A program made the translations under genes and the position numbers. From Mobula hypostoma (lineage: Eukaryota), in assembly GCF_963921235.1 (NCBI RefSeq), contig NC_086107.1, forward strand, positions 105,340,001-105,404,000: 64,000 bases of DNA, given 5' to 3'. Below, in pieces: positions 1 to 64,000 of the stretch; the stretch's first letter is position 1, and every line of letters begins with the position of its first letter. The notes under the pieces were generated by a model. The model had not been told where the DNA came from, ran no database searches, and was given only the letters and a program-made list of their open reading frames with translations.

Positions 1-36
<36 letters not shown>

Positions 37-48
37 CAGAGAGAGAGA
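1..48. repeat. (GA)n microsatellite
   Basis: Near-perfect GA dinucleotide run. Confidence 0.95.
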
Positions 49-941
49 AAAAAGTTTTAAAGTTGTAGACAGGGATGAGGAAGGAATGGATAGGACAAAG
101 GGAATACAAAGACATTTCCGTCTCTTCCTCGCCCAGCTTCACTGCAGTCCAGTTGTATTCAAAGTCAAAGTCGATTCATTGTCAGACGCATTAGTACATG
201 TATGCAAAGATGCAATGGAAAACATCATTAAACAAAACATAGACAATTTTTACAAGAAACAACAGAAATAGAACAGAAACAAACAAGCCCATGGTAGTGG
301 AAAGTCTTGTTATACTGAGGTAGTGATTAGGGTTGTGTTGGTTGGCACAAGACTTGGATTATTGAAGGGCAGTAGTTGTTCTTTGTTTACTTTTTGTCTC
401 GTTTTATACATTGGTTCCTCCAGGAGGGTTTGGAGGCTTGTGAGCCTCAGTGACCCGGAGAGCGGTGCTGGCTGGAGTCAGGGCTTTGTGCTTTGGCTCT
501 TGGTAGGGTCACCCCAGCTGTATATTTGTGCCTAAGACTTTTGCACAGTACCGTACATTGTAAGGAAATAAGGAAACATAATAGGATTATGGCAGCACCT
601 AAATAATCTCCACTGGTCCAGCAGCTGTGGATTTTTGTAAACTCGGACATTTACACTATAGAAATGGGATTGCTTTATCGTTTCCACGTGTACTGAGGTA
701 CAGTGAAAAGCTCGACTTGGATACTGTTCAGACATCAGAATCAGAACCGGGTTTAATATCACCAACATACGTCATGAGATTTATCAAATCATAACAAATT
801 ATTGCACCGTGAGACGTAGAACAAAAACAGAATGCAGAATAAAGTGTAACTGCTATAGAGGAAGTGCAGTGCACATTGATAATAAGCTGCAAGATCATAA
901 TGGGGTAGGTTGTGTGGTGAAGAGCCCATCTTCTTGTACAC

Positions 942-1370
942 AGAACATAGAACATAGAACAGTACAGCACAGGAACAGGCCATTCGGCCCACAATGTAGT
1001 GCTGAACCAGCTAAAAAGCAAATCAAAATCACACAAACGCTAATCCCTCCCTACCTACACAATGTCCCTAACACTCCATCTTCCTCACGACTCATGTGCC
1101 AACCTAAACGTCTTTTAAAAGCCTCTAATGTATTTACCTCTTGCACCATACCAGGCATCCACCACTCTCTGAGTAAAAAACTTAACCTCACATTCCCCTT
1201 GAACCTACCCCCCTCATATTCAATACGAGACCTCTGATATTGGACATTTCAACCCTGGGAAACAGATACTCCCTGTCTACTCTGTCTGTGCCTCGCATAA
1301 TCTTGTAAACCTCTATCAGATCTCCCCTCAGCCTCTGACGCTCCAGAGAAAGCAACCCAAGTTTATCCAG
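942..1370 (-). mobile_element. CR1-type LINE 3' fragment
   Basis: Minus-strand remnant LGLLSLERQRLRGDLIEVYKIMRG (CR1 ORF2 C-terminus) plus a (ttctatg)n tail. Confidence 0.85.
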
Positions 1371-1463
1371 TCCCACACCCTTCCCGCGATGCTCCACCCT
1401 TGCCAGTTTTTTGCTCTTACCAGATTTACAAACTCGCTCTCCGCTCCACAATGACAAATACAT

Positions 1464-1498
1464 TACCGTGCCAAAGTCTTAGGCACCCTAACTATATG

Positions 1499-1530
<32 letters not shown>

Positions 1531-1552
1531 TATGCCTAAGACTTTTGCACAG
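1464..1552. mobile_element. Short palindromic Tc1/mariner-type MITE around a (TA)n core; relatives near 530, 50627-50685 and 51071-51128
   Basis: Inverted termini gtgccaaagtcttaggca / tgcctaagacttttgcac. Confidence 0.65.
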
Positions 1553-3783
1553 AACGGTACAAGAAAGGTACGTTGTTTATTTGATGAATGATCATTTGGC
1601 CTGTCTCCTTTCGGTTGCATCGTCAAGCAGATTCCTCATTGATGTGACCATACATTAACATTGATTCCAGTACTTATACCACCCCCACTACCAAACCTCC
1701 TTCCTCTGTCGCTTACCATAAGATATAGGAGCAGGATTAGGCCTTTTGGCCCCGGCATTTTGTCATGGCTGATCCATTTTCCTTCTCAGCCCCAATCTCC
1801 CGTCTCCTCCCCCAATCCCTCATGCTCTGACTAATTGAGAATTGATGACCCTCTGCTTTAAAATACATCCGATGACTTGTTCTCCACAGCCACCTCTAGC
1901 AATGAATTCTACAGATTCACCACTCTCTGGCTAAAGAAATTCCTCTTCATCTTCATTCTAAAAGGACACCCCTCTATTTGGAGCCTGTGTCTTCTGGTCT
2001 TAAACTCCTCATCATTAATTTAATAAGACAGCTGTGACGGTAGTGTGATTGTGTCAAGATTTACATCTGTGTGGAGACCTCAGCCAACACGTAACCCTGA
2101 TTCAGCTCCGGAAGCAACACAATGTGACTTTTTATTCTAGACCATTTTCTTCGCTCTCTTCCAGTATGTGAGTGCACTTTTAGACAGTAGTTCATGAACA
2201 TCACAGTTTCTATTTATCAGGTGGGACTTTGTAGTATAAACCAGCCTCAAAATGAACAGCAAGTAATTACTAATCTCACCTGCACTGTCCCCTCCAAGAC
2301 GTGTGAGTGCGCGGCCACACAGTAACTGAAATGCTCCCATGCACATAGCCTTCGTTGCCATGCTGCTGGTATTTTATTTTATATAATGCTAATGGAAAGT
2401 GCTACGTACTTTTCAGGCCATGTAAAGATTTCCTGCTGGTATCAATGGTTGGTCCGTGCAGCTGTTTAAAAACAAATTAGAGGGAATTTCGCTCATCTGC
2501 CCTTCACCCCCTCAAGTTGATCCACCTTCCCACCCTTGCTCCATCTCCCCCACCTTTTTATCCTGGCCCTCTCCCCTCTTTCTTTCCAATCCTGATGAAG
2601 GGTCTTGATACGAGGTCAACTGTCTGTTTCCCTCCACCGCCTGACGCGCTGAGTTCCTACGTCTGTTGTTTCCAGAAGTTTCCTTGTTTGGATTTCTCTG
2701 TAAGCGAAAGAATTAAATCTTAAATCACTTCCTTTTGAATCAAACCGTAAGTTACACAACAGCCACAGAGGATAAAGGTCAACGTCTTGGAGGCCTGAGT
2801 GGGCAAGTCCTGAAGAAGAGTCTCAACCCAAAATGTTGACTGTTTGTTCGTCTCCATAGATGCTGCCTGGCCTGCTGAGTTCCTCCAGCATTTTCTGTGT
2901 GTTAGTCTGGATCTCCAGCATCTGCAGAGTCTCTTGTGTTTATAACAATAACCTCAACGCCCAATAGAGACGTGAGAAGACTTTACAACTGGAAGATGGG
3001 AGCAGGAGAAGTCCATTTGGCCCCTCAAGCCTTTCCTACTATCCACCATGATCACGGCTGATCTCTGCGCCACGGTCGATTAACCGTTAGCATCACACTA
3101 TTACAACGTCAACGAACCAGGTTCAATTCCCGCCACTGTCTGTAAGGATTTTGCAGAGTCTTCCTGTGACTCTGTGGGTTTCCTCCCGTAGGTCGAAAGA
3201 TGTGTGTTCGTAGGTTAATTGATCTCATTGGGTGGTACGGGCTTGTTGTTACTGTGCTGTATCTCTAAATCAAAAAAAAATCCGCCCTTAAATTCTCTTT
3301 TGTGCCATTTCCCCAGGACACTTGACTCCTCAATCTCTCAGCGATTTATCTAATTCCACATTAAACATATTTAAGGATACAGCCTCCTTCACTCTCAGGG
3401 ACAGAGAATTCCAGGAATTCTAACACACCTCATATTGAAATGAGCAACACTTTATTTTGTAAATATGCCCTCTCGATTGTGATGAGTGGAAACATTTCAC
3501 GCCAACCCTGACAGGCCTCGTTAGGGGATTTATATGTTTGTCCTCATATTCAACAAGTTTAGAGCAGTAAGGTGTGCCGAGGTGTTTGATAGGTGTGTGG
3601 TCACACTAGATTGGAGGCCAGTCAGCGATGGGATATCAGGCAAGGTGACCCGGAGATGAGGGACAAATGCTGTTCAGGACACTGGGGTTAACTTGCTTCC
3701 CCATTTCAGAAAGGCTAGGGGATCTTTTACATCATCAGAGAGTCCTGGGCGCCAGAATACCTCAAATAAAAGGGGGCTGATCT

Positions 3784-4535
3784 CACAGTACAGGATACCC
3801 CCATTACACACCCTCCCACAGTACAGGATTCCCCCATTACACACCCTCCCACAGTACAGGATACCCCCATTACACACCCTCCCACAGTACAGGATTCCCC
3901 CATTACACACCCTCCCACAGTACAGGATTCCCCCATTACACACCCTCCCACAGTACAGGATTCCCCCATTACACACCCTCCCACAGTACAGGATACCCCC
4001 ATTACACACCCTCCCACAGTACGGGATACCCTCATTACACACCCTCCCACAGTACGGGATACCCTCATTACACACCCTCCCACAGTACGGGATACCCTCA
4101 TTACACACCCTCCCACAGTACGGGATTCCCCCATTACACACCCTCCCACAGTACGGGATTCCCCCATTACACACCCTTCCACAGTACGGGATACCCTCAT
4201 TACACACCCTCCCACAGTACGGGATACCCTCATTACACACCCTCCCACAGCACAGGATACCCCCATTACACACCCTCCCACAGTACAGGATTTCCCCATT
4301 ACACACCCTCCCACAGTACAGGGCACCCTCATTTCAAACACTCCCACAGTACAGGACTCCCTCATTACACACCTTCCACAATGTACAGGATTCTCTCATT
4401 ACTCATCCTCCACAGTACAGGATTGCTCCATTACACCCCTCCCACAGTACAGGACACCCTCATTACAAACACTCCCACAGTACAGTACTCCCACATTGCA
4501 CACCCTCCTACAGTAGAAGTCTCCCTCATTACAGA
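3784..4535. repeat. 33-bp minisatellite (~22 units, degenerate at 3' end)
   Basis: Unit CACAGTACAGGATACCCCCATTACACACCCTCC; 11-aa periodic ORFs on both strands. Confidence 0.95.
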
Positions 4536-5208
4536 GGTGGTTTGCCATTGCCTTCTTCTGGGCAGTATCTTTACAAGACATATCCCAGCCATTGTCAATG
4601 CTCTTCAGAGATTGTCATGGTTTCACATGACCCTGATCTGGGGGGTGGGTTGGTTGGGCAAGGCAGGTGCTATAACTTGCCCAAAGAATGCCTTACACCT
4701 CTTTTGGTAGGGACAGCCCCACTCTACTACCCTTTGGCAAAATTAGTAATATCATTGTTGCTAATTTTAATCCTGTACTTTTGAATCTGATAATATTGGG
4801 ACTCCCTTATTAGATGCTTCCGTAATACCTTCAAGCTATGGGTTCAGCTGTTCCTCAGAGCCCAGTAATTACATTAAACACCATTACCTATGTCCTCTCA
4901 CCCTCTGCCGACTTTATCCAGCGAAATCAAAGCACATGAAATCCAGAAGGAAGTGGTTTTGTGTTTGTTCCATTCTTAGTGAAGATGGATTGTTGTCAAT
5001 CATCGACTGGGCTCCTGGGTGAGTCAACCAATGATGAAATCACCATTCATCCGTCGGTACTAGAGGCAAATAAACTCAGTCTTTATTGGGACTCTTGCCT
5101 CGAAAGAAACCTCAACACAAATCGACATTTGGATGTCTACCATGGTAACCAGAATTTGTTCAGAAAGGCATGCTAGTTGCTTATGAAACACTTCATATTT
5201 CATATAAA

Positions 5209-5738
5209 TGTAACCCCCAGGCTCGCCCAGCTTGTGTTCGTCTAGGGGAATCAGCCTTCGGCCCCGCCAAACCGTGTAACCACGTTTGTGTGGATGCTGT
5301 GTAATGTACCCCCAGTTACAAATCCACAACGCAAAATATCAGACAGTACAGCATATGCAACTAAATATTTGAACTTTATGAATCTTAATCTGAATATAGG
5401 GTTAGTAATGAAAATAAACAAAAACAAAAAGGGCCCAAGTCAAGTTAAAATAACGTTGGAGGTCACGTAGTCATTCTTCCACCATCGGTCTCCTCCGAAC
5501 CTTCGGACCCTCAGATCCCAGTCCACTCTGTCCGGTGGTCTTCTAGATCTCTCCACACGTGTCTTCCCTCTTCCTCTCTCCTCGACGAAAGACCGCGAAA
5601 AACCCGGCTCCCAGACTCGCAAGAAAGAACAATGTTTGCTGATTGGCTAACCCCTGCATTCCAAAGTCCCGTTATCTCTAGCCATAACCCAGACATTGCT
5701 GCTACAGAGAAACAATTACCTCAGCAGTGAACGTCACA
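5209..5738 (-). mobile_element. Solo LTR (same family as 9500-10028)
   Basis: TGTAAC...GTCACA termini and clear similarity to the 9500-10028 copy. Confidence 0.7.
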
Positions 5739-5789
5739 AAGAAGCCATTACATATATATATATATGATGAAATATTTCCTTTGTTTTGT

Positions 5790-6727
5790 AAACAGGTGAA
5801 AATCTGCAGATTCTGGAAACCTGAGCAACACACACAAACTGCTGGGGGAGCTTAGCAGGCCAGGCAACATCTGTGGAAAAAATTACAGTCGATGTTTCAG
5901 GCCGAGACCCTTCAGCAGGCCTGGAGGAAAAAAGATGAAGAGTAGAGTTAATAGGTGGGGGTAGGGGAAAGAGAAACACAAGGTGATAGGTGAAACTGGG
6001 AGGGGGAGGGATGAAGTAAAGTGTTGGGAAGTTGAACGATGAAAGAGATACAAAGCTGGAGAAGAGGGAGTCTGATAGGAGACAACAGAAGGCCGTGGAA
6101 GCAAAAAAGGTGGGGAGGAGCACCAGAGAGAGGTGATGGGCAGGCAAGGAGATAAGGTGAGAGTAGGAAAAGTGGATGGGGAATGGTGAAGGAGTTGGGG
6201 GAGGGGGCGGGAGCCATTACCGGAAGTTCGAGAAATTGGTGTTCATGCCATCAGGTTGGAGGCTACCCAGATGGAATACAAAGTGTTGCCCTCCAACCTG
6301 AGTGTAGCCTCATTGCGACAGTAGAGGAGGCCATGGATTGACACATCAGAATGGGAATGGGAAGCGGAATTAAAATGGGTGGCCACTGGCAGATGAAGAT
6401 GGAGCATAGGTGCTCGGCGAAACGGTCTCCCAATCTGCGTCAGGTCTCACCGATATACAGGAGCACTGGACACAGTATATGACCCCAACAGACTCACAGG
6501 TGAAGTGTCACCTCACCTGGAAGGACTGTTTGGGGCCCTGAGTGGTAGTGAGGGAGGAGGTGTAGGAGCAGGTGTAGCACTTGTTCGCTTGCAGGGATAA
6601 ATGCCAGGAGGGAGATTAGCGGGGAGGGTCAATTGGACAAGGGAGTTGTGTAGGGAACAATCCCTGTGGAAAGCAGAGAGTGGGTGGGGGGGTTTGGGAA
6701 AGATGTGCTTGGTGGTGGGATCATGTG
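5790..6727 (-). mobile_element. Penelope-like element 3' part (GIY-YIG endonuclease remnant + pseudo-LTR with hammerhead motif)
   Basis: Minus strand encodes degenerate QVR.HFTCES.GVIYC..LLYIGET; hammerhead-like motif at 5886-5922. Confidence 0.75.
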
Positions 6728-6748
6728 GAATGATTCACTGAGAACATA

Positions 6749-7297
6749 CACTCGGTGGCCACTTTATTAGCTGTACATCTGCTCGTTAGTGCAAATATCT
6801 AACAGCCGATCATGTGGCAGCAACTCGGTACACAAAAGCATGCAGGCATGGTCAAGAAGTTCAGTTATTGTTCAGATCAAACAGCAGAATGGGGAAGAAA
6901 TGTGATTTAAGTAATCTTGACAGTGGTGCCAGGTGGGGTGGTTGGAGTATCTCAGAAACTGCTGATTACTGGGATTTTCACACACCAGAGTCTCTAGAAT
7001 TTACAGAGAATGGTGAGAAAAATAGAAAACATCCAGTGAGCCGCAGTTCTGTGGGCAAAAACACCTTGTTAATCAGAGAGGCCAGAGGAGAACGGCCGGA
7101 CTGGTTCAAGCTGACAGGAAGGTGACAGTAACTCAAATAACCACACGTTACAACAGTGGTGTGCAGAAGAGCATCTCTGAGTGCACAACATGTCCAACCC
7201 TGAAGTGGATGGGCTACAGCAGCAGAAGATCATGAACAGACACTCAGTGGCCACTTTATTAGGTACAGGAGATACCAAATAAAATAGCCACTGAGCA
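6749..7297 (+). mobile_element. Non-autonomous Tc1-like DNA transposon
   Basis: TA-flanked, with TIR cactc(a/g)gtggccactttatt. Carries a transposase N-terminal remnant MGKKCDLS..GAR..G.SISETAD. Confidence 0.85.
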
Positions 7298-7319
7298 TAG
7301 TTAATTTTAATCATTGACG

Positions 7320-7862
7320 GACAATGCTGAGGATGTTCTACGAGCCAGTGGTGGCCAGTGCGGTCATGTTTGCTGTTGTGTGCTGGGGCAGCAGGCTGAG
7401 GGTAGCAGACACCAACAGAATCAACAAACTCATTCGTAAGGCCAGTGATATTGTGGGGATGGAACTGGACTCTCTGACAGTGGTGTCTGAAAAGAGGATG
7501 CTGTCCAAGTTGCATGCCATCTTGGACAATGTCTCCCATCCACTACATAATGTACTGGTTGGGCACAGGAGTACATTCAGCCAGAGACTCATTCCACCGA
7601 GATGCAGCACAGAGCGTCATAGGAAGTCATTCCTGCCTGTGGCCATCAAACTTTACAACTCCTCCCTTGGAGGGTCAGACACCCTGAGCCAATAGGCTGG
7701 TCCTGGACTTATTTCCTGGCATAATTTACATATTATTTATTTATTTATTTATAGTTTTATATTGCTATATCTATACTCTATTCTTGGTTGATGCAACTGT
7801 AACGAAACCCAGTTTCCCTCAGGATCAGTAAAGTATGACTATGACTATGATTATGACTATGA
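7320..7862 (+). mobile_element. Rex/Babar-type LINE 3' end with (TATGAC)n tail
   Basis: ORF2 C-terminus MFYEPVVAS..FAVVCWG..HPLH..RHRKSFLPVAIKLYN, followed by 3' UTR and a microsatellite tail. Confidence 0.8.
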
Positions 7863-8145
7863 ACTCCTTGGTGAGTCTACCAATGTTGAAATTGCCATTC
7901 TTCCAATGATGAGAAAGGCAAATAGATCTCAGTCTTTACTGGAACTCCAGCCTCGAATCAAACCTCAGCACAAATCAACATTTGGACATCTACCATGGTA
8001 ACCAGAATTTGTGGTCAAAGCTGTGCTAATTACAAACTAAACAGATGAAATACTTCCATTATTTTGTAACCATGCAGAATGATTCACTGAGAATATAGAT
8101 ATATTGCATAATTTGTGTTACTTAACTGAAATGGAGTAGTAATAA

Positions 8146-8610
8146 TTTAGATTAGATTAGATTAGATTAGATTCAACTTTATTGTCATTGTGCCGAGTAC
8201 AGATACAAAGCCAATGAAATGCATTTAACATCTGACCAGAAATGCAAAGAATAGTGTTATTTACAAAATAACTACGAATAAAAAGTAAGTGCTACAGCAC
8301 ACAAATATAAAAGTACTGAGACAGTACAATATGGATGCAATACTGATTAGCGCTGTGATGTGAGGTTCAGCAGGGTCACAGCCTCAGGGAAGAAGCTCTT
8401 CCTGTGCCTGCTGGTGTGGGAGCGGAGGCTCCTGTAGTGCCTACTGGATGGGAGGAGAGTAAAAAGTCCATGGTTAGGGTGAGATGCATCCTTGATAATG
8501 CTTTTCGCCCTGCCCAGGCAGCGTTTATGGTAGATGTTCTCAATGGTGGGCAACTGGGTGCCGATAATCCGCTGGGCAGTTTTCACCACACGCTGGAGTG
8601 CTTTGTGGAC
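8146..8610 (-). mobile_element. Rex/Babar-type LINE 3' end with (ATCTA)n tail
   Basis: KALQRVVKTAQRIIG..HPNHGLFTLLPS..SFFPEAVTLLN; (ttaga)n at about 8147-8172. Confidence 0.8.
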
Positions 8611-9499
8611 CGATATAATAATAATAATTAATAACTTGTTCTCATTGCTACCATCAGCGTGGTGTACAGGAACCTGAAGACACACACTCAGTGATTCAGG
8701 GACAACTTCTTCCTCTCTGCCATCCGATTCCTGAATGGACATTGAACCCATGAACACTACCTCACTACTTTTTTATTTCTATTTTTGCACTATTTATTTA
8801 ATTTAACTATTTTATATACTTACTGTAATTCACAGTTTTTTTTCTATTATTATATATTGCGTTGTACTGTTGCTGAAAAGACAACAAGGTTTACGACACA
8901 TGCCGGTGATATTAAACCTGATTCTGATTCCGAGCTTTAGTCATAGAGCGCTTTCATACAGATGATGTAGTTCAAAGTGGTTTACAAAGGGATAAAAGTA
9001 TAAACATGAAAATAAAGGTTGAAATAAATGTAAAATTAAAAGACAAAACAATATTGGTTTTGCAAGGTTAAATAAATAGGTTTTGAGCTGGTATCTATAA
9101 GTGTCAACAGAATCTGCATCCCTTATAGTTTAGGTGTTGAATTCTGTGGTTTAGAAGCGTGGTTCAAAAAAGCCGACTGCCAATTATTTTTTGAGGGAGA
9201 TTGTTCAAATTTGAGAGACCGATGGAAGAAGAGCTCGAGCAGGATTTTAAAACGATTCTGTGATGTGCTCTGGTCCCAGACCTATTGAGAGCTTTAAAAA
9301 TAAGTAAGAGAACTTCTAAAATCAATTCTAGAAGATACCGGAAGCCAATACAGAGCAGGTAGTACTGGAGTGATATGTTCACTCGTTCTGGTTTTGCAGT
9401 GGCATTCTGAATGAGTTGAAGTTTGTAATATATTGCTTCAGAAGGCCAGTATAAAGTCCATTCGATATAAAGGCATGAATTAGTTTTACAGCATCATTA

Positions 9500-10028
9500 T
9501 GTAACTCTCGCTTTGGCTAGCGACTTAATATAGGGGGTGATAGACCCCGGCCCGGCCAAACTTAAGAAATCTCGTCTGGGTGGATGCTGCGCGATGTGTC
9601 CCCTGTTACAAGTCAGTACCACGAAATAACAAACAGTACACAATATGCGATTAAACAATTGACCTTTATAATTCTTAATTTGACTATATGGTTAGTAAAG
9701 AAAACAAAAAAAGAAAAAGGGCCCATACTCACGAAACAATCTAATACGCAAAGTTGGAGCTCCTCCGATCGTCGCTGCCCTTCAGACCCTCGTTCCGAGT
9801 CCACCCGGTCCAGCGGTATACCAACTCTCTCCATTCGCGTCTTTTCTCCTCGTCTCTCCCCGGTGAAAAGACCGTGAAAATCTCTCTTCCAGACTCACAA
9901 GAAAGAACAACATTTCTCTCATCGGATAGCCTCCACATTCCAAAACCCCACTATCTCTAGTCATGACCCAAACATTGCTGCTACAGGGAAACCATTACAT
10001 TAGCAGTGAAACCTTACAGCGTGTTACA
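9500..10028 (-). mobile_element. Solo LTR with 4-bp target site duplication
   Basis: TGTAAC...GTTACA inverted termini, flanked by ATTA at 9496-9499 and 10029-10032. Confidence 0.88.
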
Positions 10029-10103
10029 ATTACATGACGGAAACGAACGCATCTTTGCAATATTTCTTAACTGCAGAAATGCTGCCCTGGTCACTTCCTT
10101 TAC

Positions 10104-10413
10104 GCAATAAATAAATAAAGGCATCCGTTAGTCTTGCGAGACCATGGATCTGCGCCTGGAAAGTCTTCACTCTCCAGGGCGCAGGCCTGGGCAAGGTTGT
10201 ATGGAAGACCGGCAGTTGCCCATGCTGCAAGTCTCCCCTCTCCATGACACCGATGTTGTCCAAGGGAAGGGCAGCTGGGCACCAGTGTCGTCGCAGACCA
10301 ATGTGTGATTAAGTGCCTTGCTCAAGGACACAAAACGTTGCCTCGGCTGGGGCTTGAACTCACGACCTTCAGATCGCTAGTTGAATGCCTTAACCACTTG
10401 GCCATGTGGCCAC
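10104..10413 (-). mobile_element. tRNA-derived SINE (same family as 43797-44110)
   Basis: Minus strand A box TGGCCAAGTGG, B box GAGTTCAAGCC, and a (TTTA)n tail. Confidence 0.85.
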
Positions 10414-11905
10414 AACTTTCTTTATGTGGGATTTAAAATTCAAATCTGAAATTGAGGGTAATGCCCAGGCTTGTTACTTCTAATGTTACAAGGGGAGCCA
10501 AACCCTCAAGCTTATCTCTTTTGGCTTTGGGACCAACCAAAAGTATTTCAGCTTTACCTTCATTTAATTTTTTGGAAATTATTGCCCATCCATTTGTTTA
10601 TTGCAACCATATCAGAAGTCAGAGAGATCGGGTGTATTCATCATCAGGCTCAACCGAGATATACAATTGTGTGTCATCCGCATAATTGTGGAAATGAAGT
10701 TTATGCTCTCTGATGACGCCTTCTAAAGGGAGCTTGTATAAGAAGAGTAGGGGACTAAGACAGCTTCCCTGACAAACACCAAAAAGTACCTTGTATCTCT
10801 TAGAAAACTGGTCTCCAAGACAGACAGTAAATTTTCTCTCTCAGATAGATGAATGAAACTAATTAAGGGCACTGCCAACGATGCCAACCCAATTTTCAAG
10901 GTGATTTAGGAGATTGTTGTGGTCAATTGTGTCGAAGGCAGCACTTAGATCTGGAAGAATTAGAACTGAGACTCTGCTAGCATCAGTGCTGAGCCTAAGG
11001 TTGCTGACAATTTCATCTCCATGCTCTGTTTTGCTCTGAAACCTGACCGAAACCTTTCTGGGATATTTTTTCTCATTCAGAAAATATTGAGTTGGTTGAA
11101 AATTACTCTCTCAAGAATCTTGCCCAGGAAGGGAAGATTTGATATAGGCCTGTAGTTAGCTAGTACCTCACTATCAAGGTTTGGCTTTTTAAGGAGGGGT
11201 TTGAGAGCTGCAGTTTAGAAGGCATTTGGAAACACTCCACTTCAAGGGATCTGTTAATAATTTTCCTAACAGAGTTGAAAGAGTCCTTAAAATATGTGGC
11301 AGGGAGATTGTGCTGAGCTGTGGCTGGTCAGTGTCACACTGTCCTCCAGCAGTCCTGAATCAGCCAGGCCCTGTTGTCAGGCCTGTGGCTTTCAGCTTGT
11401 CTTCTATCCTTCTGGTGCAGCCGCGCAGCATTCTCACAGGAGTTACCTCTTCAACCTCAACCCCTTCCAAAAACCATCGCCATCCCATTTCAATTCAACT
11501 TCCCATTCCATTCGGACAGGTCGGTCCATGGCCTCCTCTACTGTCACGATGAGGCCTCTCACAGTTTGGGGTGGGGTGGGGCACATCTCAGATTTTGCCT
11601 AGGTAGTCTCTGACCTGACAGCGATTTCTCCGCCCTCTTTATCAATCTCACCATTGTGGCTCCCCTCCTACCCCCTCTCCCCTCCTCACCCACCTGTCAC
11701 CCTCCTCTGGTGCATCCCCGCCTTCCCTTTCTCCCACAATCCATTCTCTTCTCCTATCAGATTCCTTCTTCACCCCCTCACCTATCAACGAATCTCAGGG
11801 TTGTATATAGTGACATATATATACTCTGATAATAAATTTGCTCTGAAATTTAATTTACTTTGAACTATTTCACCTCCCAGCTTCTCACTTCATCGCACTC
11901 CCCTG

Positions 11906-12110
11906 CTCACCCACCTTTCCCCTCACCTGACCTCACCTGTCACCTGCCAGTCTATGCCCCTCCACTCCGCCCACTCACCCACCTTCCCCCTCATCTGACC
12001 TCACCTGTCACCTGCCAGTCTATGCCCCTCCACTCCGCCCACTCACCCACCTTCCCCCTCACCTGACCTCACCTGTCACCTGCCAGTCTATGTCCCTCCA
12101 CCTCCGCCCA
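11906..12110. repeat. 68-bp tandem repeat x3 within a Penelope-derived segment
   Basis: ctcacccacc..cctcacctgtcacctgccagtctatg unit starts at 11906, 11974 and 12042. Confidence 0.85.
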
Positions 12111-12440
12111 CTTTCTTATTCCTGTTTCTTTCCCCCTTCCTTTCCAGTCCCAGCTCAAACTGTTGACTGTTTACTCCCCTCTGCAGAAACTGCCTGCCCT
12201 GCGCAGTTCTTCCAGAACTTTGTGTGTTGCTTACCAGCACAAACTTGGATTAAAATTAGCGTTTGAAGCTGAGTGCCAGTGATCGCCAAATCTGCAGGGT
12301 GGTCCTGGAAATTTCAGGAAAGGTGGGTTTGGTCTCCTGTTTCTCGGAGGAAAGGAAAGGCAGAACATTACAGGATATTTAAAGATACAACCAACTCCTG
12401 TGATCATGTTGATGCTCCCTAACGGCAGGTTCTCTGAGGA

Positions 12441-13030
12441 GCTGTCTCTCCCTGGGGTAGAGTTCCTGTTGCCTCTCCCTGGGGTACAGTTCCCACTGTC
12501 TCTCCCTGGGGTACAGTTCTCACTGTCTCTCCCTGGGGTACAGTTTCTGCCGTCTCCCCCTAGGATACAGTTCCTGTTGTCTCTCCCTGGGGTACAGTTC
12601 TCACTGTCTCTGCCTGGGATACAGTTCCTGTTGTCTCTCCCTGGGTTACAGTTCTGTTGTCTCCCCCCGTGATACAGTTCCTGTTGTCTCCCCCTGGGAT
12701 ATTGTTCTGTTGTCTCTCCCTGGGGTACAGTTCCTGTTGTCTGTCCCTAGGGTACAGTTCTCACCATCTCTCCCTAGGGTACAGTTCCTGTTGCCTCTCC
12801 CTGGGGTACAGTTCTCACCGTCTCTCCCTGGGGTACAGTTCCTGTTGCCTCTCCCTGGGTTACTGTTCTGTTGTCTCTCCCCGGGGTCCAGTTCCCACTG
12901 TCTCTCCCTGGGGTACAGTTCCTGTTGTCTCTCTCTGGGATATAGTTCTGTTGTCTCTTTCTGGGGTACAGATCCTGTTGTCTCTCCCTGGGGTACAGTT
13001 CCTGTTGTCTCTCTCTGGGGTACAGTTCAT
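12441..13030. repeat. ~27-bp minisatellite (~22 units)
   Basis: Unit approximately TGTCTCTCCCTGGGGTACAGTTCCTGT; 9-aa periodic ORFs. Confidence 0.95.
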
Positions 13031-16000
13031 GAAGGTACATTATTCATTGGCTTGAAAACAGATGTCTGCATTGGATGATGATCTAACTCTGCATTTGTCA
13101 TATTCTGACCATAGATAAAGGACTGAAACAGGTTAACCGAGAGATCTTCCTCAACTTGTGCACTTCTTGTCCCTCGTCCTATAGATGCTGTGAATGCACA
13201 GTACATCTCAGTTTGTGACATTTTCTGAAGCATCAAGTTTCTCCAGGTTAAAGTTCGGTGGCCCTCTCACCGCTTCTCTTCTCCTCTCTCACCCTCATGA
13301 CCTGCCTATCACCTCCCTCTTGTTCTCCACCTCCTTCCCTTTATTCCATGCTCCACTTTCCTCCCGCACCAGATTCCTCTTCTCCAGCCCTTTACCTGTT
13401 CCACCTGTCACACCTGAGCTCCTCGCATCATGCACTTTCACCCTTCCCATCCCACCCACCTGCCTTTCATCTCACCTGGACTCACCTATCACCCGCCAGC
13501 TTAGACCATAAAACTATAAGACCATAAGACATAGGAGCAGAATTGGGCCCTTTGGCCCATCATGTTTGCTCTGACATTTAATTAAGGCTGTTTTTTCTTC
13601 CTTCTCCTGCTTTTTCCCTGTAACCTTTGACACCATTACTAATCAAGAACCTATCAACCGCCACTTTAAATATACCTAACGACTTGATCTCCACAGCTGT
13701 CAGAGGCAATGAATTCCACAGATCCACCACCCTGTGGCTGAAGAAATGTCTTCTCATCTCATCTGAGATCTCATCACATCTGCTCTATCCGCACCTTTCA
13801 ACAAGCGCCGGGGGCAGCCTGCGAACGTCGCTCATTCTGCATCCTCGTAGTGTTCAGCAGAAGAACACAAGGCACATCAACAACAACACAACGACAGGAG
13901 CAAAGGAAGTCAACAAAGGCAAAACAAGTTCCGTTCTTCCCTCCCCCCCACTTCCAAATCCAACATAGGCTGCCGTCGGGTCCAGCCTCCAACGGACATG
14001 TAGGACATCTGACTTCTCCAGCGCACTTGCAGATCAAGGATCTCGGCTTGTGGACTCACTGACTTTGGTCTTCGATCTAGCCAGACTCTGCTTGCCGTGC
14101 ATTTATCACGGTCATTGATTCTACTACAAGCCACAGCATTTAGAGGAATTTTGAGTCACGTTTAGAAGGACAGGTACAATTTACTTATAATGGGCCACAG
14201 TTTGCATTCGGGGTGTTTCCAGTGTCTGTGAAGACTTGCTACCACCACCACTGTGCTCACTGTGAGAGCATACGCTGGAGTTAAGTTCTGTAAGCAAAAT
14301 GTTACCATCAGTCACAAATCTCTAGAACTGAACATGGATTGTAGATTAAATTTTAAATGCAGCCCTGGACAATAGTTTCCTGGAGCTGCAGACAGCAGTT
14401 AATTGAAAAACCAGACAATGTTGATTAGTGTTTCACTCACAACAAGCTGGAGGAACTCAGCAGGTCGGGCAGCATCCGTGGAAACGATCAGTTTCAGGCT
14501 GGAACCCTTCGTCAGGATGAAGCGTTGATTAGTGTTTGTTTTGGGTGTCTGGAGAGTGGGTGTGAAGAAGGTGATGTGAAAGTTGTATGTAATTCAAAGG
14601 AAGCATTGTAGATACATTGTAAATCGAGAATTGTCCTTTGATCTTTAGTATATAAAATGTCATGTAACGTTGGGTCAAACTGTCCGCTGCGTCTGAAAGG
14701 GTCTCAATATGATGCCTGCCCTTGTTTTTGTTGAATAAACCACTTGTGTATCTGTAAGCTTCAGACTGTCTCCAGTGAATTTGTTCACATTACAACAGCC
14801 ACAATCAAATCGTAAACCCAAGAATGGCGTGAAAATTGTTCAGGGATTTTCCACACGATACAAAGAATTCCCGAAGTTAGTTAAGTTGTCATTACATACC
14901 AAGAGACTGCAGATTCTGGAATCTGGAGCAACAAAGTATCTGATAAGATGATTTTTATTTCTCATAGATACACCAAGTCCTCCTGAAGGACCACAACCTT
15001 GTCGTTGGGTTTGGAGACTTGCCTGCCTCAGTGACCCAGAGAGCGATATTGTCTTGAGTCAGGGTTTTAAGCTTTGGCTCTTGGTAGGGTCACCCACTCC
15101 AAACAGGTCAAAGGGTAGAAGTTAGACTAAGAGTGGTTCACCGGTCCTCCAGGTTCGGGTGTTCTGCTCAGGGCTAACAACCCTGACTGGTAAAACAAAA
15201 TTGTTATGGAAACAGCGACGAGGAATCCTTCTACACCTGGGCGCAACGGAATTCCTAAGTCTCCATCCGGGACTTGTATGACTGGCAGTGGTGAAAACCG
15301 AGAGGAATCTACTGACATGACGAAGAAAGTCCTGAACACCGCCACAGATGGAGGGCCTTCATCGCTGCCCTAAATGCTCGCGGCGAAACGGGCTGTAAGT
15401 AAATACATGAAATGATTGAAACATACAGTGAAATTAACTGTTTGCATCCACGGCCAACATGGTCTGGGGATGTGCTGGAGGCAGCTCGTACGTTTTGCCA
15501 TGTTACCCGCGACAGCGCGGCATGCCCACAACTTACTTCCCGCCCCATCTTTGGAATGTACGTGGGAGTGAACTGAAGCATCCAGAAGAAAATCACGTGA
15601 TCGTAGAGAGGACGCACGAACTTCTCACCCGCGGTGGCCGTTGAACCCCAGTCACGGACACCGTAAAGCATAATGCGACCCGCCACCTGAGCTCCACTTG
15701 AAGAACTCAACAGGTCGAGCGGCATCTGTGGAGGAGAAAGACTTGCCGACGTTTCTGGTCCCGACGCAGCAATCCGTCGGGGGGGGGGTGGTTCTGTGTG
15801 CTTTCACTGCCGCTGTTGAGGGCGTAATGTAATGGCTACGTTACTGGTCAGGCAACCAAGGTTATGGACCACTGCTGTATAGACATCAGTTCAAATCCCA
15901 GGAAAGTCACATTCAAATAAGGAAATAAAAGAAGCCTGTTAGAGTCACTGATATCCTTCAGGGAAAGGCAGTGAATCTGTGGAATTCTGCTGTGGAGCCT

Positions 16001-17065
16001 GAGTCACTGGGTATATTGAAGGCGGAGGTTGATAGGTTCTTGCTTAGTCAGGGTGTCAAAGGTTATGGGGAGAAGGCAGGAGAATGGGGTTGAGAGGGAT
16101 AGTAAATCAGCCGTGACAAAATAGCGGAGAAGGCTTGATGGGCTGAATGGCCTAATTCTGCTCCTATATCTTTCTTTTCAAATTTTTTTGTTATATTATA
16201 CAAAAGAAATAACACAACTACATTGAAGTAACAACACTTACAATGTCTCAAAAAAGACATTATCTTAAAGATTGAAAAACAAATCTGCGGTAACAAAAAC
16301 AACCTACTAAGCAGAAAAAGTGAAGGAAAAAAAAAGAACCCATTAGGTGTACAACCCTGGAGTCATGCGTCATACAAAAAGCTTCTAAAAATAAACATCA
16401 AACCGCCAGCAAGAAAAGAAAATATACCAGAAAATTCACAATTAGATCGTGGAAAAAATCTATCAATTAGCTCAAATGATAATAATGAGCAAATGAGCCC
16501 CATCTTTTCTCAAAATCAAAAAAAGGTTCCAAGGTTCGACTTCTGATTTTCTCCAAACTAAGACATAGCATCACTTGAGAGAACCATTGTGACAAAGTGG
16601 GAGCTGATGTATCCTTCCACTTCAACAAAATGGCCCTATATCTGATGCATATAAGCTGTTGCTTCTCATTCTGTACCCTGTCTACGCTCTTCATGATCAA
16701 AGCCACGAAGGACTGCTACAGACGGCTGTGGAGGCCAAGTGATTGGGTATATTTAAGGCAGGGGTTAATAGGTTCTTGATTAGTAAAGGTGTCTAAGGTT
16801 GTGGGGAGGCTAATGAGGTTAAAAGGGATAATAAATCAACTGTGATGGAATGGTGCAGCAGACTCGATGGGCCAAATGGTCTAATTCCTCTTCTATGGTC
16901 TTATGATCGTATGGTGTTCAGGGAAGGAAATCAACATGTGAATCCAAGCCTACCACAGTCGCTGACTCCTGGCTGTCTCGTCAATTCCGGGCCAGTTGAC
17001 GATGTACAACAAATGCTGGCGTTGCCAATAGCAATCCACGTCCCGTAACTAAGCAACCAATAAAA

Positions 17066-17922
17066 CGTAAACACAAGAGATCCTGCAGACGCTGGAAATC
17101 CAGAGCAACACGCACACACACACACACACACACAATGCTGGAGGAACTCAGCAGGTCAGGCAGCACCTATGGAAAGAAATGAAGAGTCAACGATTCGGGC
17201 CGAGACCCTTCATCAGGACTGGAAGGGAAAGGGGAAGATGTCCGAATGCGAAGGTGGGGGAAGGGGAAGGAGGACAAGCTAGAAGGTGATAGGTGAGGTC
17301 AGGTGGGTGATGGAGTCAGAAGCTGGGCGGTGATAGGTGGGAAAGGCAAAGGGCTGAAGAGGAAGGAATCTGATAGGAGGGGAGAGTGGACCATGGGAGA
17401 AAGGGAAGGTGGAGGAGAACCAGGGGGAGGTGATAGCCAGGTGAGGAGATGAGGTAAGAGGCCAGAGTGGGGAAAAGAAGAAGAGGGAGATGAAGAAGAA
17501 GAAGAAGGGAGGTGGTGGGGGGCGGGGAAATTACCAGAAGTTGGAGAAATTGATACATTCCCAACAGGTTGGAGGCTACCTGGACGGAATATAAGGTGTT
17601 GCTCCTCCAACTTGAGGGTGGCCTCGTCATGGCACAGGAGGAGGCCATGGACTGGCATGTTGGGACGGGAATGGAGAAAGGAATTGAAATGGTTGGCCAC
17701 TAGGCAACTCCGTTTCTTGTGGATGGAGCTGAAGCGGTCCCCCAGACTATGTCGGGTCTCACCAGTGTAGAGGAGGCTGCATCAGGAACATTGGATCCAG
17801 CAGATGACCCTAACAGGTGAAGTGTTGCCTCACCTGCATGGACTGTTTGGGGCCCTGAATGTCGGTGAAGGAGTAGATGAAGGGGCAGGTGTAGCACTTT
17901 GGCCTCTTGCAGGGATAAGTGC
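17066..17922 (-). mobile_element. Penelope-like element 3' part
   Basis: GTYPCKR.KCYTC..IQGPKQSMQVRQHFTC and LYTGETR GIY-YIG remnants; hammerhead-like motif at 17185-17220. Confidence 0.75.
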
Positions 17923-17924
17923 CT

Positions 17925-18423
17925 GTCTTTCCGATGTAGCCAGCCATTTCTGCTCTTTTAGAAGAATAAATATTATTATCACTGTTTCTGAAACTGTCAA
18001 TATAATTCATTTTCTCCCTTTTTTTAAACTCGACCCACTCTCTCTCTCTACCCCTTCTGAAGAGACACGTGCTGCAATTTTTGAAAACTTGAATGCCTCT
18101 CTACCTCCTCCGAAGAAAAAAACGTGCTGTATTTCAACAGGTAGGTAGTCATTTTGGATTCGTCTTAACTCATCACCACTGCTGTGTTTTTTAATTCCAA
18201 AAATTAATCAAAAGAACAACATGGGAGTCAGGGAATGACGTATGTACATTGTTTTAGTCTAGTAAGGCGCTCACATATCCGCAGTGGCATAATGACGTAT
18301 ACCATTCATGTACTTTTACATATAACCCGTACTGAATTACTGTATGTGAAGAACAAAGAATGCTTGATCAAACAATAGATTTACAGTATTATTGAAATGT
18401 TACTGAAATATTAAATGTACAAG
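17925..18423 (-). mobile_element. 5' fragment of Gypsy-type LTR retrotransposon (LTR, PBS, gag start)
   Basis: LTR-like segment at about 18180-18423, PBS-like TGGTGATGAG at about 18178-18169, then ATG at 17947 giving MAGYIGK, truncated by the adjacent Penelope element. Confidence 0.55.
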
Positions 18424-18986
18424 TAAGGCCTTTGATTTGAATATGAAGGAATAGTAAGTTCTCAGATGACAGAAAGATTGGTGATCAGCAGTATAGTCAG
18501 GCTACAGAATGAGGAGCAACATCTCATATTCATTAGACATAGGAGCAGAATTAGGCCATTCAGCCCATCGAGACTCTTCCATCATTTCAGCATGGCTGAC
18601 TTATAATCCCTCTCAACCCCATTTTCCTGCCTTCTGATAGTAACTTTTGACACCCTTACTAATTAAGAACCTATCCATCTCCGCTTTAAATATACCCGGG
18701 AGTATCTGTTTCCCAGGGTAGTAATGTCTAATACCAGAAGGCTTGCATTGAAGTTGAGAGGGGCGTAGGCTAAGTTTTTCACTCAGAGAGTGGTGGATGC
18801 CTTGTATGGTAGTAGAGGCAAATACATTACAGGCTTTTAACAGACGTTTGGATAGGCACATAGATGTGAGGAAGATGGAGGGATATGGACACGGTAGAAG
18901 GGCGTTGTTGCGTGAATGAAATCACTGGAGAAAAGTACTGGTGGTGTTACCTGCTCAAGGAGATCTGTTTTTTTTTGTGAGAATGA

Positions 18987-19823
18987 TGTAATGGTCTTTT
19001 GGCGGTCACCTGATGTAATTTTCCCGCCGATGTGAGGTCACGTGATGACATGTGCACCACGGGTATATAAGGGTAGACCCCAGATGACGCAGTTAGTTGT
19101 TAGTCTGTGGATTTCCAGGTAGAACGTGCTGTGTCTCCATTTCTGTTGCGTGTTTGTTTTCGTGCGGTTTCATTTTTGAAACGGTTGTGTGTTCTGTTGC
19201 AAGATACAATGTTATTGGACTGGAAATTTTTGCTAGATGTGCTGATTGACTCAATTTCAGCAGTAGAGGGGAGAGTGAAGACTTCGTCGAAGTACAGGAC
19301 CGAAGGATTGAGAGGAGTTGACATCATTTGGCAGTTTGACAAAGGATCGACCTTATTGAGTCTTCGTTGGAGGAGTAGCAACCTGCATCGAGATAACTCT
19401 TGCCAGAAGAGCAAAGAGTTCATGCAAAGGTTTGCTCTCTCTCTAAAAGAATTTAAGGTCAGTTGTTTTGAACTGTTTATTTACTGCATCATGAATCCTG
19501 TGGACAGAACCAGCAGGAAAGTCGCGTCTATGAAGAAATCCTTCTCCAGAGAAGTCTCTCCCAATCGAACGTATAAATCTGTTGGACTTTTGAATTTACC
19601 ATTTTAAGACCTATATCTGACTTTATTGCTTTAAGAAATGTTTTCGCATTTAGTGCTTTAAGAACCAGTGCCTAGTGACCAGTTGTTGAACGGCTGCTTA
19701 GCAGTTAACTTGGTTAAAGTTTTCGTTTGTTTTTTTCCTTATCGTTTATCCGTGTTTAATAAATGTTTGTTTTTTTTATATAACCTGTCTCGATTGATAT
19801 TCATTGTTGCCAGTTACGTAACA
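18987..19823 (+). mobile_element. Solo LTR (~840 bp)
   Basis: TGTAATG...CGTAACA termini, TATATAAG at about 19064 and AATAAA at about 19758; no clear TSD. Confidence 0.7.
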
Positions 19824-20297
19824 GTAGATACAAATTAGCTTCTTTATTTGACACGAAAAAGATACAGCAGGCATCATATGGGGATGCCGTCAGTCAAAAG
19901 ATCTGGCTGGCTTGATATTTTATGTGCTAAGCATCAAAGGACAATTCTATATTTATAATGTAGCTACAATGCTTTCTTTGAAACTACACACGAACTTTTG
20001 CACCTGATTCACACCCACCCCATAGACACCCAAATGAATATTAATCAACGTTGTCTGGTCTAGAATCCACGGCTTTTAGGAACCCATTGTTTAGAAATGC
20101 ACTCCAAATTAAATCTACAGACCTGCAGACTGGTGGCCAGACTCATTTGCTGAGTGTTAGTGTGCCAAACCCAAAAAAAGTTGCTCTAACCAGGGATCAA
20201 TGTTTGGGTGTTTTTGATTTGCATTTTAGCTGGTTCAGCATAACTTTGTGGGCCAGACGGCCTGTTCCTTTGCTGTACTCCTCCACGTTCCATGTTA

Positions 20298-20972
20298 AAG
20301 GGAGGAGAAGATGGCGGCGCAACGCAGCTCGCAGCGGCCACTCCGGTGGTGATGTCTGTTATTTGTCAAGTAGGGTGCCGTGCACAATCCTGATTTGATG
20401 GAGACGGACGTGACAGCACGGAGGAACATCTGGTGAAACTTCTGAAATGCCTGCCTCGCTGCTGCGTGATCCAGAATCTCCAGAGGGGAAGGCCCCGAGT
20501 CCTCGGCTCTGCTTGTTGTTCAGCGGCCTGGGCGGGGTCGAAGCGCTCGGCAGAGATGGTGCTCGGTGTCGGAGGGGCTGGTTGGAGGCTCGAAGTTTTC
20601 AGACGGACTCAGAGTCCGCTGCGGTCGGGTGCTTCCAATGGTGCTGCATCGGCAAGTTGGCGGCACTTGGAGGTTCATGGCGGGTAGAGTTCCTCCCTTC
20701 TACCGTCTGCGGGAGATGATGAGTCTATCGGGACTTTGAGACTTTTTTTTACCGTGCCCATGGTCTGCTCTTTATCAAATTATGGTATTGCTTTGCACTG
20801 TTGTAACTATATGCTATAATTATGTGGTTTTGTCAGTTTTAGTCTTGGTTTGTCCTGTGTTTTCTTGTGATATCATTCTGGAGGAACATTGTATCATTTT
20901 TTTAATGCATGCATTTCTAAATGACAATAAACGAGGACTGAGTGTCCTCATAATCTAATCTAATCTAATCTA
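20298..20972 (+). mobile_element. ~670-bp non-autonomous retroelement, copy 1
   Basis: Starts GGAGGAGAAGATGGCGGC and ends ctcat(AATCT)n; highly similar to 23800-24485 and 60998-61663. Confidence 0.85.
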
Positions 20973-23149
20973 AAACGCTCCAAACGTATCTGCCTCATTG
21001 TGAGTTTTTGAGGCATGCTGATGATATGAGGTAGGTGGAAGGGTGGGTTGTGATGAGGACATTGTGATTCTGAGACGTGAGACAGGCAGATTGAGAGATC
21101 GAATGAAAAACTGGCAGCTGGAGATTAAAGTGGGGAAGTGTGAGGTCATGCACTTCAGTAAGGAAAATGAAAGGGAGATTAGTATCTGAATGGAGTGAAT
21201 TCAAAACGATCTAAGTGTTCTTGTGTATGATCCGTAATAAATTAGCCGGCAGGTCCAACAAGAGCTTTAAGACGACAATTAGCATTTTGTACTTTATCAC
21301 AAAGAGGTTGGAATTTTAAAATAGGAGGGTTTTGTTACAGCCGTGCGGAGTGTTGGCGAGGCCACACGTGGAATACTCAGCTCGGGATTGATCCAAATCC
21401 TTACCTCAAAAAATGACACAGAGGGTCACACGCAGAAAATGCTGGAGGAGCTGAGCTGGTCGAGGAGCATCTATAGAAAGGTATCAGCAGCTGACGTTTC
21501 AGCCCGAGACTCTTCATCGGACTGACCTACTGAGTTATTCCCCTGTCTTGTGTGTGTCACTCCTGCACCCACTCACCTGGACTCACTTATCACCAGTCAG
21601 TTTGTATTCCTCCTCCTCCCCTACCTTATTATTCTGGCGTCTGCCCCCTCCTTCTCCAGCCCCGAAGAAGGATCTCGTCCTGAAACGTCGCTCTGTGCCT
21701 TTCCACGGATGATGCCTGGCCTGCAAGATTTCCTCCAGCATCTTGTGTGTGTGTGTGTTGCCCTGGAGTTTCAACACCTCGTGTCTAGACCTAGTAGTAC
21801 CGGGGTGCATGGGGTGTCCAGGGGAGGGTGGCTCCTCTGATGAGGGGGTTTGTCGTGTCCATTCCGGGCAGCTCACTCACCTCTGGTCCCCACCGGACAC
21901 CTGTGGCTCCAAGTAATTGTTCGCTTCTTCCAGGCCACGAGACTACTGAACTCCCTGCCACCATCCAGATCTCTTGTTAATTTATTACCTTATGAGTTGT
22001 GTGTGAGTTATACGTACTGTCCTGTGCACCTTGGTCCGGTAGAGCATTGTTTCATTTGGTGGTATACGTGTACAGTTGAACTTGAGCTCGAACTTGATGA
22101 TGCCGAGCGGCCTGCTCCTATTTTCTTCTGCTCTGCTAGCTCTTGGTTAGTCTGCACTTTGGAAGGGCTGAATTGATTCTGGGCCTTTCTGACTGTTGGT
22201 GATTCCAGGCATCTGAAACCCAAGTCTGACTCTCTTGTGAATTCTAGTCTTGCTGAAGGCTAAAAGCACAGGGAGTCAGTGGGAAATGAAAGGGTTCAGC
22301 TGAATAAACGTAGAATATAGAAATTTACAGCACATTACAGGCCCTTCGGCCCACAATGTTGTGCTGACCATGTAACCTACTCTAGAAGCTGCCTAGAATT
22401 TCCCTACCGCATAGCCCTCTGTTTTTCCAAGCTCCATGAACCTATCTAAGAGTCTCTTAAAAGACCCTGTTGTATCAGTAATATATTCTGAATACAGAAT
22501 ATCCTGTACATAAGTCCTGCCTGCAAATCTTTCTCTCAAAGCTTACACTTCAGATGTCCCTTAGAGTGATCCTTGTTTCCTCAAGACAAAGGGAAGGGCG
22601 TTGTTAACGTAGATTCAACTAGTCACACTGTTGCAGTGCTGGGGAATTCCAGGGTTTAAGAGAAGTTTGGATAAGCACATGGATGAGATGAGTATGGAGG
22701 GCTAAGGTCTTGGTTCCGGTCAATGGGACCAGGCAGAGTTACGCTTTAGCACAGACTAGATGGGCTGAAGGGCCTGTTTCTGTTCTGTAGTGCTCTGTGA
22801 CTCTATGACTATGATTCTAGATCCAGCCACAGTGAAGGAACACTGACATATTTCCATAGAACACGAGTGTGCCCTATGTAAGGAACCCACTGATGATGTG
22901 ACAGTTCTGTGCACAGAAATTTGAACTTGATGGGCTTTGGAGGGACTGACATGTACCCTTAATGTCATGGAATGAACATATCCATGTAGCGTGGGCCATT
23001 TGGAACAGAGAGACCTATAGACCATAAGACCATAAGATTTAGGCGCAGAAGTAGGCCATTTGGCCCATCTAGTCTGTCCGCCATTTCATCATGGCTGATC
23101 CATTTTTTCTCTGTAAGACCATAAGATATAGGAGAAGAATGGTAGAGTC

Positions 23150-23797
23150 ATAGAACACTACAGCACATAAACAGGCCCTTTGGCCCATCTAGCCCGTGCC
23201 AACCTATTTAAACTGCCTATTCCCATTGACCTGCACGTGGACCAGAGACATCCCCACCCCTCCCATCCACGCACTTATCCAAACTTCTCTTAAATGCTGT
23301 GATCAAACCTGCTTTCAATACTTCCTCTGGCAGCTCGTTCCACACTCTGAGTGAAGAAGCTCCCCCTCATGCTCCCCTTAAACATTTCACCTTTCACCCT
23401 TAACCCATGAGCTCTGGCTCCAGTCTTACCCAACCTCAATGGAAAAAGCCTGCTTGCATTTACCCTCATAAGTTTGTATACCTCCATCAAATCTCCACTC
23501 ATTCTCCTTTGCTCCAGTGAATAAAGTCCTAACCTATTCAACCTTTCCCTATACCTCAGGTCCTTAAGCCCCAGCAACATCCTTGTCAATTTTCTCTGTA
23601 CTCTTTCAATCTTATTGATACCTTTCCTGTGGATAGGTGACTGAAACTGCTCAAAAATACTCCAAGTTAGGCCTCACCTACATCTTATACAACTTCAATG
23701 TAACACCTCATCTCCTGTACTTAATGCTTTAATTTATGATGGTCAATGTGTCAAAAGCTTTCTTTATGACCCTATGTGACGCCACTCTCAAGGAATT
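23150..23797 (-). mobile_element. CR1-type LINE 3' fragment, interrupted at its 5' side by the 670-bp element
   Basis: TRMLLGLKDLRYRERLNRLGLYSLEQRRMSGDLMEVYK. Confidence 0.85.
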
Positions 23798-23799
23798 AG

Positions 23800-24485
23800 A
23801 TTAGATTAGATTATGAGGACACGGAGTCCTCTTTTATTGTCATTTAGTAATGCATGCATTAAGAAATGATACAATGTTCCTCCAGAATGATATCACAGAA
23901 ACACAAGACAAACCAAGACTAGAAAAACTGACAAAAACCACATAATTATAACATATAGTTACAACAGTGCAAAGCAATACCGTAATTTGATAAAGGACAC
24001 ACCATGGGCACGGTAAAAAAAAAGTCTCAAAGTCTCTCGAAAGTCCCAACATCTCACGCAGACGGTAGAAGGAAGAAAAACTCTCCCTGCCATGAGCTTC
24101 CAGCGCCGCAAACTTGCCGATGCAGCACCCTCGAAGCACCCGACCACAGCCGACTCTTGAGTCCGCCCGAAAACTTCGAGCCTCCGACCAGCCCTCCGAC
24201 ACCAAGCACCGAGCACCATCTCTGCCGAGCGCTTCAACCCCGGCCCCAGCAACAGGCAATAGGCAAAGTCGAGGATTTGGGGCCTTCCCCCCCCGGAGAT
24301 TCTCGATCGCACAGTCGCAGCGGCAGCGAAGCAGGCATTTCAGAAATTTCTCCTGGTGTTCCTCCGTGCTTCTCGCATCTGTCTCCATCAAGTCAGGATT
24401 GTGCACGGTACCTACTTACAAATACGATATCATTTCGGAGTGGCCACGCGCACTGCGTCGCGCCGTCATCTTCTCCTCCCCTTTG
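23800..24485 (-). mobile_element. ~670-bp non-autonomous retroelement, copy 2
   Basis: Reverse copy; apparent ATTA duplication on both flanks within the host CR1. Confidence 0.85.
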
Positions 24486-26058
24486 ATTATGGATCTGTAG
24501 TGCAGCAAATCCATCCCATCTTTGCGGGTTGGGGGGAGTGACATCGCTGCCCTTTGGCAATGGGATGGAGGTCATGGGTTTGGGAGGTGCTATTGAAGGA
24601 GTCTTGGTGATCGCATCTTCTCCATGGCCTGCACAGTTCAGGGTGCGAAGGCTCAAGGCCATTGATCAGAGGACCTGCTCTGCTCTGCTCTGCATGCTGC
24701 TAAGCTTCTATCGTGTTGTTGTAGCTGAGCACGACAGAGTTGGAAGCGGAGTGTATTCTGTTACACTCTGGAAATAAGCCTCAAACAGCTTGAGGAGTCA
24801 GGTTCTGCAGGAATCGCAGCCCTTAAACCGGTGCTTGCAAATTGGTAAATTATTGTCACCACTGAGACAGGGGACAGGGGTGGAGTTAAGTCTTTACCAA
24901 AGGAGGTGTAAGGTGCTCCTTCCCTCTGCGAGCCTGCAAGTCACCTTGGACAGGGTGCAGCCCTCTGGTACAGGGTCAGGAGAAGCCATGGGAACAGCTG
25001 GTGGATGGTCGTACGAGCAGCCGGTGCATATCACAATTCCTGGTTATGCGACCGCTGAGGCCAGGCAGCGAGTCTCCAAAGAGTATTGATAATGGCTTGC
25101 ACAGACACTACCCAGAAGAAGGCGATGGCAAACTACTCCTGCAGAAAAATTTGCCAAGAACAGTCATGATCATGAGAGCATGACCACCCACGTCATACGA
25201 CACGGCACATAATAATGATGGTGTACTGATACACAGTGAAAAACTTTGTTTTGCATGCCATCCATACAGATCATTTCAGAGCATTGAGAAAGTACAAGGA
25301 AATCATTAAAAAATACAGAATAAAGTGTACAATTACAAAGAGAGTGCAGTACAGACAGACAATAAAGTGTAACATATAAGAACTATGACACACAGTAATG
25401 AGGTAGACTGTGAGGTCAAGACTCCATCTTATCACACTGGAAGACCATTCAACAGTAGTGTTATGTTTTTATTTATTTCGGCAAATAAAGAGGCCTTTCA
25501 GCCCATCACAATCTCACTGGCTCTCTATGGAGCAAGCCAATTCATTATATTCCTTTACCTTTTCTTTAGGGTGACACGGTAGTGGGGTGGTTAGCACAAC
25601 GCTTTCCAGTAATTTTTTTTTGCTACTTAGCTACACAGAAGGGAAATTCACTGTTGCCAGGCAACACGTTACTAGGAAGTGGATGGAAACTGGAGTGAAA
25701 CTAGTGAACTCCACATACACAGTGCCTGAGGTGGGGATCGAACCCATTCCATGGGGCCGGAAGACAGCAGCACTACCTGCTGACCCACTGTCCCATCTTT
25801 CTTCGCTTTTGCCGCACAAGTTCCTCTCCCTGGAAGCGATTTTCCCGTTTCAATGAGGCGGACTGAATGCAGCAAGGGTGAAGAGCTGTCAGGTAAGGGA
25901 GGAGTGAGGGTGATAATGGGGACCAAAATAAAAAACAAATTGCCAGATGGACTCCGTGGGTCAGGTGGCATCTGTGGAGGCAAAGGGGATAGTTTGGATT
26001 GGGACATTCCATCTGGGCTGAAAGAGTAGAGGGGAGATAGCCAGAATAAAGTGAAAAG

Positions 26059-27532
26059 CGGGGAAGAGCTCACAGGTGATAGGTGGATCTGGAAAGGGGG
26101 CGGGGTGGGGTGAGAGCTCACAGGTGACAGGTGGATCTGGAAAGGGGGCAGAGTGGGGTGAGAGCTCACAGGTGACAGGTGGATCTGGAAAGAAGGGCGG
26201 GGTGGGGTGAGAGCTCACAGGTGACAGGTGGATCTGGAAAGGGGGCGGGGTGGGGTGAGAGCTCACAGGTGACAGGTGGATCTGGAAAGGGGGCGGGGTG
26301 GGGTGAGAGCTCACAGGTGACAGGTGGATCTGGAAAGGGGGCAGGGTGGGGTAAGAGCTCACAGGTGATAGGTGGATCTGGAAAGGGGGCAGAGTGGGGT
26401 GAGAGCTCACAGGTGACAGGTGGATCTGGAAAGAGAGAGGGGTGGGGTAAGAGCTCACAGGTGACAGGTGGATCTGGAAAGGGGGCGGGGTGGGGTAAGA
26501 GCTCACAGGTGATAGGTGGATCTGGAAAGGGGGCGGGGTGGGGTAAGAGCTCACAGGTGATAGGTGGATCTGGAAAGGGGGCGGGGTGGGGTGAGATTTC
26601 ACAGCTGACAGGTGGATCTGGAAAGGGGGCGGGGTGGGGTGAGAGCTCACAGGTGACAGGTGGATCTGGAAAGAGTCGGGGTGAGGTGAGAGCTCACAGG
26701 TGATAGGTGGATCTGGAAAGGGGGCGGGGTGGGGTGAGAGCTCACAGGTGACAGGTGGTTCTGGAAAGGGAGCGGGGTGGGGTAAGAGCTCACAGGTGAT
26801 AGGTGGATCTGGAAAGGGGGCGGAGTGAGGTGAGAGCTCACAGGTGACAGGTGGATCTGGAAAGAGAGAGAGGTGGGGTGAGAGCTCACAGGTGACAGGT
26901 GGATCTGGAAAGGGGGCAGGGTGGGGTAAGAGCTCACAGGTGACAGGTGGATCTGGAAAGGGGGCGGGGTGGGGTGAGAGCTCACAGGTGACAGGTGGAT
27001 CTGGAAAGGGGGCAGAGTGGGGTGAGAGCTCACAGGTGACAGGTGGATCTGGAAAGGGGGCGGGGTGGGGTAAGAGCTCACAGGTGACAGGTGGATCTGG
27101 AAAGGGGGCGGGGTGGGGTGAGAGCTCACAGGTGACAGGTGGATCTGGAAAGGGGGCGGGGTGGGGTGAGAGCTCACAGGTGACAGGTGGATCTGGAAAG
27201 GGGGCAGGGTGGGGTGAGAGCTCGCAGGTGACAGGTGGATCTGGAAAGGGGGCGGGGTGGGGTGAGAGCTCACAGGTGACAGGTGGATCTGGAAAGGGGG
27301 CGGGGTGGGGTGAGAGCTCACAGGTGACAGGTGGATCTGGAAAGGGGGCAGGGTGGGGTGAGAGCTCACAGGTGACAGGTGGATCTGGAAAGGGGGCGGG
27401 GTGGGGTGAGAGCTCACAGGTGACAGGTGGATCTGGAAAGGGAGCGGGGTGGGGTAAGAGCTCACAGGTGATAGGTGGATCTGGAAAGGGGGCGGGGTGA
27501 GGTGAGAGCTCACAGGTGACAGGTGGATCTGG
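26059..27532. repeat. 48-bp G-rich minisatellite (~30 units)
   Basis: Unit GAGAGCTCACAGGTGACAGGTGGATCTGGAAAGGGGGCGGGGTGGGGT; 16-aa periodic ORFs. Confidence 0.97.
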
Positions 27533-30243
27533 GTAAAGAGTAGTGATTGGCAGATGGAGTAGTTACGGGAAGGGTAAGAAACTGAGTGAAAGTGGGGCTG
27601 GTGGTGGTGAGTTGGATGTGTGTAAGTGGAAATGGGTAGACTCAGAGCTAGGGCTGGGGCGGGAGAGAAAGGGACAGAAGTGGAGCAGGTTACCTGAAAT
27701 GGGCAAAATCATTGTTCAGGCCGTCGGTGCCTGGCTTCCTTCCTGAATTGGCTTGATGTCACAAGACAACACAAATTCAACCTCAGTTGTCCACCATTGC
27801 CTCATCACCTCAATCCAGCCGGTGGGACAGGACGTCGACAGGAATCAAGCTGAGAAGGCAGGATATTGCCTGATCAGTCGGACCACACTCGGAATATGGA
27901 GAGCAATTTTGGGCTCCTTCTCTAAGAAAGTTTGTGCTGGAATTGGAGAGGGATCAGAGGAGGCACATGAGAATGATTCCAGGAATGAAAGGGTTAACCC
28001 ATGAGGAGTGTTTGATGGCTCAGGGCCTGTACTCACTGGAATTTAAAAGCATGAGGGAGGATCTCATTGAAAGCTATTGAATAAAGGCCCAGGCAGAGTA
28101 GACGCAGGGAGGATGTTTCCTGTAGGAGGGAGTCTAGGACGAGGGGGCGCAGCCTCAGAATACAAGGACATCCATTTGGAATGAGATAAAAAGGAATTTC
28201 TTTAGCCAGAGGGTGGTGAATCTGTGGAATTCATTGCCACACACAGCTGTGGAGGCCAAGATATTGGATATATTTAAAGCAGAGTTTGATAGGTTGTTGA
28301 TTAGTGAGGGTGTCAAAGGTTATGAGAAGAAAGCAGGGGAATGGGGTTGAGGGGGATAATAAATCAGCCATGATGGAATGGCAGAATGGTCTTGATGGGC
28401 CAAATGGCCCAATTGTGTTCCTATGTGTGATTCTGTGTGAATGACTAAGATGGAACATTGTTTCACCAATCTGCAGAACATCCCGAGAAATTTAGACACC
28501 ACAAGACCTTAATAGGAGCAGCTTTAGACCATTTGGCCTATCAAGTCTGTTCTGCCATTTCATCATGTCTGATCCATTTCCCTCTCAGACCCAATCTCCT
28601 GCCTTCTCCCGGTATCCCTTCATACCCTGACTAATCAGGAATCTATCAGTCTTTATCACCAGATGTCTATAAGGGGAAGCCTTTGCTATATCCGGAGCCA
28701 TGGCAAATGTTGGATGGTCCATCTCGGTTTATTCACAGAGGCTTCAATCAACAGAATGTTTTGACAGATCCCTTAAATGGGCTGTTACAACAACCGCGTT
28801 TCTCTGACTCACGAACGGCTCAGGAGGGGAAGCAGACATTCCATCCCAAGGAACATGGGGGTAAGGGAGATCGGAAGAGGTGGGGGAAGTTAGGTGGGGT
28901 CGGGCCATTTGAGTGGTGAACAAAATATGATAGAACATAAAACATTACAGCACAGGAACAGGCCATTCGGCCCACAATCTTGTGCTGAACCGGCTAAAGA
29001 GCAAATCAAAAACACCCAGACACTAATCCCTCCTACCTACACCTTGTCCATATCCCTCCATCTTCCTTATATCCATGTGCCTTTCCAAATGTCTCTTAAA
29101 AGCCTCTAGTGTATTTACCTCTACCAACACAACAGGCTTCCACCTCGCTCCGAGTAAAAAACTTCCCCCTCTCATCCCCTTTGAACCTACCCCCTCTCAC
29201 CTTCAATGCAAGCCCTCTGGTGTTAGACATTTCAACTCTGGGAAACAGATCCCTGTCCACTCTATCTATGCCTCTCATAATCATATAAACCTCTATCCAA
29301 TCTCACCTCAGCCTCCACCATTCTAGAGAAAGCAGTACAGGTTTACCCAGCCTCTTGTGATAACACATGCCCTCTAAACCAGGTGGCATTCTAGTGAACT
29401 TCTCCTGCCCCCTCTCCAACATCCTTCCTATAGTCGGGCAGCCGGAACTGTACACAATACTCCAGATGTTAGGTTCCTTTAGATTGTTACAGCCCAAGCT
29501 GGTAATGGGGATATGCTTCCACTACCTATGAAATGCTTCCAATAGTGTGTGACTCAAACAGCCAAGTCCAGCTCCCGGCCTTCACGTGTGGCTTAGCTAC
29601 TAAGCCTGGTGGAACTGTTTCTACTGACAGGAGGAGGGGCAAAAGCGTTTTACTGGCACCTTAAAACCAGCCGCTTCGGGCAGACGGGGCTCGTCGGCTG
29701 TGATTGGCAGCTCGTCTAGGAGAGGGAAGCTCTGCCACCTTGTGGCTATGCCCACTCATGGGGACGGCTTCGGGTGGACACCCCAAGGGAAGAGTCTGCA
29801 TCCGGAGTCCCCAAGGCAGTCCTGCATGGAGTTCAATGCTGACGGACAACTCCTGCGACACCGTTGGTGCCAAACTGTGTCAGTCTCTGCTGTTCCTTTG
29901 GGTTCATCAGGTGTGTGGAGAGAGGGAGCTTTCTACATGGGCAACAGCTTGCTCTCCGTATCGTACTGCCCAGGTCTGTGTATCTAGACAGCTAAGATGC
30001 AACAGCCATGGTCGACCTTGACCAACGGAGGCCTCGTCATCACCACTGCAGGTGTGGCCTTACCAGAGTTTTATTAAGTTGTAACATAACCTCCTGACTT
30101 TCGAACTTGATGCCTCAACTAATAAAAGCACACATTCCATAAGCCTTCATAACCACTTTATTGACCTGTGCAGGCGCTTTCAAGGAGCAATGAACTTGGG
30201 TCCCAAGATCTCTCTTCTCAGCAACAGTGTTTAAGGGTTTGGT

Positions 30244-31646
30244 ATAGACTGGTTAGCCTAACGTCGGTGATGGGGAAACTGCTAGAGTCAGTTATCAAAG
30301 ATGTGATAACAGCACATTTGGAAAGTGGTGAAATCATCGGACAAAGTCAGCATGGATTTGTGAAAGGAAAATCATGTCTGACGAATCTCATAGAATTTTT
30401 TGAGGATGTAACTAGTAGAGTGGATAGGGGAGAACCAGTGGATGTGGTATATTTGGATTTTCAAAAGGCTTTTGACAAGGTCCCACACAGGAGATTAGTG
30501 TGCAAACTTAAAGCACACGGTATTGGGGGTAAGGTATTGATGTGGATAGAGAATTGGTTGGCAGACAGGAAGCAAAGAGTGGGAATAAACGGGACCTTTT
30601 CAGAATGGCAGGCAGTGACTAGTGGGGTACCGCAAGGCTCAGTGCTGGGACCCCAGTTGTTTACAATATATATTAATGACTTGGATGAGGGAATTAAATG
30701 CAGCATCTCCAAGTTTGCGGATGACACGAAGCTGGGCGGCAGTGTTAGCTGTGAGGAGGATGCTAAGAGGATGCAGGGTGACTTGGATAGGTTAGGTGAG
30801 TGGGCAAATTCATGGCAGATGCAATTTAATGTGGATAAATGTGAGGTTATCCACTTTGGTGGCAAAAACAGGAAAACAGATTATTATCTGAATGGTGGCC
30901 GATTAGGAAAAGACGAGATGCAATGAGACCTGGGTGTCATTATACACCAGTCATTGAAAGTGGGCATGCAGGTACAGCAGGCGGTGAAAAAGGCGAATGG
31001 TATGCTGGCATTTATAGCAAGAGGATTCGAGTATGGGAGCAGGGAGGTACTACTGCAGTTGTACAAGGCCTTGGTGAGACCACACTTGGAGTATTGTGTG
31101 CAGTTTTGGTCCCCTAATCTGAGGAAAGACATCCTTGCCATAGAGGGAGTACAAAGAAGGTTCACCAGATTGATTCCTGGGATGGCAGGACTTTCATATG
31201 ATGAAAGACTGGATGAACTAGGCTTATACTCGTTGGAATTTAGAAGATTGAGGGGGGGATCTGATTGAAACGTATAAAACCCTAAAGGGATTGGACTGGC
31301 TAGATGCAGGAAGATTGTTCCCGATGTTGGGGAAGTCCAGAACGAGGGGTCACAGTTTGAGGATAAAGGAGAAGCCTTTTAGGACTGAGATTAGGAAAAA
31401 CTTCTTCACACAGAGAGTGGTGAATCTGTGGAATTCTCTGCCACAGGAAACAGTTGAGGCCGGTTCATTGGCTATATTTAAGAGGGAGTTAGATATGGCC
31501 CTTGTGGCTACGGGGGTCAGGGGGTATGGAGGGAAGGCTGGGGCGGGGTTCTGTGTTGGATGATCAGCCATGATCATACTGAATGGTGGTGCAGGCTCGA
31601 AGGGCCGAATGGCCTACTCCTGCACCTATTTTCTATGTTTCTATGT
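30244..31646 (+). mobile_element. Young 5'-truncated CR1 LINE (RT domain + 3' UTR), with premature stop and frameshift
   Basis: QHGFVKGKSCLTNL, VYLDFQKAFDKVPH, GVPQGSVLGP, SKFADDTKL, LVRPHLEYCVQFW; tail ttctatgtttctatg. Confidence 0.95.
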
Positions 31647-31683
31647 CTTCTTGTGTTAAAATAATAATCCAATTCAAGGCATC

Positions 31684-31711
31684 TTTATTATATAAATAAT
31701 TCAATTTTATT
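31684..31711 (-). terminator. Candidate polyadenylation signals of the GPRC5 gene
   Basis: Two AATAAA hexamers on the minus strand (plus-strand tttatt at 31684-31689 and 31706-31711), in an AT-rich non-repeat stretch about 1.85 kb past the stop codon. Confidence 0.5.
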
Positions 31712-32261
31712 GCTGCTACAAAACTGCTTAAATAAAGTTTGGCATAGGAGTAAAAACACTGACATCTATGGCTTTAAAATAGATAAATAATATTTGTATT
31801 AAAGTTACATATGCAATTTACAGTTATATGGAAAAAGGATTAAGATTAGCTTTATTTATCAAATATACATCAAAAGGTACAGTGAAATGCGTGACTTTAG
31901 CTGGGCAGCTTGCTGGCGTTGCCACACGCACAGGGCCAACGCAGCATGCCAGCATGCCCGTAGCTCACTAACCCTAACCCGTACACCTTTGGAATGTGGG
32001 TGTTGGGGAGGGGGGAACCAGAGCACTCAGAGGACCCCCAGGCAGGGAGAAGGAACAGATTCCTTCACAGACGGCGGTGGGAATCAAAGCCTGAGCTTAC
32101 GGCTGGCGCTGCAAAGCCATTGTGCCAGCAGCTACTTTAGCATAGAGGCACAAGAGACTGCACGTGCTGGAACCTGAAGCAAGAAAATAAAACAAACTGC
32201 AGGAGGAACTCAGCGGGTCAGGTAGCATCTGTGGAGGGAAACGGACAGTTGACCTTTCAAG

Positions 32262-32592
32262 TTGAGACCTTTATCAATGTTGGGGGAGTCCAGAACCAGA
32301 GGCCACAATTTGAGAATAAGGGGTAGGCCATTTAGAACGGAGTTGAGGAAAAACTTTTTCACCCAGAGGGTTGTGGTTCTGTGGAATGCTCTGCCTCAGA
32401 GGGCAATGGAGGCCAACTCTCTGGATGCTTTCAAGAAAGAGTTAGATAGAGCTCTTCATGATAGCGGAGTGAAGGGTTATGGGGATAAGGCAGGAACTGG
32501 ATACTGATTGTGGATGATCAGCCATGATCACAGTGAATGGTGGTGCTAGCTCAAAGGGCCGAATGGCCTACTCCTGCACCTATTGTCTATTA
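32262..32592 (+). mobile_element. CR1 3' fragment lying antisense in the GPRC5 3' UTR
   Basis: GESRTRGHNLRIRGRPFRTELRKNFFTQRVV. Confidence 0.85.
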
Positions 32593-33538
32593 TCTGGACT
32601 GGAGGTAGTGTGCCCTAATGTCATAGGCCCTGAGGGCAGAATGAAAAAGGCTTAGCTAGGATTCCCTGCTGATTTTCTCCTTCTAGACCTGGGTGGTTGA
32701 TTTGGGGGAAAATACAATGCCCTCGGATAACTATTACTGATGCCCCAGACTCAAACGCCTTGCGAACCAGCGGCGCTGGCGAGCCGGCCCGTTTTACTGG
32801 TTACAATACGGAGCTACGTGATAAAAGGCTGCCCCAGTCTCGGGAAGACAGTGGCCTGGCAGCCGACAGGGGCCTCCTCCTGAATGCTGGTTGCCTCCGA
32901 TCAGGCGACGGGAGAGGCGGGAGGGCGTTCGGGAGTCTGGCCGCTCCAGATGGAAGGGTGGTGTCCGGGAGCCCGCAAATGCATCCTCGGGGCAGGTGCA
33001 CTAGAAGGTGGAACGGCTGCCTGGTGGGCTGGGACTGCGGTAGTCACCTTCTGGAGCAGCGGGGAAAGTAGCGACAATACAGGTGGCGGGACCCTGCAAG
33101 CATTTACAAGTCCAGCCACTGACGTTATTGCCAGTGTGTCATCAATAATACACTTTAAGAGCAGCGAGATGTGAAGCACTAATCTCAAGGGCTTGTTATC
33201 TAATTCGTACTGTAGATCAAACCACTGGTTCACTATATCTTCCCCCTTTGCCCACCTCTGTAATGGTGTGTGTCAGATAAGCAGGTTGCGATAACCACCT
33301 GGAACTCCCCGCGCCACTGCGCAAACAGACATCGGGTAACCAGCCAGTGAATGAGTCAATATATAAACAGTTGTGTGCTTCAGCACTCGCGGGAAAGGCT
33401 TGTATCTTAATCATCTGACGATCGGGGGTGGGGGGACGTGCAGTGGTCCCGCGGGGTGCGTGGGAGAGTGGTTTGTAGCAGGGAGTACGCCACTCGGGAA
33501 AAGGAGTCGCCCGGGGCTTCCAACTGACCCCAAGAGCT

Positions 33539-33658
33539 CTAGAACATTGTCTGCCTGTTCTGGTAGTTGAGATAGGGATCTTGTAGGAAGGGCGTCGGGT
33601 AGTAGTTGGTCTTTGTCTGTGGCCGAGGGATTGTAAACTCTTGCGGCACGTTGTACAC
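33539..33658 (-). CDS. GPRC5A: GPRC5A/D-like receptor, terminal coding exon 4 (VYNVPQEFTIPRPQTKTNYYPTPFLQDPYLNYQNRQTMF*)
   Basis: Acceptor attatag|GTG, phase 0, TAG stop at 33541-33539. QEFTIPR and PYLNY resemble the human GPRC5A tail as recalled (KEFSIPR...PYKDY). Confidence 0.88.
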   Translation of the reverse strand: MYNVPQEFTIPRPQTKTNYYPTPFLQDPYLNYQNRQTMF

Positions 33659-34083
33659 CTATAATATGAATGCAAGAGGGTTTAGATTAGACACACGAAT
33701 AATAACCGCAAATTTGCACATGGAACAAGATAGAAACAAAATACTGCAGCAGCTGGGAATCTGAAACACACACAGGGAGCACCTGAAACACTCAGCAGGT
33801 CAGGCAGCATCTGTAGAGCGAGAGGCCTGGTTAACGTCTCAAATGTTGACTGCTTCTCGCTCCACAGATGCCACCTGACCTGCTGCCTACTTCCAACACT
33901 GTCCGTGTCTGTCCCTGTGACCCACGTGAAAGCTGGTGACCCTTTGACTTCACTTTCTGTTGAACAGAGTTTGTCCAATTGACGTTTTCATTATGATTTG
34001 GGGGTTTATAGGCCACACTCTCAGCACGGGTTCCACTGTACCTGGCATACTCTCAGAAAAAAAAAATTCACAGAAAAAATTCA

Positions 34084-34588
34084 ACCTTGGAGAGGGTACA
34101 GAGAAGATTCACTAGAATGATTCCGGGAATGAGAGGGTTAACATATGAGGAACGTTGGTCCGCTCTTGGACTGTATTCCCTGGAGTTTAGAAGAATGAGG
34201 GGAGACCTCATAGAAACGTTTCGAATGTTGAAAGGCATGGACAGAGTGGATGTGGCACAGTTGTTTCCCATGATGGGGGAGTCTAGTACGAGAGGGCATG
34301 ACTTAAGGATTGAAGGGTGCCCATTCAGAACAGAGATGTGAAGAAATTTTTTTAGCCAGAGGGTGGTGAATCTATGGAATTTGTTGCCACGGGCGGCAGT
34401 GGAGGCCAAGTCATTGGGTGTACTTAAGGCAGAGATTGATAGGTATCTGAGTAGCCAGGGCATCAAAGGTTATGGTGAGAAGGCGGGGTAGTGGGACTAA
34501 ATGGGAGAATGGATCAGCTCATGATAAAATGGTGGAGCAGACTCGATGGGCTGAATGGCTGACTTCTGCTCCTTTGTCTTATGGTCTT
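34084..34588 (+). mobile_element. CR1 3' fragment (GPRC5 intron 3)
   Basis: ERVQRRFTRMIPGMRGLTYEER..RGDLIETF. Confidence 0.9.
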
Positions 34589-35109
34589 TATAAAATCCCT
34601 CCTGTCAGCACCTTTTGAAAGATCATTCTAAGGGGTCCCCTGAATTTTCTGTCTGGAGTTTGCTTTCATGGCCTCCTACCCTACTGAGCAGTGGATATGA
34701 ATGGGTGGTGAGAGTGTGAGATCGATCCACAGATTCCCTGTTGACCATACACAGTGTTTCCCAAACTCCATTGTTGACATTCAGGATACACTGACCCAGC
34801 AAGGTCCACCAGTGCCAGGGTGACCTTCCTCAACCATCTGAGTGAGTCAGACAGGGTTCAAGGTCAGGATTAGGAGAGGGCTGGGGGGTGGAGGTGGTGG
34901 CTGGTGTGCTGTGACCCTTTAAACCTTCGATGAGGTAAAGGATGGTCAATATGTGGAACAGAGCAAGGAGCCAGGCGGAAGCTCTGTGATCAATAAACCA
35001 CAGTCGAATACAATAAAGGGACCACATTTTTGAAAGAGTTGGGGGGACTTTTCACAGATAAAATTTTCTTGTGAAGTGTCTATCTTTTGTTATTCCAAAG
35101 TCAAAGAAA

Positions 35110-35650
35110 AATACAGCACCAAAACAGGCCCTTTGGCCCATCTAGTCCATGCTGGACCATTTAAACTGCCTATTCCCATCGACCTTAGCCCATTATATCC
35201 CTAACATCCATGTACCTATCCAAACTTCTCTTAAATGTTGAAATCGAGCTCGCACGCACCAGTTGTGCTGGCTGCTCGTTCCACACTCTCACCACCCTCT
35301 GAGTGAGGAAGTCTCCCCTCATGTTCCCCTTAAACTTCTCACCTTTCACCCTTAGCCCATGACCTTTAGTTGTAGTCCCACCCAACCTCAGAGGTCAAGT
35401 GCAAACAGCCTTCTCCCTGTCTATACCCCTCATAATTTTGTATGCAGCTATCGAATCTCCCCTCAATCTTCTACGTTCCAAGGAATACAGTCCTAACCGA
35501 TTCGATCTTTCCTTATAACTCAGGTCCTCCAGACCCGGCAACATCCTTGTAAATTTTCTCTGCACTCTTTCAACTTTACTTACATCTTTCCCGCAGGTCA
35601 GTGACCAAAACTTCACACACTACTCTAAAGTACGCCTCGCCAAATAGTAT
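35110..35650 (-). mobile_element. CR1 3' fragment (GPRC5 intron 3)
   Basis: ERVQRKFTRMLPGLEDLSYKER..LGLYSLERRRLRGD. Confidence 0.9.
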
Positions 35651-35919
35651 TGAGAACATGAGTTGTAGAGTCCTTTACTGAGTGCACAGGGTAGTGGAAT
35701 AGGTCAGGGTTGTAGTGAGTAAGGTTATTCCCCGCTGGTTCAGGAATCTGACGGTGAGGGCTCCTGAGACCGTTAACATTCAACAGCGGTGGACTGGAGC
35801 AATTGCCCTTAGCACATTTGGCTCGATGACACCTTGTACCCTTTGCCCAGCAAGAACCCACGGATGCAGAATGAAAAGCGGAGTATAAAGGCTGGTCGTG
35901 GTGGCGGGCAAGTACTCAC

Positions 35920-35990
35920 ACTGTTTTCCATTGGGGCGGAGTTGCTGTAGTGGGACGAGGAGGCAACACTGGAATGAGTCATGGCAAATC
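35920..35990 (-). CDS. GPRC5A: GPRC5A/D-like receptor, coding exon 3 (GFAMTHSSVASSSHYSNSAPMENS)
   Basis: Acceptor ttgcttttcag|GA and donor AGT|gtgagt; 71 nt, phase 1 in and phase 0 out. This matches exons 2 and 4 and the small tail exon expected in GPRC5 genes. Confidence 0.85.
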
Positions 35991-37683
35991 CTGAAAAGCA
36001 AATCAATCAGGCGTGAGTGAAAGCTGAGGCAACGGTTCTTTTTTGTGGCACACGCCAGCTATCCACTTCACTAAATCACAACCCCTCATTAGCATCTCAA
36101 ACGCAAGAGGGTGGAAATCCAGAGAAACACACACACAAAATACCAGAAGAACTCAGCAGGTGAGGTGACATCTCTGGAAATGAGTGAACAGTCGACGCTT
36201 TGGGCTGAGACCCTTCATCAGGAGGTGAGCACCAGCCAAAGAAAATAAAAAGGAGGGAGGAGGGGAGGGAGTACAAGCTGGAAGGTGACGGGTGGAACCT
36301 GGTGAGGGGGAATGTGGGGGATGAAGTAAGAAGCTGTGAGGTGATAGCTGGAGGAGGTAGAGCGCTGAAGAATGAGGAGGAGTCAGATAGACGAGAAGAG
36401 TGGACCAAGAACAAAATGAAGAGGAGAACCAGAGTGAGGGGAAGGGCAGGTGAGGAGAAAAGAAGGGGAAAGAGGGGAGCCAGAATGGGGAACGGAAAAT
36501 GAAAGGGCAGGGAAGAAGGTTAGGGCAATTGATGTTCATGACATCAGGTCGGAGGCAATCCCCTTTGCATTACTGAGCATTGGTATATAACCATGCAGCG
36601 GTCTGTGTCCTTGTAGAAATCACAGGAACCACGGGAAATTGGAAGTGACCAGAAAACTATCACGACATACAAAATGCTGGAGGAATTCTGCCCTCTTCCT
36701 TTCCAGTCTTGATGAAGGGACTCGGCCTGTAATGTCGACTGTTTATCAAGGCACCGACAAGAATTTCTCAATGATGACCTACAAGAGACCGGTTAGGAGA
36801 GGTTCTTCACACAGAGAGTGGTGGGTAGATAGAAATTTTTACTTACTGTGATGCAGCGTGGAATATACCTTTCCGGCCCTTCGAGCTACGCCACCCAGCA
36901 ATTTCCCCCATTTAACCCTAGCCCAATCACAGGATAATTTACAGTGACCAAGTAACCTACCAACCGGTACGTCCTTGGCCTGTGGGAGGAAACTGGAGTG
37001 CCCGGGGAAAATCCATGCGCTCCACGGGAAGGATGTACAGACTCCTTACAGACGGCACCAGAATTGAACTCTGAACTTTAACACCCCGCATTACGCTGAC
37101 CGCCACCCTCAAACCACCCCACTTGGCATCAACGTTTCATGGTCAAAGTCACTTAGGTCACACTTATCTAGAGAGGCAGTGTGGAACAGGCTCTCCTGGC
37201 CCCCAATGAGCTGCAACCGCCCAGCGGACCACCTTTTTAACCCTAGCCTAATCACAGGACAATTTTACCAATTAACCTACTAACCAGTACATCTTTGGAC
37301 TGTGGGAGGAAACTGGAGCACCCGGAGGAAACCCACGCAGTCACAGAAAGGGTGTACAAACTTCTTACAGACCGCGTTGGAATTGAACTCCAAATTCCAA
37401 CGCCCTGAGCTGTAAAAGCGTCACGTTAACCGCTATGCTACTGTGGCACCCCATTTCTTCCCCCATTCTGATGTTTGGTCTGCACAACAACTGGACCCCT
37501 TGACCATGTCTGCATGCTTTTACGCACTGAGTTGCTGCCACATGATCGGCTGATTAGGTATTTGCATTAACAAGCAGATTTACCTAATAAGGTGGCTACT
37601 AAGTGTATGTTTTCCTCTCTGTTGTGTGGTTACACACTCCGGTGAAACCACTGCGAGGGTTGAAAGGGGCTGATTCATCACTT

Positions 37684-37696
37684 TGAACTTTGACCT
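37684..37696 (-). promoter_or_regulatory. Perfect DR1 nuclear-receptor element AGGTCA-A-AGTTCA in GPRC5 intron 2
   Basis: Plus strand TGAACTTTGACCT in non-repeat sequence; function untested. Confidence 0.45.
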
Positions 37697-37994
37697 CCCC
37701 GAAATACAGAGTAAAACATTAAACCCCTGAGATATTGGAACCTTTAAATTCTAGCAACCCGTGGTGAAGGGATGTGGTAGAACATGGGGTTCTGACTGCA
37801 CTTTGTGCACTTTCTGGATGGTTTCTGAGCTCAGAGGAGTTCAGTTTGTATTTGAAATTTCAGATTGCTGGGTGCTTGTGAGTCTCATGGGCAAATTTGA
37901 AGCGCTGAACTTCTTTGCTGTCTTAAACAGTTTCGGTAATGTGGTGTGCGAGGTACTTTTATCAAGTTCCTTAGCCAAAGTTGCAGAAGATGTT

Positions 37995-38545
37995 GGTGAG
38001 GCCTAATTTGGTGTATTGTGTGCAGTTTTGGTCACCTACCATCAGGAAAGGTATAAATAAGGTTGAAAGAGTGCAGAGAAAATTTACAAGGATGTCGCTG
38101 GGTTTGGAGGACATGAGTTATAAGGAAAGATTAAATAGGTTGGGACTGTATTCCTAGGAGTGTAGAAGACTGAGAGGAGATTTGATAGAGGTATACAAAA
38201 TTATGAGGAATATAGATAGGGTAAATGCAAGCAGGCTTTTTCCACTGAGGTTGTGTGGGACTACAACCAGAGGTCATGGGTTAAGGGTGAAAGGTGAGGT
38301 TTAAGGGGAACATGAGGGGAAACTCTTCATTTGGAGGGTCGTGAGAGTGTGGAACGAGCTGCCAGCGCAAGTGATGTATGCAAACTCCATTTCAATGTTT
38401 ATTAGAAGTTTGGATAAGTATATGGATGGTAGGGGTATGGAGGGCTATGGTCCCAGTGCAGGTCAACGGGAGTAGGCAGTTTAAGTGGAATGGCACAGAC
38501 TAGATGGGCCGAAGGTCCTGTTTCTATGCTGTACTTTTCTATGTC
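37995..38545 (+). mobile_element. CR1 3' fragment (GPRC5 intron 2)
   Basis: Same subfamily as 35110-35650 in opposite orientation; ttctatg tail. Confidence 0.88.
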
Positions 38546-40789
38546 TCCAATATTAACAATTCAAAATAAATGAAATTATGGATGTATATTAACCAAGTGT
38601 GCATTCATGCAAAACCTAATCTCCAGTCAGTGAATATTTAAATTGATATTCAAATGAAAAATGATACAAATGGAAATATGTAGGAGCATTAAAAACTTTC
38701 TTTTTCCAGGAAAAGTATTTAAATCTAGAGGGACTAGAAGGCTTAATTATAAACTTTATAGTTGGTCCAGTGTTGAAACAATTTAAAATAATGGGGTTTT
38801 TGTAAGTTAAAATCAAAACAAAGAACTTAACCTTAACGGTTAGAGAAACAGGAACTCTGCAGAACCTCTCGCGTTTATGATTTGCTGTTCCACTGCGAGG
38901 TCACCTCGAAGGATGCCTACCTGAAGAAGTTTAAATCTTCCCTTCCACTGGAGTTCAGTGAGACTCTCCCTCACTGCTCCCCTTCTGTGATCTCCGCTGG
39001 CCTCCGACTCTTAGACCTGCTACCACAGCCAATGTACCTTCCATCTTCCCCTCCCTCACCTGCTTATTCTGGCTACTTCCCTCTTCCTTTCCAGTACTGA
39101 TAAAGGGTCGTTTATTCCTCTCCATAGATGCTGCCCGACCTCCAGCAATTTTGTGTGCAGCGCTCTGGATTTCCAGCACCTGCAGAACCCCCTGTGTGAG
39201 AAATAAGGTTACTTCTTTTCCCACTTAAGAGAAGATTTCTGGAAGACACCCATACTGAGAAAGGAGTCGGGTGGGGTGGAGGAATGGAGAGCAGAGGATC
39301 TGTGTCATGTTCTGACTGAAAAATCCAGCAAGGTCAATAGCTGTCTTTTAATACAGCGTCTTTCTCCTGGGTTGAAGTGGGACTTGCCAGTACAAAGCAC
39401 ACTGTTTATTTCACAAGAGCAGATATTAACACATTATTTGCCTGCGGGTGACTGGTTAGGTTATAGAATTACCTTGTCAGCACACAGACACAGGTGTGTG
39501 CTTTAAGTCACCTGTTACTACATCCATTTACTGCCAGTCCTTTGTTCACTTTGTATCACTGGTGAACGTGTATGCCCCAGTGTTGAGAAAGTCTGCAAAC
39601 AGTTATTTATTTATTTAGTAACACCGGTCCACCGGGCTATGCTGTTCAGCAACCCACCTATTTAACCCTAGCCTGATCACAGAACAATTTACAAAGACCA
39701 GTTAATCTACTAACTGGTATGTCTTCGGACTGTGGGACGAAATTAGAGCACCCAGAGAAAACTCACGTGCACACGGGGAGAATGTACAAACTTTTTTCTT
39801 TAAACAGAGGACGCCGGAACCAATGCTCTGAGCTGTAATAGTGTCACGCTAACTGCTACCCTACCGTGGCACCCCAAAAAAAAAACACCGACTCTGGTAG
39901 AACATTGTCAGCTACTGGAAACTCATTGATTATTTCCAATGCCCTCTTGTAAACATCTGCGCTGGGAGCAACAAATGAATTTGTTTCACAGTGAATAGTG
40001 TCAGTATGTGAGGCCATCACTGGCTTTGGAGAACACAAGAAAATACGAGAAAATAGAGGCAAGAGTAGGCCACTTGGCCCATCAGTCCTGTCCTATCATT
40101 CAATAGGATCATGGCTTTATCTAAAACATGAGAAAGTCTGCAGATGTTGGAAATCCAAACCAACCCACACAAAATGGTGGAGAAACTCAGCAGGTCAGAC
40201 AGCACTTATAAACAGGCAACATTTCAGGCCGAGACCAGACCTTTCGTCCTCTTCCATGCCAGATCCCCACCGATAAATTTTCAAAAATATATCTACCTCC
40301 ACCTGAGTAGCACACACAAAATACTGGAGGAACTCAGCAGGCCAGGTGGCATCTACGGAAAAGAGTAAACAATCAACGTTTTGGGCCGAGAACTTCCTTC
40401 AGGAACCTCCACCTTAAATACTTCGAAATGACATATTCCCCTAGGGAAGAGAATTCCAGAGGTTCACCGCCCTTTACAAAAAGAAATTTTTACGCGTCTG
40501 TTTTAAATGGATAGGATCTGAACTTGCTGGGGATTCCCTAACTGGTGAAAATGTCCCAGTGACAATTCTGTCAGGATCCCTCAGGGTCTTATGTTTCAAT
40601 AACTCCCCCCGCCCCAAATTCTTCTAAATGCCAAATAATAGATTCAAGGTTGGTTTCTCTTGCCTAACCAGTTATCACTTTGAAGTGAGATGTACTCCCG
40701 CTTATTAACGGTTACTTTCTTCTGTATTATTCAAGGCCAGCCTCAGCCCCAGGAAATCACTCACTGTTAAACACTGTTTCCAATCCAAC

Positions 40790-41450
40790 ACACACACACG
40801 AGATGCTGGAGGAACTCAACAGGTCAGCCAGCATCTCCGGAGAGGAATCAACAGTTGACGTTTTGGGCCGAGACACTTCATCAGGGTTGGAAAGGAAAGT
40901 GAAGAAGCTAATATGAGAAGGTGGCGGGGGGGGGGGGTGATGGGGGGAGTACGAGCTGGCAGGTGATATGTGGGACCAGGTGAGGGGGAAGGTGGGTGGG
41001 TGGGGGAGGAGGTGACGGAGTAAGAAGCTGGGAGGTGATAGGTGGAGGAGGTACAGGGCTGAAGAAGAAGGAATCTGATTGGAGAGGAGAGTGGACCAAT
41101 GGGTGAAAGGGAAGGAGGAGGGGCATCAGTGTGAGGTGATGAGTAGGTGAGGAGAAGAGAAGGTGTGAGAGAGGATCCAGAAGAGGAACGGAAAAGATAT
41201 TACCAGAAGTTAGAGAAATTGATGGTTCATGCCACCAGGTTGGAGGCTACCCAGATGGAGTGTGAAATGTTATTCCTCCAAACCAAGAGTGGTCTCATCA
41301 TGGCCGTAGATGAGGCGTGTTGGAATGGGAATGGGGAGTAGAATTCAAATGAGGGAGCCATTGGGAAACCCCACTTTTTGTAGTGGATGGAGTGAAGGTG
41401 CTTGACAAAGTGGTCTCTCACTCTACATCAGGTCTCATTGATGCAGAGAC
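40790..41450 (-). mobile_element. Penelope-like element 3' part
   Basis: Same architecture as 5790-6727; hammerhead-like motif at 40853-40889. Confidence 0.7.
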
Positions 41451-43097
41451 TCTGGGTTGAAAGTGAACCGTGTGGGAAAGCGTTGTCAGCAAATTAGGAC
41501 CAACAACCCCTGGTCAAAAAAGTCACAGCCAGTAAGACCATGAAACAAAAGCATAGCTCATGTACAGCGTGATGCACACAAAATGCTGGAGGACCTCAGA
41601 AGGTCAGGCAGCATCCATGGAGAGGAACAAAGAGCTGATGAAGGGTCTCAGCCCAAAACATTGACTTTTCATTCCTCTCCAGAGATTCTCCCTGGCCTGC
41701 TGAGTCCCTCCACCATTTTGTGCGTGTTACTCTGGACTTCCAGCATCTGCAGAATCTTTTGTGTACTCGATTTGGTTCCTGTATCAGCTTTGCTTTTCAA
41801 TGACAACCCTGTTAGACTCCTGTAGTTTTAAACACTCCAGCCAAAAGGGTTTTCACCCCCACAGCTGCTGCCTGACCCGCTGAGTTCTTCCGGCATTTTC
41901 TGTTTTCATTTCCATTTTGATTTTTCACAGCAAACAAGATTCCTGCATCAAACCAGTGAAGCGTCACAAATAACTATATGCTTCATTAAGACTATTTCTT
42001 CTTATCCCTAAGGAGTTTTGGCCCAGTCTCAACTTACCTCTCAATTTGTGATACAGAATGGTTCATCTAACCTTGTCCCTGTACCAAGTTGCTTGCACGG
42101 CAATTCTGGATTCAATACCAAATTCCACAACCTATTCCCCCCAGGACAAAGACACTGCTAAATCTACTTACATTGTCTTTGCATGGCCCTTAATCAACCC
42201 CTCCCACTTTATGCTATTATTATGTTGTCTCTGCCTTCTTCTCCATCTTTGCAACTTGTTCATCTCCGCACTGTTTCCCTGCTCCGATGGTGGGGAGGGG
42301 TGGTGGTGTAGTACAAGGGGGGGAGGGTTGACGGTTTTACTGCTGCTTGTGCATTAAAGGAGGGAGGGGCTGCTTTTGGGTTCTAACATCTCCTGTCATT
42401 TATTCTTTGTTTTTTTCCCCCCTGTTTCGTGGATGTCTGTGAAGAATAAGAATTTCAGGTTGTATACATTCTCTGATATTAAATTGAACCATTGAAAGTC
42501 ACTCCCCTGCAACAGTAACTCTGTTTCCCTCTCTGTAAATGCTGAGGAGTTCCAGGCCTTAATTTAATTCCAGGGAGCACAACTGCAGCCTGATGCAGCC
42601 ACCAGAGCTGCTGCCTCACATCTGTGGTGACCCGAGTTCAACCCTGACCCCCGGCCCTGTCTGTGTGGAGCCTGCACGTTCTCCCTGCGACTGAGCAGGT
42701 TCACTTGCCCCTCCCGAGTGCTCTGGTTTCCTCCCACATCCCAAAGGAGGTTAAACACTTTCTGTAAGTTGCCCCTAGTGTAGAGGCGAGTGGTAGATCT
42801 TTGGCTGCTCGTGCATGTTAGTAGATCTTTGGTTGCCAATGCATTTTAACAGATCTTTGGGAACCACACACAAAATGCTGGACGAATTCAATAGGTCAGG
42901 CAGCATCAACGGAGAGGAGTGAAGAGTCAACACTTTGGGCTGAGACGCCTCACTGGGACATCCTTGGTAATGCAAATGACACATTTCTCCGTATATTTCG
43001 ACGTCCATGTGATTAATAAACTAGACACTCAACAATTCAGGAACAGCTTCTTCCCCTCTGCCATCCGATTTCTCAATAGACATTGAACCCATGCGCA

Positions 43098-43701
43098 TGT
43101 AACTGAGTCTTGGTTACACTGCCTGCTGAGGTGTCTAAAATGGCTTCTTTGTATGTTATATAAAATGGCTTTTCTGTAATAATAACTGCGATGTAAGGAG
43201 TTCTCTCTCTCCCTGCTTGTTTCGGTTACATTATTGATAAGGGGAAGAACGAGTATCCATGTTATTCTTTTTGTGGGTGATATTCGGTCTCATATGCCTG
43301 GGGGACAGTATGGTTTGGCGAGTTTTTCGGGCGGAGAAGACGGAGGAAGGTCGCATTCGGAGGTGCTCTGGTCACCCACCCAAGGAGTGGTCCTGTGTGG
43401 GTCGTCGGAGGCTGAGGACGGAGGGTCGAGGTTCTGCGGGATATTGAGCTTCAACGAAACCTTAAGTGCACTGACTTTTAAAACTCTATTCGAACTTTGG
43501 TGCCTTTCTTTGTTTTATTCTTTTAGAGTGTATTCTTTGTTAACTGATATTTGCAGTAAGATTTATAAAGTGTATGTATTTAACTGCTTATGGTGTTCCG
43601 TCTGATCTGTGACGCAGCCTCCACATAAACTGCCTTACGTAGTTGGCTGGTTGCGGGGTTTCCCTAGACACTGAGGAGCAGGGTTTGTCTATAGCCTTAC
43701 A
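43098..43701 (+). mobile_element. Solo LTR inserted in an older LINE tail
   Basis: TGTAAC...CTTACA termini; flanks CGCA / CACA (4-bp TSD with one transition); the host repeat resumes after the insertion. Confidence 0.75.
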
Positions 43702-43796
43702 CACATTACCTCACTACTTCTTTATTTCCTAATTTTTTGCACCACTTACTTAATTAAACTATTCACTGTAATTCACAGTTTTCTTTTTTTCTCTCT

Positions 43797-44110
43797 GAGT
43801 GGGCACGTGGCCAAGTGGTTAAGGCATTCGACTGGCGATCTGAAGGTCGTGAGTTCGAGCCCCAGCCGAGGCAGCGTGTTGTGTCCTTGAGCAAGGCACT
43901 TAATCACACATTGCTCTGCGACGACACTGGTGCCAAGCTGTATGGGTCCTAATGCCCTTCCCTTGGACAACATTGGTGTCGTGGAGAGGGGAGACGTGCA
44001 GCATGGGCAACTGCTGGTCTTCCATACAACCTTGCCCAGGCCTGCGCTCTGGGGAGTGAAGACTTTCCAGGCGCAGATCCATGGTCTCGCAAGACTAACG
44101 GATGCCTTTT
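43797..44110 (+). mobile_element. tRNA-derived SINE
   Basis: A box TGGCCAAGTGG, B box GAGTTCGAGCC, ~230-bp body and T-rich tail. Confidence 0.88.
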
Positions 44111-44432
44111 TCTTTTTGTTTTCTCTCTATTATCATGTATTGCTATGTACTGCTGCAGCCAAGTTAACAAATTTCACAGCTTATGCCGATGATATTAAAC
44201 CTGATTCTAATTCTGAATCTGAAACTGAATCTGGAGAAAGTGGATGGGAATGTGGAGTGAATAAAGTGCAATTCATGTAAATAATAACATAGACTCACTG
44301 GGCCGAAGGGTCGGTTGTTTTACTCTACTTGAGAAGATCTTTTTGGCCAAATCCCAGTTCAGAGTTATAAGCCAAGATCTTCTATCCTGGAAATATTCAC
44401 AGCTAATCATCTCACAAGAACCCCTCACTCAC

Positions 44433-45406
44433 CTCTGTTTGACTCCTCGTACGTGAACACTTGATTGTCTACGCCACCCATCATTCCACCGTGTGGATTC
44501 TGAGGCACGGCCTCCACGGGTCCATCCTCGAGCTTGGCCGGGCAGGTGATGTGCCAGAGCTGGGGGATGATGTAGAACAGGAGGAAGACCCAGCCATTGG
44601 CGACCAGCGCGATGCTGAGCGTCGGGTCGTCCCACAGGGGGCTCTTGCCCAGTGCGGCGTTCCCGCGCACCAGCATGACTATCCACACCACCCAGATCGC
44701 AATGGAGAGCAGCATGGTAACAAAGACGTGCGCGCCATATTTCTTCCACTTCTGGTAGCGGCCGCAGAAGGTGAACATGGACAGGATGAAAGTCAGGGCC
44801 ATCAGGAACATGACGTAGATGAGCAACATGGTGAAGTCAGTGCTGGTGTAGGAACAGTTTTCTTTCATTCGGTGGGTTAGCAGCACCAGATACTCTATGT
44901 CGATGATGACTTGGACCAGCGTGAGGCACAGGACCACGGTGAGCATGCAGCACCCAGACGGACCGTTTCCTGACCGCACCAGCTTCAGCACTCTCCAAAC
45001 CTGGGCCAGCAAGCAGGAGAAGCAGATGGCAAAGAGCACGCCCCAGAGGAAGATCCTGGTGGGACACGTCCTCTGATCGAGCTTGGTGATGAAAGCGAAG
45101 GTTAAGCCAAAGATCCCCATGGTGCCGAGCAGGAAGACGCAGTGGACGGGAACGGAAGCCTTCTTCCTGCTGTCGACAATGAAAGGGGTGATGCCCAGGA
45201 GCACCATGACCAGCACCAGGCTGGTGACGATCCCCAGAGCGGCAAAGGCTTCCAGGACGATCCCCCACACCGCATCCAGGTCACACAGGTTGAAGTATAC
45301 GCTTAGAAGGTTGGGACCACAGCCTCTTGGAGGAGAGCTCTGAGCAGATCCATAACCAAACACGGACAACAGGAAGGGCAGTGCTGCGATTATCTTCCAG
45401 TTCACC
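44433..45406 (-). CDS. GPRC5A: GPRC5A/D-like 7TM receptor, large coding exon 2 (signal peptide, short ectodomain, all 7 TM helices)
   Basis: Acceptor tttctcctttcag|G and donor AGAG|gtgagt; 974 nt. GPRC5 motifs: GCG..NLCD..WGIVLE, GIFGLTFAFI, FAICFSCLLA, MALTF..TFCG, LSIAIWVVW, WDDPTL.IAL.ANGWVFLL, VDNQVF. Family assignment is firm; the paralog (A vs D vs B/C) is less certain. Confidence 0.95.
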
Positions 45407-45464
45407 CTGAAAGGAGAAATTGAAAAACATAACCAACAATTTAAAGTGTACCTTCTCCATAATA

Positions 45465-45912
45465 AGACCACAGGGAATGCTGTAGGAGTGGAATCATTTG
45501 GTCTTTCATCTCTGCCCTGATACTTCATCATGGCTGATTTATTATCCCTCCCATTCTCCTGCCTTCTCCCCATAACCTTTGATGTCCTTACTAATAAAGA
45601 ACCTATCAACCTTGGCTTTAAGTACACCCAATGACTTGGCCTCCGTAGCCATCTGCGACAATGCATTCCACAAATTCACCACCCTCTGGCTGAAGAAACT
45701 CCTTCTCATTCCTGTTCTAAAGGCACACCTTTGTAATCTGAAGCTGTGCTCTCTGGTCCTAGACTCCCCCACTATAGGAAACATCCTCTCCACATCCACT
45801 CTATCTAGGCCTTTCGATATTCAATAGGATTTAATGAGGTCCTTTCTTATTTTTCTAAACTCCAGTGAGCACAGGCCCACAGCCAACAAACTCTCATCCT
45901 ACATTAACCCTC
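45465..45912 (-). mobile_element. CR1 3' fragment immediately upstream of the exon 2 acceptor
   Basis: DVERMFPIVGESRTREHS..FFSQRVVNLWNAL. Confidence 0.88.
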
Positions 45913-46141
45913 AACTTTAGAACATAGAACATTACAGGCCTTTCAGCCCACGATGTTGTACTGCTCTCCATCAAGGTAGATCAACCATGTGTCTATCTAA
46001 GAGTTTCTTAAATGCCCCTAATGTATCTGCCTCTACCACCACCCCTGGCAAAGTAATTCACACACACCCACCCTCCATATAAAGAATCTGCATCTGACAT
46101 CCCCCCCCCCCATACCTTCCTCCAATCACCTTAAAAGTATG

Positions 46142-46324
46142 ACTCACAACACGCTGGAGGAACTCAGCAGGTCCGGCAGCATCAGCGGAAAAGATCGATC
46201 GACGAAGGGTTCCAGCCCAAAACGTCGATCGATCTTTTCCACTGATGCTGCCCGACCTGCTGAGTTCGTCCAGCATATTGTGAGTGTTGCTTTGACCCCA
46301 GCATCGGCAGATTATTTTGTGTTT
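46142..46324. mobile_element. Fold-back Penelope-derived short insertion with 14-bp TSD
   Basis: ACCTTAAAAGTATG at 46128-46141 and 46325-46338; ~58-bp inverted arms. Confidence 0.8.
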
Positions 46325-47825
46325 ACCTTAAAAGTATGCCTTCTTGTATAAGCCATTCCCGTCCTGGGCAAAAGTCTCTGTCTATCCACTCTATAAATGT
46401 TCCTTATCATCTCGTGCATCTCCATCAAGTCACCTTTCATCCTCCTTCACTCCAAAGAGAAAAGCCCCAGCTCGCTAACTTATCTTCATCATGCTAATAC
46501 AGGCAGCATCCTGGTAAATCTCCTCTGCATCCTTCTACACCCTTCCTATAATGAGGTGACCAGAACTGAACACAATGTTCCAAGTGTGGTCTAACCAGGG
46601 TTTTAGAGCTGCAATGTTACCTTGTGGCTTTTCTACTCAATTCCACCCCCCTCCCGGACGAATGAAGGCTGACACAACTGTACGCCTTCTTAACCACACT
46701 ATCAACTTGTAAATTCATATCTCAATTCCAGGAGAAACTGGCTGTAAGCTGCATTAAATGTCTGTTGCCTCTTACAACATGTTTAAGGTAAACATGATTC
46801 ACCTTGACTCAGAGTTTTGGTTGGGATAGTCTCCTGAGGGTGTGGATTCGCATGGCTGACAATGTCATTTGGCTGAGATTTTAACAGTGCACGCCAGACT
46901 TCGGCATTAACCTCCGCCGCTCGCAGAAATCCAAATCTGCGATTAAATGGAGTGAGTCTCGACGCCTTGTCTTTGCCCTGTTTGCTGCACAGCTAGTTCA
47001 TGGTCACAGGTTGGTTGTTAAGTGGGGACTCAGCAAAGGTGGGCACTCGGGGGGGGCAACACACAGGACTGGGTGAGGCAAGTGGCATCTCTGTCCCTGG
47101 AGGGAAGGGACATTTGTTCCCTACGTATCACAGAGACATGAGACAAACTATAACACAGAACCTCTGTGGTCCCCTGATAGTTGGTATCAGCTGTGACCTA
47201 CTGACAAGGCAAAAACAAACCCTGTCATGCAAATCTAGGAAACCAAACAGCAGCAGTGAAACAGGCGCAGAGATCAACCCCTCCACCCAGTAGCAGTGTT
47301 GGTGATCTACTGACTACCACCAAGAAGGATCCAGTTAACATAGAGGGCAGGGGAAAAGATCTACTGATCAAGGGGGCACTGGCAGCACCGTTCGACACAC
47401 GAGTCACAAAATCTATTGAACAGATGGGTGGGGGGGTTGGTGGGAAGGGGCAAGTTTGTGGCTGGCAGACAAGAATCTATTCAACAAGTGGATCACTTGC
47501 AAAGATACCACCGATGGAGAAGGCGCGGGAAGGATGTTCTGATCCTGGTAGATCACTAGCAAAGATCTATTGAACAATGGCTAGGATCTGGTCAACAAGA
47601 GGGCTGTCTGTGTGTATGTGGGTGGATGGGTGGATGGGAGGGAGGAAAGGGGCTCGCTTTCTCGAATTGTTCTGCTCGTTATATTTTGTTTTGTCGTGTC
47701 CCGTGTTGTTCGGCGGGAGTACTGCGGGCGTGCTACGTTGGCGCCCCGCAAAATGCGGCTGCCCCCGGCACATCCCTAAACGGTTGCTAACAAAGGTCGC
47801 ATTTTACTGAATGTTTCGACATACA

Positions 47826-48058
47826 CGGTAGCGTCGCGGCTAGCACAGCGTTTTACAGCGCCAGGGGCCCGGGTTCAAATCCTGCCGCTGCCTGTAAGGG
47901 GTTCGTACGTTCTCCCCGTGACTGCGCGTGGGTTTCCTCCGGGTGCTGCGGTTTCCTCCCACAGCCCAAAGACCTACCGGTTGGTAGGTTAATTGATCAT
48001 CGTAAACTTCCCCGTGATTGGGCTAGGGGTTGCTGGGCCAGAAGGGCTGTATCTCAAA
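47826..48058 (+). mobile_element. tRNA-derived SINE with V/HE1-like core; many further copies in the window
   Basis: B box GGTTCAAATCC followed by gttctccccgtgactgcg..gggtttcctccgggtgc..ggtttcctcccaca. Confidence 0.75.
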
Positions 48059-48229
48059 AATCAACAGACGTGATAAGTAAATCTTAATCTAAAGTGCATC
48101 ACTTTCAACGATCCGATCAGCATGTGTGGAAACGATCTACTGGAACCGTGGCGGGGGGGGGGGGGGGACGGGGACAGGATCTAGTCAACAAGTCGATCAT
48201 CGGCAAGGATCTACTGAACAAAACCGGAG

Positions 48230-49150
48230 TGACTTCCCTCGGAGGGGACGGCATCACAAATAGATAGCTCCCAGCCCCGGCGTCCATTGCCCGTCTCGTC
48301 CTCGCCACCCCTCAAAGCCAAGGGTCGGGGGACGCGCGAACCCGTCGGCGGACACTTCGGCTTCACAATCCCGGTCTGAGGGAGGAAGGCAAGCGGACCC
48401 TACTCTAGCTCCCTCCGGGTTAAAAAAAAATAAACTCAGGAGGGAACCGTGATTTCACGCCTCAAAGTAGAAATGAAGAGAAAGGAAAGATTTAAAATGT
48501 CCCTGAACCCAACTCCTTACGGGCCAGATTTCCACCGGGGGGGGGGTCTGAAGGTGGTGCCCTACCTTGGTGTTGCTGTTCGCGATGCCCCCGCCATCTC
48601 GCTCTCTGTTTTATGTCGGAGCTGCCTCCCTGGTCTCCTTTTATCGCCTGCTGTGTTCAGGTGTGCCCAGGTGTGTCAGCACCTGCGTCAGTTCACTCTC
48701 CCAGCCTGACGTTGCTGGGGCGAATACCTGCCGACGTTTTGTCTTACCTGTTTCCCCGCTGCCTGGAAATTCGAGTTCCTACCGCCAGGCGCGTTTTGCC
48801 GTCGCCCCGCAGAGTTGCATTTCCTTAGCGCCTGCCAAACTCCCCAGTGCGATTTCCAGACAATGAAACCGGCTCTAAATTGCAGACCTGGCACTAGTCC
48901 GGTTTGTGGTCCAGTACTACGGTCGCAATAAAGCCGGGGTAGACCATCCGGCCCCTCCAGCTTGTACATTGGAAATTGAAGCCCCTCCTGCCTGGACTGT
49001 CACTCAGTCGGGTCTTTCACCTCTCCATCACTTTCCCCCATTAATCTCGAATCTCGAGATTCTCGTAATACGGAATGAAGTTTCAATTTGGGTCTTGGAC
49101 GTACACGGGGGACTGAACCAGAATGCTCCGGTAGGAAATTCCGAAGATTT
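48230..49150 (-). promoter_or_regulatory. CpG-rich promoter / first-exon region of the GPRC5 gene
   Basis: Locally high CpG density in non-repeat DNA. TATA-like GATAAAAG at 48645-48638, TGACGCA at 48690-48684, multiple CAGGTG/CAGGTA boxes, and GGAAATTCC at 49134-49142. Confidence 0.7.
48566..48597 (-). CDS. GPRC5A: GPRC5A/D-like receptor, coding exon 1 (MAGASRTATP + phase 2)
   Basis: Minus strand reads gcgagATGG (good Kozak) ...CCAAG|gtaggg. The 32 nt end in phase 2, and AG+G completes Arg in frame with exon 2. It lies inside the CpG-rich promoter region. Confidence 0.7.
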
Positions 49151-52100
49151 TCCAGGCTAAGTTATAAAGAGTGGCTGGATATTTATTTATTTACTGGGAT
49201 ACAGTTCAAACCACACCACTCACCAATCTCCTGATTTAATCCTAGCCTTCTATGTTTCTATGTTAATAACAGGACAATAACCAATTAACCTAGCAACCGG
49301 TACATCTTTGGACTGTGGGAGGAAACCAGAGCACTGGGAGGAAACGTGGTCATGGGGGAGTGCATGCAAACTCCTTACGGGCAGTGGCGGTCCCTGGTAC
49401 TGTAAAGCGTTGTGCTAACCACTAGGTTACCATGGTGCCCATGTTGGGACCTTTATCCCTGGAGTGGAGAGGGCTGAGGAGATGACCTTACAGAGGTTTA
49501 TAAAATTATTTGGTGGATGGTCACAGTTTTTTACCCCATCAAATTAGAGAATCTGGAAACTCTAGGTTTAAGGCGAAAGGAAATACGATGGGCAACCTTT
49601 CCACACAGAGGCTAGTGGGTATGTGGGTCAAACTTTCAGGGGAAGCTGTAGAGGCGGGTACAGTCACAATATTTAAAAGGCATTCAGACAGCTACAGGGA
49701 CAGGAAAGGGTTAGAATACAGGACAAATGGGATTAGCTCAGGTAGACAACTTGGTCAGGCAGGTCAAAGGTCCTGATTTATGCCCTATGACTTTCTATGA
49801 CTCAGTGAATAAACCTCTTCTTGTTTCACCCTGAATAGCTGACCACTTATTCTGAGACTGTGACCCATGGATCCTGACACCCGTCCCTGCATCATTTTCT
49901 ACTGGAGGGTTCCGGAGGTTCAAGATTCAAGAGTTGGGTACATTTATTATCAAAGAATATATAAATTATCCAGCCTTGAGATTTACCTGCTCACAGGTGG
50001 CCACAAAGCAAGGAACCTGAAAAAACCCAATTAAAGAAAAAAAGAATAAAAAACATAAAAGACCAATGAGCAAGAGAAAGAAAAAAAATCATGAGAACCA
50101 TTGTGTATGTTGAAGATAGAAATTGAAACACCCTTTGACGTTAATTTCATGAGGTTCTGGAGGTTCACTCCTTCTGTATGTTCAAGATAGATGTTAATTT
50201 GACAAGGCTCCATCTCATTTTACTAATCTTAAGAGAACATATGCTAACTTCTACTCATACAACAAGCTTGCCACCCCAATAATCTGTCTGATAAACTTTC
50301 ACCACACCCCTTTCAGTGCCAGTACATCCTCCCTTGGATTGGGATACCAGAGCTGTGACCAATATTTCAGAAGTAGACTAACTGGGACCCTTTGTAATTG
50401 GAGAGATACATCCCCACTCTTGTATCCAAATCCCCTTTGTACTGTACCCTCTCTTTCTAGGAGCTGTTTAAGGAGGAGGGAGGTATATTTATGGGAAACC
50501 TGGGAGTTAATCTGATTAACCCTTCCCCAGCCCCCTCTATCTTTTAACCCGTGACATTGCAAGCACGAAACCAGTTTTTATAATGCTGTTTACATTGTAA
50601 AACACATGCTAGTATTTATGTACAATATTGTGCAAAAGCCTTAGGCAGATATATATAGCTAGGGTGCCCAAGACTTTTGCACAGTCCTGTAGTAATTTTA
50701 TGTACAGTATTGCACTGTATAGTTGCCACACAAAAAAATAAATTTCATGATCTATGTGAGTCATGATAACCCTGATTCCAATATGGATCTCTAGTGTGGA
50801 CTGAGAGTGGGAAAGGGAATCATGGTTGGGAAAAGGGGAAGGGTGGCGGGGGGCACCAGAGAGACATTCTGTAATGATCAATAGACCAGTTGTTTGGAAT
50901 CAAATAACCTTGCCTGCTGTCTTAGCGCTGGGTGCGTCTGCACCCGTGCCAGCCCCTGCCCTGGCACTCCTTCTCTGCCACCTGTCCCACACCCCTCCCG
51001 CAGTACTCCGCCTTCGCTCCTTTGCTCCCACCAGATTTACAAACTCGCTTTCCACTCCATATTGACAAGTACAGTACTGTGCAAAAGTCTTTTATATGTA
51101 TATACTCTGAAGAGTTTGCACAGTACTGTATTTTATGCACATTTAATTCCATATCCTTACTTTAACATCTAACTTTATTTCTTTATAGAATTCTTTATTC
51201 TTTATAATTGCTGAATGCTCCTTTTTTGGCTGCATGTTGTGGTCTGACCAACAATATTTAATGTATACAGTGAATAAAGTTGCTGCTTAATCCTCGATCC
51301 TTGGGAAGTGAGGGCAATGAGCTACTAAATCAGAAGAGTTGAGGCCCAGGGGCAGATAGCAAGGGATACAGGCTAAATGTAGGCGAAGGGGACTACCCCA
51401 GTTAGACAACCTGGTCAGCTCTGATGTTGGGCGGAAGGACCTATTTCCATGATGTGTATTGCTGTGCCTCTATGAGTAAAAGATATTTTAAATGGGACTG
51501 ATTTCAGGGGCAGGGGACTCGATCCTGCTCCTATTTTCTTATGTTTCTTTCCCTTATCAAATCCTTGGTCATCCATTGCTGAAATCTGAAATATTTCCAG
51601 TTCTCAGCTCCTTCCACCTACCCGCTCCCAGCATTTTACTTCATCACCCCCCCCCCCCCATGTGAGCCATGTCCATAGCACAGAAGCAACCTGATGGCAT
51701 GAACATTTATTTCTGGCAATTTTCACATTCCCCATTCTGACTCTCCTCTTGCCCCTTTTCTTCTGCTCGCCTGCCCATCACCTCCCTCTGGTTCCCTTCC
51801 TCCTTCCCCTTTCCCCCATGGTCCACTCTCTTCCCCTATCAGATTCCTCCTTCTTCAGCCCTTTACCTGTTCCACCTATCACCTTGCAGCTCCTTAATTG
51901 ATGATCCTCCTCAACCCACCCATCTTCCCCCACACCTGCTTATTCTGGGGTCCTTCACCTTTTCCAGTAGTGAAGAAACGTTGACTGTTTGTTCCCCTCC
52001 TGCTGGGTTCCTCCAGCATTTTGTGTGTGTCGCTCAGTCTTACTTGGGTAGCCCAACGGTTAACAGTAGAGCTGCTGCCTCACAGCTCTAATGACCTGGG

Positions 52101-53166
52101 TTTCATTCTGACCTCGGGTGCTGTCTGTGTGGAGTTTGCATGTTCTCCCTGTGAACCACATCGGATTCCCTCGGGTCATCCGATTTCCTACACAGCCCAG
52201 GGACATTCAGGTCGGTAGGTTAACTGCCTGCTGTGATTTGGTTTTATTGCGTAGGTTGAGGGAAGTCACGTAGGTGGAGAGGAATTGAATAGAATTTGAG
52301 GAGAGTAGAGTAGACTCATTGGGACAAATGGCCTCCGTCTATGACTTAAGCAAATGTGAATACAGCTTGCAACTGTTTTTAGGGAACTTTATAAACCTTT
52401 TCCTTTTGATCTAATAATGTTTTTAATTTTTCTTAGTAGCCACAGACATCTCATGTAAATTCCTTGCCTTAAAGCAGGGATTTCCAACGTTTTTTTAAGC
52501 CACGAAAAAATACAATTAAGCAAGAAGTCCATGGATCCCAAGTTGGGAACCGCTGCCTTAAAGGAGTGCATATTTACTGTAAAATATGTATTCCTTAAAA
52601 ACTACCCATGTCTTGCTTACTGTCATACCAGATCTATATCAGCAAACTCACACCTCAAAAATTCATACACTTAGTGGCCACGTTATTAGGTACACCTGCA
52701 CAGCTGTCCGTTAATGCAAATACCTAGTCAGCCAATCACGTGGCAGCAACTCAATGCAGAAAAGCATGCAGACATGGTCAAGAGGTTCAGTTCTTGTTCA
52801 GGCCAAACATCAGGATGGGGAAGAAATGTGCACGCACAACCTATTTTCATAGGATGTGCTCTCTGGTCCAGGCAGTGCCCTGGTAAATCTCCTCTGCACC
52901 CTCTCTAAAGCTCCTGCATGAAGTCACTTTATCAAAGGTGTTCCGACTCTCCCTTACTGACTCCATTAGGAGCATTCCCATTCACTCCAGTGGGATTATG
53001 AAACATACTTTTCCTTTTTCTAAACCCAATTGTTGCAATTGTATCCAGCCCTGCAGCTCAGATGAGAGTTTGTCCATTTCTGTTGATATTTTCTAGCCAC
53101 TGTTCTCACATCCCGCATAGTAGATGCCAGTGTTTGCCTTGCTACTGAACGCTTTCATGTTCAGTA

Positions 53167-53700
53167 TGCTCTCAGTGGCCACTTTATTAGGTACACCTGC
53201 TCGTTAATGCAAATATCTAATCAGCCAATCATGTGCCGGCAACTCATTGTCTAAAAGCATGCTGACATGGTCAAGAGGTTCAGTTGTTGTTCAAACCAAA
53301 CATCAGAATGGGGAAGAAATGTAATCAAAGTGACTTTGTCTGTGGAATGATTGTTGGTGCCAGATGGGGTGGTTTGAGTATCTCAGAAACTGCTGATCTC
53401 CTGAGATTTTCACACACAACTGTCCCTAGAGTTTACAGAGAATGGTATGAAAAACAAACAAAAAAATCCATTGAGTGGCAGTTCTATGTGGTGAAAATGC
53501 CTTGTTAATGAGAGAGGTCAGAGGAGAATGGCCAGACTGGTTCAGGCGACAATAACTCAAGTTACCATACGTTACAACAGTGGTGTGCAGAACAGCATCT
53601 CTGAACACACAACACATCAAACCTTGAAATGGATGAGTTGCTGCAGCAGAAGTCCATAAACATATACTAAGGAGGTACCTCCTAACGTGGTCACTAGGTG
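53167..53700 (+). mobile_element. Non-autonomous Tc1-like DNA transposon (same family as 6749-7297)
   Basis: TIR ctcagtggccactttattagg; MGKKCNQSDF..GMIVGARWGGLSISETADLLRFSHTTVPRVYREW paired-HTH remnant. Confidence 0.85.
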
Positions 53701-54179
53701 TAGATTCATAGAGTTAAACAGCATAGAAACAGGCCCTTTGACCCAACCTCTCCATAACTTAATGGTTTTGTGTTTACTTAAGATCGAACCTAATCACTTT
53801 CTTTTCATTTTACATAATATTATTACAATAATCAAGCCTCACTGAAGATCACTTAACTACAGGTTATTAATTAATTATTTCTCATTGCATAATACCAGAT
53901 CTAAAATAGTCTGCCCCCTTGTTGGCTCCTAAACATGCTGATCTTGGAGACCATTTCATCATACACGTGATGTATTTGCTCTCTACACTGTCTCTGTCCT
54001 TTGGTTTTTTCACTCTGTATGGAGAGTAAAACCCTCCGTTATGCAGTTGTGCGAGAGGGAGTGCGTATGTAGAGCTGTCTTTTCAAGCAGGTCCACGATC
54101 AAAATTTAGAACGCAGTGCTTCGCGGCAGTTTCTCTGAGTTGGGCTGTGACCAATCAATGAGAGGAATTCATTAGAAAA

Positions 54180-56440
54180 ACCAAATAAAGATAACTCCTG
54201 TGCAAGTGGAGTGGCCATTCTTGTGAGTGTGCCAGTGTTGAGAGTGGCTTTGGCTCATCAGGCTCGGGTGAGGTACAGTATCTGTTAAGTTTCTCTTTTT
54301 GTTTTTATTTGTTCATTCCTCGTCTGTTAGGGCAGAGTAGTGTAGTGAGAACGGCTCCTCGGGCAGTGTTTTGCACTGTGTGTTGGATGAGGGACGTCTG
54401 GGAGACCCCCCGGTCGCCCAGATAAACACATCGGCACCCGGTGCACTGAGCTACAGCTGAGAGAACGTATGAAGGAACTGGACCTGCAGCTCGATGACCT
54501 TCGACTCAATATGGGAGACTGAGGAGGTGACCCCTAGGGTGCAGGAGACAGACAACTGGGCAACAGTCAGGAGAAGGAAGGGAAATGCACAGCCAGTGCA
54601 GAGTACACCTGTGACTGTTTCCCTCAGTAATAAGTATGCAACTTTAGATACTGTTGAGGCAGACGACCTACTAGGGGAAGCCACAGTGACCGGGTCTCCG
54701 GCACTGAGTCTGGTGCTGTGGCTCAGAAGAGCAGAGAAGTGAAAAGGATTGCAGTGTTGATAAGAGGCTCCAGAGTCAGAGGAACAGAGACAAGGTTCTG
54801 TGGGGCAATAGAGACACCTGGCTGGTATGTTGCCTCCCTGGTGCCAGGATCTGGGATGTCTTGGATTGGGTCCATGGTATTCTCAAGGGAGAGGGTGAGC
54901 AGCTAGAAGTCTTGTTTCATATTGGCACCAATGACATAGATAGACCAGGTGAGGAGGTCCTGAAGAGAGACTTTAGGGAACTAGGTAGAGAATTGAAAAA
55001 TAGAACTTCCAGGGTAGTAATCTCTGGATTGGTGCCCCTGCCACGTGCCAGTGAGGGGAAGAATAGGATGATTTGGCAAGTGAGTGCATGGCTGAGGTAC
55101 TGGTGAAGGCGCAGTGGTTCAGATTATGGATCCTTGAGATCTCTTCTGCAGAAGATATGACCTGTACAAAAGGGATGGGTTACGCTTGGACTTGAGGGGG
55201 TACGATATCCTTGCTAGCAGGTTTGTTGTTGTTGTTTGGGAGGGTTTAAGCTAATTTGGCATGGGGATGGGAACTGGATTGATAGTGCTGAGGATAAGGT
55301 AGTTGGTTTACAAACAAAGGCAGTGTGTAGTTGGGCTCCTTGCAAGGAGAGGTAATGATAGGGCAAAATTTCAGTCAACAGGATGAGCTGCAACGTAAAA
55401 TGCGGACAAAATCGAAAAGCGTGAATCCAGGACTGAAGGCGTTATATCTGAATGCGCGCAGTATACGGAATAAGGTAGATGGACTTGGTGCACTGTTGCA
55501 GATTGTCAGGTATGATGTTGTAGGCATCCCTGAATCATAGCCGGAAGAAGATTATAGCTGGGAGTTTAACATTCCAGGATACACATTGTACCAAAAGGAC
55601 AGGCAGGAAGGCAGAGGGGGTGGCATGGGTCTGTGGGTGAAAAAAAATTAAATCTGATCATTAGAAAGAGGTGACATAAGATCGGAAGGTGTTGAATCGT
55701 TGTGGGTAGAGCTAAGGAACTGCATGATCCTGATGGGAGTGAAAAACAGACCCCCAAACAGTAGTCAGGACGTGGTCTACAGATTACGACGGGAGATGGA
55801 AAATGCATGCCAAAGGGCCAATGTTAGAATTGTCCCGGTGGAACTTCATTATGCGAGGATGCAATGTTGAGGCTCTATAAGACACTAGCGAGGCCTCGCT
55901 TGAAGTACTCTGAGCAGTTTTGGGCCCCTTATCTTAGAAACGATGTGCTGACACTGGAAAGGGTTCAAAGGAGGCTCACGAAAATTGTCACATGAAGAGC
56001 ATTTGATGGTTTTGGGGCCTATATTCACTAGAATTCAGAAGAATGAGTGGGACCTGATCGAAACCTATTGAACATTGAAAGACCTGTTCAGAGTGGATGT
56101 GGAGAGGATGCTTCCTATTGTGGGAGGGTCTAGGATCAGAGGACACAGTCTCAGAATAGAGGGGTGTCCTTTTAGAACAGAGATGAGAAGGCATTTCTTT
56201 CATCAGAGAGTGGTGAATTGGTGGAATTTGTTGCCACAGGTGGCTGTGGAGGCCAAGTCTTTAAGTATGTTTAAGGCAGAAGATGACAGATTCGATTGGT
56301 CAGGGCATGAAGGGATATGGGAAGAAGGCAGGAGATTGGGGCTGAGAGGAAAAATGGATCAGCCATGATGAAATGGAGGAACAGGCTCGATGGGCCAAAT
56401 GGCCTCACTCTGCTGCCGTATCTTCTGGTTTTATGGTCTT
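54180..56440 (+). mobile_element. Degenerate CR1 LINE with ORF1 (Cys-rich/coiled-coil + SGNH esterase) and APE endonuclease; RT core missing
   Basis: HIGTNDI, VVISGLVPLPRASEGKN, LKALYLNARSIRNK, YDVVGI.ES; then a jump near 55850 to the ORF2 C-terminus and 3' UTR. Confidence 0.85.
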
Positions 56441-56624
56441 ATTATATTTTTATATCACCCTCACTCACTGCAACTCTAACCTCCTGAGTTAACCTTACCA
56501 CAACCCTTTGAAGGTCTACAAGCAACGATGTTCTCTACTCCCCAACAACCAAGCAAGGGATCAGATATAGAGCAACAATCCCTTGTGAATCGATTTCTTG
56601 TCAACTCTGTCCTGAGTGACGGTG

Positions 56625-57595
56625 AACATAAGAAACAGGATCAGGAGTAGGCCATTCGGCCCATTCAGCCTGCTCTACCATTCAAGATCATGGCTGACCC
56701 AGCTTTGGACTCAGCTCCACCTACCTGCCTTTCCCCCATAATCCCCCTTACAAAGCAAGAAGCTGCCTGACTGCATCTTAAATATATTTAATGAGGTGGG
56801 CTCAACTGCTTCCTTGGACAGAGAATTCCAGAGATTCACTACTCTCTGGGAAAAGCAATCTTCTCATCTTCACCCTAAAACTACTTCCCTGACCCTTGAG
56901 GCTATGCCCCTAGTTCTAGTCTCACCTTCCTGCCTCTATTGTATCAATCCCTTTAATAATTTATATGTTTTTATAAGATCACTGCTCATTCTAAATTCCA
57001 GCCAGTATAGTCCCAGGTGGTTGAATCTCCTCTCATTAGCTAACCCCCTTATATACAAATCAACCTGGTGAACCTCCTCTGCACTACCTCCAAAGCCAGA
57101 ATATCTTTCCTCAAGTAAGGAGACCAGAACTGCACGCAGTACTCCAGGTGAGGCCTCACCAATACCCTGTACATTTGCAGCATGACCTCCCTGTTCTTAA
57201 ATTCAATCCCTCTAGCAATGAAGATCAATATTCCGCTTGCCTTGATAGCCGGCTGCACCTGCAAACGGACCTTTTGTGATTCATACACCAGCACTCTCAA
57301 GTCCCTCTGCAATCTTTCCTCATTTAAATAAGAACCTGATCTTCTACTTTTCCTTCCGAAGTGGATGACCTCACATTTACCAACATTGTGCTCCATCTGC
57401 CAGAACCTTGCCCACTATCCACCTCTCTCATTACATCCTCAAAGAACACCAATACATTGGTCAAACAGGACCTGTCCTTCATGAATCCATACTGAATCTG
57501 CCTGATGGAGCCACTTCTATCCAGATATCTCTCTGTTTCTTCCTTAATGACAACTTAAAGCATTTTCCTGACTATAGATATTAAGCTAATTGGTC
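56625..57595 (-). mobile_element. CR1 3' fragment
   Basis: KCEVIHFGRK..LVRPHLEYCVQFWSPYLRKDIL. Confidence 0.9.
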
Positions 57596-58784
57596 TTAGC
57601 TCAGCCTAAGTGCCTTATACCTAGACTGTGTCTCCCACATCTGTACCCTCCAGTGATGAAACACAGTATCTTGGCATTCACCATATTGAGTTTTCCCAAA
57701 CATTGGAATATTAGAATCTTGCTCATTCTTTGGAGGATACAATCTTTACCCAGTTACACTAATCCTGCACTAATCCCATTCCATTTTGCCATCAGATCTG
57801 CCCACTCACCGCCACACAAGGGACATCGTAAAGTGTCCTGTTAACCTCACCAGTCCATGTGTTTTTGTCATGTGGGAGGAAAGCAGGGACACTGGGGGAA
57901 AGCCAGATCTTTTCAGACTTTTGAAGATGAGCTTTGTTTGTCACATGCACATTGGACCATACAGTGGAAGTGCCAACGACCAACACCATCTGAGGCCGTG
58001 CTGCGGGCAGGCTTCAAGTGCCGCCAAGCTGCGGGCACCAAGACAGCACGCCCACAGCTTACTCACCCTAACCCGTACACCTTTGGAATGTGGGAGGAAA
58101 CCGTAGCACCTGGAAGAACCCCATAGCGTCATGGGAGGATGGGGGGGAATGTACAAACTGCCTACAGTGGCAGGAATGAACCCCGATTGCTGATCACTGG
58201 CACTGGAAAGCGTTAACGCTAATCGCTGCATTGCTGTTCCACCCTAAAGCCTAGGCCTCTGGCACCGGGGGTCAGGATGGAACGGGGGGCCCTGGTTCTG
58301 AGAGACTCTGTCTCCACTAGGTGCATTACTGTGCTGCCAGTTCAGTCTGGACAATAGCCCAGTTATCCATCAGCAGAGGGCATTCCGAGGACCCTGATAT
58401 CCCTCTATGAAGACAATGATGTTTTTGTTTATATTTACGTGGGGATACAGCCCATCAAGACGGAGCTAAAGATGGTGCCAGTTTTGTTAGTGAAACAGTC
58501 AAATTCTTCCTGTTCTAATGTCTCTACTTTTCCTTCCAGTGTGGCTGGGGCCCTGTCGGGACCTTTGATCCACATCGGCACCCAAACTGCGAAATCTGCA
58601 CGGCAGCTAGTTCTCGTTTTTGGAGCTCGCCGATCGACCGCGTTTCGCCATGTCTGGATTCAGCTTGCTGTTGCATGGTGGGAGTGCTGATGCTCTGGCT
58701 AGAATAAGTGGGGGGAGGGGGCAGGGTTGATACTACTGGCTGCTGCTTGTGTGTGGGAGGAGGGCAGGGGCTTTGGGGCTGTTA

Positions 58785-59212
58785 CATAGAACATAGAATA
58801 GTACAGCACAGTACAGGCCCTTCGGCCCACAATGTTGTGCCGACCCTTGAACCCTGCCTCCCATATAAGCCCCCACCTCAAATTCCTCCATATACCTGTC
58901 TAGTAGTCTCTTAAATTTCACCAGTGTATCTGCCTCCACCACTGACTCAGGGAGTGTATTCCACCAACCACTCTCTGAGTAAAAAACCTTCCTCTACTAT
59001 CCCCCTTGAACTTCCCAACCCTTACCTTAAAGCCATGTCCTCTTGTATTGAGCAGTGGTGCCCTGGGGAAGGGGTGCTGGCTATCCACTCTATCTATTCC
59101 TCTTATTATCTTGTACACCTCTATCATGTCTCCTCTCATCCTCCTTCTCTCCAAAGAGTAAAGCCCTAGCTCCCTTAATCTCTGATCATAATCCATACTC
59201 TCTAAACCAGGC
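58785..59212 (-). mobile_element. CR1 3' fragment
   Basis: LRELGLYSLERRRMRGDMIEVYKIIRG. Confidence 0.9.
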
Positions 59213-59534
59213 AGATACGTTGTATCTGTCATTCATTCTTCGGGATTTTTCTTCTGTTTCGTGGATGTCTGTGAAGAGTAAGAATTTCAGGTTCTCTGGT
59301 ATTAAATGGAACCATTGAACAAGCCCGCGCCGCCCTCTTGCACCCACGTGACCAACACACGTACTAATCCAAATGTGGTTGGACTGTGGGAGGAAACCAG
59401 GGCGCCCGGAGGAAACCCACACGGTTGCGGGGATGACACGCAATCTCGGTGAAGACAGTGGCAGAACTGATCTCGGACCGCTGGCGCTGCAAAAGTTTTC
59501 CGCTAACCGCGCTACGCTACCGTGCCGCCCAACC

Positions 59535-60048
59535 GTAGAAAGTTGCTGGTGAATGCAGCAGGCCAGGCAGCATCTCTAGGAAGAGGTACAGTCGACATTT
59601 CAGGCCGAGACCCTTCGTCAGGACTAACTGAAAGAAAAGTTAGTAAGAGATTTGAAAGTGGGAGGGGGAAGGGGAGATCCAAAATGATAGGAGAAGACAG
59701 GAGGGGGAGGGATGGAGCCAAGAGCTGGACAGGTGATTGGCAAAAGGGGATACGAGAGGATCATGGGACAGGAGGCCCAGGGAGAAGGAAAAGGGGGAGG
59801 GGGGGAACCTAGAGAATGGGCAAGGGGTATAGTCAGAGGGACAGAGGGAGAAAAAGGAGAGAGAGAGAAAGAATGTGTGTATATAAATAAATAAATAATG
59901 GATGGGGTACGAGGGGGAGGTGGGGCATTAGCGGAAGTTTGAGAAGTCAATGTTCACGCCATCAGGTTGGAGGCTACCCGGACGGAATATAAGATGTTGT
60001 TCCTCCAACCTGAGTGTGGCTTCATCTTTACAGTAGAGGAGGTCGTGG
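59535..60048 (-). mobile_element. Penelope-like element 3' part
   Basis: Same 3' architecture as the other Penelope copies; carries the best-preserved hammerhead motif. Confidence 0.75.
59590..59625 (-). ncRNA. Minimal type-I hammerhead ribozyme motif in a Penelope-like element (best-preserved copy)
   Basis: Minus strand AGTC-CTGACGA-AGGGTCTCGGCCT-GAAA-TGTC-GACT: core CUGANGA and GAAA, stem II hairpin, GUC triplet, stem I AGUC/GACU. Confidence 0.65.
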
Positions 60049-60997
60049 ATGAACTGTTCACATTGGTTGACTGAGGAGCATTCGTGCTGAGTCTGTGTGG
60101 CACTTCCCCCCTCCCTCCCTGTATCGCATGTGCTGAAATCATGTTACAGGGCAAGTCGAATTGCTTAGAGACTTTGCAATTCCTGGCATACTTTCAGTTA
60201 ACTGCTTACTTCAAGGTTCATGGTGAAATTCTACACCAGGAATTTACCCAGAGGGCTCAGTTCAACTCCCTTCTGTCTCCTGTTACTTACCAGTGAAGAC
60301 TCTGAGAAGGGGCAGCTGTATCAGCGCGGGGGGAAAGGATGGAACGGGAGGAGACAATGGCGGGTGTGACGAGAGGTCGGGGGGGGGGCGTGGGGGGAGG
60401 CTTTGTAACATAACCACCACCTGAGCTGCACCTAGCAAATCTCTGCAAAGCCGTGCAATCCAATGCCACACACACAAAACGCCGGGGGAACTCATCAATC
60501 GAGAGGGATAGACAGTCGATGTTTCGGGTCAAGGACCTGCTGAGTTTCTCCAGCATCTTGTGCGTTGTTGCTCTAGAATTCCAGCCTCTGCATGATCTCT
60601 TGTGCCTATACCTTGATGTGAGTCACCCAGCAGGAAGAGTGAGATGCTTTTAACTGGAAGTAGTGGAGCTGAGAAAGACTTTACTTTTCATTCCACTGTG
60701 CTTTGTCGGGTTGTGTTGGGTAGAGTAAGATCTCCTTTGGCAGATCTCCTCAGCTTTGCCAAGTTTGCTTGAGCCCCAATTTTGAGAGGTCTGAGAGGCT
60801 AATGAAGACTCTGTCAATACCTCTCGCTGCCTCGGTAAAGCAGCCAGCATAATCATTCTCCTACCCACCCCGGACATTTTCACTGCTTCTCTCTTCCCTT
60901 AGGCAAAAGCTTAAAAGCAAATACCACCAGGCTCAAGAACAGCGTCTACCCAATTGTTATAAAGACTAGTAAATAAGTCAATAGTGCGATAAATTAG

Positions 60998-61663
60998 AGG
61001 AGGAGAAGATGGCGGCGCGACGCAGCGCACAGCGGCCAGTCCGGTGATGAATATCTGTTATCTGTCAAGTAGGGTGCCGTGCACAATCCTGATTTGATGA
61101 AGATAGACGTGACAGCACGGAGGAACATCTGGTGAAACTTCTGAAATGCCTGCTTCGCTGCTGCTGCTACTGTGTGATCCAGAATCTCCGGAGGGGAAGG
61201 CCCCGAGTCCTCGGCTTTGCCTGTTGCTTGGTGGCCGGGGAGGGGTCGAAGTGCTCGGCAGAGATGGTGCTCGGTGCTCGGTGTCGGAGGGCTGGTCGGA
61301 GGCTTGAAGTTTTTGGACGGACTCAGAGTTGGCTGCGGTCAGGTGCTTCCAGGGTGCTGCATCGGCAAGTTTGCGGCGCTGGAAGCTCATGGCAGGGAGA
61401 GTTTCTCCCTTCTACTGTCTGCGTGAGATGATGGGGCTATCGGGACTTGAGACTTTTTTTACCATGCCCATGGTCTGTTCTTTATCAAATTACGGTATTG
61501 CTTTGCACTGTTGTAACTATATGTTATCATTATGTGGTTTTGTCAGTTTTAGTCTTGGTCTGTCCTGTGTTTCTGTGATATCTTTCTGGAGGAACATTGT
61601 ATCATTTTTAATGCATGCATTTCTAAATGACAATAAACGAGGACTGAGTGTCCTCATAATCTA
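60998..61663 (+). mobile_element. ~670-bp non-autonomous retroelement, copy 3
   Basis: Same start and end as copies 1 and 2. Confidence 0.85.
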
Positions 61664-61962
61664 AAAAGAAATGGATGTCTGACTTCACAATGTACCTCAT
61701 AATGATCTTGCACTTTATTGTCTACCTACACTGTACATTAGCAGTTAGGCCTAATGAGGTGCATTGTTAATGTCTTACCTTGTTCTGTCTCAAGGTACCG
61801 TTTAATGGTAGGGCACTGAGTTTGCGGTAGAACAAAGATCTGGGAAGACAGATCCTTCGTTCCTTGAAGGTGGTGTCACAGAGCTGAAAATAGAGCTTTT
61901 GGCACATTGGCCTTCAATCAGAGTTTGCAGGAAAATGAATCTCAGGGTATAATATGGTGACT

Positions 61963-62910
61963 TAGAAACATAGAAAACCTACAGCACAATACAGGCCCTT
62001 CGACCCACAAAGTTGTGCTGAACATGTCCCTACCTTAGAAATTACTAGGCTTACCTATAGCCCTCTATTTTTCTAAGCTCCATGTACCTATCTAAATGTC
62101 TCTTAAAAGACCCTTATTGTATCCACCTCCACCACCGTTGCCGACAGCCCATTCCACGCACTCAGCACTCTCTGAGTAAAAAATTTACCCCTGACATCTC
62201 CTCTGTACCTACTCCCCAGCACCTTAAACCTGTGTCCTCTTGTGGCAACCATTTCAGCCCTGGGAAAAAGCCTCTGACTATCCACACGATCAATGCCTGT
62301 CATCATCTTGTACACCTCTATCAGGTCACCTCTCATCCTCCTTATCGGAACAGAAGGTGGGGTGCAGTACTGAAGTTGGATATGACATTGGTGACCTATT
62401 TGGAGTATTGTCTGCAGTTCTGGTCACCTACTACAGGAAAGATGTCAATAAGATTCAAAAGAGTGCAGAGAAAATTTACTCAGATGTTGCCAGGACTTGA
62501 GGATCTAAGCTACAGGGATAGGTTGAATAGGTTAGCACTTTATTCCCTGGAGCGTAGGAGAATGAGGGGAGATCTTTTAGTGTGATACAAAATGATGAGG
62601 GGTATAGATAGAGTATAGATAAAGCATGCAGGCTTTTCTCCCCGCGGTCAGGCGAGCCTAGAAGTAGCCATCATAGGTTTAGAGAGAAGGGTGAAACATT
62701 TAAGGGGAATCTGAGGGGAACGCATCGTCAGTCAGAGGGTGGTGTGAGCGTGGAATGAGTTGGCGGCAGAAGGGGTAGATGTGGGATCAGTTGTAACATT
62801 TAAGAGAAGTTTTGATAGGTAAATGGATGAGAAGGGTATGAGGTGCAGGTATAGATGGGACTAGGCAGAAGACCAGGCTCGCACGGACTAGATGGACTGA
62901 AGGGCCTCCC
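61963..62910. mobile_element. Two adjacent CR1 3' fragments in opposite orientation (minus 61963-62341, plus ~62355-62910)
   Basis: MRGDLIEVYKMMTGIDRV on the minus strand; LEYCLQFWSP..RVQRKFTQMLPGL on the plus strand. Confidence 0.85.
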
Positions 62911-63384
62911 TGTGTACTGTAGTACTCCATGCAATTATCTAATAACTACGAACAGGATGCAAGACAAGCTTTTCACTGTATCTCAGTACATGTATCATAG
63001 TAACATCAGCTTAATTCGGGGCGAGGGGTGGAGACTCCTCCACGCATGGGGCAGGAGGGGGCAGCTGCCTCGGGCTCTGTTGCTTATGCAGGGGTTCTGC
63101 GGGCAAGGTTCTCAGTGCCAACACAATGTTCCTTCACTACCCCGAGCACTCATGGGCCAGAAACTCCCAAGAGTTCAGGAATGTTGCACTTATTTTCAGA
63201 GACACTCCAAACACGGCACTCGGCGTAAGTCTTACTATCTATCTATTTATTTATTTGTGTATTGATTGATTGATTGAGATACAGTGTAGAATAGGCCTTT
63301 TTGGCCCTTCCAACCTTGCCACCCAGCAACCCCCGATTTAACCCTAGTTCAATCATGGTAAAATTTACAATGACCAATTAACCA

Positions 63385-63918
63385 GAAAGCATTCTTCTAG
63401 GGTGCATCACAACCTGGTATGGAAGTTGTCCTGTCCAAGACCGGAAGAAGCTGCAGAAGATAGTGAACACAGCCCAGCACATCACACAAACCAATCTTCC
63501 GTCCTTGGACTCACTTTACACCGCACGCTGTCGGAGCAGTGCTGCCAGGATAATCAAGGACAAGACCCAGCCAGCCAACGCACTTTTCGTCCCTCTTCCC
63601 TCTGGGAGAAGGCTCAGGAGCTTGAAGACTCGTACGGCCAGATTTGGGAACAGCTTCTTTCCAACTGTGATAAGACTGCTGAACAGATCCTGACCCGGAT
63701 CTGGGCCGTACCCTCCAAATATCCGGACCTGCCTCTCGGTTTTTTTTGCACTACCTTACTTTCCATTAATCTATTTTCTATTTATGATTTATAATTTAAA
63801 TTTTTACTATTTACTATTGATTTGTAATCCAGGGAGTGGGAAGCGCAGAATCAAATATCGCTGTGATGATTGTACGCTCTAGTATCAATTGTTTGGCAAC
63901 AATAATGTATAAAGTATA
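63385..63918 (+). mobile_element. Rex/Babar-type LINE 3' end
   Basis: CITTWYGSC..KKLQKIVNTAQHIT..LPSGRRLRSLKTRTARFGNSFFPTVIRLLN. Confidence 0.82.
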
Positions 63919-64000
63919 ACCTACTAACTGGTACGTATTTGGACTGTGGGAGGAAGCTGGAGCATCCAGAGAAATCCCGTGCGTTCCACGGGGATGACGT

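Follow-up and report, generated by a model that had tools for sequence, protein, structure and literature searches.

With a probability of about 0.9, a GIY-YIG Penelope-like element (PLE), likely of the Neptune clade, has left many independent, 5'-truncated and by now mutated copies in the 64-kb stretch of ray DNA analyzed here (the window), and the short motifs dispersed through it are the minimal hammerheads of their 3' ends. Nearly all of these hammerheads are likely inactive today. The carrier is a ray (myliobatiform) family that joins the known list; both the motif and this kind of carrier have been described already.

Hammerhead motifs and their carrier element

All 11 motif copies listed in an earlier note on this DNA were present on the strands given, with coordinates accurate to within 3 nt. 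The consensus it proposed is the majority sequence of the copies, and each copy does carry a substitution against it. Its density of about one per 6 kb was too low: profile searches of the window yielded 31 fragments containing the motif and/or the motif's 3' flank, or about one per 2 kb. Using nhmmer, 30 segments were detected in the 64-kb window at E≤0.05, versus none at this threshold in the reversed window. The majority sequence has the CUGANGA and GAAA core, U16.1-H17, stems I and II, a palindromic and loop-less stem III, an extra base after A9, and a G10.1-C11.1 pair. These features match those of the minimal hammerhead ribozymes (min-HHRs) of PMC4209133, in agreement with the previous identification of a minimal type I hammerhead with a palindromic stem III. 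Stem positions are paired in 69% of cells in the copies, as compared with 22–46% in slid controls. A strict minimal-hammerhead descriptor matched once in the window (59590–59625) and never in 20 of 20 dinucleotide shuffles, and no hammerhead family was among the 20 matches to Rfam covariance models at E≤1. At the deviant sites of the 17185 copy, contigs from two DNA runs show the majority base (A15.1 at ~96% and C17 at ~62% of depth).

The Penelope origin is borne out, as motif fragments grade upstream into a 3' UTR and a GIY-YIG endonuclease remnant. The element is ordered as Zn-finger linker, GIY-YIG endonuclease remnant, pyrimidine-rich UTR of ~300 nt, 36-nt hammerhead motif, ~60-nt flank, and an optional tail of ~40 nt. 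Twelve of the 31 fragments reach the UTR, and eight reach the broken Zn-finger/GIY-YIG endonuclease frame. The 3' ends fall at profile positions 757–768 (short end) or 779–808 (tail). Pfam gave no match to the window's own endonuclease frame, and one homologue search returned no matches; 66 relatives were found for an 82-amino acid frame from the window. GIY-YIG was detected in six of 16 relatives scanned (E 3e-5 to 8e-3), just one of these above Pfam's cut-off; in relatives at 55–65% identity, the domain is weak by Pfam and clear by features and model. In the closest relative, it resembles GIY-YIG clusters in features (0.97) and in modeled structure (TM 0.86–0.94), and two of these clusters also have RVT_1. 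A CX3-5CxxC linker occurs in four of five relatives, the fifth match being a different cysteine run, and a CX2-5CxxC Zn-finger linker precedes the endonuclease in the 17k and 5.8k window copies as well. No RT-coding part or full-length element was found within the window; in relative P0179, an RT-like region is joined to an endonuclease 42% identical. The linker and the endonuclease are the sole features that place the carrier, likely, in the Neptune clade.

The best-preserved long copy (17062–17924, minus strand) consists of a Zn-finger linker and GIY-YIG remnant (17545–17923), UTR, hammerhead 17185–17220 (A15.1 to U), flank, (TG)n, and tail. A second long, 5'-truncated copy (5786–6662, minus) has the linker and a GIY-YIG remnant with stops and frameshifts, followed by 3' UTR, hammerhead 5887–5922 (A6 to C), flank, and tail. 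The remnant at 11482–12230 (plus) retains the endonuclease C-terminus, a UTR with a 68-nt x3 duplication (11906–12112), a hammerhead gutted by deletion, and flank. In an old copy at 25935–27808 (minus), the 3' UTR has expanded into a 48-nt minisatellite (26065–27532), with a hammerhead remnant near 25990–26020. Internal deletions affect the hammerhead and flank of the long copy at 51600–52032 (plus). The long copy at 59539–60056 (minus) has the sole complete core (hammerhead 59590–59625, predicted cut between 59594 and 59593); its stem II has a basal G-U, and the palindrome of stem III contains a wobble. An old PLE 3' end absent from the earlier list (2493–2689, plus) has UTR, a decayed hammerhead at ~2588–2621, and 3' flank; the copy at 39036–39197 (plus) has UTR, a hammerhead with a 19-nt internal deletion, flank, and tail. 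A 3' UTR fragment without hammerhead (13263–13501, plus) and an old 3' flank fragment (41853–41903, plus) also occur.

Copy ends and inversion junctions

The 5' ends of the fragments gather at the motif. Thirteen of 31 lie in a 42-nt hammerhead zone, eight of these at its 5' edge. Per 1000 nt at risk there are 15.3 ends in this zone, 1.7 in the UTR, and 5.6 in the flank (p = 3e-5 versus UTR and p = 0.03 versus 3' flank, a post hoc test on 31 fragments). In any case, 5'-truncated retroelements lose ends more quickly toward their 3' end. The copy at 2806–2942 (plus) begins with the first base of stem I and continues through hammerhead 2806–2841 (G12 to A), 3' flank, and tail. Short copies at 32148–32276 (minus) and 40118–40247 (minus) start in the first core bases and within the hammerhead, respectively, each followed by flank and tail, and that at 42862–42959 (minus) starts no more than 10 nt into a hammerhead that has decayed heavily. 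The short insertion at 40305–40404 (minus) starts 2 nt into stem I and has a target-site duplication (TSD) of 10–12 nt. A 90-nt insertion of a second subfamily (14434–14523, minus) starts a few bases before the core, has lost the cleavage triplet, and is bounded by an exact 14-nt TSD (14420–14433 and 14524–14537). A divergent fragment whose family assignment is weaker (15697–15764, minus) starts in stem II. TSDs were found in three of 19 units tested (14, 10–12, and 14 nt) and were lacking in 16; in the control, 7 of 400 random pairs reached at least 11 nt.

Six inverted pairs occur, and in five of these the arms differ in their ends, one being the short end and the other lying in the tail, a pattern described for PLEs (PMC8557442, PMC3846280). 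The unit at 46142–46324, in GPRC5 intron 1, is a single 183-nt hairpin insertion with an exact 14-nt TSD (46128–46141 and 46325–46338). Its arms differ at 5 of 59 nt, one arm only has the tail, and the turn is a 4-nt match of core positions 5–8 with the cleavage-site bases. In the hairpin unit at 41572–41770, a tail-less reversed flank is joined at stem I/the cut site to hammerhead 41635–41667, flank, and tail. In the pair at 60464–60610, the minus arm stops within stem II, where there is a 5-nt microhomology, and the plus arm is flank and tail. The junction of an old pair in GPRC5 intron 3 (33738–33912) is near 33836, within the hammerhead, and that of a small pair (36663–36746) is ~18 nt upstream of hammerhead 36705–36740, which has two core changes. 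The inverted and partial-tandem unit at 21424–21784 joins a minus arm starting at stem I (21424–21524) to a plus arm composed of a flank fragment, UTR, hammerhead 21658–21690, flank, and partial tail. Relative to other positions, the motif shows an excess of short-copy starts and flips, a hint that it shapes copying of the element.

The cut site itself does not define copy ends. Twenty of the 31 fragments read through the cut site and reach at least the 5' edge of the hammerhead, and none of the 18 non-inverted copies starts at the cut site; because of this, the template is likely to have been uncut (or religated) RNA. By analogy with the PLE literature, the element's RT-endonuclease would nick the target and prime reverse transcription from either of two closely spaced sites, the short end or the tail end, and synthesis would usually stop early, leaving 5'-truncated copies. 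Self-complementarity of the motif likely sets the points at which the cDNA stops and turns, which would explain the gathering of 5' ends and inversion junctions at the hammerhead. We tentatively suggest a specific form of this, although it is rather doubtful: the hammerhead may serve transposition mainly through its uncut, quasi-palindromic form rather than by cutting, with the copied cDNA end folding back onto stem I or the core-to-cleavage-site helix and either ending synthesis or priming an inverted arm. If so, the head-to-head inverted arrangement of Penelope insertions would be the work of the hammerhead, with the 46142–46324 hairpin as a clean fossil of the turning step.

A competing account concerns solely the stopping and turning step, and not the identity of the element as a PLE. 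The short copies may be complete "strong-stop" copies of the upstream pseudo-LTR (pLTR) rather than stalled cDNAs, made from an RNA that begins, through transcription or processing, at the 5' edge of the hammerhead. The eight ends at this edge fall in the first 16 nt of the zone (32.5 versus 8.3 per 1000 nt, p = 0.015), and an RNA hairpin would be expected to cause stalling at its 3' foot instead. PLE promoters lie within the pLTR (PMC2377424), and the unit contains two ATGs with a frame open through the tail, much as the pLTRs of other PLEs include the first ORF codons (PMC3846280, PMC11167929). However, strong-stop copying by itself leaves unexplained the junctions at internal palindromic helices (46.2k, 60.5k, and 33.8k) and the spread of 5' ends over 666–675. 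We regard it as plausible, if somewhat short of probable.

Small numbers, a bias from short copies, and alignment failure in the low-complexity UTR are unlikely to account for the clustering of ends and junctions. The fragments number 31, the zones were picked after the data were seen, and p is 0.02–0.03 against the nearest zones. On the other hand, flanks upstream of the 13 truncated ends are 27–63% pyrimidine as compared with 87% in the UTR, and so homology is really lost at these ends. TSDs fix two of the ends, and the excess persists without the inverted arms (7 of 18 5' ends in the zone, p = 0.0006 versus UTR).

Decay of the motif and the GPRC5 locus

As the earlier note had supposed, the copies are mostly decayed: 22 of the 31 fragments cover the 11 core columns and can be scored, and all core bases are kept in one of these (59590–59625). 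G12, a CpG, is kept in 14 of 22 copies, as compared with 115 of 167 for the remaining CpG columns. Stems I and II show no covariation across 18 copies from the window (double changes number 4, versus 4.4 in shuffles; score 0.169 versus 0.192), as expected for neutral decay from one source. The earlier note held that missing covariation and missing core conservation relative to the flanks would count against a ribozyme. At the level of the copies, covariation is indeed missing and the core (89%) shows no conservation in excess of the best-conserved 3' flank (87%, p = 0.33), but it is slightly above all non-core columns (83%, p = 0.01–0.02). This slight excess could be subfamily variation and leaves room for weak selection. 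After insertion, copies would appear to decay at about the same rate as the rest of the element.

Single copies fold no better than their own shuffles (z −0.2 to −1.4, seven of seven sequences). In nearest-neighbor energies, which are without tertiary contacts, the majority motif forms an inactive hairpin (−12.7 kcal/mol, versus −10.5 kcal/mol for the open form), and its dimer an inactive fold (−33.7 kcal/mol, versus −19.9 kcal/mol for the double hammerhead). As the lone motif is a quasi-palindrome predicted to fold inactive, cleavage would need a dimer and probably also the element's protein.

The host GPRC5-family gene occupies 33542–48597 (minus; coding exons 48597–48565, 45408–44431, 35991–35919, and 33658–33542). 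Mapping of these exons confirmed that the 36189 and 40853 copies are in sense orientation, in intron 2. The first of these long copies (36093–36565, minus) is ~100 nt upstream of exon 3, and its hammerhead (36189–36222) lacks the stem I 5' strand and has two core changes. The second (40785–41454, minus) has an endonuclease remnant, UTR, hammerhead 40853–40888 (G12 to A), and flank. A likely effect on GPRC5 is not supported. No intronic copy has an intact core, and sense fragments are not depleted (9 sense versus 6 antisense). The copies have no evident role in GPRC5.

It is very improbable that some copies, above all 59590–59625, are live ribozymes cutting host transcripts such as GPRC5 pre-mRNA. 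That copy passes the strict descriptor and is on the GPRC5 strand, ~11 kb upstream of the first coding exon, and the slight excess in core conservation would fit. However, it folds as an inactive hairpin, has wobbles in stems II and III, and is without an intact partner in the window; the intronic copies have no intact core, and sense copies have not been purged. In addition, lone min-HHRs gave no cleavage (PMC4209133), and an Anolis PLE hammerhead required its protein (PMC11167929).

The retrozyme-like short element family of the earlier note, that is, non-autonomous hammerhead units amplified as rolling-circle RNA and dispersed as monomers, is highly improbable even though many copies are just 90–140 nt long and start at the hammerhead (two with TSDs) and retrozymes are reported from one chondrichthyan and argued to derive from PLE pLTRs (bioRxiv 10.64898/2026.07.22.740005): the motif is in none of the 16 tandem-repeat rows of the window and no head-to-tail array of complete hammerheads occurs; unrelated DNA lies between the members of close same-strand pairs (2585/2806 and 40160/40309), one of which carries a separate TSD; the motif is the minimal and not the canonical type I form (PMC7229834); and a circular template would not yield ends fixed at two 3' sites. 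Since there are no motif arrays and fragments continue upstream into UTR and endonuclease, these are truncated PLE ends rather than retrozymes.

Comparison with known systems

Like the ray family, non-LTR retrozymes are PLE-related animal repeats, short, dispersed, and non-coding, that carry a type I hammerhead (Cervera & de la Peña 2020, PMC7229834; bioRxiv 10.64898/2026.07.22.740005). These sources describe head-to-tail arrays yielding circular RNA, whereas the copies here grade into PLE coding remnants.

Min-HHRs sit in the pLTRs of metazoan PLEs, including fish Xena, Poseidon, and Neptune (Cervera & de la Peña 2014, PMC4209133). The ray motif agrees with these in its type I core, stem I of 4–5 bp, extra base between A9 and stem II, G10.1-C11.1 pair, and palindromic, loop-less 15.2–16.2. 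It also agrees in occurring mostly as single dispersed motifs from truncated PLEs, with opposite-strand pairs 100–700 bp apart. The hosts named in the pertinent text of that paper do not include a ray, and stem II here is short (4 bp). Fragments here are far denser, at ~1 per 2 kb, than the 4,000–9,000 per genome given there for coelacanth and Xenopus, although those are descriptor counts and the descriptor misses most copies in the window.

Canonical EN+ Neptune PLEs (Craig et al. 2021, PMC8557442; Arkhipova et al. 2013, PMC3846280) likewise have a C-terminal GIY-YIG domain and CX2-5CxxC linker, heavy 5' truncation, partial tandems, a head-to-head inverted partner, a 30–40 bp tail at one end only, TSDs, and palindromes at inverted junctions. 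Unlike in those elements, the RT domain is absent from the window, and the clade is inferred. The accounts of truncation and inversion in these two papers do not place such points at the hammerhead.

In the Anolis Poseidon element PAc (Frangieh et al. 2024, PMC11167929), as here, two adjacent 3' ends define the tail, the hammerhead is ~100 nt upstream, and an ATG is located at the start of stem II; uncut RNA is the insertion template, as it likely is here too. Poseidon differs in having no Zn-finger linker, and PAc is known from biochemistry whereas the ray family is known from sequence alone. The function of PLE hammerheads has been called unclear (PMC8557442), and hammerhead cleavage was unnecessary for PLE insertion in vitro (PMC11167929). 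In so abundant a ray family, the great number of 5' and inversion junctions preserves a natural record of how insertion proceeds. If these junctions pile up at hammerhead helices and not at the cut site, the purpose of the PLE hammerhead becomes directly testable in the existing in vitro PLE system.

The hammerhead family and its carrier element

All 11 motifs that the earlier note had called minimal hammerheads were found in the window where it had placed them, and the identification was correct. In the majority motif, stem I (4–5 bp) precedes the CUGAUGA core. A single additional A leads into stem II, of 4 bp, and GAAA; next come ACGU, a palindrome without a loop, C17, and the strand that completes stem I. 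A strict minimal hammerhead descriptor located a single site in the window (59590–59625) and none in 20 shuffles, and Rfam gave no hammerhead match to the window at E≤1. With a profile built from 8 of the 11 motifs, 30 segments were detected at E≤0.05 in the window and none in its reverse. A longer profile, combined with per-fragment alignment, yielded 31 fragments carrying the motif and/or its 3' flank, a density near one per 2 kb. Of the 64,000 bases, 8,637 are covered by profile hits; this total takes in a 1.5-kb minisatellite that grew within one copy. The copies at 14434–14523 and 46142–46324 form a second, better preserved subfamily that differs in the loop of stem II, in the flank, and in its end. 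Each lies in an AT-rich target with an exact 14-nt target-site duplication (TSD).

Pattern scans for the motif or flank in viral, prokaryote-genome, and metagenome contigs returned no loci, and protein-based locus searches no usable ones. Two DNA-like runs, each of a different organism, yielded 97,366 and 85,920 contig pieces in an alignment to positions 17131–17430; these are not copy numbers but show that the family is very large. The contig alignment took four runs; depth tracked similarity to the single reference copy and was left unused.

Twelve of the 31 fragments extend upstream into a pyrimidine-rich region of ~300 nt, and in eight of them the sequence continues as far as a broken reading frame. 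The two longest copies encode a CxxxxCxxC linker followed by a nuclease domain (VIYC...LLY(I/T)GET) interrupted by stops and frameshifts. This endonuclease fragment had no Pfam match, and a word-seeded homolog search with it came back blank; a full HMMER search found 66 relatives, the named ones being from sharks, skates, and rays. GIY-YIG was detected by Pfam in 6 of 16 relatives scanned, just one of them over the curated cut-off. The domain of the best relative was matched to GIY-YIG clusters both by its features and by its model; RVT_1 is also present in two of these clusters. In the relative P0179, a reverse transcriptase-like region is joined to a 42%-identical nuclease; a sequence search with P0179 against solved structures gave no match. 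The 64-kb window itself contains no reverse transcriptase sequence of the element. Passages of PMC8557442 define the Neptune and Nematis clades of Penelope-like elements (PLEs) by a C-terminal GIY-YIG domain with a CX2-5CxxC linker, and Neptune is the clade reported in passages of PMC4209133 to have hammerheads in fishes.

Stretches of the PLE endonuclease also occur in the batoid proteins P0138, P0148, and P0121 (a RecQ5 isoform, a neuromedin-U receptor, and a 'mucin-2' isoform), where they appear to be exonised or mis-annotated element fragments. The open frame at 19100–19480 has no Pfam match.

The downstream ends of copies fall at two places, ~60 nt past the motif or ~40 nt beyond that, the latter including the PLE 'tail'. 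Six pairs of copies are inverted, head-to-head, with a tail on just one arm in five. Of 19 units tested for TSDs, three have one (14, 10–12, and 14 nt); in a control, 7 of 400 random pairs reached at least 11 nt. Two 3' ends with a tail, inverted partners, and TSDs are likewise the canonical anatomy of PLE insertions in the portions of PMC8557442 and PMC3846280 that treat it. Together with the GIY-YIG remnant and linker, these features bear out the Penelope origin proposed in the earlier note. Its description of a retrozyme-like family has to be given up: retrozymes are by definition arrays (passages of PMC7229834; bioRxiv 10.64898/2026.07.22.740005), and the motif is absent from all 16 tandem-repeat rows of the window. 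The motif class and its PLE link are already published (PMC4209133, whose supplements may list cartilaginous fish), and the ray family appears to add to the known PLE carriers of hammerheads.

The host gene and neighboring repeats

The large ORF of the window encodes a GPRC5-family receptor (Pfam 7tm_3). Identity is 96% with a protein of Mobula birostris and 88% with one of Hemitrygon, which places the host among the myliobatiform rays. The coding exons of the receptor are on the minus strand at 48597–48565, 45408–44431, 35991–35919, and 33658–33542. The introns hold 15 fragments (9 sense, 6 antisense), none of which has an intact hammerhead core in either orientation. A sense copy (36093–36565) ends ~100 nt upstream of the exon 3 acceptor (35991), and its pyrimidine-rich 3' UTR could affect splice-site choice in GPRC5. 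An Rfam match to mir-1791 at 46163–46264 was rejected, as it is only the hairpin insertion of intron 1 and scores far under the gathering score.

Repeats separate the endonuclease remnant from the hammerhead in two decayed PLE copies: a 48-nt minisatellite of ~30 copies (26065–27532) and a 68-nt triple repeat (11906–12112). Both match the PLE 3' UTR profile and seem to have arisen from the UTR of the element. Minisatellites at 3784–4533 and 12443–13028, with 33-nt and 27-nt units, have no PLE profile match. A LINE reverse transcriptase fragment (Pfam RVT_1) occurs at 30165–30926, and the window is full of other dispersed repeat families, including many repeats of 100–350 nt, one of which adjoins a short PLE copy (32148–32276). 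Just upstream of the copy at 2806, the minus strand of 2745–2805 resembles a diverged cleavage-site and flank segment, perhaps an old inverted arm that escaped profile detection.

Decay and predicted folding of the hammerheads

Twenty-two fragments span all 11 core columns: just one keeps the core unchanged, seven have a single change, and 14 have two or more. The window copies appear mostly dead, as the earlier note had predicted. G12, which lies in a CpG, is kept in 14 of 22, similar to other CpG columns (115/167). Core conservation, a check named beforehand in that note, gave a mixed answer: conservation of non-CpG core columns is 89%, higher than the 83% of all non-core columns (p 0.02 by Fisher test, 0.011 by a base-matched column test) but not significantly higher than that of the best-conserved flank (87%, p 0.33), and stem pairs in 18 copies show no covariation. 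The copies are therefore probably decaying with selection weak or absent, and differences between subfamilies of the source elements could account for the slight excess in the core.

The majority motif is a quasi-palindrome, and its lowest-energy monomer is predicted to pair core positions 5–8 with the cleavage-site bases. By nearest-neighbour energies, which exclude tertiary contacts, this inactive fold has −12.7 kcal/mol (pair probabilities 0.95–0.97), the open form −10.5. For two molecules, an inactive duplex reaches −33.7 kcal/mol, far below the −19.9 of the double hammerhead. The same inactive fold is predicted for the 59590–59625 copy. Dimeric PLE hammerheads are reportedly the subject of a study by Lunse et al. 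The predicted folds agree with published behavior. In passages of PMC4209133, single minimal hammerheads did not cleave and dimers cleaved poorly; in passages of PMC11167929, the hammerhead of an Anolis PLE required the protein of the element for cleavage and was dispensable for insertion.

5' ends and inversion junctions

Of the 31 5' ends, 12 lie upstream of the hammerhead and 6 in the flank; the other 13 are in the 42-nt zone of the hammerhead itself, where 8 occupy the first 16 nt. Ends were called automatically, those of long copies and one mis-aligned fragment being taken from the longer profile. Per 1000 nt at risk, the density is 15.3 in the hammerhead zone, 5.6 in the flank, and 1.7 in the UTR (400–660 in profile numbering); for zones chosen post hoc, the one-sided p for the excess is 3e-5 versus the UTR, 0.018 versus the adjacent 42 nt, and 0.03 versus the flank. 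With inverted arms left out, 7 of 18 5' ends are still in the zone. Homology is truly lost at truncated ends: pyrimidines make up 27–63% of the DNA beyond them and 87% of the UTR, and TSDs pin two of the ends. In the alignment to 17131–17430, 36 contigs of sequencing run X1 stop at 17218 with unrelated sequence beyond, which fits clustering at the 5' edge and is too weak to count. None of the 15 joints listed, of 1,134, is marked as a strand change.

At least one arm ends within the hammerhead in five of the six inverted pairs. The clearest case, 46142–46324, is one TSD-flanked event whose arms differ at 5 of 59 bases. Its turn is exactly a 4-nt match of the core to the cleavage-site bases, and the same match closes the predicted inactive hairpin of the majority motif. 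This suggests that a cDNA folded back, or that two cDNAs were joined, at the hammerhead's own helices. We tentatively propose, at a probability of about 0.3, that the hammerhead is a turning point for cDNA in the insertion of this PLE. The main rival, a transcript that begins at the 5' edge of the hammerhead, accounts equally well for the cluster of ends at that edge. The idea that 5' ends are set by cleavage was discarded, as none of the 18 non-inverted copies begins at the cut; two inverted arms do end there, for which microhomology is an equally good explanation.

In the part of the PLE literature that was surveyed, no statement maps truncation or inversion points to the hammerhead. Inverted partners, tails, junction palindromes, and a self-priming proposal are already described in passages of PMC8557442 and PMC3846280; the feature added here is the gathering of 5' ends and inversion junctions at the hammerhead.
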